Origin: Paraspadella gotoi
Lineage: Eukaryota; Animalia; Chaetognatha
NCBI GenBank assembly: GCA_051294375.1
Contig: CM119269.1
Location: 4,497,098-4,561,097, forward strand
Direction of reading: 5' to 3'
Length of the DNA: 64,000 nt
Below, piece after piece: positions 1 through 64,000 of the stretch. A program made the translations under genes and the position numbers. Every line of letters begins with the position of its first letter. Within the stretch, counting starts at the first letter, position 1. Below the pieces are notes generated by a model. It was not told where the DNA came from and did no database searches. It saw nothing but the letters and a program-made list of their open reading frames with translations.

Positions 1-232
1 GCCGGCTCTCGTTATTTCGAAAAAGTACCAAACGATTAAAGTTTTTATGAGTGGCATAAACCTTATACGGTTTGGTTTTGTATTTTTATTAAATAAGATA
101 TATGAACCACTTTTAATAGTTTTAATACCGTAACGTGCAAATATATTGAACATGTATTCACTAAAGTCTAATGCTCTAAGCGTTCATCAAAATTGGCGAA
201 TTGGCAAATTAGCCCGTCTCAATTTCACAAAA

Positions 233-2491
233 TCATTTCTTGTCGAGATCTAGTCTGCTTAGCATTTCGTAGACGCCAACAAGAGCCTTGTCAACGATGC
301 CCACGCCGATCTGCGCCACCTAGGATGATGAAATAAATTTTTAATAAAATTAAACCTTAAAAATAAAATTTAATCGACAATCATTCTATTTCTAGTTTCC
401 AGTTTGTACTGATAACTTTTTCACGTTTTGAAACCTGAAATTCTTTGTTCCTCTGATCAACGTCCTTTTTCCCAACGATTTCCGCGGTTTTGAATTCGGT
501 GAGGGAGTCAAGGATGGTGTCGGCCGTGTTGAAGGTAGTGTCTGACGTTTTTTTCAGGACGAAATTTGCTGTCTAAGAAATAACAGTTAAAAACATTTAA
601 TTTTATCATAATTTTTTTATATGTAAATCCAAAAATATGTCAGCCATTCTTCACGACCAGTATTTTTGACCGATAAAATTAAATGAGATGTTACACATAC
701 TTTTTCTACTAATCATTTTTAGCTCATGTTATTTTTTATTCCTCTAATAATTTTATTTCTAATTATTATAATTTTTTTTAAAATCATCTTGGAATCTGCT
801 TGGACCTTGACAACTCCTGCAGCTAGACAATTTGGGTCATCCCTACAATCTGGTTTCGGAGTCTCGGTAGTCGCCTCCGCCTCCGATTTTGCCTTGGCGT
901 TCAGATCGTATGTACGGATGTTCCCAGCAGCAGGCTCGGAGGCCTGGTCCTCCAAAGGGCGAAAAAGGAAAGTTATTCGTTAATAGAATTAATATGTGTT
1001 CGGCTTTTTATATACATACAAGAATCAATGGTATTCAAGAGAAATTGACGCAGTCACTGGAAAATTAGGAGTTTTAAAATCTTTGCTAGTTGCTTGGTAA
1101 AAATTAGAAGCTGTTCGACCCAGAAATTTAATTTAGATTTTGACCATTAGGTAGTACCCATAGCTATTGGATAAATATAGCTAAAAGAGACAGTCATTAG
1201 CCTTCAATAAAAATTCTTTATCTTCCCCTTAGGTTTAAGTAGACCTACATCTTGTTTGCTCGTCGCTGAAGTTGACGTTGGGGGCGTGGTAGTCGTGGAA
1301 ATTGGCGGTGTCGTGGAGAGGGTTGTGATCGTTGTCGTAGGTCGAGTCGTGGGCGCATTAGTTGCGATTGCCTTAGGTGTTGTTGTAATTCTGTAGTAAC
1401 GATTGAACGGAGTCGGCAGTGCGGTGACTTGGACGAGGAAGCAAACCGCTGTTAAACGACAATCTTACAGAAATCACTGGCAATCACAAAAAGGCTTCGG
1501 CATTAGCACTTCCATAAACAGCCTATTTTGTAACTAGCTGTGGTATCGTAGTTAGTTACTATTACTACCCGACTGTTTCCTAGACGCCCCACAAAAGAAA
1601 ATAGAAATAACCCATTTTTAAAACACACACAAAAAAGAAAAATATGTTGCTTTTAATAAATCGTAGTGAAGTCAAAAATTTATGATCCAATTAAGTTTTC
1701 TTAATTTAATATTATGTTTTGTTATAATATAAAATAAGGAGAAATTTCAACGACTTTGTCATTCTCTGTTAAATTTAACTTTCTTCATGTCAATCATAAT
1801 CTATTCAAAAAGAAGAAACCCCTCTCAGTAGCCTACGATTATTAATGAAAATAACTCAATTTATTTAAAAAATAGTTACAATTTGGTAAATACTATCATA
1901 AAGACTTAATCATTTTTAATTCAATAAACAACTTTCTTTTGACTCCATTCTCCATTAACAAAAACAAAAGTAAAAAAACTATTCATTTGAGTCAATTTTC
2001 GATCAATTTCGTCATAAAAGGTTTCAAGTGATATAAAAATATGCCAATAATATAATAAATATCATATTCAAAGATATTTTAATCAAACATGACTTGTGTT
2101 CCCTTTCTTTCTCAAATTCAGCATCGCTTTTGGCGAATGCCTCATCTTTGAACCCAATGGTCGCGTGTTCTAGCCCTGGTCAAACGGTCCTTGACAAAGA
2201 GTGACGGGCCGTTTAAACCACCGGATCCGGAGTTACAGAAAACAAGACGAGAAAAGTTTCCTCGTCCCACTGAGCACACTTAGTGTAGGACCGGTGAGGC
2301 ATGGCAACCATATCTCCTCTCGGTTACTCGGTATCCTGTCATTTTGATAATTCAAATACAACCACTTTTCCTGAAATCGAATGGTCCCGATTCCAGAAAC
2401 ATACATTATTTAAATGAAATCTCTAATAGCATACTGTAAAATAAAATTTGATTTACTTACCAACAACAGCGGAAAAATTTATAAAAAACAT
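233..2491 (-). CDS. Secreted Thr/Pro-rich (mucin-like) protein of unknown function, 5 exons (approx. 2491-2461, 1448-1249, 949-806, 572-435, 319-233)
   Basis: Manual splicing gives signal peptide MFFINFSAVVAVCFLVQVTA, a Thr-rich tract (ITTTPKAIATNAPTTRPTTTITTLSTT), PDCRDDPNCLAAGVVK and an end VYEMLSRLDLDKK*. GT-AG introns have consistent phases. No family recognised. Confidence 0.7.
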
Positions 2492-3133
2492 TTTAAAGTT
2501 AAATTAAAAATTGTTCTCTTTAATCGTGTACAAAAATGTTTTGATTCAATATGTTAACGCAACAAATTCCTTAAACTCAACCTTTCAAACAAAATATTTG
2601 AAAAAAATATTTTGTATAAACAAGAACGAAGTTCGTTTTACACACAGCGCTGGTAGAAAAAACTAAACTTTCTTAAAGCCATAGGATATTGTCAGAACTT
2701 AAAAATGTAAAAACACGTTCTGTTTTAGCATCTAACAAAGTAATCTAAAATCATTTCTAGGCCAAGCCCAAGGATCAAGGTCTACATTTATTCCGTTCTT
2801 CAATTTTCAATCATTTAAATTCTAAGAACACCCTAGTTCTATTTGTCCTTCACTCCTTGTTTCTCCCCCATTCTCAGAAAATCAGTAATAACAAGAACTC
2901 TGTGTTGCGACGCAGTAACTATATTTTCACATAAGACATAACATTACATGAATAAAAAACTTTCTTCGCCTTTGTATTTATCATAAATTTTATAGCATGC
3001 ACTGCTTCGAAATTCCGTATTTTATTCCTTATACTTTATAGTTTAGGATTTCCTGAAGGCGGGGCTCGCAGTCTCTTAGATTTGAGGTTTTTCCTATTAT
3101 ATAACAAATGAGCAGCAAACTATAGCTATAATG

Positions 3134-3370
3134 AAATTGGTACAACCAATATAAAAATTATCCATTCATTTAATAAATAAGCTATCTTGCCCCTGACTTT
3201 GGACAGGCTTTGGTGGTTTAAGGCCTCCATCACTCTTACAAGATAATGACATAGCAGGTCCCTGCAAGTTTTCAATCAAGACTCTCTCACAGTCTTGTTT
3301 ATTCACTCCCAGAGTACCTGGCTTCCCTATCAATGAAGTGGAAAATATTTCAAAGAATGTTTCAATTGTA
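3134..3370 (+). repeat. Dispersed repeat family A (core ttggtacaaccaatataaaaattatccattca); other copies about 11205-11420, 23433-23467 (-), 53660-53705, 54848-54910
   Basis: A near-identical 40-50 bp core is seen five times; the 3134 and 11205 copies align over about 230 bp. Confidence 0.8.
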
Positions 3371-3815
3371 TGAAGCGAATTATATATATATATATAATAT
3401 ACACGTTAGTGGGACAGACGGACCGACAGACAAGCGAGTTGTTCCGCGAGTACTCGCGGCGTAACTAAAAATAACAGCAAAGCGAAGTTACAGGCCCATG
3501 GTAAATTGGAGATCCATAATTGCTTCCACTGATTAAATTCGCAAAATAAACAACAAAATGGGGTACTTGTTACGTCCCGTTTCAACGAAACGTACGAACA
3601 ATTTAATTACGTCATTATGATTATCATTATGTGAGCGTGATGAGAATTACACAATAGATTAAGACTGTATGGGAGAATCTAATGGTTATAAATGCACATT
3701 TCATGCGCGTACAAATAAAATAAAATCCAATGACTAGCGCCTACGAGAAAATACGGCTTGTTGGCCTCTAAAAATCGCTCGAAAGAGTCAGTTGTTAATT
3801 GGAAAAAAAAGCGAT

Positions 3816-5725
3816 TCATGTGGAGACCGCTCTTTGCAGGGGATTTTGCTTGAGTTGCAGCAGAATGGAGCGCATCCTGGAGACGTCCTTGGTGTTCTTA
3901 TTGTTCTTGGGATTAAAGTCGCAAAGCCGCGAGATGCGCTCCCACTCGTTGCCTGGCGTCGTTTCGTCGCGTTCTTTGACGAACTCGGCCTCGGCGACAC
4001 TGGGGAGGACAAGCGTTAAAAGGAATTTTAAGAACGGGGAATAAGAAAAGCCGAAAATCTTTTAGCGGCGAATCAATTCACACCGGTTGTTTTTCTTGTG
4101 CTTCTCCACTTGTTCAGCTTGTCTGGCGTACCATTCTTCTAACTCTCTCTTTGCCGTCGCGCGCCATTCCTCCATTTTTACCTCCTCATTTTTGTCTACA
4201 AAAAAAAAAAAAAAAATAGTTACGTTATTACAGTAACTTTTGGTTATTTTTTGTTCCTATGAAAGTAGTTTCGAACCTTTCTCAGCGATCTTCTTTTGTT
4301 GTTCTTCCCGCCAAATCAGAATCTTTTGAGGCGGCGTGGTGCTTTCAGATTCGTCTGTCCCGTTGACCTGATTCGGGAAATTGATATTAAGACTAGGAGG
4401 ATAAGCCTAATACTAATAGCAATCATTTTAATCATTATTTTAGCAATAATATTAAAAAATCGGCAGGCAGTCATGCAAATAAATTAATAATCTCTAATAA
4501 GTTAAACTTCTAGGCATGTTGCGCATCGAAAGAGGACTTTTATTTATGATGGTGGTACATTTCACTTCAATTATATTAGGGAGCATTAAGATTAAACCGC
4601 TCTTATTCATAATCCTCAACTCATAAGACTAAAATGGCATTAACGGTTTAAGATTTCTTTTCGTTTCTGACGAGAAACTATGTATAAAAATTGATATTTT
4701 ATTGATTTGATATTTTGGATTATATGCGAAAAATAATAAAAAAACCCTGGTGAAAATACAAACTTTTTTCAAAAAACCACCCCTAACCTCCCCAACTACT
4801 TTTAACGTTCACCACCCCAAACCCTAACCTTAACCACCTTTAACCTTAACTAACCGTAAACACACTTAACCCTAACCCCTGATCACCACTCCCAACCCTT
4901 ACCCACTTCTAAACCCCAACTAACCCTATCCACCTATACTCCTTAATCTAAAAAAGCTTATGAGAAATACGAGTAGAAAAATAACCAACTGGGTTCCAGT
5001 CGACAAAATTTAAATAGTGCCTCTAAAATGCAATTTAAATTTAATGCTCCAAATTTAAATACAAAATCATCTTGACATGCCATCTTGATATCATCTCTAC
5101 CTCTGTCCGAGTAAGACCATCTAAAGAATAGTCCACTGCAGAAGACATGTCTGTTTCACCAAACAGATCATTTTCAATAGGTTTTTCATTGCTACTAGCC
5201 TCCGATCCAGCAAAGAAGTCCAATCCATCTTGGGAAATAGCAGAATAATCCTTTATGGAATATAAAATACGGTAACATGCACGTTCAAAACACAAGACCC
5301 ACAAAATTAAAATGAAATTGAAAACCAAACAAAAAGCACCAAGAATCACGATCGAATTAAAACCTGAACAACTTGGTACAGATCGTTTATCTTTTCGTGC
5401 AAATTAATATACTGCAAAAAAAATTATGTTGGGTTTTAAGAAAAAAACTTAAGCTAAATAACTAATATAAATCCACATGCGTAGAGAGACAAATGAAATT
5501 GTCACCTGACTGGGATCGGAGGTCGCCGTCGTGTCTGTAAAGTGAAACGAAATGATTTGAGGCAAAATGATCAATCGAGGTTCTCTCGGACAAAGACCCA
5601 ACCCTCTGACCTGGAATCGGACCGCCGAACCCGTCGTCCTCCAACCCAGCCAACTCTTGCTGCTCTCTCGCCAAAAAGTCCGCGGCAGGATCATCTTCGA
5701 GTCCGGTCGTGAAAGGGTCAGCCAT
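3816..5725 (-). CDS. Clc: Clathrin light chain, about 6 exons
   Basis: N-terminal DPAADFLAREQQELAGLEDD, central WREEQ and AKRELEEWY, C-terminal EWERISRLCDFNPK...DVSRMRSILLQLKQ. These are hallmark clathrin light chain motifs, and the exons are colinear. Confidence 0.92.
4776..4950 (+). repeat. Degenerate (CCCTAA/CCTTAA)-like simple repeat in a clathrin light chain intron
   Basis: aaccctaaccttaacc... tract; a similar G-strand tract occurs at about 17535-17620. Confidence 0.55.
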
Positions 5726-6129
5726 TTCGGTTCAAATCAATAGGAATCTATGTTAACGAATCATTATTAGAACTCATGTAACGAGAAAGAGATCACAATC
5801 GGGTCGAATAATTGTTTACGATTGAGCAATACACTATAATTTAAAAAGGGAAACGGAATTTTTGTAAAGTAAAAGAGAAAAACAGCACGAATAAAAAATA
5901 TTCCAGTGATTGGCAGAGGTTAAAGAAAGGTGTTATAGAAGGAATAAAAGCCAAAAAGATAAGGCAAAGGAATAATTCTTATACTATAGTTATAGAGGGC
6001 GTCTCGTTGGAGGTTGGCAGAGGAGGGGCGTTGTTGCACAGTTGTTGGCAATCACCAGTCAAAGGACGCGAGGCCATGCCGCCGCAGCAGCAGTCACAGC
6101 CGTCAAAGAGAGAGAGAGAGAGAGAGAGA

Positions 6130-7270
6130 GATAAATTATATACAGCTTATCATCATCGATGTCCTTAAAATAAAGTAAATGTGACTTATATTTTTTCCAT
6201 TTAAACTCATTTCCACTGGCACAATTCCGTCAAAACTTTATATCAAGCTTCTTCACAAACTTTCCTTCCCGCTCACAAAATTTCATCTCAATCTATTATG
6301 GGTTAAAATAAGTAAAAAGAGTCAAGTAAATGTGACTCATATTTTTTTCATTTAAACTCATTTCCACTCGTACCGAAACTTTATATTAAGCTTCGTCACA
6401 CATTTTCCTACCCACACACAAAATTTGAACTCAATCTATCCATCCAATTATGATTAATTAGAGTATTTATTGGCTAAAATAGTAAAAAGATTTTAGTAAA
6501 TGCGACTTATGTTTTTTCCATTTAAACTCATATCCACTCACACGATTCCGTCTAAACTTTATATCCAGCTTCATCACACATGTTCCTACCCATACACAAA
6601 ATTTCATTCCGATCCAACCAGCCAATCACGAGTTATTGGGACTTTTTGCTAAGGTGGGACGGATGGACGGATTGATTGACTGATTAATTAATTAGTGATT
6701 AATTAATTGACTAATTGATTAATTAACTGATTAATTATTTGCTTTATTAATACATCCTGCATATACATTTAATATAAAAGGGAAAAAAATCATAATCAAT
6801 TAGTGAAACAGGTTTTTTGTTTTTTTCCATTTAAACTCATTTCCACTCAACCATTCCATCAAAACATGGTTTCCTGTTCAATCACACACTTTCCTACTCA
6901 CATACAAAATTCCAGGTCAATCGCCCCATCCACTCATGAGCAATTGGTGTTGAAATAGTGAATTATATTTTTTGTTTTTTTCCATTTAAACTCATTTCCA
7001 CTCGGACGATTCCATCGAAACTTTATACAGCTCAATCACACACTTCCCTACCGACACACAAAATTTCATTCAAATCCATCCATCCAATCACGAGTATTGG
7101 TGTTTTTTGCTAAGGTGGGACGGACAGACGGACGACGACGGACGGACATCAATTTTTTTGCATAATTTATTATAATTCGATGTTCTGACATGATATAAGT
7201 TAGTGCCCGACAATATTGAGGGGGCGGACCGACAGAGCGACAAAGTGAATTATAGAGCGATTCCGAAAAT
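6130..7270. mobile_element. Non-autonomous Helitron/Helentron (HINE/DINE-1)-like element with five internal tandem subrepeats; relatives at about 9170-9800, 12420-12520, 37975-38100, 46430-46480, 61395-61480
   Basis: tttttccatttaaactcatttccact recurs at about 6190, 6345, 6512, 6822, 6977 and 9568, with (GACG/GACA)n microsatellites and a shared end gggggcggaccgac...caaagtgaattata. The class is inferred from the tandem-plus-microsatellite architecture. Confidence 0.6.
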
Positions 7271-7633
7271 GTATTCACTTAAAACATTTGATGCATTCTA
7301 CGCCCTTTTATATCAGTTTTAATTAAAATATAAAATAAAAAAAACCTATCTGAAGAGTTGCAGGTCAAACGAAAAGGTCAATCCATCTGATATTTTTTAT
7401 GAATTTTTTATTAGTGAATTATAAAAATGTAATAGAGAAACATTTTTAAATTTCTACTTGTATCCTTGAAAGTGAAACGTTTTTAAACTTTAACCCTGAA
7501 TTCTTCCTAACTGTAACGAGTTTATCAAAATGTCTCTCTATTACATTTTTAAAAATGTTTTTAAGATTGCTAATCAAATTTTTAAATCAATATTATTGCA
7601 GTCGCTAAGCCTTTAGGCACATGCAACTTTCAC

Positions 7634-9065
7634 CTGAAACAGAAACATAGATGCTGCTCTTTGCGCCCCGTAGAGGCAGCTCAGCGTTGCCGACATGCCC
7701 AATGGTGACATCTGTGGCACTAACTTAACGACAGGAATCAGCGCTGCAAAAAGCGCCGAAGCCACTGCGCCGACGATGGAGGCGTCGCGATTGCCGATCT
7801 TGGCATTCGTCCAGGGACAGACCAAGAGAGCGACGGGGATGACGGCGAGGCAAGGCACACTTGCGACAAAGCCGAGAGCAAAAGATGACAGACCGGCGCC
7901 ACCATGCGACGCCATTAACCCGCCCCACATCGTCAACGCCTCCTTGGTACTTTTGGCCGTCAATTTAAAAGTGACCATAGCGAAGACGATGACAACGAGC
8001 GGGAAAGATATTTTTGAAACTTTATTGGCCTCTTGTTTGTTGGGATCAATTGGTAGCAGGGTTTCTCCATATCCTTCTAAAATTTCGTTAGTGAGTTTTA
8101 AAGGGTAAGGGTCTATTACGTCTCGTTGGTTTGCTTCAATCTTACTTCCTTTGTCTTTAGCGCTCTCCTTTGGTAGCGTCCTTGTCTTGTCTTTTTCTTC
8201 GTCTTCAATGCTTGTTATGAGAGGTTGTACTTCGTTAACGTCGCGCCCTACAATGGATGTCGTTTCAAGGAAAGCTTGGAGAAAGACACAAGCACATATG
8301 CAGAGGAAGACAGTTGGGGTAGCACATAAGAGGAAAGGAAGATTGACAGGTGGATGCCTCAATAGTGGAACATCTGTGAAAGAGAAAGTGGAATTGGGCC
8401 TGAAATTTGGTTTAGTATTAATAGCACTATCAGCGTCATCTTGGTACCATCATCATCTCGTCCAATAATCAAAGTACATTGTACACGTAAAAGTCCATAC
8501 GTCCTGGAAACTGACCAATGAGGCTCGCGGCTGTCAACGGTCCCAGTACAAAGCCCAGCTGAATGGCGATAATCAAAAGGCCCATGTTGAGGTCCCGACT
8601 CTTAGTGTCAGAGAGATCGGCGACGGTAGCAAAGAGGACTCCGCGGGCGTCAACGGCGCCCATTGCTAGACGCCACACCACAGCAGCCTTGAAAGAACCG
8701 GCGGCGCCAAAGCCAATGTTGGTCACCGCCATTAAAAAAAGCGAAGCTATAAGGATTGGACGACGACCCCAGCGATCAGAGAGGTGACCCCAGAGGATGT
8801 TGAGCAAGGCGCCAAGGTAGTACACGCCTGGTAAGCAAAGGGATTATTGAAAATTTGAATAATTTAGAATAAAATACGTGAACAACTTGATGAAAAACTG
8901 ACCTATCATAAGACCACTGCTATATCCAATATTTCTCTCTTTTGTTCCAAAATGGCGGACGACGTCAGGGGCATAGCCAAAGATAGAAGAGTAGCTGACA
9001 CTCAAGGCGATCATGGCGACACAAACAGCCAAAAGGCTCGTCCAGTGGTGCTTTGAATTAATCAT
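7634..9065 (-). CDS. MFS transporter (ZIFL/tetracycline-transporter-like), exons 1-3 (N-terminal part)
   Basis: MFS motif A WGHLSDRWGRRPIL and multiple TM helices. It ends at an unpaired donor (…AASMFLFQ|gtgaaag at 7634/7633); the matching last exon is at 14037-13744. Confidence 0.85.
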
Positions 9066-10836
9066 TCTTGATGCATTACTATAAAAATAAGAATATTTTC
9101 TTCGCCTGATTTGCTTAGATAAATTATCTCAGAACATTTAATTAAGATAAATAATGCAAAGAAATCGATTTCCTTCCGTCCGTCTCTCTGTCTGTTTGTC
9201 CCTCCGTGCGTCCCCTGTAAGATTTGAACGCCAATTACTCATGAGTAGATCATAAGATTGATTTGAAATTTTGTGTGTGGGTTGTAAAGTGGGTGATTTA
9301 GCTAGAAATCAAGTTAAAATTAGGCATGAGAAAATGAGTTTAAATTGAAACAAGTTTGAGCAAACTATGCCGGATCTGCCCACGATTATTAGCGGTAAGC
9401 AGCTGATCAGATAATTAACTAATTAATTAAATTAATATTAATTTTTTTATTCGTGTCGCCTCTTAATCTTAATAATTAATAACTTATTTATTAATAATTA
9501 ATTAATGCATCTTGAATTTACATTTAACATAAAAAAGCATAATCAAATAGTGAAATAGATTGTTTGTTTTTTCCATTTTAACTCATTTCCACTTGGACGA
9601 TTCCATCAAAACTTTATTTCCTGCTCAATCACGAGTAATTGGTGTTTTTTGTTAAGGTGGGACGGACGAACAGACAGACAGAAACAGACAGACGGATGGA
9701 CGGACATAATTTATTTGCATAATTTATCATAATTTGATGTTCTGACAAGATTGGGGGGGCGGACCGACGGACCGACAAAGTGAATTATACTTTATAGAGC
9801 CGGAATCTGCTGTAAGCATATCCGGCTAAAAACAAAAGTCACGTTCCACCGTTTAATTTTATTTTTTTAAATAAAATGTAAATGTACACTGAAGCAACAA
9901 TTATAAGTATATAACAAGTAATGACCGCTACAGAAAATAAAAAGAAAAAAGAAAACAAATAAATAAAGAAAACAAGAAATGACTTTTAAGTGAAATGACA
10001 AAAAAAAACCAAAAAGATAGCATTAGAACTCAACAACTCACTAATGTGAATGAGAAGAATGTTTTTTCTTGACAAAATGTAGAGTCGTACCGTAGTTAAA
10101 ACGGCCAAAGTCGATAGTATCAAACAGAATTAGTCGGCGGACATGAAACCGGTTTTCTACTCCTGCGCGCGAATTAGTAGAAATTTATTTTTACTAAAGG
10201 AACCTGATTAACCTGTTATATTTTTACCTTACTTCATTTAGCATGGTGTTACAGCCTGATCCGAAGCTCAAGGACTGCTTATAATGAACGGTTCTGTCAT
10301 TAACACTTATCAATAATTACTGTCTCTTCAGATTTAAATTTAAATTTAGATTTAAATGAATCAAATTTTTTCACATTTAACTTTGCAGTGGAGTACTTCA
10401 ATTTAAAAAAATCACTGCTCCCACAGCCTGGTTTTTATTAAATTTATGCCCAACTTTTCATCTTTTAATAAATTTTAACTTTTTCATAATTTTAGAATTT
10501 TAGAAAATCTAGGTATAAAGGACTTTTAAACTTTTAAAACTTTTTTTTGTTTTTTGCACGTGACTGTAACGCTCAAGCATGTCATTTACATATGGCCAGT
10601 TTTATATGGTTGATTTTTTTTAAAGCTTTATTCTTTACATAGACTTTCCTTATTACTGTTTCTGAGTAGGTATGTATATTGTATATGTATAACCTTGTCC
10701 TCCCCCGTTCAATTTATAAAACGTTTCATTGTTTTTCAGTCCGAATAAGACAAGACTAGTTTATCAGCGTAAGAAAATAATTTTTGAAAATCATATTTTC
10801 CTCTAATTTTTTTGTTACGTGTATGACCATTGACCA

Positions 10837-10918
10837 TTTAGTGAGAAAAAGAATTTCTTTAACAACAACGATTTTTTATTAATAGTTGTTGTTCAAGAAA
10901 TTCTTTTTCTCACTAAAT
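10837..10918. repeat. About 80 bp hairpin/palindromic mini-element
   Basis: atttagtgagaaaaagaatttctt ... aagaaattctttttctcactaaat inverted arms. Confidence 0.8.
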
Positions 10919-11657
10919 CTTAAAAACACAACGAAAGAAAGAAATGATACAATGTCTACCATTGACCAATAATTTAAGTTCTTAAAGACTTCTTCTTCTA
11001 GACTCAATTTAAGAAAGTCAAACCCTAAATTTTGATACAAAAATATTTTTATTTAGCGAAATTATTAAGCTTAGCTCATGTATAGATTTTTACGCGAGAA
11101 TCATAAAACAAGAATTTAGAATTCGCCATTCAGAGTTTCTATCCGTTTATCTTTACGCTACTATTAAGTCTCTACTAAAAATTAATTGATTTCAGGTCAA
11201 ATGATATTGGTACAAACTATATAAATTATCCATTCGTTAAATAAATAAGCTCTCTGTCTCCTAAGTGAGGACAGGCAATAGTGGGTTACAGGAAAAAACA
11301 TAGCAAGTTCTTAATCCATTCTCTGCCATGATCCTCAATTTCCAGTTCATTTACTCCCTTGGCACCTGACTTCCTTATTATATTAATGAAGTGAAAAAAA
11401 TATTTTCATGAACTGTTTCATAAAATGTCAATTAATTTCAATGTGAATGTCTCTTCCTCTTTTTATTTTAGGATTAACATAATGTACTACTGTAATTCAT
11501 AATTTCTAATTCTGACTTTACATTGTACATAAAAAACGCAGTGAAGTAAGTGCTGCCACTTTTTTTTTTTTTTTGCGAAAAAAATTTATCGTTTAACGAC
11601 AAAAAGTTGAAAACAATCCTAACTACAATTAGTACAATTACCCGTTGCTCTTCTGCG

Positions 11658-12207
11658 TCATTCAATAGCGACATCCGCACACCCGTAGAATTGCTCTTGG
11701 GGTCCGTGACCCATTCCGCACCCTTGACTGTCGCAGCCCCAATTTGATGCGCAGTTCCAGCGCCACTGGATCACGCACTGATCGCAGGTGAGACCGTCCG
11801 GAAGTTTAACGTGGAGATCGTATTTTCCAGTGCGCAGACTCCCACGAGGCATAGTCCATCGAGTAGAACCCCCTGACGCGTGGAAAAGAAGAAGAGTGAT
11901 TGAGAGATGGATCGAAAAAAGATAGTCAAAATAACCATTCTATTTCACGCATTTGTTCATTACTAATCAAGTTGCGAAAATATTTATTAATGATAAAAAA
12001 TGAAAAATTTAATTTCTTCCTTTGCAATGTGTCATTTAGTTGAATATAAAAAGCTGCTTCTTTTAATATTCACCTTCCCCAATTTCCATGGCTTGAAAGC
12101 AAGATTCCTCGGCTCTTGTATGCTTGTCCTTCACTGGGCAGATGCTGTACTCGAACCATCCGCCGTGATTAGCTGTGATTTCCACTGTTATCTTAACCGT
12201 TGATCCC
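11658..12207 (-). CDS. AA15-type lytic polysaccharide monooxygenase (chitin-binding type-4 domain), C-terminal two exons only (12207-12074, 11872-11658)
   Basis: GSTVKITVEITANHGGWFEYSIC and LPDGLTCDQCVIQWRWNCASNWG...GHGPQEQFYGCADVAI motifs. The signal peptide and His1 exons were not found in the window. Confidence 0.85.
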
Positions 12208-12596
12208 CTGCATTAAGATTTTTAGGGTCAAAAGCGAGGCTAAAAAGCTACTAAAATAAGAAAAGATGCAAAACATATTTTGTTTTATTTCTTTTCTCAA
12301 ATTTTATTTGTAAATCGTCATCTTCGAACCCCAAAAAGTTATTTTTATTCTCATCAATGTGTTGTGCAGTGTAGGTAATAATAGTCTGGGAAGTATACAT
12401 TTTTTTGCTCAATAATGTAAAAACAAGTTTGAGCAAACCATGTCGGATCTGCCTACGAAAATGAATTAATTAATTAATTAATCATTAATTAATTAATTAA
12501 TTTTAATATTTAATAATTAATTAGGCCAAAGTGAAGTACAGATTAAAAAAGCTGAGCTCTTGGCATCCCATCTCTTTAATATCCGCCCCCCTATAC

Positions 12597-13040
12597 CCGT
12601 CTCCGTCTCTGTCCATGACTTGAAATGCTTCTCGAATCTCCTCGTCGGAGTCTCCCTCCTCCATCCTCTTGACCATCATGATGACGAACTCGTCAAAGTC
12701 GACTTCTCCGTTTCCGTCGATGTCCACCTCGGCCACCATCTGATCCCGAACCAAACCCAACCATTTTTTTATTAATTTCACTTTCTTATGCTTTGGTTAA
12801 CGGCTCGTGATGATTTTTCATGAGCCTTTAAGTTTGAGACTTTATCATTTAAATTTAAATCCCCTCACGTTCTAAACCAAAATCTACCTGAATGAGTTCG
12901 TCGTCAGTAGGGTTAAGCCCCAACGCCCTCATGACCGTGCCCAACTCCTTCGTCCCGATGGTGCCGTCGCCTTTTTTATCGAAGACATTGAATGCCTCCC
13001 GAAATTCAGCGATCTGCTCAGGACTCAGTTTGTCCGCCAT
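12597..13040 (-). CDS. Calmodulin-like EF-hand protein, exons 1-2 (13040-12888, 12739-12597)
   Basis: [45 protein letters not shown]...[16 protein letters not shown]...[16 protein letters not shown]. It ends at a phase-2 donor GG|gtatag. Confidence 0.9.
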
Positions 13041-13743
13041 CTGCCGTCACGGATGCAAGGAACGATGAGTGAGGAGACGCGGAAAGGATTTCGGGGTCGA
13101 ATTTTTCAAGCATTATCAGATTCGGAGGCATTAGATTCCTTTTAACAGGGCGTAGTTTCTCTCGATACATTGTCGACTCATATCATTTTACATAAGTGGT
13201 TGAATAAACAAAATGGGTCAATTCGGGTCGCCAGAAAAGCATTTTTATAATAACCTTTGCCGGTCGTTATTCACTTTATGGCGGAACGGTTGACGAGAGC
13301 GTCGTTAACTATCACCAAAACTTGGCAACGATGAATGAGCGTCAAAGGTTCAGACTGTTAAACGTCGTGGTTCAGTCTAACGTCCTTTTTTTACAAGCTA
13401 ATTTTTTAAAGATTCCCCGGAGAATCGACAAATGAAAAAAACGAAACAAAAGAACAGGTACGAAATGTCTAAATCTTTAACTATAATGCATACAGGTCGA
13501 AAGTCACAAACCCTAATCACTTTTCCCTAATTTCAATCGATTGGGAATTTGCCCTTTTCTAACATACTCTGTTTATGAAAAAAAAAAATCAAGTAAAATA
13601 TTTAAAGAAGTTTTTATGATGAAGAAAACAGTTCGCAACGGAAAATAAAATTTGTACAAAATGAGTTTCGGAGCGAGCAATACACTATTCTATAATATCT
13701 TCGGCCATGAATTTATCTGTTATGTGTTATGCCTAATAATTTT

Positions 13744-14037
13744 TTATTCCGACATTCGACTTAAGTTATCTCTTGTTGTGGCACCAATTCCGCCCCTCGG
13801 AACCAAAAGAAGCACCAGGCTGATGACAATATAAAGTGCGGACATCACCAGAAACGCCATCCCATAGTTCAAAAACGTCGGTTCCGATCCGATAACTTCG
13901 GAATCGTTGGCACTGACAATGGCGCCCGTCCCAATGGAGCTTCCCATATTGCACAGGCATCCCAGGCCCATGGCGACGCCGTTGACGATCCCTAGAAGAT
14001 GAGGCGGAGTGGTGCCGTTCATGAGGAGCAAGAGACT
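13744..14037 (-). CDS. MFS transporter last exon (out of order; belongs to the 9065-7634 gene)
   Basis: Acceptor cttcag|AGT, phase 0. SLLLLMNGTTPPHLLGIVNGVAMGLGCL...YGMAFLVMSALYIVISLVLLLVP corresponds to TM10-12 of this MFS type. Confidence 0.8.
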   Translation of the reverse strand, partial: SLLLLMNGTTPPHLLGIVNGVAMGLGCLCNMGSSIGTGAIVSANDSEVIGSEPTFLNYGMAFLVMSALYIVISLVLLLVPRGGIGATTRDNLSRMSE

Positions 14038-14140
14038 CTGAAGGGCCATAAGTCAAAAACATTATAGTGAAACAATTTGTACGTATTGATTAGAGAACAG
14101 CTTGTTAAGAAAAAGGGTCATTCAAATCAACTTGAAAATA

Positions 14141-14370
14141 ATCTCTTTAATATCCGCCCCCCTATACCCCATCCTATACCCCATCCCATCTCTTTAATAT
14201 CCGCCCCCTATTACCCCATCCTATACCCCATCCCATCTCTTTAATATCCGCCCCCCTATACCCCATCCTATACCCCATCCCATCTCTTTAAATATCCGCC
14301 CCCCCTATACCCCATCCTATACCCCATCCCATCTCTTTAATATCCGCCCCTCTATACCCCTCTATACCCA
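14141..14370 (+). repeat. 47-bp minisatellite, about 5 copies (atctctttaatatccgcccccctataccccatcctataccccatccc)
   Basis: Direct tandem copies without spacers. One 35-bp copy lies at 12564-12598 and degenerate copies at about 17420-17770. Confidence 0.92.
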
Positions 14371-14387
14371 CCCCCTTTTTTTTTAAG

Positions 14388-14887
14388 GCTTTCACGGGGA
14401 AAAGTGCGACTCGGTCTGCCCGTCGGGATCATTCGGCTACGGATGCTTGCATCGCTGCTCTGCATGTCCAACGGGTCAGACTTGCTCGCCCGTCACGGGA
14501 GCATGCTTGAGTCCGAAAAGAGACGACGACGACGACCATAATGACGACGAGGTAAAGGAGGAGGATCCACCCAGAGCTGCCTCTTCCTCCATATCCTACT
14601 CTTTCTATTTCGACTGGCGATTCGTGCTCGGCCTTTGTTTACTCTGCCTCCTGTTCGTCGTCGTCGTCGCCCTTCTCGTCGTCTCCTACACGCGAAGACT
14701 TAGGAAGTTCGAACAGGAACTCGTCGTCCACTTTGTCCGCGAGTCGTCTCTGGCGGCGGCGGCAACGTCGCCGTCGACGTCGTCCTCTGCGTCGTCGGCG
14801 GCGGCGGGAGGAATGATTAACTCGGCAATCGTCTCCGGGGGAACTGGGTGAGAATAAGAAGGAACGACGAGAAAAAACAAAGAAATT

Positions 14888-14947
<60 letters not shown>

Positions 14948-14970
14948 AAAAGAAAACAGTTTGAAAGAAT

Positions 14971-15010
<40 letters not shown>

Positions 15011-15061
15011 AAAAAAAATAAAGCAGTTTGAAAGAGAAAGAAAGAAAGAAAGAAAGAAAAA

Positions 15062-15093
<32 letters not shown>

Positions 15094-15140
15094 AAAAAAA
15101 AGAGAGCTGTGAGAAATAAGAATAAGAATATGAAAATCAT

Positions 15141-15205
<65 letters not shown>

Positions 15206-15952
15206 AATTAATAGATAAACAATAAAAAAAGAAAGTAGTAAGAAAGCATGAGAACAATAAAAAAAAGAAAAAATTAACAAAGGAAAAGTGAATACCTAAC
15301 CGATTTAATTAGTATAATTAATTAATTAATTTGTATACAGAAAGTGGGAAACGCCTAATTACTTTCTCCTTTTCTCTTTAATCTTTTGTCAACATTGATT
15401 CCTAGAACTGCTAATCCACTTCACGCCGACGCCGCATCGACGCTTTGCTACAACACGATGCGCCCCAACACCAGTCACCCCCTGGTCGCTTCCGCTTCTG
15501 CCGCGGGGGCGTCGGGCGTGGGTCGAGGCGCCGAGGAGGGTCCTTCCACCTTGTCCAAAACTTCCTTTTCCGCCGTTGCTCTCAGGTAATAAGTGAAGGA
15601 CGATCATTTTTTAATTATGATAATCATTATGTTGCCGAACAAACGTGATTGATTGAATGACTGGCTAATTGAACATTGCTGCTAAACCATTTCGGATTTC
15701 CGTTTCAGTGAAAAACGTCAAGTTGCTCTCCCGTATCGCCCCGACGGTTCCGTTGCTTCGCTTCAACCGCTCCCACCGGATCAACCTCCATCGTATGAAG
15801 AGTGCATCGGCGCCGCTGCCGCTACGCCTCCCGTCCCCGATACGCGGGCGGGTCTGCCGGAAGTGACGACGCTTCCGCCGAGTTTGTCCGCCATTTCCGA
15901 AATGTCCGCCTTCTCTTCGGAAGACGACTCGGAGACTCGTCATTTGGTTTAA
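14388..15952 (+). CDS. MEGF10/Draper/CED-1-like receptor, C-terminal part (14388-14847, 15406-15585, 15709-15952): last EGF repeats, TM helix, cytoplasmic tail
   Basis: GFHGEKCDSVCPSGSFGYGC, TM FVLGLCLLCLLFVVVVALLVVSY followed by TRRLRK, and a tail with NPLH and PPSY. Stop at 15950-15952. Confidence 0.85.
14880..15230 (+). repeat. (GAAA)n microsatellite in a MEGF10-like intron
   Basis: Visible tetranucleotide array. Confidence 0.95.
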
Positions 15953-16879
15953 AATCTCACATTTCCCTTTTTTTTTTACTCGATCGCTCGTCCCCAGGGC
16001 TACCATTACCATTACCATTTCCTTTCGGGCGCAAATCTAAGTCTTAACAAAATTTTAATCTTCTTGTCCTACTACTTTTTTAAAATAATGTTTTTACAAT
16101 TTAATGCCAACCATGACAAAGTTCCTTCATCATGACATTCATTGACAAAGGCGATACTTTTCCCTGATTGAAAATTTAATCTCGAAATTTTTTGTTTATT
16201 TTGTATTTTGTATTTATTCCACTTTTTAAAAATCAACGTTCAACGATCGAGAATTTTCTCTCTATTTTTCCTGCCTATTATCTTTTTTCTTTTTCTTTTT
16301 TTTTCTTTTTTGTTTCTTTGTTTTGTTTCTTCCATCTTCGAAAATATTTGTTTTACATACGTCTCGTAAATTAAGTGAAAACAATATTCTAATGCTTGTT
16401 TTCAATTTTGTTTTTGGAATTAATTTTTTAAATATTTCTGTAATGTTTTTTGAAATGTCGGTTGTTAACATAAATGAATTTACGATATCTAAGTTTTAAC
16501 TGAAGATACCCATCGTCAGTGACGTTTTGAAGCATGTCGCGACGTCTTGCTATTTGGTTATTGTTTCTCCGCTCAAATATATCGCGTCTACTACTTTTAA
16601 GAATATTATTATTATTATTACTTGAAAAACAAATTTAAACCAAAGGTATTATTATTAATATGATTGTTTATATCATTATTATTTTGAGCCCTTTTGTGTT
16701 TAGATCCCGTTCATTTTTTATCGGTTCAATTTATCCTCCGTTACATATCCCCTTCTTATTTTTTTTGGGGGGGATATCACTACAGACAGTAATTATATTG
16801 GTGTACCAGCTTTATTTTATATCAGTAATGAAATAAACATATCATTTTATACTGAATGGTTTCAACTTTATTCAGTCGC

Positions 16880-17162
16880 TTACTTCATATCGAACATGGC
16901 CACGAATTCCTCGTACGAAACCTAAATAAAAGAGCTATATAAAAACTGATCAGATTTAATAATTAGTTATTATGTAAGTGACCAAACGACCGACCACAGA
17001 ACTAAAGGCATAATCGTGACAATTTCTACTAAATTACGCGGCACCCTCACCATTCCGTCCAAATCCGCATCGACTTCCTTGATCATATCCGTGATCTCTT
17101 CGTCGGTGACTTTCTCTCCCAAGTTGGTCAGGAGATCTCTCAGATCCGCCTCCGAGATGAAT
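16880..17162 (-). CDS. Calmodulin-like protein, exons 3-4 (17162-17051, 16921-16880; out of order)
   Basis: Acceptor ggcag|A TTC ATC TCG gives FISEADLRDLLTNLGEKVTDEEITDMIKEVDADLDGM + VSYEEFVAMFDMK*. Confidence 0.9.
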
Positions 17163-17908
17163 CTGCCAATGTCAGCGTAGAAGGTTTCCATTTTTGTCGT
17201 GTATTTCTCCTTTTTTTTCCCTTTCTTTCTTTCATCTTTGTAGAATTTGTCTCTTAATTTTTTCTCTCCTCTTTTTTTCTCCCCTATTTGCATCTCCACG
17301 CACCTATTCTCTTTGCCTCCATCCGTTAGCTTTCTGGCCCTAACGCTCAAACCTCGTCACTCTTCACTGAAGAGTCTTCAGTCTTCACTGTAGTTTGCAG
17401 TCGACTACTACACTCTTCCCAATTCCCATCCCTAATTTTCTGCACCTATCCGTCTCTTTAATTTCCGTCCCTACCAATCTTGATTTTTGGGCCTTAGTTA
17501 CCCGGAAGAACGCCAAATTGTTTATTAAATTTGGAATTAGGTTAATTTTTTAAATTAAAAATTGGTTAAATGTTTGGGCTAAGGATTAGGTTAAAGATTA
17601 GTTTAATGATTAAGGTTAAGGACTTGGTTTGTGATTACCCGTCTCCTTAATTTCTGCCCATACCCGTCTCGAATTTTGTACCCCTACCCTTCTTAATTTC
17701 CTCCCCATCCACCACATCTCCTCTCTAAATTCCTTCGCCCGCTCAACCTTATTTTCTCCCCTCAAACTCCCCCCCCCCTGGAACAGTAACGTTACGCCAT
17801 TTTTCATTGTGTCATAAATTGTTGACGGAAAAGATAGTTTTTAATATTGAAATAAGTTCAAGAACCGCTGTACGTAACTTAACAAAATCGAAACTATTTC
17901 GAATGCAG

Positions 17909-20900
17909 GTTTCAGTGTCTGTGCATGGAAGGATCTACTTGCGAGAAATCTACTGGAAAATGCATTTGTCGTCCTGAGTTCACTGGGCCCTTGTGCAATC
18001 AGGTAATTTATAAAAATCGTTATGTCATATGGGCTTTAATTTTAAATTTCGATCGTTCAACATCATTTCCGCTCAGCCGTGTCTCGACGGAGACTGTCAT
18101 CGCTCCTGCGTCTGTATCCACGGGAGTTGCGATGACGTGACTTCCGGTTCCGACGGCGACGCGGCCAATCGTACATCGGCCTCCTCGACGTCGGTCACGC
18201 CGAGACTCTGCGTCTGCGATCCCGGGTGGTACGGAGAAACTTGCGCCTTCAGGTTAAAAATCCAGTCGACTCTTGTTGTTGTGTACAAGTTGTTGTTATT
18301 GACCAAAAACTAATTAAACGTTGCTTTCTCCAGGTGCCCCCATAACAAATGGGGAAGCGGATGCACGGGGACATGCAGGTGTCAGAACGGAGCCGCTTGT
18401 GACGCGCGCTCTGGCGAGTGCGAGTGTCCACGCGGCTATCACGGTCGCCACTGCGAGCACGAATGTCCACGTGGATACACCGGTACGAGTTTTAGCTTCT
18501 TTTTTTATCATCTTAAATTCTCGTTCTTTATTTGTTAATTTTTTCTTTCTTTTTAGTTTATTTAAATATTTCTCTGTTTTTTCTTTTGTTTGAATTTATT
18601 TTAATTCAAAAAATTAATTTGATTGATTGATTGATCGCTAACAAAATTTTACGATCCTTCTCTCGGATCCAGGCGCGGCGTGCAAGGATCGGACCTGCCC
18701 CGACCGACGATACGGGCCGCCGCACTGCGATCGTCTTTGCAACTGCAATTGGTTAAACACGAAATCCTGTCACCCGGGTCCGTATCTCTTCACGTTGATA
18801 TTCAAAAATAATGATTATATAAATATTCAAATTCCACTGAAACGAAATGCGGGCATTATTTATTCAAGCTGCTTTCTTTTTTTTTTTAACCGCAGGTTCG
18901 GGAGATTGTTTATGTCGGGACGGTTGGATTGGGCGCAACTGTTCCGAAGCTTGTCCCCATCGCCAGTACGGACCAGGTTGCGTCGAGATCTGCGATTGCG
19001 AGCACGACTCTCCATGTCATCCGGGTAAATCAATTGCCAAGGCGATGTCTATGTAACGGCTAATATGACTTTTTTTTATTTCATTTTTCGTCTTATTTTT
19101 TTCTAGCCACGGGCAGATGTCTTTGTCTACCCGGATATTACGGTCCGCGTTGCGAAACTCCCTGTCCCGTTGGATTCTACGGTTCTGATTGTGGGAAGAG
19201 ATGCGATTGCAAAAACAATGGTAAAAACAACGCTTACCTCCTTAAACGGTTTACGAAAGGCTTATTATTATAAAATGAGGTCGTGGTTTTTTGTGACCAG
19301 AATCGGTTCCGAAAAAAACAATCGGACCAAATTTATTGAAATTTGCCATGTAAGAGCCCTATGTGAATACAGATAGAACTATTGATAAATATTTGACCCC
19401 TGGGCCGAGATATGCGGCCCCGGGGGATCAATCATAGGAGCAAAAATCTCCTATTGAATACCAAAATTCCACTCTATAGTTCCATTTATATTGTCATTAG
19501 GCTTCTTTGGAAAAAGTCATAAAATTATATCAGGTAGTTTGGTGTGTACCGTTTCTGGTCACAAAAAAGCACGACCTCATTTTATGATATGAAGCCTTCT
19601 GTGCAGATGCGACAAATTCCCCCCACTTATCAGGCACGTGCACACCAGTTGGTCAATGCGTATGCCAGTCCGGTTTCGCGGGTGCGCTTTGCGATCAGCC
19701 GTGCCCTAGCAACAAATTCGGCCTCGGGTGCAACCAGACCTGCCAGTGCCGCGGCGAGGGCTTCATCTGCCGACCCAACGATGGGCGCTGCATCTGCGGA
19801 CCCGGACTGACCGGGGAAAGGTTAGCGTTGGACGACGGAAGAACTTGTGCTAAAGCTAAATTTCAGCTTGTAGTTTTGATAAATTTCATCCTAATTTTTG
19901 TTTATTTGTTTATTTTTGCCTTTTTTTTTACGCTCTTTGTCTCTTTATAATTTTCTACGTAGTTTTTTCGTTTTTTTCATTTTTTTTATTCTTCTTATTC
20001 CTTAGGTGCGAGCGAACTTGCGAAAGAGGGCGCTACGGCCTCAATTGCTCTCAAATATGCGATTGTGACCCACGTCACACGAAGAGATGCCTTCCAGTTT
20101 CTGGAGAATGCGTTTGCAAACATGGGTGAGATGAGATAAACATGCCAAAGGCTTTTATAATTTATAGTTTTATTTGTATACCAGACTTAGTCCCAGATCG
20201 ACACTTATATCTTTTCATTTAGATGGCACGGTCTCCGTTGTGATACCAAGTGCCCCGATGGTTTTTGGGGTATCAATTGCAACGAACGCTGCCTCTGCAA
20301 GAACAACGGGACCTGCAACGAGCAGGGCGGATGTGTCTGCCCTCCGGGATATCGCGGAAATCAATGCGAGGAGCTCTGTCCCTCGGGTTAGTCACGCAAT
20401 TTCCTTTTATTTTAGGACTCGTTTTGTTATTTTTTTCTTCGTTGTTGTCTTACACTCTTTCTCGTCTTTTTTCTTTTCGCCCTTCAGGCACCTTCGGCGG
20501 GGCCTGCGAGTCCTTTTGCGAGGGTTGCCCCGACGGAAACTGCGACCCGATTGGTGGATCTTGTCTTTGTCCTTCGGGCTACACCGGCCCCACCTGCGAT
20601 CAGCAGTGCCCCAGCGGCAAATGGGGGCCCAACTGCATGCACGATTGTCGCCTCTGCAGTCACGGGTTGGGATGCGATCACGCCACGGGGGACTGTCTGT
20701 GTCGGCCTGGATGGCGGGGTTTCGGCTGTTTTCAAAAGTGCCCACAAGGTTGGCGACCGAACCATTTCTTGTATTACTCGCCTCGAATTCGGTTTCTTAC
20801 ATTGTCTTGTTTTCTTCCTTTCTTTTCGTTGGTTGACTTTAGCAAGAGAAAAGATTGTTGTGAAAAATCAATCTTTATTATTACATTGTCTTTAAAATAA

Positions 20901-21144
20901 TTCTTAGGCACCTACGGCTACGGATGCAAGCACGAATGCCCCGACTGGTGCCGCCCGGGCTCTATCCCTGCCATTCCCTGCGACCCGGTTGACGGGCGAT
21001 GCGTTTGCCCCGTCGGCCGAATCGGGGCCGACTGTCAAGAGCCCTGTCCTTTGGGCCTGTTCGGCCAGGATTGTCGGCGAGTTTGCGATTGCATCCATGC
21101 CGACGGCTGCTCCTTCGCGACCGGAAAATGCATCTGCACTCCCG
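17909..21144 (+). CDS. MEGF10/Draper-like receptor, middle part (about 11 exons of EGF-like repeats)
   Basis: Repeated CxCxNGxxCDxxxGxCxCxxGxxGxxC units across GT-AG exons. There is no start or stop, and the first acceptor and last donor are unpaired locally. Confidence 0.88.
19270..19585. mobile_element. MITE with about 35-bp terminal inverted repeats in a MEGF10-like intron
   Basis: ataaaatgaggtcgtggttttttgtgaccagaa versus ttctggtcacaaaaaagcacgacctcattttat. Confidence 0.8.
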
Positions 21145-21354
21145 GTCAGTTTTTGGGAAAAAGGCCCCTGGCCTCCTCCCGTCCGCCCCCTTTCGATAAT
21201 TCGCGACTCTGCTCATTTTTATTACTCTGTTTACACTTGACCTTCTCTCGAACCTTTTTTTTTTTTCCTCTTCTCCTAAATTTTGTCCCTTTAAAATTGT
21301 TTCTGAGCCAAATTAATTGATCATTACTTTTGGTAATATGTGCGATATACACTA

Positions 21355-23018
21355 CTGGACATTACTGTATCTGACCATAACCCTTGACCATCAACAAAAA
21401 AGTAACTAGATCAAAAATAGTAAAAAAGATGAAGCAATATAGCTCGAAACGCTTACAAAATTTTAGACCATTGCTTTTATAAATGCAAAAAAAATATTAA
21501 TATTATTAAACAAAACTTTAACGATAACCAATGGTTAACCGAGACCAAGATGAATATTTTTTACCCATCATTTCCTCAATTAATATGAATCATTTGTTTG
21601 TAATTAGTCAATTAATCTAAATAACAATATGACAAATTTATTTTCAATTTTCTTTATGAATGGGAAGTTTTCTCTGCTTACTCCCCTTGTGTCTAATTAT
21701 TTAATATTTTAAAGGTATTTTCAAAAACCTTATATAATTACTATATTTTTCATTTTTTTTCAATTCTTTCAAACAAAAACAACATCATAAAAACATTTTT
21801 AATTAATAAAAAAAAAATGATTGAATGATTTTGGAAAAAAATATTTTGAAACTTGAGAATAATGGATTATGAGTCAGGAAAAAAATTTTGCAATTCTAAA
21901 AAAATCAGCCTCTAGCCTTTCGATTTTTCTAGAGGCTGATTTTTTTATTTTTTTGATATTTTGATTTTCTATGCAAAACCATTATTCTCAATGACCATAG
22001 GTCGAACAAAATTTTTTTTCCAACAATTTGAAAAATTTTCAACTTTTCTAATTAAACTTTTTTGGGGGAAATAAATAAAAAAATTATTATACGATGGGTA
22101 CATCTGAAAGTGATATGTCTCTAAATGACAAAAAAATTTTCTTCAAGTTTTATTTTGAAATTTAAGTACTGTACCAATAGAAATAAGTGAGATACTCCCC
22201 TTTGCTGAAATTTTTATTTAACAAAGATTTGTACTGCGTAATTTAAAAAAAATTATTTTTTTAAAATAACTTTTGAAAGAAAAGAGGTAGCAAGGTGGAT
22301 GTGGTATCAAATTAAAGCCTTAATCATGGGACACCTTTTCTAAAAGAGTTTTATTAAATTAAATCCATAAATCTTTACACAGCTTTTGTTTAAATTAGAG
22401 TTAAAAGTATAACAGTTTTTTGCTTTTAAAATTTTAATGAAGGCATATGAATTTTTTTCTTTTTCTTTTGTAATTTGAAAAAGGAAAGACTGAATTACAT
22501 TTGTTTATTATTAAATTTTTTTTATTCCATAAAATGCTTATATTTTTCAGTTAAAGTAAAAAACAAGCAAAAATTTATGTTGTAGCTTGATAAAATGTAT
22601 ATTTAAATATTAAAAATGATAAATACAAAAATGTTTTCAGCTTGATATAAACAGTCTGGACATCTACCTTCTTGTCAGTGAAAAAAAATCGTCATTTTTC
22701 ATTATCTTTAACTGCAAACTAAAAGCTTGACACACTGCTTGTTTATCATAATAACGTTGTAAAAAATTATATAGCTGGTAACATATTTGACAAAGCGAAA
22801 ATCATTGTGTTAAATTGTATTGATAATTTTTTTTTAAATATAGCAAGGAATTTAATTCTATTATTTATCATCCATTTTAATTAAGAAAAAATATTTCTCG
22901 TAATAGCCCATTGGAAAGGGTTCATTGACTGACTTAATGATAAAATTTTTTAGATTTTTTTACTGCGACCATTTTACAAGATATAAAAGGTCATGGTTAT
23001 CATGTCAATAAGTCCAGA
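21355..23018. mobile_element. Putative non-autonomous DNA transposon (AT-rich, imperfect TIRs, internal inverted repeats)
   Basis: ctggacattactg...ataacccttgacc versus ggtcatggttat...caataagtccag, with internal inverted pair aaaaatcagcctctag/ctagaggctgattttt at about 21900-21945. No ORF. Confidence 0.45.
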
Positions 23019-23539
23019 TTATCTGTACCCTTTCTGCAACCTGCATTCCAAATTTTCTTTTTTTCCCTTTCAAATGTATTAAATAAAAAAAATTATTTGA
23101 GAGAACAATCGGCGTGGAGGATGCCATTAGTAAGCCTTAGTTACCCCACTTCCCGATCGAATTTTTAAATGAGGTTTTTTTTCCATCTATTTGAGACATA
23201 ACACTAACTATTAGTACTATTTTTTTATATTTTTTTCTATTACAATTCTATGAATAAATATGAATAAGTAACTTTTTAAAAAAATTTATCATCTTTCACC
23301 CTATATACAGTCATATCTTAAAAACAAAAAAAGATTTTGCATTGATATTTTGGATATCAACATATGAAACTAAACGTTTCAAAAAATAAAAAGAAATATA
23401 ATAATATTAAACATTGAATTTTTTTTATGCACTGGATAATTTTTATATTGGTTGTACCAATTTCATAATGTCGAACTTTGATTCGTTCTTATCGTTTCTC
23501 ACCCTAGCCAACAAAAAAAATTAGAATACAGTCAAAGAC

Positions 23540-24246
23540 CTGTTTAGATTTTCTTCCGTTCATGACGTTGTCGAGATTCTTTTGGTGTCGTTTCTGTCCA
23601 ACGCCGAGTTCTGGATTCGACAAATGATCTTGCATGCACTTGGTATGCCGTCTTAGTAAAGAGGAATGATCGAGGTAAAGAGAAACGCGTGCTCTACCGT
23701 CCGTCACGATTTACGAAGAGGGAAACCCACCTGGTTTCTTCTATGAAACGATTTCTCTCCTGAATCTCGTTCACGTCGAGTCGATATTTTTTCGGGTTTT
23801 GTTCCACGATTTGAACGGTTTCTTCGAGATCCTCTAAGTCCCATTCAATGCTGCGAAGACTGCGAGGAATTAAGAAAAGTTTAGACGACTCCGGGTAAAT
23901 GATTATAAAGTCAGATCCATTTATATCGATGTCGAGGGAAAAAATGATTTCCACCTCGCCTCATGTGAAAATCATTACAGAAGCAACTCGAATTTTCATT
24001 TATTTATAGAAACGAACTTTAAAAAAAAATCATTCAAACGTTGGAGGTGGCAAATGGAAGCAAAAATTGATAACTTTCTTAAACTGACCTTTTCCTGAGT
24101 TCCATAGTGGTCCACTCTATCTCCTCCTTGGAGGAGAGGATTGGATTTTCCAGGATGGCCGTCCATCTTTGGTAGAGGCCCTGCGAGGTCACCAGCGCCT
24201 TTTTCACTTCATCGCGAACGACAAAGAAGGGGTCATCGAGGGACAT
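23540..24246 (-). CDS. STX6: Syntaxin-6, N-terminal three exons only (24246-24089, 23859-23731, 23651-23540)
   Basis: [18 protein letters not shown]...LYQRW...[34 protein letters not shown] matches the Syntaxin-6_N domain. The SNARE motif and TM exons were not found. Confidence 0.88.
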
Positions 24247-24652
24247 GACTTTTCGAACGGGTTCGGGAATGAACCGCCTCGTCGCGGCCTCATATCAAGG
24301 TTCCCCCGACGCTGGCGCAGAAAATGCAGTTTCGAGTAGTGTAGTCAGATCGGGGGTTGGCGAGAACAAACGTCTTCTCGATTAATTAAATCACTTCGGG
24401 ACATCAAGAGGCGACTAAAAAAAATTTAAACTCTTCACGAACATGTAATTGTAAATAAAAAACTACAGCGATTGCAACGATAAAAATATTATAAAAGAAA
24501 AAATAAAGACCGAAAAGGTAGAAATAGAAAGCTACTAATATATTGAAACAGAAATCACAAAAACCGTGCAATAAATATTAAATTACACCCTATAAAAACC
24601 AAGGTGAGCCAAATAGTACACAAAAGAAACAAAAAAAACCAAAAAAACGACT

Positions 24653-26315
24653 TCATTCCCCAGGTTTGAACGGATTTTTTGCTCGCAAATCCATTGAGCC
24701 TAAAGTATGGTTGACATGTCGGTGATGGTCTTCATCGGCTCGAATTACGAGTATCACGTCCCGCATGGTGGCGCTCGGGTGAAGGTGCCAGTAATTGATG
24801 GCGATATCCGGAGCTGGAAGCGAAACCCACGCGGGGAGGCGTCCAGCATCCATCTCCTCAAGGATATGGGTGTACGTCACGACGGCCTGCTCTTCGAGAT
24901 AACCCACAAACCTTTAATGTTCAAAATTAATATACGATTGGATCACTTTACGAGACCTTAAGAGAAGAGAAGCCGAAATTTTGGTTCGAGTAAAAAAGAC
25001 TGACGCAAAAAAAACCAAAAAAAAAACGACTGTACAAACCTGTGACAAAAGTGCGGACTGATTAAATATGAGACGCTGAAGAGTCCTGTAAAAGCGATTT
25101 GGCCGATGATTACCATCCCGCGAAAGATCGAACCCGGTTGCCTCAGCTGGAGAAAAGTCATTAGATGGAGGCGCTCGTTTTCCGCTTCTTCGAGGAGCGT
25201 GTGTATCCAGCCATGGTCGCGCTGGAACCGTCGCAAAGAGTGGAGATGCCGAATCATAGCAGCGGCAAAACCCGGTACTCCCGCCACCGTCTCCAAAAAT
25301 ATGCAGCGTCGGAGTACGTCCTTCTCATTTAACTTGTTGAAACGGCGCTTCAGCGTGTAGCCGGAGAGAAGGTCGAAGGACTGAAAAAAAAGATCAAAAT
25401 AACACTTAAGCAATAAGCAGATGAGCACTGCGCGGTGCTTGGTGCTCACTACCAAGAGAGCCACCGAAACTGACACCAAAAAATTGTATAGCTCTGTAAC
25501 AACAAATCGTGTTAGTTTTTTTGGGTAGCATCATTACATGGCTAACCTAAAGTGTCTACCAACAGAAGAAAGCCAAAGCTTAGGATACTTTTTAAAGATA
25601 GCATCGGACGCTCGAATTATTTCCGGATAAACATTTTTTTCACTCTTGGTATTCTCCTGCATTTTGACTGTAAAATTGACTAACACCTTGTTGACTCCCC
25701 CCTTGATGAACCTACAAGCCTTAGTTTTGAGCCTTTTAGTATTTGCGAAGAGGGTCCAGATTTCATCTTCAAGATAAACTGGCAACTTAATTTTCGGGAT
25801 ACGGAATTTATGAAAAGCTAAAAAAGTGGGTGCTAATAAAACTCACAGCTTTTTTCTATCATTTATAAGCTTGTTCATAAAAATCGGACAAAGAGTACAT
25901 ATGCTTCAACTTTTTTCTTCGGTGTCAGTTTTCCTGGCTCTCTGGGTAAATATTGAAAACTTTCCCCACTCACTCGTCGAACGAACAAGACCGAGAAATA
26001 TGCGCAGTGATCCACGAATCCGACGGGTTTCTGATGGGTGACCAGAACTTTTTCGGCCTCCGATTCCGTCCAAATTGGATGTGGCAAGTGATAGTCAACG
26101 TCCGAGTGATCGATCGTTGTTTTTCTAACCTCCGCCTTGAAATGCATTGGATTCTCCGAAGCCTTTCGCTGGTAATTTTCGAAAACGCCCAACCGAGCAG
26201 AAGCGCTAAAGGGGATTCCGAGAGTGGCGCCAAAAGGGGCGCTGTTGACGCGGAGGCTTCCAAGAATAAAATTACAGACTTGTGGATTCGTGATGAACGC
26301 GCGTCGGGATAACAT
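24653..26315 (-). CDS. AOX: Mitochondrial alternative oxidase, 3 exons
   Basis: LETVAGVPG, LLEEAENERLHLMT, RFVGYLEEQAVVTY, IRADEDHH di-iron motifs. Animal-type C-terminus NPFKPGE and an Arg-rich presequence MLSRRAF. Confidence 0.95.
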
Positions 26316-26416
26316 TTTCTTAGTCTGTCTGCGATGAAAATTCAACGAAGGCACAGGGAAATTTCGTTTGACTTTTCTCTGCACCGCAACGAAGACAACA
26401 AGATTGGCCATTTTTT

Positions 26417-28209
26417 TTAAATCTCCGGTTTTTTCAATTTACTAATGTACATTGGTCCAAAATTAGCCTTGAGACTCGGAATCACTTGAATGCCGTACTG
26501 ACAACCGCCGTAGAAGCTAAAGTTTCGGGCGAATAGTTTGATGAATGAGTTCAGATCCACCACCACTGGCTTGGGCTGATGCGGGTGGAACAGCTCGAAT
26601 TTTTCAAAAAATCGCCTGATGACGCCGTCGTTCTGTATTGGAGATATTTTGACAAAATAATATCTCAGAGATAATCTCTGAAACTAGCAAGATGCTCTTC
26701 TCAAAATCCCTCACCTGCGACGGCGACAAAGTGCAGGTGGAGTAAACGACCTCGCCCCCTGGTTGACAAAGCTCGTAGGCTCGATTCAGCAACAACGCCT
26801 GATACTCGGGGAGTCCTTCCCGCTCACGCCTTTTCCCCGGTGAGAAAACATTGTTTTCGTCGTCAGTGACAGAGAGGCGATCGTTGGAACAAGGTACATC
26901 CACGAGGATCTTATTGAATGACTTCGGCGGTCGCCACGCGAGAGCGTCTCGAGTGAAAAACTGGATGACGTTGTCCGGGGAGGAGAGGAGAACGAGGGGC
27001 TTCGGAATGTAGGAGAACATGACCTAGGGTTGGAAGAGGAAAGAGATTTCAAAGCCGGGAAAAAAAATCTTCCAACCTCAATTAACCAACCTCCTTAAAG
27101 CGTTCCATTCTACTAAAACTCTTGTCGATGGCGACGATGCTCTGAGCGCGTTTTGCAAAGAGGAGAGCAAGAGTCTTTCCGCCCGGGGCGGCACAAAGGT
27201 CGGCCACCGAATCGTCGTCCTTGAGGTCGAGAGCGACGACAGGGAGAATAGAGGCCGCGTCGAAAAGATAATACCCCAGGCGGTCGAACTTAACAGTCAC
27301 GTCAGAATTTTTAATTTATAAATTTTTTTTGACTTTTTTGGACGTCAGAGAGTTTCCACTCACTTGATGGTAAGGAGTGGGGTAAGTCTCCACGCTTCCT
27401 TTGATAGTGAGACCCAGGCTAAGCGATTCGGGAATGTCCTCGACGGCGAACCGCTTCTCCGGGACCCGCTCTTCCACGACCGGGTGGGGATCCCTCATCG
27501 CGCTCCGAAGCTTTTCTTCTTCCCGCTCTTCTTCTTCCTCGTGGATATCGAAGGCGACGGCCCGATGGTAAAGCTTTTTAGGAGGAAGGAAAAAATCGAG
27601 GGAAGCGTCGGCGCTCTGATCAAGGCGAGAATCAAGCGCCTCTTGGAATTGGTAAAGCTCATCGTCGGCATCAAAGAAGTCGTCCTCGGTGGAGACTGGA
27701 GGAACTGTTGGAAGAAGACACTAGAGATGACGACAGGAATGGCAGTCAAACAGAGATTTCGGTTCTCTTAACTATTTCCTACAACGTTAAATAATAACCA
27801 ATTAATCATAAACTATTAGTCTATTACCCAATCTCTCCACGATTTCCGGAGTCTCCCCGTTCTTCCACGCCTTGAGCCTCTCACGCGCTTCGTCCAAAGC
27901 GTCGAACGCGCCGACGTCGAGCATGACCGCGTGACATTGAGTCGTATCCAAATAAGGGTTTACGAGTAGTCCATATTTGGGTCGCGATAGCAGCGCGCAC
28001 CTTATCAAAGGCCACTTTTTTTCGCCGTAAAGGCGCGGGTAATGGGCGTCCATGTATTCGAGAGCCAAGTGAGACGCGCCGGTCGGTTTATACTGAGAGG
28101 CCCACTTCTTTTTCACGCGGCTAGAGCCGTCGCGACGCGGGATCCTGCTAACAGTAGCCGCCGTGAGTAAAAAGGGTATGGAACGCCCCTTAGTAGTGCA
28201 CAGTGCCAT
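26417..28209 (-). CDS. NSUN4: Mitochondrial rRNA m5C methyltransferase NSUN4
   Basis: YYLFDAASILPVVAL, DLCAAPGGKT, ILVDVPCSNDR, VVYSTCTLSPSQNDGVI, ANFGPMYISKL. Confidence 0.9.
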
Positions 28210-29081
28210 TGTTTTGGTTTTTAAATATTGTATTTTTCCGCTTTAATCCAGCTTACACTGTAAGAAAAGATATTCTTCCATAAAAACGACAATAAACATG
28301 AATGTATAAAATATATTAAGCATTTCCTAATACAAATTATGGAATGGAACAAAATGTGCAAGAGCATAAAAACGTGGGCAAAATAAAGTTGAGCGGAGAA
28401 TTCACATAAATAACCTTACGGAAGCGACAATTATAACAAAGCCGTAATCAGCACCGAACGGGAAAGCGAAAACAGAAATATTAAATGAAATATATAATTC
28501 GTAAAGCCGTTAATAAATAATGAAATATAAGGAAGAAAGACAATTGTAAAAGAACGTTTTTTTCCAAAATCAATTTTTATTACTTTTTTACAATGCATAA
28601 CCTCGTTTCTTATTTGTCACTATGACTGGAGAAAAAAAGCGTCGCCTTTACAATAACATCTTAAAAACCAGTAAGTTAAAAAAAAAAGAATCCTGGATGT
28701 TTGGAATATTAAGTACAGGCTCTTCCGAGGTAGAAGACTGTCAACAGCCATAAATAACGTTACCAATTCAACGGTTTTATAATATAGTACGTATGCAAAA
28801 ATAAAAAAAAGAACCACAAAAAATCCCTTAAATTCCAGAAAACGGAATCCCAAAATATCGACGAATCGTAACAAAACTTCCGGCAAAAACTACAACCCAT
28901 CCGCGCGAATACAAAGCAAGATAAAGTATCGAACGCAAACTTATAGAAATTAAACTGAATATGTTCTGAGTAAATAGAAAGGAATTTAAATTTAACAAGA
29001 GATTTGCATTTGCACACAGAGATTCTTATTTCAGATCGAGAAACCGTCACCGGTTAAAACTTAGATAGATGCGAATTTCCC

Positions 29082-32000
29082 TCAATCCTTCGACAACAAA
29101 CGATCCCGACTTCCAGTTCTCTTTTTAGACGGGGTTCCTGGTTTCGGAGAATTTGACGACGCCGTCATCATGACTAGTCCGGCGCCAATCATGTCGTCTG
29201 GGTGGGCGCCATTATGCGAAGGGACGCCGTTATTACCCGCCCGTTTGCGGTTCCGCTTGAGCTTGCTCATATCGTCGCCGAACACCTCGCCGGTTCGAAG
29301 GGCGGAGATTAGGTCGTCGAACTCCCCCGGTTTCTTTCCCGTATCTTCCGGCGCTAAAATTGGGACGATCAGAGCTTTGAACGAAGGGACACTTCGAACG
29401 GACAAACAAAAACTGAATTCGTGACTCACTTTGATCATCGCCCCGGGTTCCCCGTTTCGATTTGGATCGATTCGCCCGTTCTTTCTCGCGAATTTCCATT
29501 TCCTTTATTTACACAAAGAATTCGCACACGTTAAAAGTTAAGACATTTTTATTTTCAAATTTCCCTACATCCACTTTTTTACCTTCATTCTCTTCTCGTC
29601 GTCCGCCTTTTTACGGCGCGAAGTCTCGTTTTCAACTCGGGCCTCCGTAAAGGAAACGATAAAATTGTCGAAGACAGAAAAAAATTCGTCGGGCTGCATC
29701 TTCGCCGAATCCTCTCCAAAGAGCTTGGTCACGGCGGCGTACTGTTGATGATAATAACCAGCTTTATTCAAACATACAAATATGAGGTGACCAATGACCA
29801 ACCTCCTTTTTCATATCTTTGACGGCGTCTTCGAGGTCGGAAAACTTGCAACTTGCGACGGTGACGAACTCTGCGACCACGGAAATAAATTTGTCTCGCG
29901 GGTCATTAGCGCTCCCACCCTCGGCGCGCGAGCGGTGGAAGGCAAGTTCCTTCTCGACGTCCTTTAAGCCGTCTCGAAGGACTGTCACCTCATTCTCCAG
30001 TTCGGTCATGCTCTCCTGAAAACAGATTTCAACATATTTTTACATAAGACTTTCGCAGTAAGATAAATAACTTTGGTGCAAACAAACCTTCGAAGCCGCC
30101 TTTACGGCGTGAAGCTCCTCTGGGATTTTCAAAAGATGCGGAAAGAATTTTCCCAAAGTTTCCACGAGGTAGTGAAGCAGAGTTATGTTTTTATCTTGAG
30201 AAGACTTTGTATCTATTATCTGAAAAAACGTCTATAATTAATCCCACTCGTTTATTAAACCTTCAATATTACGTAGACAACTTTTGAACCTTGTTCAACG
30301 ACGCAATCTTGAACCCGTAAGCATTGCCCCTTTGTCCTTTATTCATGTAGTTCCCGAAAGCGAGAACAATCTCAAGAACCTCAGTGATGCTCGTGCTCTG
30401 AGCCAACTGGCGGCTGGCGTCGTGAATGCTTTGCACTTTAGGCTTGACGGCGTTGATGCGTTCGGTGAAACTCTTTTTATAGAAGAGCGCTTTGAGGCGC
30501 TTTTCGTAGTGGACGATGCGCGACATTTCGTAAAAAAATCTGAGAAGAGATCAACAAGAAATCCACTAATTAATACACCGATTATTGTGTGATTAATATT
30601 TTAATAAATAGATTACCTGTCCGCTCTAGCCATTTCGTCAAGTTTTTGACCGTGCTCCTCCAACAATGCCGTCTCCTCTTGAGATGGCACATACTTTAAC
30701 AACTGTTCAACCATGTCCTTCGGAATTTCATTGTTCTTGTCCATGCACAGGATGGCGTTCGCGATCTTAAGGATCGAATAAAAAAAAATTGGGGTGATCA
30801 ACCCAAAAATAACCCAAAAGGGAAACGCGAAACCAGAAAACATTTAATTAATATACAACATATATAAAAACCTCGGGATTGCTTAGCTTGAGCTTGGACA
30901 AGAGAATCGTGCAATTTTGCGCACGACGTCCGTCAATGACAGATAACTCCCGATGCTTCGACGACGGAAGTTTGAGGGAGGCTTGAAGAGAGACGCCATC
31001 TTCGGGAGAAACGGCGTCTTGACGTTGATAAGCCGAAAACATGCGGTCTGGGGGGAAACGAAAATTATAAAAGTAAAAAATGAAGAAAAAACTTGGATGA
31101 CTTACCGATCTCTCTTAAATCCAATCTTGAATACAGTTTTGTATCGTCGAGCTTTCTCCACACTGTTTCATCAACTTTGTTATCGGGCAACTTGGCCCAG
31201 TTAAAACTCTTCAGTGGATTTTGTGGTTGAGGAATATTTTTCTTTTTTCCCATAGGTCTAAAGTCCCCAGGGGGTTTAGGTCCCCCGGGCGGAGGTGGGG
31301 GACCCCCGGGGACTGGTGGAGGACCACCCGGAGGAGGCGGGGGGGGAGGAGGAGCCCCCATAGGTGGCGGAGGTGGAGGCGGCGGCGGTGGCGCTGAGGG
31401 AGCAGAGATTTTAGATGAAGATTGAGTTCCGGACAGTTTGACTTTGGCGTCGTCGGGAATGTTGCCCGATTTGAAAAGGATCTCGAGTCTTTCCCTCTCG
31501 CTCTTTTCAGTCTCGAGTTGTCCCTTGAGATGGTGGAAGTGTTGGGTTATCTCGTCGAGACTTCGCTGCGTCTCCGTGTGGACGTTTGTCTCTCGCTCCA
31601 ACTTGGACTTCATCTTGGAGACGGCGTCGACCATCTCCTCTTTCTCTTGCGTCCTCAACTCGCACTCCTTTTCCTTCTTTCCCAGTTGATGACTCACTTC
31701 GTCGTTTTGCTTTTGCAATTCTCTGATAAAAAAAACAGGATCAAATAAGACCATCTCCATTGAAACCAATGAGTAAAGACACTGTCGTACAAACCTGATC
31801 TTGGATTGAACCTCCTTGATTTCGTTCTCATTAACCAGCATTCTCACAATCTTGTTGACGTTAAGGTCGATGGGTTCGCAGTCCGGGTTGTGACCGTTTT
31901 TGCTCTGTAGGCTGACCTGCTGCACGATCCGATCCAGCAGCTGCCAGTGTTGGGTATTGGTCTTGTAATTAGGGCCGTGTAACGGGAGCAACAGCGAGTG

Positions 32001-33792
32001 TTCGAGGATGGAGAGGAAATGCGGGTAAGACTGGGTGTAGTTGAGTTTTTTCCGGAGGACGTCGAACATGGCGCTCGCGCTTTTCGAATCTATGTGATCG
32101 AGACCATAGCGCTGGGCCAGGTCCTTTTCGTCCTCTATCCGAACCTAAAAGTTTCGTGACATTAAAGCGTAAAAACTAACGAATCAAAATTCTTACAGGG
32201 AAGAGAACTAAAATTACCATCTCGAAAAAGTCAATGTGTCGGTCGAGAGTAACGTTTTCCATTTCCCTTAGTTTGTCAAGAATAGGTTGAATACCAAGCA
32301 TAAGGAACTCGTAGCGAAGGTGAATACGAAACTCCAAATGCTCCTCCCCCGGTCCGTAATTGAGGGCGGCGTTAAAAAAAGAAAGGATTGCCGTCTTTAA
32401 CGCCATGTCCTCCCTAGTTCCCAGGCTGTCGGCCATCTAAATTTAACGGGCATGAATTTACTCAAATCGATATTTTGCAAAAACCGCAGACCTTTTTGTA
32501 CCTGACTCCAGGTATTGCTTCGGGGAGGTGAAGTAATCGGAGAGGCAGAGCCGCTTTGACTTCCCCCGTAGCCGACGCTGCTGCTGATGCTGCCGGAAAT
32601 CCCGCCGGCGTTTGCACCAAGTCGAGGTTCCAGATCGCAGATTAACGTTTGAAAGCGCGTTCGTTCTCCTAGCACGGTGGGGAAGTAGAAAGTTTTGATA
32701 AAACAAATTTAAATAGAGTGTAAATGGAGAAAGCGACTTTACCGGCGTATTGCTGGTAGTGATACATGGCTTGAAGGACTTTCTTGTGGCCTCCTGGGAC
32801 GAGGCAAACGGCGCCCAGTATTTCGAGCACAGCGATCTTTGTTTTGACGATGGAAGTGTAAAGCGATTGAGCGATAATCTTTATCGAGTCGGGATGAGAC
32901 AAAACGTGGGACCGGCCGTGCGAATTGTTCATCAAGGCCTGGATGCAGCCAATGGCCGAGTAGTGGACGGGACCCGATCGCGTCTCCGCGTCCATCGAGG
33001 CAAGTAAATTTAGGATGCAGTCCAGTCCCTGACAAAATTTCATCGTATCTTAGGCAGGAAATTTAGAAAGGTTGACGAGTTTTTGATACTACATACTTCG
33101 TTCATTGAATACTAATGCGTATCAATAAAAAAAAACATCGTTTTTTAAAATATATTATTGGATATACCAATTTCATAGATAAAACGAAAGACACTCCTCA
33201 CTTGTAATTCGATAAATCTCGTGACGAAAGAGTTTGGCTGCGTTCGCAGCGCCGTTTTAAGACTCTCAACTAGCTGCTCCAAGGAGCATTCTCGCTGTTG
33301 ATTGTCGTCTTGAAGACGGTAGACCGAAGCCTTGACGACCGACGTTATCCTTTCGACGTAATAATCAGGCCACTTAGCCGAATTGGGGTCGGCTTCCTCC
33401 TGCAAGCGAAATAGTAGACAATTTTATACATCGTGACAGATTTGTTTCGACCTTGAAGATTTTATTTAAACCAACCTTTTTCCGACTACAGTATAGTTGC
33501 CACTTTTTCTCTAGCGGCATCTCAAACATTTGCTGTCGTTGTGCTGGTGGTAAATCTAATTCCTCAACAATCTCCGTGAATTTGGCGTCAATTTCTGACG
33601 TGTCAGATGGCATTGGTTGTTCGCTCGCCATTGCCTGCATAACAAGCGATTTTAATTTAATTCTAACTTTTACTAAAAGGAGCTTTTCATCGTTTTAATA
33701 TATACCTGCAAGACTCCAGCCGATCTAGAGTCGATAACGATTTCTGGGGGGCCATTTGGGGCCCCCGGTATACAGAAACATAGGCCCTTCAT
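29082..33792 (-). CDS. DAAM: DAAM-family formin (GBD/FH3, poly-Pro FH1, FH2, DAD)
   Basis: [35 protein letters not shown], poly-Pro FH1, [57 protein letters not shown]. Confidence 0.95.
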
Positions 33793-34926
33793 TCTTTCTG
33801 CAAATAGAAAAGATTCGATTTTTGTTTTCGTAGGACCACTTCTTCACGAACTTTAATAACTTACATATAATTCGGGTTTAAGTAATGTTTTTCCGATGGC
33901 TTTTCATCAGAAATTGCCAAATCATCTTCACAAACTGCTTTACAAATTAATACATTTAACGATTTTTTTTTCAGTAATTACATAGAAAGAAAAAGAGCAT
34001 AAACAAACTAAATCATAGAATAAGCAAGAATCACCAAAAATTTAAGCATAAGGAAAAAAGGTTTAAAACGCATATAACAGAAAAACAGAAAAACAAACTA
34101 AAACGTCAGAAGATGTTCGTCTTACTTCCAGTGACGTGCTGATATTCTCTTCCTCTTCTCCTTTCGTTAAACAAGGATTATCCTCTTCTTTTCTCAAATT
34201 CTTCTGTCAACTCGAAGCCGTAAACGAGACAAGGGCGGAGTACGGTTTATTCATTGGCTCTAATGCATTAAATTTATAAATATCAATTCACTTTGTATTA
34301 TAAAATTTTTCTTTTTAAATTTACAACCTCCAATGAAAAATTTTTTAAACAACTTTTTTAATCATTTCGTAAAAAGGTATAGAATAATGACTGTACTTTT
34401 TGTTTTCATCAAGAAGTGGAACAGAATGCACAAAATAGCATTTTTTTTTTCTGAAATAAAAAGGAGAAACAACAATATTATGCATTCGGTGAATTGGAAG
34501 TTAAGCGATTGTATGGTAATGGTCAACATTTAAAAATATAAATAGCATTTATTGTTTTATAAAATGTTCCAAGAACATTCAAATACTCAAAACGTAATTA
34601 AAAATTCTCTGCTCGCTTCCATCTGACATGAAAGCTCTTTGCTTTCATTTTCATTTTTGTATCTTGTATTTTGTTTCAATGTTGACTATTACTTGACATC
34701 TAATTCTTCAGAATTAGTAACATTGTTGTTTTCCTTTTTCCTTTCAGAAAAAAAAAACATTTATTTAAATAAAAAAATATTTTGTAGCATTTTGTTATTC
34801 AATTGAATATTTTAATAAAATTTTGAAAAAATTATATTCCTAATGGTCTCGTCACTCAGTTAATACCATTAATGATCTAAATTTAGGTTTGCATAATCTC
34901 CATCTCATTTGTTCAACTACCCAAGA

Positions 34927-36062
34927 ATGTCAAATGAAGGTTTAAATATGAAAAGAAAATCATCGGGCGACTCCAAGGAAGAGGACGAACCAGAAGCCAA
35001 AAGAATGGAGAAGTCCGAAGATTTGGTCCTTGAAGCTAAAGTAGAAAGTGACAGCGGAATCACAACTGGTGGAGACAACGATGACGCTGATCAGATTCAG
35101 CCCGGGAAGTATGTTTTCTGTTTGGTTAAAAGAATAAGAATAGAAATAAACCAAATTAAAATTCTTTAGTAGGATTCTCGTCTCCATTGCTTCCAAAAGC
35201 CCTGAAAAATCAAACAAAGACTTTACAACTAATAAACCTTGCATATTAGAAGAGGATGGACAAGAAGAGAACGATTCTGATTTCAAACTAGATGAAAATG
35301 AAATAAAATCAATGAAAGCAGAAACTGGTGGCCACGATGATGAAAAAAATATTTGCGAAAGTTCAATTAATATTTTAAATAAAACAACTTTAGAGGAACC
35401 GACCGAAACTCCGGATATAATTTTTGCCTGCGACATTTGCGACTTTAAAGTATGTATTTTTGTATTTCTTTTTGTCATCTTTTCGTTTATTAATAGGCTT
35501 CTTTTTAACTTTAAGTTGGTCATTGGAGTCACCAGCTCATGACCCACAGGATATTTTTAACGCAATCGTTTAAATTAAAAGATTATGTCACGCAAATTAC
35601 TCTTAAATTCTAATAATTTTTTTTCGTTCATTCCCTCTCCAGGACACAATCGATAAAGTACGTAACCACAAGGCGTCTCGTCACGGGTCAGGATTGTCTC
35701 GACAACGCATCGGACTTAAGGTGGCGGTGGATTCGGGTCCCGCGAAAAAAAGGAAGTTCGTCGGTATTGACGAATACTTCTCCGTTGAGGACACCAACCG
35801 GATGAAATGTCGACAGTGTTCAATGATCCTCCAGACTAAATCAGTGCCCGACCACATAGTCAGGTGTAGCGGTAACAAGTTCTTCTGTGCGCTTTGTTGC
35901 AGCGGCTTTATCACTTCGGAACTGCTGCAACAGCATAAATTAGAGAACCATCACCAGTGTGAAATATGCGGGAGAGAATTTATCGACGCGGGAGACTTTC
36001 TTCAACGACATCAGGACAAATGCCGCAAGATGAAGGAACTGGCTTCGAAAATGGCACCCTAG
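34927..36062 (+). CDS. C2H2 zinc-finger protein, 3 exons, divergent from DAAM
   Basis: Acidic N-terminus, then CDICDF...H, CRQCS...HIVRC, CALCCSGF...HKLENH, CEICGREF...HQDKC. Confidence 0.75.
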
Positions 36063-36791
36063 GAGATCTAAAGATATCCTCAAATATATTTTTCACGTTG
36101 AGCAAGTTTTTCATACATGATTCGAGTAATCTATTGTGCGTTATATTCGTTCATTTATTCATGCTTAAATGCTTTCTAATTTAGTCATGTAGAAGCTTTC
36201 AAAAATGGATTCATAATCAATCAGTTTTTATAATTAATATTTAATATAGTATTATAAAATATAATCTATTATAAACTACTTGAATGAAAACTACGAAACA
36301 AATTTGTTAAATAAAAATTGTTTTATCAATAACATAGATGATAGATGCATTTACAAATATTTTATATTGCTACATTAAAATGTTCCATTTAGTTTTTATA
36401 TTCCTCTAGCTTTCATCGTTGTCCATTTTTCTAATTGATTTCCTTTTCTCGTTTTCAAAAGAAATGAAATTATTTTGACTTTTTAATACTCAAAACTTGG
36501 AAATCGCCTCAACTCAAGAAATACTCATCGGTTTACCAATAAAAATCTCATGATCTCATTCTTTGAAAAAAGTACATAACATGCGTAAATCTCAGCATTA
36601 ATCCCTTTACCAAAGCACATTCTTCATCGCTCCTTATCTTCTTTGAGATCTCTGGCTGAATTAGGAAGCGCGATAGATCCATAAAAAAGATTTCATCATG
36701 CGAGAGTAATTATTTGAAAAAAAATTTTTAAAAATTATACGAAAGTTCCCGTATTCGTTGCGGTCGCTTGGTTTTCTTGGAATATTTCACG

Positions 36792-37629
36792 ATGAAATTC
36801 GTGTATCTCTTGGCCTTCGTTCTGCTCTTCCCCGATTGTTTGGCAACCCTGTCGGCTCAGAGTCCCAACACCTGCAGTCGCGACGTTCTAGTCGAGGAAG
36901 AATTCACAGTTCCCTACCACAAGCCCCATCAAATCACGACGACGACCTTTTGCTTGGCCAAGTGGCCGCCCGTCTGCACCCAAAAGAGGACGATCTACAA
37001 ACTCAGCTATCGAACCCAAACGCGAACTCGACTCCGGACTGACGTTTACTGTTGTCCTGGATACGCGGAACACGAAGACAGGTTTTTTTAAACTCTCAAT
37101 TCAAATGTTTATCATACGAAATATAATCCCATATTCGTTGAATTAGGTGCATCCCAGCTTGCGCAGAATCATGCTTCCGGGGAGATTGCGTGGAGCCGAA
37201 CGTGTGCCAGTGCGAAGCGGGATATCGCGGTCGACTGTGCGATTCCCTGTGTCGACCTGGGACGTTTGGGAAAAGGTCCTCTACAATTTCTTTGTTTAAG
37301 GCTTGTTCATTTGTTTATTGTAAGCAATTCCGATCATGCTTTTATATCCTTCTGTCACTTCCCCCCTCCTTCCTCTTTTTTCTTATTACTTGCTCTTGCC
37401 ATCGACCCCACTAAACAAAAAAATTGGCATAGTTTTTTCTGCATTTTTGATTGCCAATGATCTAGACTCTAATGGGTGCGTTAATAATTTTAAGGTGCGA
37501 AAGAGAATGCAAATGCGCAAACGGTGCTAGTTGCGATCCGACTTCTGGGGAATGTCTTTGCTCTGAAGGGTGGAGGGGAGTCACCTGCGAAGACAGTTGT
37601 CCCGAAGGCACTTACGGACCGGACTGCAG
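36792..37629 (+). CDS. MEGF10/Draper-like receptor, N-terminal part (36792-37081, 37147-37275, 37495-37629): signal peptide, EMI domain, first EGF repeats
   Basis: MKFVYLLAFVLL signal peptide, EMI domain (PNTC...FCLAKWPPVC...CCPGY), NIM/EGF repeat CIPACAESCFRGDCVEPNVCQC. It ends at unpaired phase-2 donor TGC AG|gtaaat. Confidence 0.88.
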
Positions 37630-39177
37630 GTAAATTCTAAGATAATATTTAATAATAATATTTAACAGCTTGTAAACTTAGTTACTCTGTAATTACTTAA
37701 TTTTCTTTTTCCGAATTTTTTTTTACAATTATTATTTTTACAATTTGAATAATGTTGCTTTTTAGCATAACCTAGTGATTAAGGCGGGCTAAAATTGAAC
37801 ACTTTTTTCAACATCTAGTTCTCTCAATCGATACTTAATCGATTTTTAATGCAACTTTTTGAATTAGTTCATAGGGTTTTTTCACTGAAACTTTTCAATA
37901 TTTATTAATATATAACAAATGACAATTTGCGTTTGCGACGATCTTGTAACGCTTTTGCGCATAAGTGGCGTAGTTGTCGTCGTCGTCGTCGGCGTTCCAA
38001 ATTATAGATCGCCTTTTTTATGATTAAATTTGGGTATATGAAGCTGAAAATTTATATACAGCTCCTCATCATCGATGTGCTTAAGGACAGTTATTAAATA
38101 TGTTTTGTTTACGTTTTATCAAAACAAACAAATTTAATCTTTTATTTCTTTGTTTCCTTCTCTCTCTCTTTTCTTTTTTAATTATATGTAGCTCTCTCTC
38201 TCTCTTTTCCCCAGTGCAGATTCATCGGGAAAAAAACGAATCTGCAGCTGGCTCTGCAGGGGCTCTTTCTTTTTCTCTCTTTTCTCCTGCTGCTTCTGCC
38301 TTTTGATTTCTTTTTTTTTTCTCTCTCTCTCTCTGCGTTTTTATTAAAAAAAAATTGAATTAGGATTGAACTCGTAAAATTAGGCATTGCATTCGTGCAT
38401 GTTATCATTTTGCTATCGCAACATCGGGTTTTTATTTCTTTTTTTTTTCTCAGGGGCTGCGTCTGCTGATCAGTTTATTTTTTGACAATGAAAAAGTGTT
38501 TTTTTTTTTCAGAAACTGTAACTTTAATTTTCCTCGGTACTTCATTTTTTTTTTTAATTGACAATCGCAAAATAAGTTTGGCAATAAATGGATTAAAAAT
38601 TAAAAAAGCCTAAAAAAATCGTCATCGTCATCATCATCATTGGCTGAATTTTATGATTTTTTCAAATTTTCATCAATAAAACAAAACAATTTTAAAAAGT
38701 TGTTTTGTTTTAAAACTTTTAAAGCTCTATCAGAATCTATTAAAAAAATTTTTAAATTAAAAAAAATTTACTTTATATAGTAATAAAATATTTTATAAAT
38801 GCTTCCGTGCGCTTATCTGTAAGATAAATCTTAAAATTTTATTTATTTTCATATTCTCTAACAGTCACATTACCATTATCTATTTGAGAGAACGACTAGT
38901 TTTCAACTTGTTCCGGCCTCATAGTGATAGTACCGTGAATTATATACCATTTTTTGTTTTTTATTCTCTCAGATTGTTATTGTTTTAAAAAGTTTTAGAA
39001 CGAGTTCTAGAAAATTTAGTTAAAATAGACATGTTTTTAATCTACAGTATTGCAATAATATTCATTATTCGTGTGCTACATACTATACAACGATATCGCA
39101 TCAAGCAAGTCACAACATGTAAATGACCGATGAGTATAACAATGAGAATTGTTAGTGTGAATCGTAAAAAAATTTTG

Positions 39178-42100
39178 TTACACAGTTTCACGAAAAAAAA
39201 CTTTAGTCCTTGTGTATTCGACGTTACGGACGCTGCCGTATCCCGACGTCTCCTCGGAAATTAGAACTTTCCGGCTTTGTCCATCTGGACGACCTCCTAA
39301 AATTAAAAACGAATGTTAAAATTCATAGATATTTCATAATGAGGAAATTTGTGCAAAATCAAAAATCAAAATCAAGATTGTTTTCTTAATTTTTTTTTTC
39401 ATTCCCTATTTTGAATTAAAGTTAATCATGAGCTTTATAAAAAAAGATTTTTTTTAATTATTGGCTAGGATTGGGTTATGGCCTAAAGGTTTTCGGTACC
39501 ATATCTTGAGCTCTCCATAAACTCTTTAAATCGCCGAAAGTTGAAGCTCTTGCAGCTAGGCGCCGAGACCATGACGACGGCAACCATGATGAGGCAAGCT
39601 CCGCCAATCTGCGAAAAATAGAATTTGTTATTGGTCCAAAATGGCAATTTATAGTTTGTGCGTTCCCTCATTAATTTTTTTGATTTTCCTTTTGAAATCA
39701 AAAGCTCCCAGATAATGATTGTTCTAAAAGGTGTTAATAAAGAATTAAACCTGTCTAAGTTTGCTTTAAAACAAGGTGTGCTGATGAGCACTACCGCGAT
39801 CATAACTAACAACGCCCCAAGAATCTGTAAAAATGACTTTAGTTAGGTTTGGTGCAATAGTACAGTCTAATTAGTTGACAAACCTGTAATCCTTTCATAG
39901 CCTGACCAGCATATATCCAACCCCATCCGTATGTAAATGGAATTTCCAAAACCGAAATTAGTGAAACTGTTGATGGAGTGTGTTCTTTGCAGGCTACTGT
40001 TCTACAAAGACGTCCCAGGATGTCAAACCAAGCAATAAGAAAACATGCCACCAAATCTGTTGAATTTTAATATATTCTTTATACTCTATGTACGTAGATA
40101 CTTTTAGGTCTTTTTTTTAAAACTTACCAACAATAAAGAATTGAGTTATGTTTTCCATTGAAACCGTTTTATAACTGCCTCCAAAGAAAAATACGAATGG
40201 AGCAATAATTAAACCAGCGGGTACTATCATCACTTGCCAAACTGACCAATGCACATCGGGGCAAATATGTAAGAAGATGTATTGGAGTCCCGCAATAATT
40301 CCTAAAATGTTAGGTCCAAGTCATTCCAAAAACAAAAGAAGCGATCTTATGTAATAATATTTACCTGCAATAAGTGCTAATAAGTATGCAAGCATCAAAT
40401 GTGACCAATTTCCTTTGTCATCAGACTCAGGAAATCCTAAAAAGGTCGGTTGTGTGATTAATATAGCTCCAGCGACGGCAAAGAGCATAGTAAGTCCGTG
40501 ACTCAAAGTTATGCATTTCTTGTTCACGAAGGCTTCTACAATCGGGGTCCACAGCACCCTCATCGCAAAGAGACAGGCAGCATCACCTAATAATAAAATA
40601 TCAGTTTATTATAACCTTTTCAATCTTTTTCTTTTTTTGTTAAACCTGGCTTATGACAACTTTTAAATTTTTGCCAACCATTGAATTTACGTTTATAACT
40701 AAACCTAGTGCTATTTAATTCTGCTAAAATTTATTATTCTTGGTTTTACTTTCATTTAAGATTACCATGATGTAGCTAAATAAACATATATAAGATTTTT
40801 AACTGATTTGTTTAAGCTAAAATCTATAATAAGGCTTTAATAAACTAGTTTTCCATTTCAAAATTTTTTTGAGTCTAAACTAAACGAGAAAAATACAATA
40901 ACCCTAAACATAATATTCTTAACAAGTATATAACAAATTTTAAATGTGTTAAAATTGAAAAAATGGAGAATATTTTTTTAGTTATGTAAGCTATTAAATA
41001 TAGCATGAAACTAAAAAAATTATACAGGGGTGGGACCCTATATCGAGACAAAACTTAACGTCCTGCCCTGTCCGAACAATTTGAGATACAACAATGGAAA
41101 GTTTTTCTAGATTTTTATTTTTTCATTTTTCTTCCAAACCGCGTGGAGAAGACCGAGCAGTTGCTTTTGCTGCATCAAAAAAATCTTTATACCAAAGAAT
41201 TTCAAAACAATTAATATATCGTCTAAAAACTAAGAGAGAGTATCATACGAATATTTATTCAGATTTTAAAAATCATTAAGAGTTTTAGAATAATGATTTT
41301 TTAAACTTTGTCTCGATATATGGTCCCACTCTGTATATTGATACATATTTTCTGAAAGGATATATTTCAAATCGAAAAATTCCTAAATCGTCTTCCAAAT
41401 ATTTTTAGCAATCTTTTATTGGCAAAGACTTCTTAGAACCTATTTTATCATTACTGATCGAAATATGAAACTTGGTTCGTACATGTAATCGGATACAAAA
41501 TTATTAAAATGATTGCACCTGCACATACTTATAACATTTCCAATCAGTCCGTCAGTAAAATGTCGTTAATCTTTTGTAACTTCTACGCTTTCTACGGTTT
41601 CGCTTAACTAACTTCCCATTACATCTGCTCCCAATCACCGAATAACTCGTACGTGGCGAGTAAATCTTACGAGGAGGTCACGGAGGCCCGAAATATGGCA
41701 TTCCACAATTTCGGAAAGGGGGAACCGAACGAACGCATCATCTGCAACGCGTTGATGTTCCGGGTGCCTATCGTAGTGCAGCAAACAAGAACAACAAAAA
41801 GACTCCCGGCCCCGTAAGGCCGGGACGATCGCATAGAAAAGTATAAAAAATAATCTCGTTTTGCTTCTCGACTTAATTAGACGCTTATGTGGCTAAAATA
41901 CATCGATGAAGTAAAGCTTGGGCAAATGCGTTGCTTAATCGTATTTTTGGTTCTTTGCTCGTCTTAAAAGCGAGTGTCTTTATACAATTTTGGGTTATCA
42001 ATACTGCTTTGATTTGCCCAAGCCTATAAGTATAAATGCAGCCAAGTTTGTTTATATTTTTTCTGTTTTTTAGAATGTGTCTGGTTTGAAAAAGCAAAAT

Positions 42101-43330
42101 GTTTTTTTTTAACTTTGATTATATATAAACAATATATATAACTTTTATTCAAATCATATCCTACATCACTATATGATGACTGCACCTTTTTATATCAATC
42201 TTTAAAAAAAAACTCTTTCGAGCTTGTCTTTTCGTTGCGGTTGAAATTAAAATTAAAATTTTGTTTTGCTGACAGACAACGAATTTGTTTTATTTTCAAG
42301 AAGATAAACATACATGTTACGCTAATATGAAGGTGAAAAGAGGGCAACCGACAGTCGTATCAGGTCAAATATATAGACGAGTAGCCATAGGTATTTTTCT
42401 GAGATGATCATTTCCTGACCCAAGCGTGACAACTTCCGTCATACTGGTTTCTCAAAATCGTCTCTACCCTACCTTTGTCCGGAGAGAGGAAGCCATTTTG
42501 AGCTCTTTCTTTTTCTTATTTTTCACTTTCTTTTTTCACTTTTACTAAACCTGAAATCTTTCTTTTTAATTTTTCATTTTCACTCATTTCATTAAACTTC
42601 TCTAAATTATAATATTTAATAGGTTAATTTTACAGTTTAAATCTTGTGATAAAATTTAAGTTTAGATTTAAAAAAAAATATTGTCTACTTATATTGCTGA
42701 AACGTATTTTACTGTTTATAAATATCCATCTCTATCACTCTCTCTCTCCTTCAATACCAAGTCTGTGAAATTATTATTATTTTGCGCTGATGAAACATGT
42801 ATGTTTTTTCTTCTTAAAAATAAAACTAATTCGTGGTCTGTCAACAGATTAAAAATTTTCATTAATTTCTTTCATTTATTTTCTTAAATAAAGCTCTTAC
42901 CATTTTTAGCACTTGACCCTTGAACCCTTCGAGTTGCGTAAACTTAAATAAAATCTGTTGAATTTTTTTCGCATTCTTATAAAAAAATATGTTGGTACTA
43001 ACCTATTGGCGCGTGTTGAAACGCATAAGACATAAGAATAATTAGAAAGACATCGAAAAAACCAAAACAAAAGACGGAAACCCATTGCTTCGGTCCTTGG
43101 ATATTGAGATTTTTATGCGTGAATTTGAGGATCGGGCTCACGAATACGGTGTTTACGATAATAGCTCCGAATAAGATGAAAAAATTGTCGAAATGCTGTG
43201 AGACCAAGTCGCAGAGAACGTTGTAATAAGACCAGCAAAGCACGCAAAGTCCTCCAAATATGATTGACAACAATCGATGATGATCGAACACACTGAGAAT
43301 TTTTTTTTCAGTTTCTCCGAGTTCCTCCAT
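39178..43330 (-). CDS. EamA/SLC35G-like drug-metabolite transporter
   Basis: Multi-TM protein with AFQHAPIGDAACLFAMRVLWT, GAILITQPTFLGF and VSLISVLEIPFTY motifs of SLC35G type. A long first intron holds several elements. Confidence 0.8.
41025..41333. mobile_element. Tc1/mariner-type MITE
   Basis: ta|caggggtgggaccctatatcgagacaaa ... tttgtctcgatatatggtcccactctg|ta; TA flanks on both sides. Confidence 0.8.
41400..41850 (+). mobile_element. Helitron/Helentron-like fragment ending in a GC hairpin
   Basis: cccggcc-ccgtaa-ggccggg hairpin (about 41805-41826) followed by an A-rich tail. A similar terminal palindrome ccgcgagtactcgcgg occurs at about 3445-3460 after a GACA microsatellite. Confidence 0.4.
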
Positions 43331-43685
43331 TATTGAGTCTTATTGTATTGTGGTTACTTGTTTTGTTTCCCTGCTAAAATAAATAATGATTTATAATATT
43401 TGTCCCGATTTCCAATAATACGATTTTTTCTCTGTTCATCGTAATTGCAACTAAGCCCGCAAGTGATTAAACCTCGGACGACGATCTTTGCCGAATTATC
43501 GAAGATTAGGGTATAGAAGAGTAAAGGTTTAAACTATAAATTAAATTACTTTTTTCTCTTTGAATGGGTCATTTCAACATATCTTTTTCAACCGTTGCAG
43601 AACTTTATTTTAAAAAGGTTAAAAGTAGTTAATTAGGAAGTTAAGTTTCCATGGTATATCCTTTCTTTTCGTTGTTGTATAGAGA

Positions 43686-43765
43686 TTTACAAAGAATTTT
43701 GAATTGTTACAACGATTTTATTATTAATAATAAAATCGTTGTAACAATTCAAAATTCTTTGTAAA
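43686..43765. repeat. Perfect 80-bp palindrome upstream of the EamA gene
   Basis: tttacaaagaattttgaattgttacaacgattttattatt|aataataaaatcgttgtaacaattcaaaattctttgtaaa. Confidence 0.92.
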
Positions 43766-44104
43766 AGAAGTTAAGTTTATAAATTTTTATTTAAGAAAAT
43801 GTTGAACCCCTCTAGACCCCACGAGTCTTCGCTTTTCTCGCGAGAGGCGTATCGGGCTACTCGTCGAAAAAATCCGTCCAGAAAACCGAACCTAATTCGC
43901 AGAAGAACTGAAACAAAGCCCCTTCCTTTTTCCGCTGAACTTGGCTGGAGGCTTAGTTTGGCCAACGGATGATGGCTACGCGAAGGCTTACGGGCGAGAA
44001 TGGAATTTTCTCGAAGAACTCTCGATGAGATTGACCGACTTCGAGATAAAAGTTTTTTTCCCGAAGCGCGGGGCCCCTGGGAGAGGGTTAAAATCGGACA
44101 AAGG

Positions 44105-44106
<2 letters not shown>

Positions 44107-44187
<81 letters not shown>
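44107..44187 (+). repeat. (GA)n microsatellite
   Basis: About 40 GA units. Confidence 0.95.
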
Positions 44188-44188
<1 letters not shown>

Positions 44189-44812
44189 CCCCACGGCGAA
44201 CTTCGAAGAAGTAGGACAGGTCTGCATTTCAACTCAGAAATTAAAACCCGGTTTTGAAGGACGTTCTGGCTGTTTCAGTGGAAAGTTCATAAGAGACATG
44301 GGGCGAGGCTCGTGGTTGATATTTAAGCGCTCGTAGGCTATTTAAGGCATGAAAACTTCTTTTTTTTCTTTAATCCTATAACTCCCTTGCCGGTCAAACT
44401 TTCATAAACATTTACCCTGACTTGTACCCCCGCCCCAAATGATCCCTTACACCATATCAGTATCACAAATTGAATTTTCTTAGAGTAATATCCTTATAAA
44501 ATCATAAAATAATATTTTTTTAAAGTTAAGAACACCGGTAAAATATGTTTATGTTATTTTTATGTTATAGCTTTGAAAGAGTTTATTGTATTTTCTATTT
44601 TCGTTGTGTTCCTATCATACAGAGAGTTAAAAAGTAAAGAATTTTGACCTTTTTTCCGTTTGATGCTAAAGACAGGAATTTTTGATATACATATTTAACT
44701 TTTTATGAAGAATCGGATTCTTCAAAACAATTAAAAAAAAAGTATTTTGAAAATTTACTATTTATAACGGTATTATTATAAATATATTGTATTTTATGAT
44801 TCTGTTCACCAA

Positions 44813-47441
44813 TCAATATGAGAAAAATATTTTTTGTACTCTAAATATTCTTGTTTGTTCACTCAAATAAAAGTTTTGTTCCTGAGAGCTCCACTCTACT
44901 GAGTAGGGTCTATTCAGGAACGTTCTTGTTGCGTCGGAAAATGTATACCGAGTGTGAAAGAAAAATGAGTGGAGAGTTCTCTATAAGACACAATGAAAAA
45001 TAACGTGGCGAAACTGTCTCGTGCTGCATAACACATGTCCCCCAGTTGACATAATAGCTTATTCATAAATGAAGGGGGGGTAGAGGCGGACGGTGAGTCT
45101 CAAGGAGTTGGAAGGTTTAAGCAAATGAACGGAGTAAAAAGAAACTGACGTGGAAAAAGAATTCCGCCAAGGGACGATAGACCATCAAATAAAGAGCAGT
45201 GAATTCGTTGACGTCACCTGAATCAAAATGTTCGAAATTAAAATCAAATAACACATGTGGTCATCCACTCCTCAGTGAGTCGAGAATTTAAGAAATAAAC
45301 ACTATTAAAACGGGTAATGGTCAGCACACAAACGGTAAATAAGTCATAGTTCCACGCGGGGTGAAAATTACAAAGCATAGAAAAAATGGCATCGAACCAG
45401 AAAATCCGTTCAACCGTTTCATGTTTAACGTCAGTTCTAAGGATCGAAGCGACCTGATCGAGAAGCATTTTACGGTTTACGTTTTGAGTAGTCTAATCTT
45501 TTGTTTTTGATCCTTTGATCTTTTCTTTCTGACCACCAACATTGCATTGAATTTAAGACTCCATCATCGTCCCCGACTCAACCTGGGCAGAAATCCAAAA
45601 GGGTTGACGAGGGCCTCCCCGATACCGGTCAAGTCCACATCCTTCAGCACCAACGCCTCCAGATACGGCAAATTGAAGAACAAAAGACGGCCGAGGAGGC
45701 GAAAGTCCAATCGAAAGGATGATAGTGACAGAGACGTCAAATTCTTGTAGTAAATAAAATTCCCTACGGTTACTTATATGCATATATTTTGATTAAAATA
45801 TGGCACCCGGTTGTCATACCCTACAAATCCTAGAATCATCTTCGTTGTTAAACAAAAGACGAAAATCTTCGTCGCCGAAAGTTTGGAGATTCTTTAAAGA
45901 AAGAGAATGGAGAAAGAGGGAAGCCTGGCGAAGGGCGACGACGACGCGTCCGATTCCTGAGACCACAATTCGCAACATCAACCCAAATCATTCCTTCGCC
46001 AAGTTCGTCGTTCGGATGTTGACGTATGTACGTGATAACAATTTTAGAGCACCGCCTACCGCTTTCTTGGATGCCCTTCAAATCCAGATCGAGGAAACGG
46101 AGGGTCGGAATCCGAGGTAGAATTTCAACGGCGAGCGGGATGTGGCATCTTAGTGTGAGGCGTTGCAGATTCGTCGAGAACCGATTTAACGTCTACATAA
46201 ATGAAAACGGAATCAAAGTGGATGAAAAAGAATCGTATTTGATTATTTCGAAATTCTTTAGAAAAAAAAAATCAACTCGAAAATAATGAATATGCTGTCA
46301 TTTTTTTTTAAATTAATTTTTACCAGTCATCTTGAACAATTTACTACTATACTAATGAGACTTGATCTTAATCTTATTTAGTATTTTACTAAGAAACCAC
46401 GTTACACTATCATCATTATCATCATCATAATTAAGTCACTTTTCGGTCGCTCTGTCGGTCGGTCGGTCTGCCCCACTGACATTAAAAATGCATATAATTT
46501 GCCTATAGTTGGTTGCTCATTTGCTAGCGCCGCCTTCAGAAATTCCTAAAAGACTGAATTTTGATTTTATTTTTTATTTTTACAACCGACAAAATAGGAG
46601 TATAAAAGCATAAATATAGAGTATTGGCTCCGCGAGTCTATAGCGCCTCCTCCTCATTCTCCTCCCCGGGGGTCCAGGGTCGCGTCCGGGGTTTCGAGTT
46701 TTCATTCACGCTCTTCTCTCTCTTTTCCCTCCCTATTGAATCGCTGAATCCACAGTGTGATAACCTGATAGATTTCGTGATTGTCCCAGTCTCCCCTGAG
46801 ATTGAAGGCGAGGGAGCGGACGTCCGGCAGAAGCCCCTCGTCGAGGATGACGGCGAAGAGAGATTCTCTGACGGATGTGTCAGTGGAGGCCAGGCGGAAG
46901 TCAAATGAGACCGAGGAGACTTTTCTTTGATGGGAGTGGGCATGGGGAAAAAATGGGGGCAACGACTTCTGGTAACGGCGCAATTGGCAAGCATAGAAAC
47001 GCTATCTAGTTAGGGTACATAGTAATTGGTGTTATGTCACCCAGCAAAATCCTTATTAGTAGCTCGTATGATGTATATTAATCATGATGGCCACGGCCAA
47101 TGGTCATATCACTGAGCTCTGACATTTTGCAACTCTTCAAACCTGCAAATCTCAAGGACGGACGCCAATTTGTCGACGGTTCCTTGGACGAATCGATCGC
47201 CGGAAGTTAGATGGAATTTTTGAACGGACTTAAGACCGTGTCGCTGCATAAATGACGACGAGAGTCTAAAACGATCGAAGCTGCGCCCTAGGTCGACCTC
47301 ACGCCACAAAAGCGGCGTGGTAGTCAAATCACGCCACCTATAGTTGACCAGAGCGACTGTTTCAACGAGGGTGTGACGTGGCAGACGCGCAAAAATGAAA
47401 GTCAACATTTCGTTGGGGAGAATGTCTATTTCCATTGTCAT
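44813..47441 (-). CDS. F-box protein (3' exon structure uncertain)
   Basis: N-terminal F-box IDILPNEMLTFIFARLP...VALVNYRWRDL...LWREVDL. Downstream exons have LRR-like segments (LQRLTL, LRFLDL); the end coordinate is tentative. Confidence 0.65.
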
Positions 47442-48197
47442 AGCTGATGATGTCACAACTCACAAGCAGTGGCGTTATTTTGTATTTTAAGGAACTAGCT
47501 TTCCATTTTTTTTATTGTTGATGTACAAGTTGCTTTAGCTACTTCTGGTAAAAACTCGAACAAACAAAACCGAGAAATTTGGATTGAGACCAACAGAACA
47601 TTTTTAAAAGGAGAAAAACAGCTCTGACATATATTCGATACGAATGTTATTATTCATGAAAATTTTGGGAGAAAAAACGTCAGAATAATAATAATATATA
47701 TCGTAAACTTTTGATGGACGAATGACTTTTCTATTCTTATAAAATAAAAAAAAACATGAATCACAGAATAAAATATATTTAAAGCGCCAGTATTACTAAT
47801 TTTGAACACCACAAAAAGGATAAAAATGAAAATTCAAGCGTTAAACGAAAAATCTCTAGCTAAATCTAATGTCTACCAAAATGAGTGCAGAATGTATATA
47901 TATGTTAAAACTTGTGCTTGTTACAACCAACAACAACGAAATTTGAACTATCGGGAAGTTAAAAAGTAAGAATAAAAAATATTGAGTTCTGGAATTCCGA
48001 GAGGCAAAAATGGTAAAAAAATTAACACTATTATTAAAAAAAAATTACAAGAATGAAAGAGAAACGCAAAATGCTGAGGGGTCGTTGTTAAGCTTCACCT
48101 TTATCCTCCACCCAAATCCCCATAATCCTCTGAAATAGAGAGATAGAGAGAGAGAGAGCTGGAAGGTCCGCCTCACCACCCAACATCTGCCCTGTCT

Positions 48198-50790
48198 TTA
48201 CAAAGGCGCGGATTCGTGTTCCTCGTCGTCGGCAGCGGGCACGGGCGTCGACACCATGACCCTTTTCGCCGGAGAGCAAAAGAAATAGTTGGTGTTCGCC
48301 TTGAGGACGTCCAGATCGACTGCCCGCTGCGGAATCGGTCGACCTTTTGTCTCCGGACAGAAGAGCATTAGGATGGCAGCGCCAAGGGCGGCAAAGCCAA
48401 ACAGAGCTTCTGGAATGAGCGGGTACCTGAAAGCAGAATATAAGTAACCTTAGCGTTTTTATACAGACACCAAAAAAAACGTACATTCCGATAGAAACTT
48501 ACTGTTTTAAAAAGGCCTCAGCGAAGGTGGAGGCAAGCGAACTGAGCCTCGAGGCGGCGCCGATGACGCCGTAACACGAGGCCCTCACTTCGGTGGGGAA
48601 CACTTCCGAACCGTATGTGTCGATCCCCGCGTAGGCGGCGGTAACCGCAAATTTCCCAAAAAGATTCAAGACGAGACGAAGAGTCGTCAGTTCTGTGGAA
48701 AGATCCTCATCGTTAAACAATACTACACATTCGAAAATATGATAATAATAACGTGATAATAATAAATGATATTAACACAACCAAACATTGGACCTTCGAC
48801 TTTTGAGTAGGACACCCGGGCGACTGCGAGGAAGGCCAGGGCGAATCCAGCGAGTGACAGAAATAGGAAGATATTGAAGCGACGAGACATAACTTTCAAC
48901 AGCACAACCACTAAGAGAATCGCCGGAACTTCGATGGCTCCGAACAGGAAGAAGTTCAGATAGCTAAAAAAAAGAGAAAATTTAATTAAGAATAAAGGAA
49001 TGGTGATCTACAGGTTTGCAGATAATAATCAACAAAAACGATGGTGCTAATTAAAAGTCTCGAGAGTATAAGCATCTTTATAGTATTTTCTTACCGATCT
49101 CCGACGAAGGCGTTGGTGGAGAAGGATAACCCATAGTAATACATGGAAACAGTGGCACGAATGAAAGCCATGAAAATCGTGACCAAGATAACAGTGTAAG
49201 TCCATTTCTTTCCGTTCCGCTGAATAATGATAATGATCCTCGTTTTACGTCTTTGTGGAAAAAGATTTTTAACTTTCGGAACAGACTCACCTCTGCCCCT
49301 TTGCCCAATTCATCTTTTTTATCGCCGATTAAAGGTTTTTCGTCCTTTCCCGACTTTTCTTCTTCTTCCGTCAGCCCGGTCTCAATCTTTTCAGGCACAA
49401 CGACGTTCTTCTGTCGAGCGAGCTTCTCAAGCAGCTCGCGCCCGCGGGCCTCCTTTCCCGCCGAGTAAAGCCACTTTACCGACTCTGGGCAAAGCCACCA
49501 AAACGGAATGGTGAGCAGCGATCCCAAAGAGATTGTCATGTATCTGTGAAGAGGTTAAAGAGGGATTATTACATTGAGCCGGAAATAGCGATGAATCGCT
49601 TCGCCGCTTACAAGTATCTCCACCCCGGCACGACCCACGCGATCCCCGGGAGAGTCATGACGCCGACGGTGTAAGCGATGTCCAGTAGCACCACGGGGGT
49701 TGTTCTCGTCCTCTGGGAGAAGATCTCGCAGGTCCAAGTCCAGACGACGCCCGTCCCCGCGTAGCAAAGTCCGCCGATGAAGCGAATTACGTAGAAACCG
49801 TAGATATTCCCCGTGGCGAGGGACATCAGCCCTGTCAACCCCATCACCCAGGTGCATCCCAGAGTCATCGGCTTTCGACCGATTTTATCCGCCCAGGGAA
49901 CGACAAGGATGTAGCCGAGGAGAGCACCTTTTTGGGGTACGGAGGGGTCGAGGGGGCGTCGGTGTAGGGGCGAAATGCCCGCAAGTGGGGAGTTATCCTC
50001 AAGACGAACATCGCACTCGTCACTTAATCATTCCGACTGGTATAAAATTTTACAGCAAAATGGGTTATCTTACGTTTTTTTTTTAAATTCACCTAAAAAA
50101 TAGTATATTGTGATGAATCTTAGTGGCCTCCCGTATAGTATGGTAAAACTGAGCACGTCCCATTGGCTAGGACAGCTATGTACTGGCTTAGTCACCATGA
50201 GTTCCGGTCAAAAGCCCTGAGCGCCAGCTGTCGGCATCACATATATTTCCCCGTTACCATAATATGCAGCAACATTATTAAAAAGAATAAAAATTTATCT
50301 ATAATATTTTATCTAAAAATTTTCTCTGACAAAACTAATCGGTCCAAACACAAGTAAGTCACTTACCAAAAACGTAAAAAGTCTTTCCCAAATCCGTATA
50401 ACGAAAAAACCACCAAAAGCTGGCGTTCTGGCAGGCGTAATCCCATTCCTCGACGATGGAACGAGAGGAACCTGTGTTGTTGAATTTAATCTCGCCGGGA
50501 CAGAAGTGAGTGGCGTTGGAGGAGTCCAAAACGTAGCAGTTCAGGTCCGACCCGCACTTTTCGTTTTCGCCCTTCAGCCCGGCGTGACACACGTCCTTAG
50601 ACCCCACGGAGCGATAGAGATCCGTCTGGTTTGCGTTCAACACGCAATCAATGGGCGGGTACCAGCCCAGGAAAGCCATGGCCAAAATGTGCCAAGCTCG
50701 TGCCACTACCACAAAGCACATGAAGACGTAAGGGACGTAGGGGTAATAACCCCTTTCCCCCAGGGACTCCAGCACGTCGTCGATGTGCAT
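48198..50790 (-). CDS. SLC22/organic cation transporter-like protein
   Basis: MHIDDVLESLGERG, Cys-rich first loop with SIVEEWD, ADKIGRKP, WLCPESVKWL, GKFAVTAAY, SEVFPTEVR, PETKGRP. Confidence 0.9.
50126..50240 (+). mobile_element. SINE-like repeat, copy 1 (copy 2 at about 51577-51690)
   Basis: Shared gcctcccg...ggt.aaactgagc.cgtcccattggct.ggacagcta.gtact head with Pol III A-box-like and degenerate B-box-like segments. Both copies are intronic. Confidence 0.55.
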
Positions 50791-51062
50791 CGCGATTGTC
50801 GCCGCTTTCCGTGGATCAGAGGCGCGAAAAAAAAAACTAGAACTAAAAAAAAAAAGCAAAGGACGCTGTGGAGGGAAATAATAAGGAAACGGAGGAGTGA
50901 GAAATCTGAGAGGAGACGCTAACTGGCGAAAGTAATGAACACAATTAATACTGTGAATGGTGAGCGTAGCTAGACAGTATTTATGGAATTGAGAGCTTTG
51001 CACGAGTGCAGACAACGATTAAAACAAAAACCGGTAAAACGCAATAAGCGTTGAATTTTTCT

Positions 51063-54000
51063 TTAATCGTTCTTTCTCGGCCGAAGAACAGGCAAAAATT
51101 CTCGGGTCCAAGAGTCGTGCCACTTTTCGTTGGAAAATGAAGAGAGGTTTTGTCGCAATCCTCGCAGAGAAGGGCCGCCATCAGCAGAACTGAAAATATA
51201 AAGCCTAAATAAATCTCTGCTGCCCCATGACCATCAGCCATCGATCAAAGCCGGCGAATAAAGCTATGAGAATTACCCTGCAACCTCGCTGCTAGGAAAC
51301 CCTCGAAAACAATTTCGAATCTGCCGGGCGAGTTGAGGGGAATCCTCGAAGACGAATCCGTTTTCCCCGTGACGAACTAACTCGGACAAACAGCGAAAGT
51401 TGACGGCGCAGACGGGAAGACCCGAACCAAACATGTCGACGACCTGGAGACGGGAGAATGAGTAGGAGGTTGAGAAAGAGGATGGGGAATGTTCATTAGA
51501 CACAAAACAAAGGTAAGGAAGCTCAAGGGAAAATTAAAATTAAAAAGAAAATAGTAGTGTGGCGAATCATAAATTCGCCTCCCGCCTCAGCTTGGTGAAA
51601 CTGAGCTCGTCCCATTGGCTTGGACAGCTAAGTACTCGTTCACCAACCGTGAGTTTCGAGTTCACTCCCCTCACGGACACGCTGGTTTAATTAGCATTAA
51701 CTCGAGCGAAGAAGAAATCGAGAGAGAAGATCAGGTAATTATTTACTGGAAAATAAACAAATTGGACGGTAAAAAAATACCTTCATGGGCAGATCTAGCC
51801 CCGATGATGAAGCGTGAAGGCAGACGCCCAAATCGGCGGATCCGAGAAGCAAAGGATAATCTTCCGGCTCCAACCAAGGCGTGCACGCAGAGACGCGACT
51901 CCAATTCCTTCGTCCGATCTCATCGATGTATCGCGCCTTCTCGGGACCTTTCCCCGTGATGGCGCAGACGAGTCGCGGAAGGGAGTAATCCTGCGAAGAG
52001 TAAGAGAAAACGGTGATAAGAAGCAAAGGGCGACGGTCAAATTCTTCCAACGCTTCACACCTCTTTCGCTTCATCATCGTAAAGGTCGAGCGCGCGAAGC
52101 AGGACTGCAAAGTCCTCGTCGGCCGTCCACGAAGTCGAGGAGACGAGAAGCGCGGGTCGATCCTCGCGGAGAACGCAGCGACGTCGGCGATGAAGCACCA
52201 CCCAGGGGACGTCTTCCTGAGAAGGAAGAGTAAGGGACAAAGAAGAAAGTATAAAATAAGAAAGAAAAAGATCGTAAAGAGCTAAGCTTAAAAAAAAAAG
52301 TTAAAAAAAAGAGAGCTAAGTTTCACCTTTTCTGATTCGCCGTCTACGTCGTCGCTGTCTTTCTGATCTTCGTCGGCTTCAAGTAGAAAAGATCGGGTAA
52401 AGGCCGTCTCGTCCAGGACTCCCGATGTCGCCACGTCGCTGGGCTCTGATGCTGAGTAACAGAAACAAAATAATCGCAAAATGACATTTTCATACGCCCT
52501 GATTAACGGCACGGAGAATGACCGATACACCAAAAAGGATCGATACGAAAAGACTGGATTAAACTCGTAATTCTTTTACTGTATAGGGCCTATAGGCTAT
52601 TATTTTTATTTTTATTATTATTATTATTTTTATTATTATTATTTTTATTATTATTATTTTTATTATTACTATATTTATTATTTTTATTATTATTATTATT
52701 TTTATTATTATTATTATCATTTTTATAACATTTATTAGTTAAAAAACTACTTGACATTTATGTTGATCTAAAAAAATGTTCAAGCGCGGAGTCACTTTTC
52801 TTCGTTTTTTAGTCCAAAGTTTAACAATTTCTAACGCTGATTGTGAAGTTATCTGATATAAAAATAAAAATTTAAAGGGAAAACGTGATGATTATTATCA
52901 AATATTATTCATATTATAAATTTTTTTTCTGGTTCGAGATAGATTTACTACTGTATCTTATTAATCAAAAAAATGAAGCATGAAAAAAAAAATTCATTTT
53001 TAAAAAAAATTATAACCTAAATGCTCTTCGTTTTGATAATATTACAAGTTTTTTCGTATCACTCGGGGTATCCGAAGTTATGTTAGGATACAAACCGGCA
53101 AAAACTTTGTAGTCGCCCGCGAGTTTAACGAAGAGATCGTGACGTTCGTCAACAAAGGTCGGGCCGGACATTCGCGCCGGACGGTCGTACAATACTCGGG
53201 CCTCGATTCCCCAACGAGAGAGGAGGTCAGACTAAGAGCGAAAATATTTTTAACGAGACTTAGGTTATCAGATCGATTTATTAATTTTAATTTAAAACTT
53301 TTTGAAAAGGAAACCAACCTTCATGGCGGCGGTGACACAGAAGTGATCGTCGGCTGTTCGACCGAAGACCCCTTCGTACCATCGGGCGATCCTGACGACG
53401 AGACTAGACTCGGGATGGCGAAGACCCAGTATGGAGAAGCCGTAGTTATGCCAGTCGATAATTAGTCGAGAGCCTGATAAAAAAAATTGGAAGTACCGGT
53501 ACAAAGTACATCTTTAGAGTTTCTCGTGTATTCCTGGTACATTAAATGAATTATAAAATGATTAGTACATTTTTATAGTGGCTCGCGTATTCCTGGCATA
53601 AAATACAGTCCTGTTCTAAAACATTACGCAAATAAATTTTGCTAAAATCCTTACTTATGAAATTGGTACAACCAATATAAAAATTATCCATTCATTTAAT
53701 AAATATGTAAGAAAAAATATAAAATATAAAAAATATAAAAATATAAAATATGTAAGAAATTATAGAAAGTGTGGGATAGAGAAGCCGTATGTCTAACACA
53801 TCCCTGTAGAACTGTAGACTTTCTGACAGCGGCAAAAGTGGCAGCAATGACATCATTTTCAATGGGCGCCGTCGCAATAGCATTGTATTGTGTATTTTCA
53901 TAATATTTTTTTTAATAAATACCTATTTTATATTATTATTGTTATGTTTACCCGTCCAAACTGTTTTTTAAATATAGTCCCAAACAAATCAAACTAGTCT

Positions 54001-54785
54001 TTTCTAATCAATTAACAAAACGAAACAAAAGGATTATTACACTAATTTTGTCCCAAAAGAGCTGGACCACCCCGTATACAATTTACAAGTACATTTTTTG
54101 TAAATTTATGACTTTGTTTCACCGATTTGGCCCACACTTGCCTCAATGCCTCACCTTGCAACAGGCAGATCAGTTTGGCAACGGCGATGGCGGGCAACCC
54201 GGGGGGATTTTGCAACAAAACGTGAGACGGTTTCTTCGATCGGAGATAGAGGGCAAAAAAGATGGAGATTGACTGTCGAGTCGCTTTGTAAACGTATTGA
54301 ACAGGGCGGGGAAAGATCGTGTGGAAACCCAAAGACTCAGAGAGACGGTAGATGAAGATTTTGCTGGATGAAAAAACTGATTACATTAAACAGGGAGGAG
54401 AAAGAGAGGGAGAGAGCGAGAAAGCTTGTCAAAGAATCCCGACCGGTTTTCGACGATCTCGGGAAACGGGCGGCTCCCCCCGAATCCGAATAGGTCTACG
54501 TTAAAACCCTCCTTGGCCAGGGAGATGGCGTGATGCTGCATCCGGGGGGATCGACCCAGATCGCCTAAAAAAAAAGATCAGTTTCGATCTTTTGGGGAAG
54601 AGAGGCCGACGCGAGACGGACCGAGCCGTTTTAAGCGTCAACCCTCGGCATGAAGCACCTAACACGAGAACGGCCACGCGCCTCTTTCCGGATCCCCAGT
54701 ATCTCCTGACGGCGTAGATGAGGCAGACTGCGAAGAGGACCGGGATGAGGAAATCCGCCGCCGAGGGTTCCAACACGGAGCCCAT
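51063..54785 (-). CDS. ALG1: Chitobiosyldiphosphodolichol beta-mannosyltransferase
   Basis: [75 protein letters not shown]. Confidence 0.95.
52600..52720 (+). repeat. (TTA)n low-complexity tract in an ALG1 intron
   Basis: Visible trinucleotide-like array. Confidence 0.85.
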
Positions 54786-55233
54786 CGTCGTGACCAGGGT
54801 TTACGACCAAACAAAGAGACAATATTCTTTCGGAATCTATGATCTATGAAATCGGCACAACCAATATAAAAATTATTCATTCATTTAATAAACAAGCTAT
54901 CCTGCCCCTATGTCATTCGTTGAATTACATAATCATAAGTCAATCTGAAAAAAAAAAAATATAATAACAATTCATTTGTTGTAACAAAATAATAAAGTTA
55001 AAACGTCCATTACATTTTAAAAAAAATATAAAATACTGGACTATTAGAATTGTGTCATAGTTACTATTATAATGACAATTAATATAATGACAAATGACTA
55101 ATTAGTCTTTGGGCAAACAGCGACCTTGAATCCATTAACAATAACAAGAAAGTGAAATGTTGCGTCCACAGAGGCCTAATATTCACGCCAGATAAAATCC
55201 GAGGATATTCGACTACTTTATATATTATTTGCA

Positions 55234-58200
55234 TTAGCGATAGTTCCAAGCGTCGGCTGCAAATTGAGGCTGTCGGTGGTAGTTCGTTCGAGGAAATCCG
55301 TTTTGCAGAAACGGCGCCGGAGCGTTTTGACCACGTCTCGCTGAAGAATGATCGAACCGTAACGAAGGGGCATCATAGGGCCCGTGAGAAGAGTTTCCGT
55401 TTCGACCCACGTTGAGAGATTCTCGCGAGCGATGTCCCCGACCTCGCCCTCGGTAAGCTGAACGGCCGGAAGAAGAATTTGGCCCAGCAGTCGATTGAGT
55501 CGTAGCGGCGGAGTCCGAGGAGATAACCGACAAAAGACGGACGCCAAGTCCGGCCTCGAGCTGTCCATCGCCGAAGGGAACTGAAATGCGAAGACCTTCC
55601 GTCTCTCCCCAGGGACGCCATTCGATCGACTGTAAAAAGAATTTGGATGGCGAGTTTAAGAGCGATTCGAATCCCAAAAGTCTGAAATGGACTATTGATG
55701 AGAAATCTACCTTGTTGGTGGGAGCAAGAGATCTTGGTCTATAAATCAATTTGAGAAATCTTTCGCGAACATCCTCCTGAAGAGAAAAGTCGTTATTGCC
55801 GATTTTTCCTTTTCACATCACTTCTCACAATCCTAATGACCAATAGCCTCTCCACTCCACCTGTTTGCGTTTGACAACGGAAGCCGTCTGGCCCAACGTC
55901 TCGTTGACGACGTCTCCGTCCAGCGAGTAGTGGACGAGGAGGCGAAGTTCGTTGATGTACCTCACGTCTTTATCATCGATGACGACGTCGAAAACCAGTT
56001 CCGCGTCGTGATCGGGATATAGAGGCACTCGCTGGGGAGCCGAGAAAGATTACATATATGTACGTTAAGGCGTAGTAAAATTTCTAAATTTAACTTTAAT
56101 TAAAATTCTAAAAGTGAGGAACGAACAACATTATATTAATGAACATTTATGTAATCAAAAAATTCATAATAAATTTTACAATTTACGCAGTAGGCCATAT
56201 TTATACTAGTACTAAACCAATAAATGTTAAAATTTCAAAACAGTTTTTTCTAAGATTTTTTTGCAGATTTGGATTCGTCATAAAAAGTTGGTAAAAAGAA
56301 ATATAACTCTTTTTGAAATATTCCTTCATTAAGTGGGTCAAAAATTAGAAAAAGCTATATTTTAAGCTGAAAATTAACTTTTTATATATTAAATATAGTT
56401 TTTTTAATTTTTAACCCACTTAATGAAAGAATTTTTAAAAATGATTTATATTTTCTTTTATCAACTTTTGACGAGGAATTCAAATCTGCAATCAAAATTA
56501 AGAAAAGCTTATTTTGAAATTTTTCGATTTTTTAAGGATAGTACTATATATAAATATAGCCTACTGCGAAAATTAAAAAACATAAAATTAATTTTTTTTA
56601 CAAATTAATGTTCACTGATGGTATGTTGTTCATAATTGACTTTTAGAATTTTCGTATGTAACTTTCACTACGCCTTAATGTACGTATGCTATATATACAA
56701 TGTATATTATACATATATATATATATACGTATGCTACGTACGTATCAGATATGCGAAAACAAATTTTCTCAAAGAAACTTTTGTGTCGAGAAGAATTAAT
56801 TTGAATCGTTAACTATTTTCGAAAAAATTAACATAAACTAACAAAGCGATTTTTTTTCTCTCTTTCTCTTCATTTTTTTTAGCGATATGATGGAAATTAA
56901 AGAATTTTGAAAATGTTTATTCGTCTTTTTTAAACTATATAGTAGTGTCATGTCAAACACTGCGGTATTTGGCTCGAAAAATAATTCGTTCAACCGAAAA
57001 ACAATTCTTTATCTCCTCTCGAGACCCGAAATTGACAAGTTAAAAAAGAAAGAAAAATGATCGTGCATGCTACTTCCATACGGTCACGCAGATTCAAAAC
57101 AGATTTACTGATTTAAAACCACCTGTCCATTTTCGTCTAAATAAAATCCAAGACCACATCTGGCGCCCAGCATCTCCTCTTTCCGTTTGTCGGTCTGGAA
57201 CTCGGCCTGAGGGGCAAAGACCAGGGCTAAGAGTGAGGGCAGCCCAGCCACGTCGGGCATAATCGATGTATATCGCGTGCGGATGGTGTTGCCCGAAGAG
57301 TTCTGCGTCACAAGGCGATTATAAATAACTCGTAGTTGGATGTTTAGATAATAAATAGTAGTATATATCAAGATTAATGATTGTTTACAAGGGAGACGCC
57401 GGCGGAGACCATGAGGCGTTGGTGGCGCTGTTCGAGTCTGGCGTCGACAGCGACGCAGTTTACGCTGTCCTCGGCGATGCGGACTTTTCCGCAGGCCGGA
57501 CCGCTCAGCGTCACCGGCATGAAGTCGTAGGAAAACGCACTATAAGGACCCTTGGCATTGATAGAAAGAAAGAGATTGAAAAATAAAGACGGCGAAACGA
57601 GCCCCCGATAAAATAATTTTACCTGAAACAAACCGGGCCTGTTCTTGCAAGGATATCGGCCGGCCCCGGTGTTTCTTTGATCCTCCCAATTGACAGCGTC
57701 ATTCCCCTCCACCCTTTGCATGGCATCCAGAGCTCGCTTCGCCTCTCGAATTTTCCGGAGTGCCGCCATCGAGAGCTCCTCCTCCAAGTCGAGAGACGAA
57801 GTCGACTCCGTTTCGTAGGAATCAGACATGCCGTAGAAGCTTCTCTGTTGTTGAGAAAGAAATAAAGCCAAATCCTTGAAGCACGTTAGAGATTTCAATC
57901 ATTTAATTTCCACTCCGTCTCTCTAAAGATGACAAATATGGATAGAATGACATTGTCAGCTAACAACTAAAAATTGCGTATCCTATTATAATGATTTAGT
58001 TAAGTCATATCAACTGTAAAAGAATTTTTGTACAGTAAATTGTACAAATGTACAACCAAGCCTACCAGGGCAAAGTCCCGATCTCTCCTTTCGCGGTAGC
58101 TGTTCCGTCTTTCCTCGACCTCCCGATGCCTCTGCCGCGCGGCGCGATTCTTTTCAGACTCGGAACATTCGGCCAAGAATTTCGCCCAGCCCAGTCTCAG

Positions 58201-61200
58201 CAACTAAGGTGGGGGGGGGGTTGAGAAATGAATTTTTAACTGGTTTAGACAAGGTTAACGAGTTAAAAACAAAAGCCTCGCGTTTACTTCCTGGTTGAGC
58301 GATTGGGGGGTTTGCTTCGGGAAGACGTCACAACGAAGAACGCCCCGCACGACCGAGTAAATCTCCACGTACACGTCTTTGTCCTCAAGGAGGCGCGCGA
58401 CGTTGTCCGTAACAGTGGACTTTTGATCCTCGCACACTCTACGATGCGGCCACCTGATTCGTACATGAATAACTAGTACTGTAAGATAGAAACTTAACCC
58501 AAACGAAACTGTTGGCTTAGATTTTGATTTTAAAATACATACCCCTCGTAGGAGTCGGCACATATTCCTTTAAGGCAAAATTCCATAGCCTGAAACGGCT
58601 GGAATTTAATGGAATCCGGAATTTGAAAGAGACAATCGGGTGGAAGTTCCACTTCGTTTCCGTAATCGACGAAGAACACGCGAATCAATGAACGTTCTGT
58701 AAGAATTCAATATCTGACTAGTGACAACATAAGTTTCTCGATGTGACTCCCGACAGTTAAAATAATAGTTTTTATAATAATAAATAATATTAGATAATAT
58801 AATAATAAAAAAATCAAGCTTTCCAAAAAAAAAGAATGATGACAACGAGCATGAAAAATTTTGTATAAAAACAATTAGAATTTAAATTTATAGTATATTT
58901 CTTCTACTTTTTGGCATCCACCTTAAAACTGACCTTCGCGAGCGTTTAGATTATTTCTGGGTAAAATAATCGCTCGGTACAATTTTCCATCTCCCTCTCC
59001 GTTGAGGTCCAGCCATTGTCCGAGGCACAATGTACTTGGTTCGACCTAAATATGAGCATTTATAGCAATCAATATAAGTTTGGAAATAATTTATTTTATG
59101 TTACCACTTACATTAACAAGAGGCCTGTGTATGACATTAGGATTGTTGCATTCAATGTCGAACAACTGCATTAGTTGTCTTGTCTCGTCTTCGGAATAGA
59201 TTCCCCAAAATCGCTCGGGGGACACCACCCACGTGACTCTAATAGGGATAATTGTCCTGTCATGGAATTAAAAACAAGTAAATAATCTCCTTTTCAAAAA
59301 TAGCATTATGATTATCTAGCGATGCGCTCGATCAAAGATAGCGAACTGCAGTTTTCCCTAATTAATGAACTTTATTATCCTTCGGGTCACTTGCAGGTGC
59401 CAGTTTCTCAAGTCAAATAATAAAACTGAAACGACTAGTCCTGGTTATCGCATAATAAAAAATGTGGTCCTTAATAATTATAGTGGCCGCTTTTCCGTTC
59501 AAGGGAACTTCTTTGCCAGTTTGGGATGGGGATGATCAAACAGACCCCACATTAATTGCCGACCTATTTGAAGGTGACATAAAACTGACACCGAATTCAA
59601 ATCCGTCAACATGGAATTCAAGAAAAGATCAGAAATATCGATGGCCAGGGGGAAAAATACGATATCATATTTCCAAAGATTTTGAAGACAAGGCAAGTTC
59701 TGATGGAAATATTTTATCAGAAATTATACTTCGTGAATGATTTATTTAAAAAAAAAATACAGACATGGACGCTTCGCATGATTAAACAAGCCATGTCAAG
59801 GCTAGAAGAAAAAACTAAAGTAGGTTCAAAACCATGCCTTACATTCGAAGAATACGAACCTAACGATGTCGACAACAAGGACTACATAAACGTCATTATG
59901 GGTGGGTTATCATATATTATACAGAGCACAATTTTTTTTAAAAGTTAATGTAGGGTGATTTTGACCGTTCAGCGAAGCCTAAATAACTCTTCAATACAGC
60001 TGGTGGATGTTGGTCTTTCGTGGGTCGTCAAGGAAAAGAGTTTGGAGATGGAGGACGTCAAAACCTTTCCCTGGCGAATGGATGCTGGAGCGCAGGAACC
60101 ATTATGCACGAATTTTTGCATGCAGCAGGTCGGTTGATCGTCAAGAATGTCAACTGTTTTATGTGTTGGAAAAATAACTTCTCTGGATTTTTAAAAAAGG
60201 ATTTTGGCACGAGCAATCGCGCTACGACAGAGATCAGTACGTAACAATCAACTGGGACAACATTCCTAAGGACAAATGGAATAACTTTCTGAAGTATACA
60301 TTTGAAGAAACTGAAAACTTAAATCGTCCGTACGATTACGAAAGCGTCATGCATTATAGTAAGAAAAATACTGTTACATATTAGCAAGTGTGCTGGCTAA
60401 GACCTCTTCAGAAAATTTCATGGTCAACTTTATTGGAAAGGTGCCTACGGGTTTGCGATTGATAGAAATGTTAAGACAATAATTCCAAAAAAACCGAACG
60501 TTAAGATTGGTCAGAGAACCCATCTAAGCGCCAACGACATTAAAGGTAATTACATATTTTAAATTTTCCAAATATTACTCAATTCCAATCTGTAAAAACT
60601 TGTGCTTGAAAATGACCATTTTTCAGCTCTTTCCTTAACGATTTTTACGATATTGGGATTCAGAAATACAGTTGTACTACAACTGTCTCGAAAACATGGG
60701 AGAATGGGGCTGCGATTTCGAGGATGAGGGCGGATGTCACGGATGGAGACAAGAATCGGACGACGATTTCGATTGGAAAATAGTTCAAGGAATGACGATG
60801 TCTTCCGATACAGGACCAACAGATGATCATACCTTCGGCGATTGGCACGGGCACTTTGCTTACATAGAGGTTACAACTTAAAACAAAATAACTAGTATTG
60901 GAAGGCATTTAAAATATTTCCTAAAAATATTCACAGGTGACAGATCAGGAGGAAAATGAAACGGCGACAATAGTTTCTCCCACAATACACGGAGAATCTT
61001 GTCTCTCCTTTTGGTACAACATGTACGGAAGAGATATTGCGAGTCTTAAGGTAATAAAAATATTTAAAAAAATATTAAAAGCATAAGGATCGTCGCAATC
61101 CCATAGCAAAAATCGGGACCCATAACAAACTTTGATACTCAAAAAATCAAATTTTATAATTATACTGAAAAACTAAGTTTTATACATAAACTTGACTTAA

Positions 61201-64000
61201 TATATAAAAAATAAAATTAGCTTAGAAGTATAAAAATAAAACGAATATCAAATTACAAGGGACAAACGGATACAAAATTCTAGAGGAAAAAAAAAGAAAA
61301 ACAAGAGAAAAAAAAATAGATAAAAAAAAATAAATAAATTTGTTAAATATAAAAAAAAACAAAGAGAGATCAAACATTTAAAATATATCATTTTAGTTTT
61401 TAAAGCACATCGATGATGAGAAGCCATATCTAAATTTTCAGCTTCATACAATCCCAAAATCGTCTAAAGAACAAGCGATTGAGACGATAAAAATGTTTCA
61501 TTGAATATATTTTAAAGCTTTTTTAAAAAGTTAATTACACCTTCAGGTTATTCACCGAAAAGGGAGTTCTGACTTCACCTTGTTCGAGAGGACTGGGTCT
61601 CAAGGAACAGAATGGCTTAATTTCCAAAAAACCATTGCTGATGACGAGGAATACGAAATCCGGTTTACCGCCAACAAAGGAAAAGGAAACCTTGGCGACA
61701 TTGCAATCGACGACGTTAAAATAGCAAAAGGAAAATGTTAAAGCTTGTAAATGCTTGTAAATGTAATGACTCTTATTTCAGTTTCTTTGGAGCATTTAAA
61801 ATTGGTTGAAATATATCCATTCATCACTAAACCAAAAAAATTATTAAGGTCACTAATGTTTCGGTAGGGTTCGTATCGCTATAAGTTTAAAATGACCACT
61901 TTAAAGTGAGAATTGTTCATGACCTCAGATTAGAATCCATACATTAATCACTGCTTACAAAGTATTTATAGGAAAATAGAAAATATTTTAAAAAATGAGA
62001 GTTAACTTTGAATTTAGACCTCATATGACTTGAGAGAGGCCGTAAATTAAATTTCGCACACTTTCTCTGTCTTTGTTTCTCTCCTAAAAGATAAAAAGTC
62101 GGGGCATTTTTGATCGCTCTTCTCTGCAACCTTTCGTAAAATTTATAATCGTAAAATTGAATCTAATGTATCGATAAACCCGGGCCTCTTAGGATATTTG
62201 AAGCAAAAATAACATTTTTTAAAAGCGAATCCACAAATGAGAATCAAAAACTAAGTGATGATAGTGTTTACCAGTAACTGAGTACCAGCTACTTAAAACT
62301 AAAATATTGAAAGTTTTAATGATATTCATATGTATTATTTCACGTAAACCTTTATTTCTTTTAGTTCACTAAACCGGTGCAGAGAATTCGGACCAGAGAG
62401 AAAATACTAATTGTTCCCCCTTTTTATCAATCTGCTTCTATGGATATTATTTGCCACTTTCAAATTACCTTCTTGGCGAAGGCGGTTTGACGCGTCTTGT
62501 CGGATAGTTGAGATCCAGGTGCTCGTCGTCATCGTACTTTCCGGCGCGAGCGTCTCTTTTAACGTCGGCGAGGAATTTCTGGGCCTCTTCAACCGTCATC
62601 TTCTCGTACTGGTTGATCGGGTTACTCCTCATTCCACCGCGCCATCCGCTGATGATCTGTTCCAGTTTGAGAGAGAGAAGTACAGGCGGCAACACCTGAG
62701 GTGGGGGGAGAGGTTAGCGACCACAATTTTCACGAAAGAAAATCAGCTAAATAAGCCGATAAGAACGAACCTGATCTGCGTCCATTGGGACTCTCGGCCT
62801 GAACTCGACAAAGGACTTCGAACCCTCGAATTCCACGTCCAAAGAGAATAGTTTCATGACCTGCGGTCCAAGGTTTTTCGCAAAGAATTCTAAAATTCTT
62901 TCTTTGTAGAGCGGCCCGAGCGCTTCGTCAAAGCCTAGTACATATGATTAGTGATGAAGCGTGACAATTACTTACGTACGTTTGCCAAAATAAAATCAAT
63001 TTGAAACGTTGAAAATAAGCTGAGATTTTGTTTCTCTGAATTATTATGATTTAAATCATTTTCAAAAATCCAGCGTGATGATGACGAACATTAGCCGATT
63101 TTTTTTCTAAATTGGAAATTTAGGGCTGAAAAAAAACATTCTACAGGACGCTGTCGCAACACCAAGTTTAACTTCGAAAAAAAAAAAAAATTGTTTAAAA
63201 ATAGTGCTTTTGAAAAAAATTAAAAACCGACAATATGCACTGGCCAGTTAAAAGCTTCTAATAAATTAAGAACTGAAATCAGATTCGTATGTATATATGT
63301 ATAGCGTTAACTGTACACATTAACTATTGATAAATTAACAAATAACGACCATAAGTCATTCAATTCTTTTTGCCCCCCCCCTCCGCACCCCCGCTTTTTG
63401 CGTTTCGACTTGGCCTCAGATCGCAAAGATCGCACATCCCAAGAAATTAAAAAATCCGCCGTAATCACCTCTCAAGAAAACGGTGGTGCGAGGATCCCGA
63501 TTGCTCATTTCCTTTTGCCGGTGACGTAGACCGTCGCCACTCTCGTCGCCAGCGACGCGGACGAAGTAGTTTGGGTAAAAAGCGCCCGCGATGAGAAGCT
63601 TGAGGAAGAAGTCGCGCTTGCTCAGCGGATCCGACGATGTTGTCATGGAGATGGAAGTTGAGGCGTCCGAAGGGTGCAGGTTGAACCGATCGAGTCGACG
63701 CCAAACTTCTTGCACCTAAGGTCATGGGACAAATAAATTATTATAGAACAAATGATAACGGTTTTTCTAATAACATTTTTATACAGAAGCATCAATTAAA
63801 AATCGCTGGAATTGTGGCCATATATACATCACAACCTACCTGTTTGTCGACGTCCTTGAGCCGACGCACGTCAACACCGTTGTCTCGTTCCCATCGACGC
63901 TCGTAGCTCGGATCGTAGAAGCAGTTGTCCGTCGTCTTTTTTTTCCAACACTGGTAGGCGTTGAGGGAGGCGATAAGGTCGCTCTCGGTCTGGTTGCTCC
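55234..64000 (-). CDS. TDRD9: TDRD9/Spindle-E piRNA helicase-Tudor protein, 3' part (5' end beyond the window)
   Basis: [34 protein letters not shown], Tudor [69 protein letters not shown]. Confidence 0.9.
56069..56674. mobile_element. Foldback MITE (about 606 bp) flanked by TTAA, Kolobok-like termini
   Basis: ttaa|ggcgtagt ... actacgcc|ttaa, and nearly the whole element is an imperfect palindrome centred near 56375. Confidence 0.78.
59462..61741 (+). CDS. Astacin metalloprotease with C-terminal MAM domain (meprin-like), nested antisense in a TDRD9 intron
   Basis: Signal peptide, [30 protein letters not shown] zinc motif, Met-turn [12 protein letters not shown] domain CDFE...DDDFDW...TGPTDDHT...[10 protein letters not shown]...GDIAIDDV. 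Confidence 0.93.

Follow-up and report, generated by a model that had tools for sequence, protein, structure and literature searches.

Same-strand sequence blocks in reverse order split five neighbouring genes, most likely through an assembly error

The whole stretch of DNA analysed here (the window, 64,000 bases) contains five sequence blocks, B1 to B5, together with a minisatellite (R), an AT-rich element (T) and a fragment of a dispersed repeat. In the assembled order, these features are:

7634 to 12563, no strand assigned: block B1, with MFS exons 1-3 at the left and the 3' exons of a lytic polysaccharide monooxygenase (LPMO) gene at the right; true left edge within 5740-7633
12421 to 12523, plus strand: dispersed-repeat fragment, which stops in its own AT-rich middle when aligned to the full copy at 9120-9789
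12564 to 14140, no strand assigned: block B2, whose first 33 bases match the R unit exactly and which carries the first two calmodulin-like exons and the last MFS exon
14141 to 14369, plus strand: minisatellite R, 4.9 copies of a 47-base unit
14370 to 17780, no strand assigned: block B3, with the MEGF10-like gene from exon 15 onward (plus strand), calmodulin-like exons 3-4 (minus strand) and degenerate R-like units at the right end; the right edge is approximate, the break lying somewhere in 17163-17908
17909 to 21144, plus strand: core of block B4, with MEGF10-like exons 4-14 in colinear order and introns 74-386 bases long
21330 to 23050, no strand assigned: AT-rich element T, GC 0.24-0.33, with weak inverted ends (weak terminal alignment)
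23540 to 37629, no strand assigned: block B5, with a DAAM formin gene, a presumed alternative-oxidase-like gene, an RsmB/NSUN methyltransferase gene, a zinc-finger gene, MEGF10-like exons 1-3 and the syntaxin-6 5' exons

Five genes are cut by the block ends: the calmodulin-like, MEGF10-like, MFS, LPMO and syntaxin-6 genes. Their separated pieces, apart from those in B3 and B4 of the MEGF10-like gene, are:

7634 to 9065, minus strand: MFS exons 1-3, with a donor GT after 7634 and the acceptor at 14037
11658 to 12207, minus strand: 3' half of LPMO, exons 12074-12207 and 11658-11872, residues 124-239 of P0121, Pfam LPMO_10
12597 to 13040, minus strand: calmodulin-like exons 1-2, covering residues 1-98 plus two bases of the Gly99 codon
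13744 to 14037, minus strand: last MFS exon, placed by a stop-free joined frame and weak profile order
16880 to 17162, minus strand: calmodulin-like exons 3-4, residues 99-149
23540 to 24246, minus strand: syntaxin-6 5' exons, N-terminal domain, Pfam STX6_10_61_N, last donor GT after 23540
36792 to 37629, plus strand: MEGF10-like exons 1-3, with an N-terminal hydrophobic stretch, an EMI domain and the first EGF repeats; donor GT after 37629

When the blocks were read in the reverse order B5-B4-B3-B2-B1 with strands unchanged, four exon joins restored three of these genes; at all four, the splice sites were canonical, the phase matched and the motif continued. The first-pass annotation had proposed that reverse reading repairs four split-gene junctions; all of them are present where it placed them, with fitting splice sites and phase. 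The calmodulin-like exons on the minus strand (12888-13040, 12597-12739, 17051-17162 and 16880-16921) encode 149 amino acids, and each boundary has AG/GT. Calmodulin residues 52-98 align to the exon that ends at 12597, and residues 100-135 to the one that starts at 17162; Gly99, inside EF-hand 3, is a split phase-2 codon at the join from 12597 to 17162. By its sequence this EF-hand gene would be classed as calmodulin-like, an assignment short of canonical calmodulin.

The MEGF10-like gene (plus strand) needs two joins, from 37629 to 17909 and from 21144 to 14388; its 15 exons then form a stop-free frame of 925 codons, obtained with exon 7 set to 18673-18777. The cysteine spacing is unbroken through both joins, and exons 1-3 matched Pfam EMI (E 2.9e-10) and EGF_laminin. 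The MFS exons on the minus strand (8903-9065, 8485-8827, 7634-8426 and 13744-14037) give 531 codons and no internal stop, the boundaries of the small intron 2 being one of nine pairs tried. MFS exon 2 matched Pfam MFS_1 (E 5.5e-17). In a profile of 59 distant homologues (32-46% identity), exon 3 covered positions 213-305 and the final exon positions 329-383, with weak scores of 3-6 bits that support this join weakly.

The block interiors were colinear where tested, namely for MEGF10-like exons 4-14 and for the DAAM gene, whose 11 tblastn pieces all lay in order. The other B5 genes were identified by Pfam, and the alternative-oxidase-like label is one that we took from the translation. Self-comparison of the window and the joined frames showed that each exon occurs once, and that none is repeated, missing or interrupted by a stop. 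The five-block order in the first-pass annotation stood; its placing of T between B5 and B4 is not demonstrated, since one break in 21145-23539 suffices. No join calls for T as a separate block; the element may belong to B4 or to B5, or may stand alone.

Five blocks allow 1,920 signed arrangements, of which strict reversal on unchanged strands is a single one; this makes random shuffling unlikely and indicates a systematic procedure. It bears on two further explanations. The order might be that of a rearranged duplicate or haplotype with intact copies elsewhere; no N stands at any junction, and the search covered the window only, so that such copies are conceivable. However, every exon retains an open frame and its splice sites and shows no decay, five genes are cut with each exon present once in the window, and random rejoining would give a strict same-strand reversal in only about one of 1,920 cases; this explanation is very unlikely. 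Chimeric molecules from library preparation, for example from whole-genome amplification of a small animal, would likewise account for junctions without N. Library chimeras are expected to invert or duplicate sequence, whereas the five blocks here keep their strand in a strictly reversed order with no exon lost, and we consider a library origin highly improbable.

The breakpoints had been described as lying in introns next to repeats. Their position in introns, beside repeats or low-complexity runs, was confirmed, but the base-level edges were not, as the breaks could be bracketed only to intervals of 350-2400 bases. The six brackets are 5740-7633, 12210-12596, 14038-14387, 17163-17908, 21145-23539 and 37630-39220. 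Moreover, intergenic breaks are invisible to the exon-join method, and the finding that all breaks lie in introns is therefore partly an ascertainment effect. Within these brackets, the block edges adjoin R and its remnants (12564, 14141-14369 and about 17630-17750), repeat fragments (12421-12523 and 6675) and element T, repetitive or low-complexity sequence of the kind in which contigs often end. Same-strand R-like sequence was found at 12564-12598 (left end of B2) and at about 17630-17750 (right end of B3), with one dispersed copy near 4800. The remnants sit at exactly the two ends that R should bridge, and R is likely a collapsed-repeat contig that should come after B3's right end and before the left end of B2.

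The two outer ends of the segment also cut genes. The two LPMO 3' exons showed 67% and 83% identity to P0121 by tblastn, whereas residues 1-123 gave no tblastn match better than E 0.5 on either strand of the window. The syntaxin-6 5' exons matched residues 1-52 of syntaxin-6 from the PDB, and no SNARE domain for the other half was found in 71 flank ORFs by Pfam scans of selected ORFs (126 in one scan and 87 in another). That these partner halves were not found in the flanks argues against a local in-place inversion. The outer ends contradict the earlier suggestion that the pattern amounts to an in-place inversion of each block, and both a local in-place inversion and a local inversion of the whole segment were ruled out, LPMO residues 1-123 being in neither flank. 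The disorder probably runs on past the window. The rest of a dispersed repeat such as that at 12421-12523 starts at 6675, which hints weakly at a possible additional block after B1; several copies of this repeat family are partial.

If the order were that of the germline, with same-strand multi-gene blocks reversed, broken in introns and marked by repeats, the genes would have to be rebuilt by programmed DNA rearrangement or serial trans-splicing. We regard such a real order as highly doubtful, and no positive evidence for a biological alternative to an artefact was found. Between partner intervals, the longest exact direct and inverted matches were 10-15 bases, and in eight of eight tests they did not exceed the maximum of 40 shuffles. 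At the four partner pairs the longest direct matches reached 15, 11, 10 and 11 bases, each within the shuffle maximum; pointers of 2-10 bases may nevertheless be present. The earlier observation had likewise been that no short ciliate-type pointers were seen. For complementary arms between the half-introns, the longest exact inverted matches were 10-11 bases, at shuffle level in all four pairs.

In the first of these mechanisms, the germline order would be scrambled and somatic cells would restore it through programmed DNA rearrangement, as spirotrich ciliates do. The coding sequence is complete to the base, and the breaks all lie in introns; the calmodulin-like join has R-like sequence on both sides, which might be taken for a long pointer, and short pointers may be present, since the breakpoints were bracketed and not base-mapped. 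The cited part of the ciliate study describes long pointers in Euplotes woodruffi as arising from partial duplication (PMC9797194). The present segments resemble the scrambled germline genes of Oxytricha, Tetmemena and Euplotes woodruffi in that they are out of order and correct once reordered (PMC9797194). However, the hallmarks given in that part of the study, odd-even interleaving and local paralogy, are lacking: self-comparison of the window showed a strict reversal with no odd-even interleaving, no local partial duplication or paralogy and no exon repeated. The partner pairs also share no repeat above shuffled controls, and the blocks, unlike the ciliate segments described there, are multi-gene, 1.6-14 kb long and broken only in introns. 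The host, with a best DAAM match of 47%, is a bilaterian-type animal, and the 12 matches listed out of 116 in the gene-unscrambling literature deal with ciliates, with no animal case among them. Programmed rearrangement is considered extremely improbable. If true, it would represent programmed gene unscrambling in an animal with a geometry unlike the ciliate odd-even pattern, for which there was no report among the matches listed.

In the second, the order would be real and the halves would be transcribed separately and trans-spliced into mRNAs, or the real product would be a fusion made by exon shuffling. Animals do provide a precedent of split and rejoined genes in eri-6/7, as the cited portion of PMC4667647 describes. 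As in eri-6/7 of C. elegans and mod(mdg4) of Drosophila, exons of one protein lie here in non-colinear places; those are single loci, whereas here a single geometric rule governs the cuts in five neighbouring genes, with no exact complementary arms above shuffled controls at any of the four pairs. All five genes would require such joining, and the MEGF10-like mRNA would need two trans-splices over three pieces. In the assembled order, calmodulin-like exons 1-2 do splice in frame to the LPMO 3' exons (12597 to 12207), giving a fusion of 214 amino acids; yet an in-frame outcome is expected about one time in three by chance, and the fusion would leave calmodulin-like exons 3-4 intact but orphaned. 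Of all the explanations this one is the least probable, and it retains almost no credence.

The reversed block order is most likely not a real genomic feature but an assembly error. Judged from the sequence, a scaffolding or record-building step very probably reversed the order of the contigs but did not reverse-complement them, and the gaps disappeared. This cause, already put forward in the first-pass annotation, is favoured by the outer ends that cut genes, the R remnants and the absence of a pointer or pairing signal above shuffled controls. The blocks would be separate assembly contigs, each internally correct, with the block edges as contig ends; these would have been written out backwards in order and not reverse-complemented, and the gaps would then probably have been closed or dropped. 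Against a scaffolding error, scaffolds normally show N gaps, whereas there is no N in the 64,000 bases, as had been noted before, and the gaps would need to have been closed or removed. Regarding the procedure, about half of the weight is given to a mishandled minus-oriented scaffold, with components flipped without reordering or vice versa. About a third is given to read pairs taken in the wrong orientation, a geometry that keeps strand and swaps order, and a small share to Hi-C bins that were re-oriented but not reordered. Against the wrong-orientation variant, a pair would have to span B4 and B5, and a distance of about 18-20 kb is large for a mate-pair insert.

As an artefact, the pattern is a data-quality issue, and it would lead annotators to a spurious in-frame calmodulin-LPMO fusion. 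More of the record is probably affected, and hence claims of synteny, fusion or trans-splicing from the assembly need read support. Same-strand backward exon joins over several neighbouring blocks could serve as a signature for the triage of other windows. Exact 24-mers of the window had no match in metagenome contigs, and a protein scan of metagenomes revealed 57 loci, all generic calmodulin relatives, none of which shares a neighbour gene of the window.

A literature search, with supplements outside its reach, found no description of this exact reversed-order fault; related procedures have been described. Pairs in the wrong orientation can suggest an altered contig order, according to the cited part of the work of Sahlin, Chikhi and Arvestad (10.1101/025650). 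In the case treated there, where mate-pair libraries with PE contamination serve for scaffolding, gaps would normally be N, whereas no N is seen here and B5 is at least 14 kb, long for a mate-pair span. For Hi-C data, instaGRAAL is described in the cited section as having separate reorient and rearrange modules, with bins of one contig forced to their original orientation (PMC7386250). Hi-C bins of this kind end at restriction sites, whereas two break intervals here lack several such sites: 14038-14387 contains no GATC, GANTC or AAGCTT, and 17163-17908 contains no GATC or AAGCTT. GATC-cut bins were ruled out by these two intervals; AATT, AGCT, GTAC and TTAA are present in all six break intervals, which leaves room for other cutters. 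Going by the modules described there, the reorient step of instaGRAAL alone, acting on an inverted run, would, in our reading, yield same-strand blocks in reverse order, as in this window.

The window is gene-dense with short GT-AG introns and holds 0 N in its 64,000 bases; all analysis was based on its sequence and on homologues. A DAAM formin exon query retrieved animal proteins at no more than 47% identity over the full query, with Lingula best, followed by Liolophura and insects; the host is accordingly an invertebrate of bilaterian type, for which this query showed no close named relative. The first-pass annotation had claimed four exon joins between five blocks, numbered B1 to B5 as observed. 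These joins are real, and three genes are restored in the order B5-B4-B3-B2-B1:

12888-13040, 12597-12739 (B2) and 17051-17162, 16880-16921 (B3), minus strand: calmodulin-like gene exons, canonical splice sites
36792-37629 (B5), 17909-21144 (B4) and 14388-14847 (B3), plus strand: MEGF10-like gene, 15 exons, joined frame
9065 to 7634 (B1), final part 14037-13744 (B2), minus strand: MFS gene, joined frame

The calmodulin-like exons from B2 and B3 together encode 149 residues. Exon 2 aligns to calmodulin residues 52-98 and exon 3 to residues 100-135, and the codon split at the B2/B3 join encodes Gly99, within the loop of the third EF-hand. The MEGF10-like frame (925 codons, 0 stops) has Pfam EMI and EGF_laminin matches; its name is presumed from the layout of EMI, EGF repeats and a membrane span. 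The MFS frame has 531 codons and no internal stop, with one of nine boundary pairs tried for the small second intron giving this frame. A profile of 59 distant homologues placed the MFS pieces in the right order; since its scores were weak and the homologues distant, this join is the least secure of the four.

Taken together, the joins establish the order B5-B4-B3-B2-B1 and leave all strands as they are. Five blocks have 1,920 signed arrangements, of which strict reversal with all strands kept is one; if the order is right and strands are random, the same-strand chance is 1 in 32. The stretches tested for colinearity inside blocks, DAAM (11 of 11 pieces) and MEGF10-like exons 4-14, were in order, and self-comparison of the window revealed no repeated exons. 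A rearranged duplicate of the locus is very unlikely, as no part shows decay. A putative alternative-oxidase-like gene, so labelled by us from its translation, lies at about 24660-26410 (minus strand). The flank right of B5 (39200-55000) seems to be one long block; its EamA transporter, F-box gene, second MFS-type carrier and glycosyltransferase-like gene look colinear by eye. Further right, a gene with a MAM domain (Pfam; about 59460-61740, plus strand), presumably astacin-like from its HExxH motif, is nested in an intron of a Tudor-domain gene (Pfam TUDOR; 55100-64000, minus strand), which we take to resemble TDRD9/spindle-E.

Both outer ends of the reconstructed order also cut genes, which the first reading missed:

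11658-12207, right end of B1, minus strand: two 3'-terminal exons of a lytic polysaccharide monooxygenase (LPMO) gene, match to P0121
left end of B5, donor site after 23540: syntaxin-6 5' exons, family match

The two LPMO exons share 67% and 83% identity with P0121 residues 124-239, whereas for P0121 residues 1-123 neither strand of the window yielded a match below E 0.5. P0121 is a full-length LPMO relative, far closer (83% over the last exon) than any named protein. Scans for a SNARE domain found none in 71 ORFs of three break intervals and none among the 126 ORFs of a separate scan, an ORF scan being a weaker test than a full-protein search. As assembled, 11658-13040 (minus strand) yields a reading frame of 214 residues in which calmodulin-like exons 1-2 are spliced to the LPMO 3' exons. 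Roughly one such join in three would be expected to be in frame, and the fusion is most likely an annotation trap, a false gene model.

Had the event been local, whether by in-place inversion of every single block or by a prior inversion of the entire segment, the LPMO 5' half should lie in a flank. It is in neither, so the proposed equivalence to inverting every block in place fails, and the disorder most likely extends outside the window. Weakly pointing the same way, a dispersed repeat breaks off in its AT-rich middle at 12523, the remainder of such a repeat beginning at 6675. The copy at 9120-9789 has inverted arms flanking an AT-rich centre and resembles a non-autonomous transposon; partial copies occupy 6168-7254 and 12421-12523.

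The junctions are bracketed by exons only, in intervals of 350-2400 bases. Minisatellite R (14141-14369, plus strand) has 4.9 copies of a 47-base unit. Its unit recurs as 33 exact bases at the B2 left end and as degenerate same-strand units at the B3 right end; setting aside one dispersed copy near 4800, no other part of the window resembles R as well. A sixth piece, R, can accordingly be placed between B3 and B2, as had been proposed, and it has the appearance expected of a tandem repeat collapsed between two contigs. The companion placement of the AT-rich element T between B5 and B4 is not fixed by the joins, for which a single break at any point in 21145-23539 suffices. Extended (AGAA)n and (GA)n runs at 14870-15207 and 44107-44187 lie inside blocks, with no break detected there. 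GATC is absent from two break intervals.

Between partner intervals, whose ends meet in the reconstructed order, the longest exact direct matches measured 15, 11, 10 and 11 bases; for inverted matches the corresponding lengths were 11, 10, 11 and 10. None exceeded the maximum of 40 shuffles; the 15-base match, a T/A run, equalled it. Trans-splicing is known in animals from mod(mdg4). A further precedent is eri-6/7, as outlined in PMC4667647; however, trans-splicing would be needed here in five neighbouring genes, and the inverted matches provide no pairing arms above shuffle level; it is the least probable of the explanations.

The blocks are intact, strictly reversed and unchanged in strand, with repeat-rich edges and cut genes at both outer ends. 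We infer that they are contigs, all misplaced by one procedure, and their order is very probably an assembly artefact, in support of the scaffolding error first preferred. The simplest procedure would be a mishandled minus-oriented scaffold, its components either flipped without being reordered or put in reverse order without a flip; each slip gives the observed picture with contigs of any length. Read pairs in the wrong orientation and Hi-C bins re-oriented without reordering are the other candidate procedures. Against all three count the lack of N, the inferred status of the blocks as contigs, and a literature search that found no description of exactly this reversed-order fault. Library chimeras would account for the absence of N but leave the order unexplained, and are very improbable. 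Exact 24-base scanning of metagenome contigs gave 0 matches to the window. When calmodulin-like exon 1 served as query, 595 pattern matches yielded 57 loci; all were generic relatives, none sharing a neighbouring gene with the window.

The reversed order is most likely not biological, and gene unscrambling in an animal has very little probability. Programmed unscrambling would suit the intact exons and the one join flanked by R, but is highly improbable here. Long pointers have a precedent in Euplotes woodruffi, where they are described as arising from partial duplication (PMC9797194). The scrambled genes outlined in that source show an odd-even pattern and local paralogy, whereas the blocks of the window lack both.
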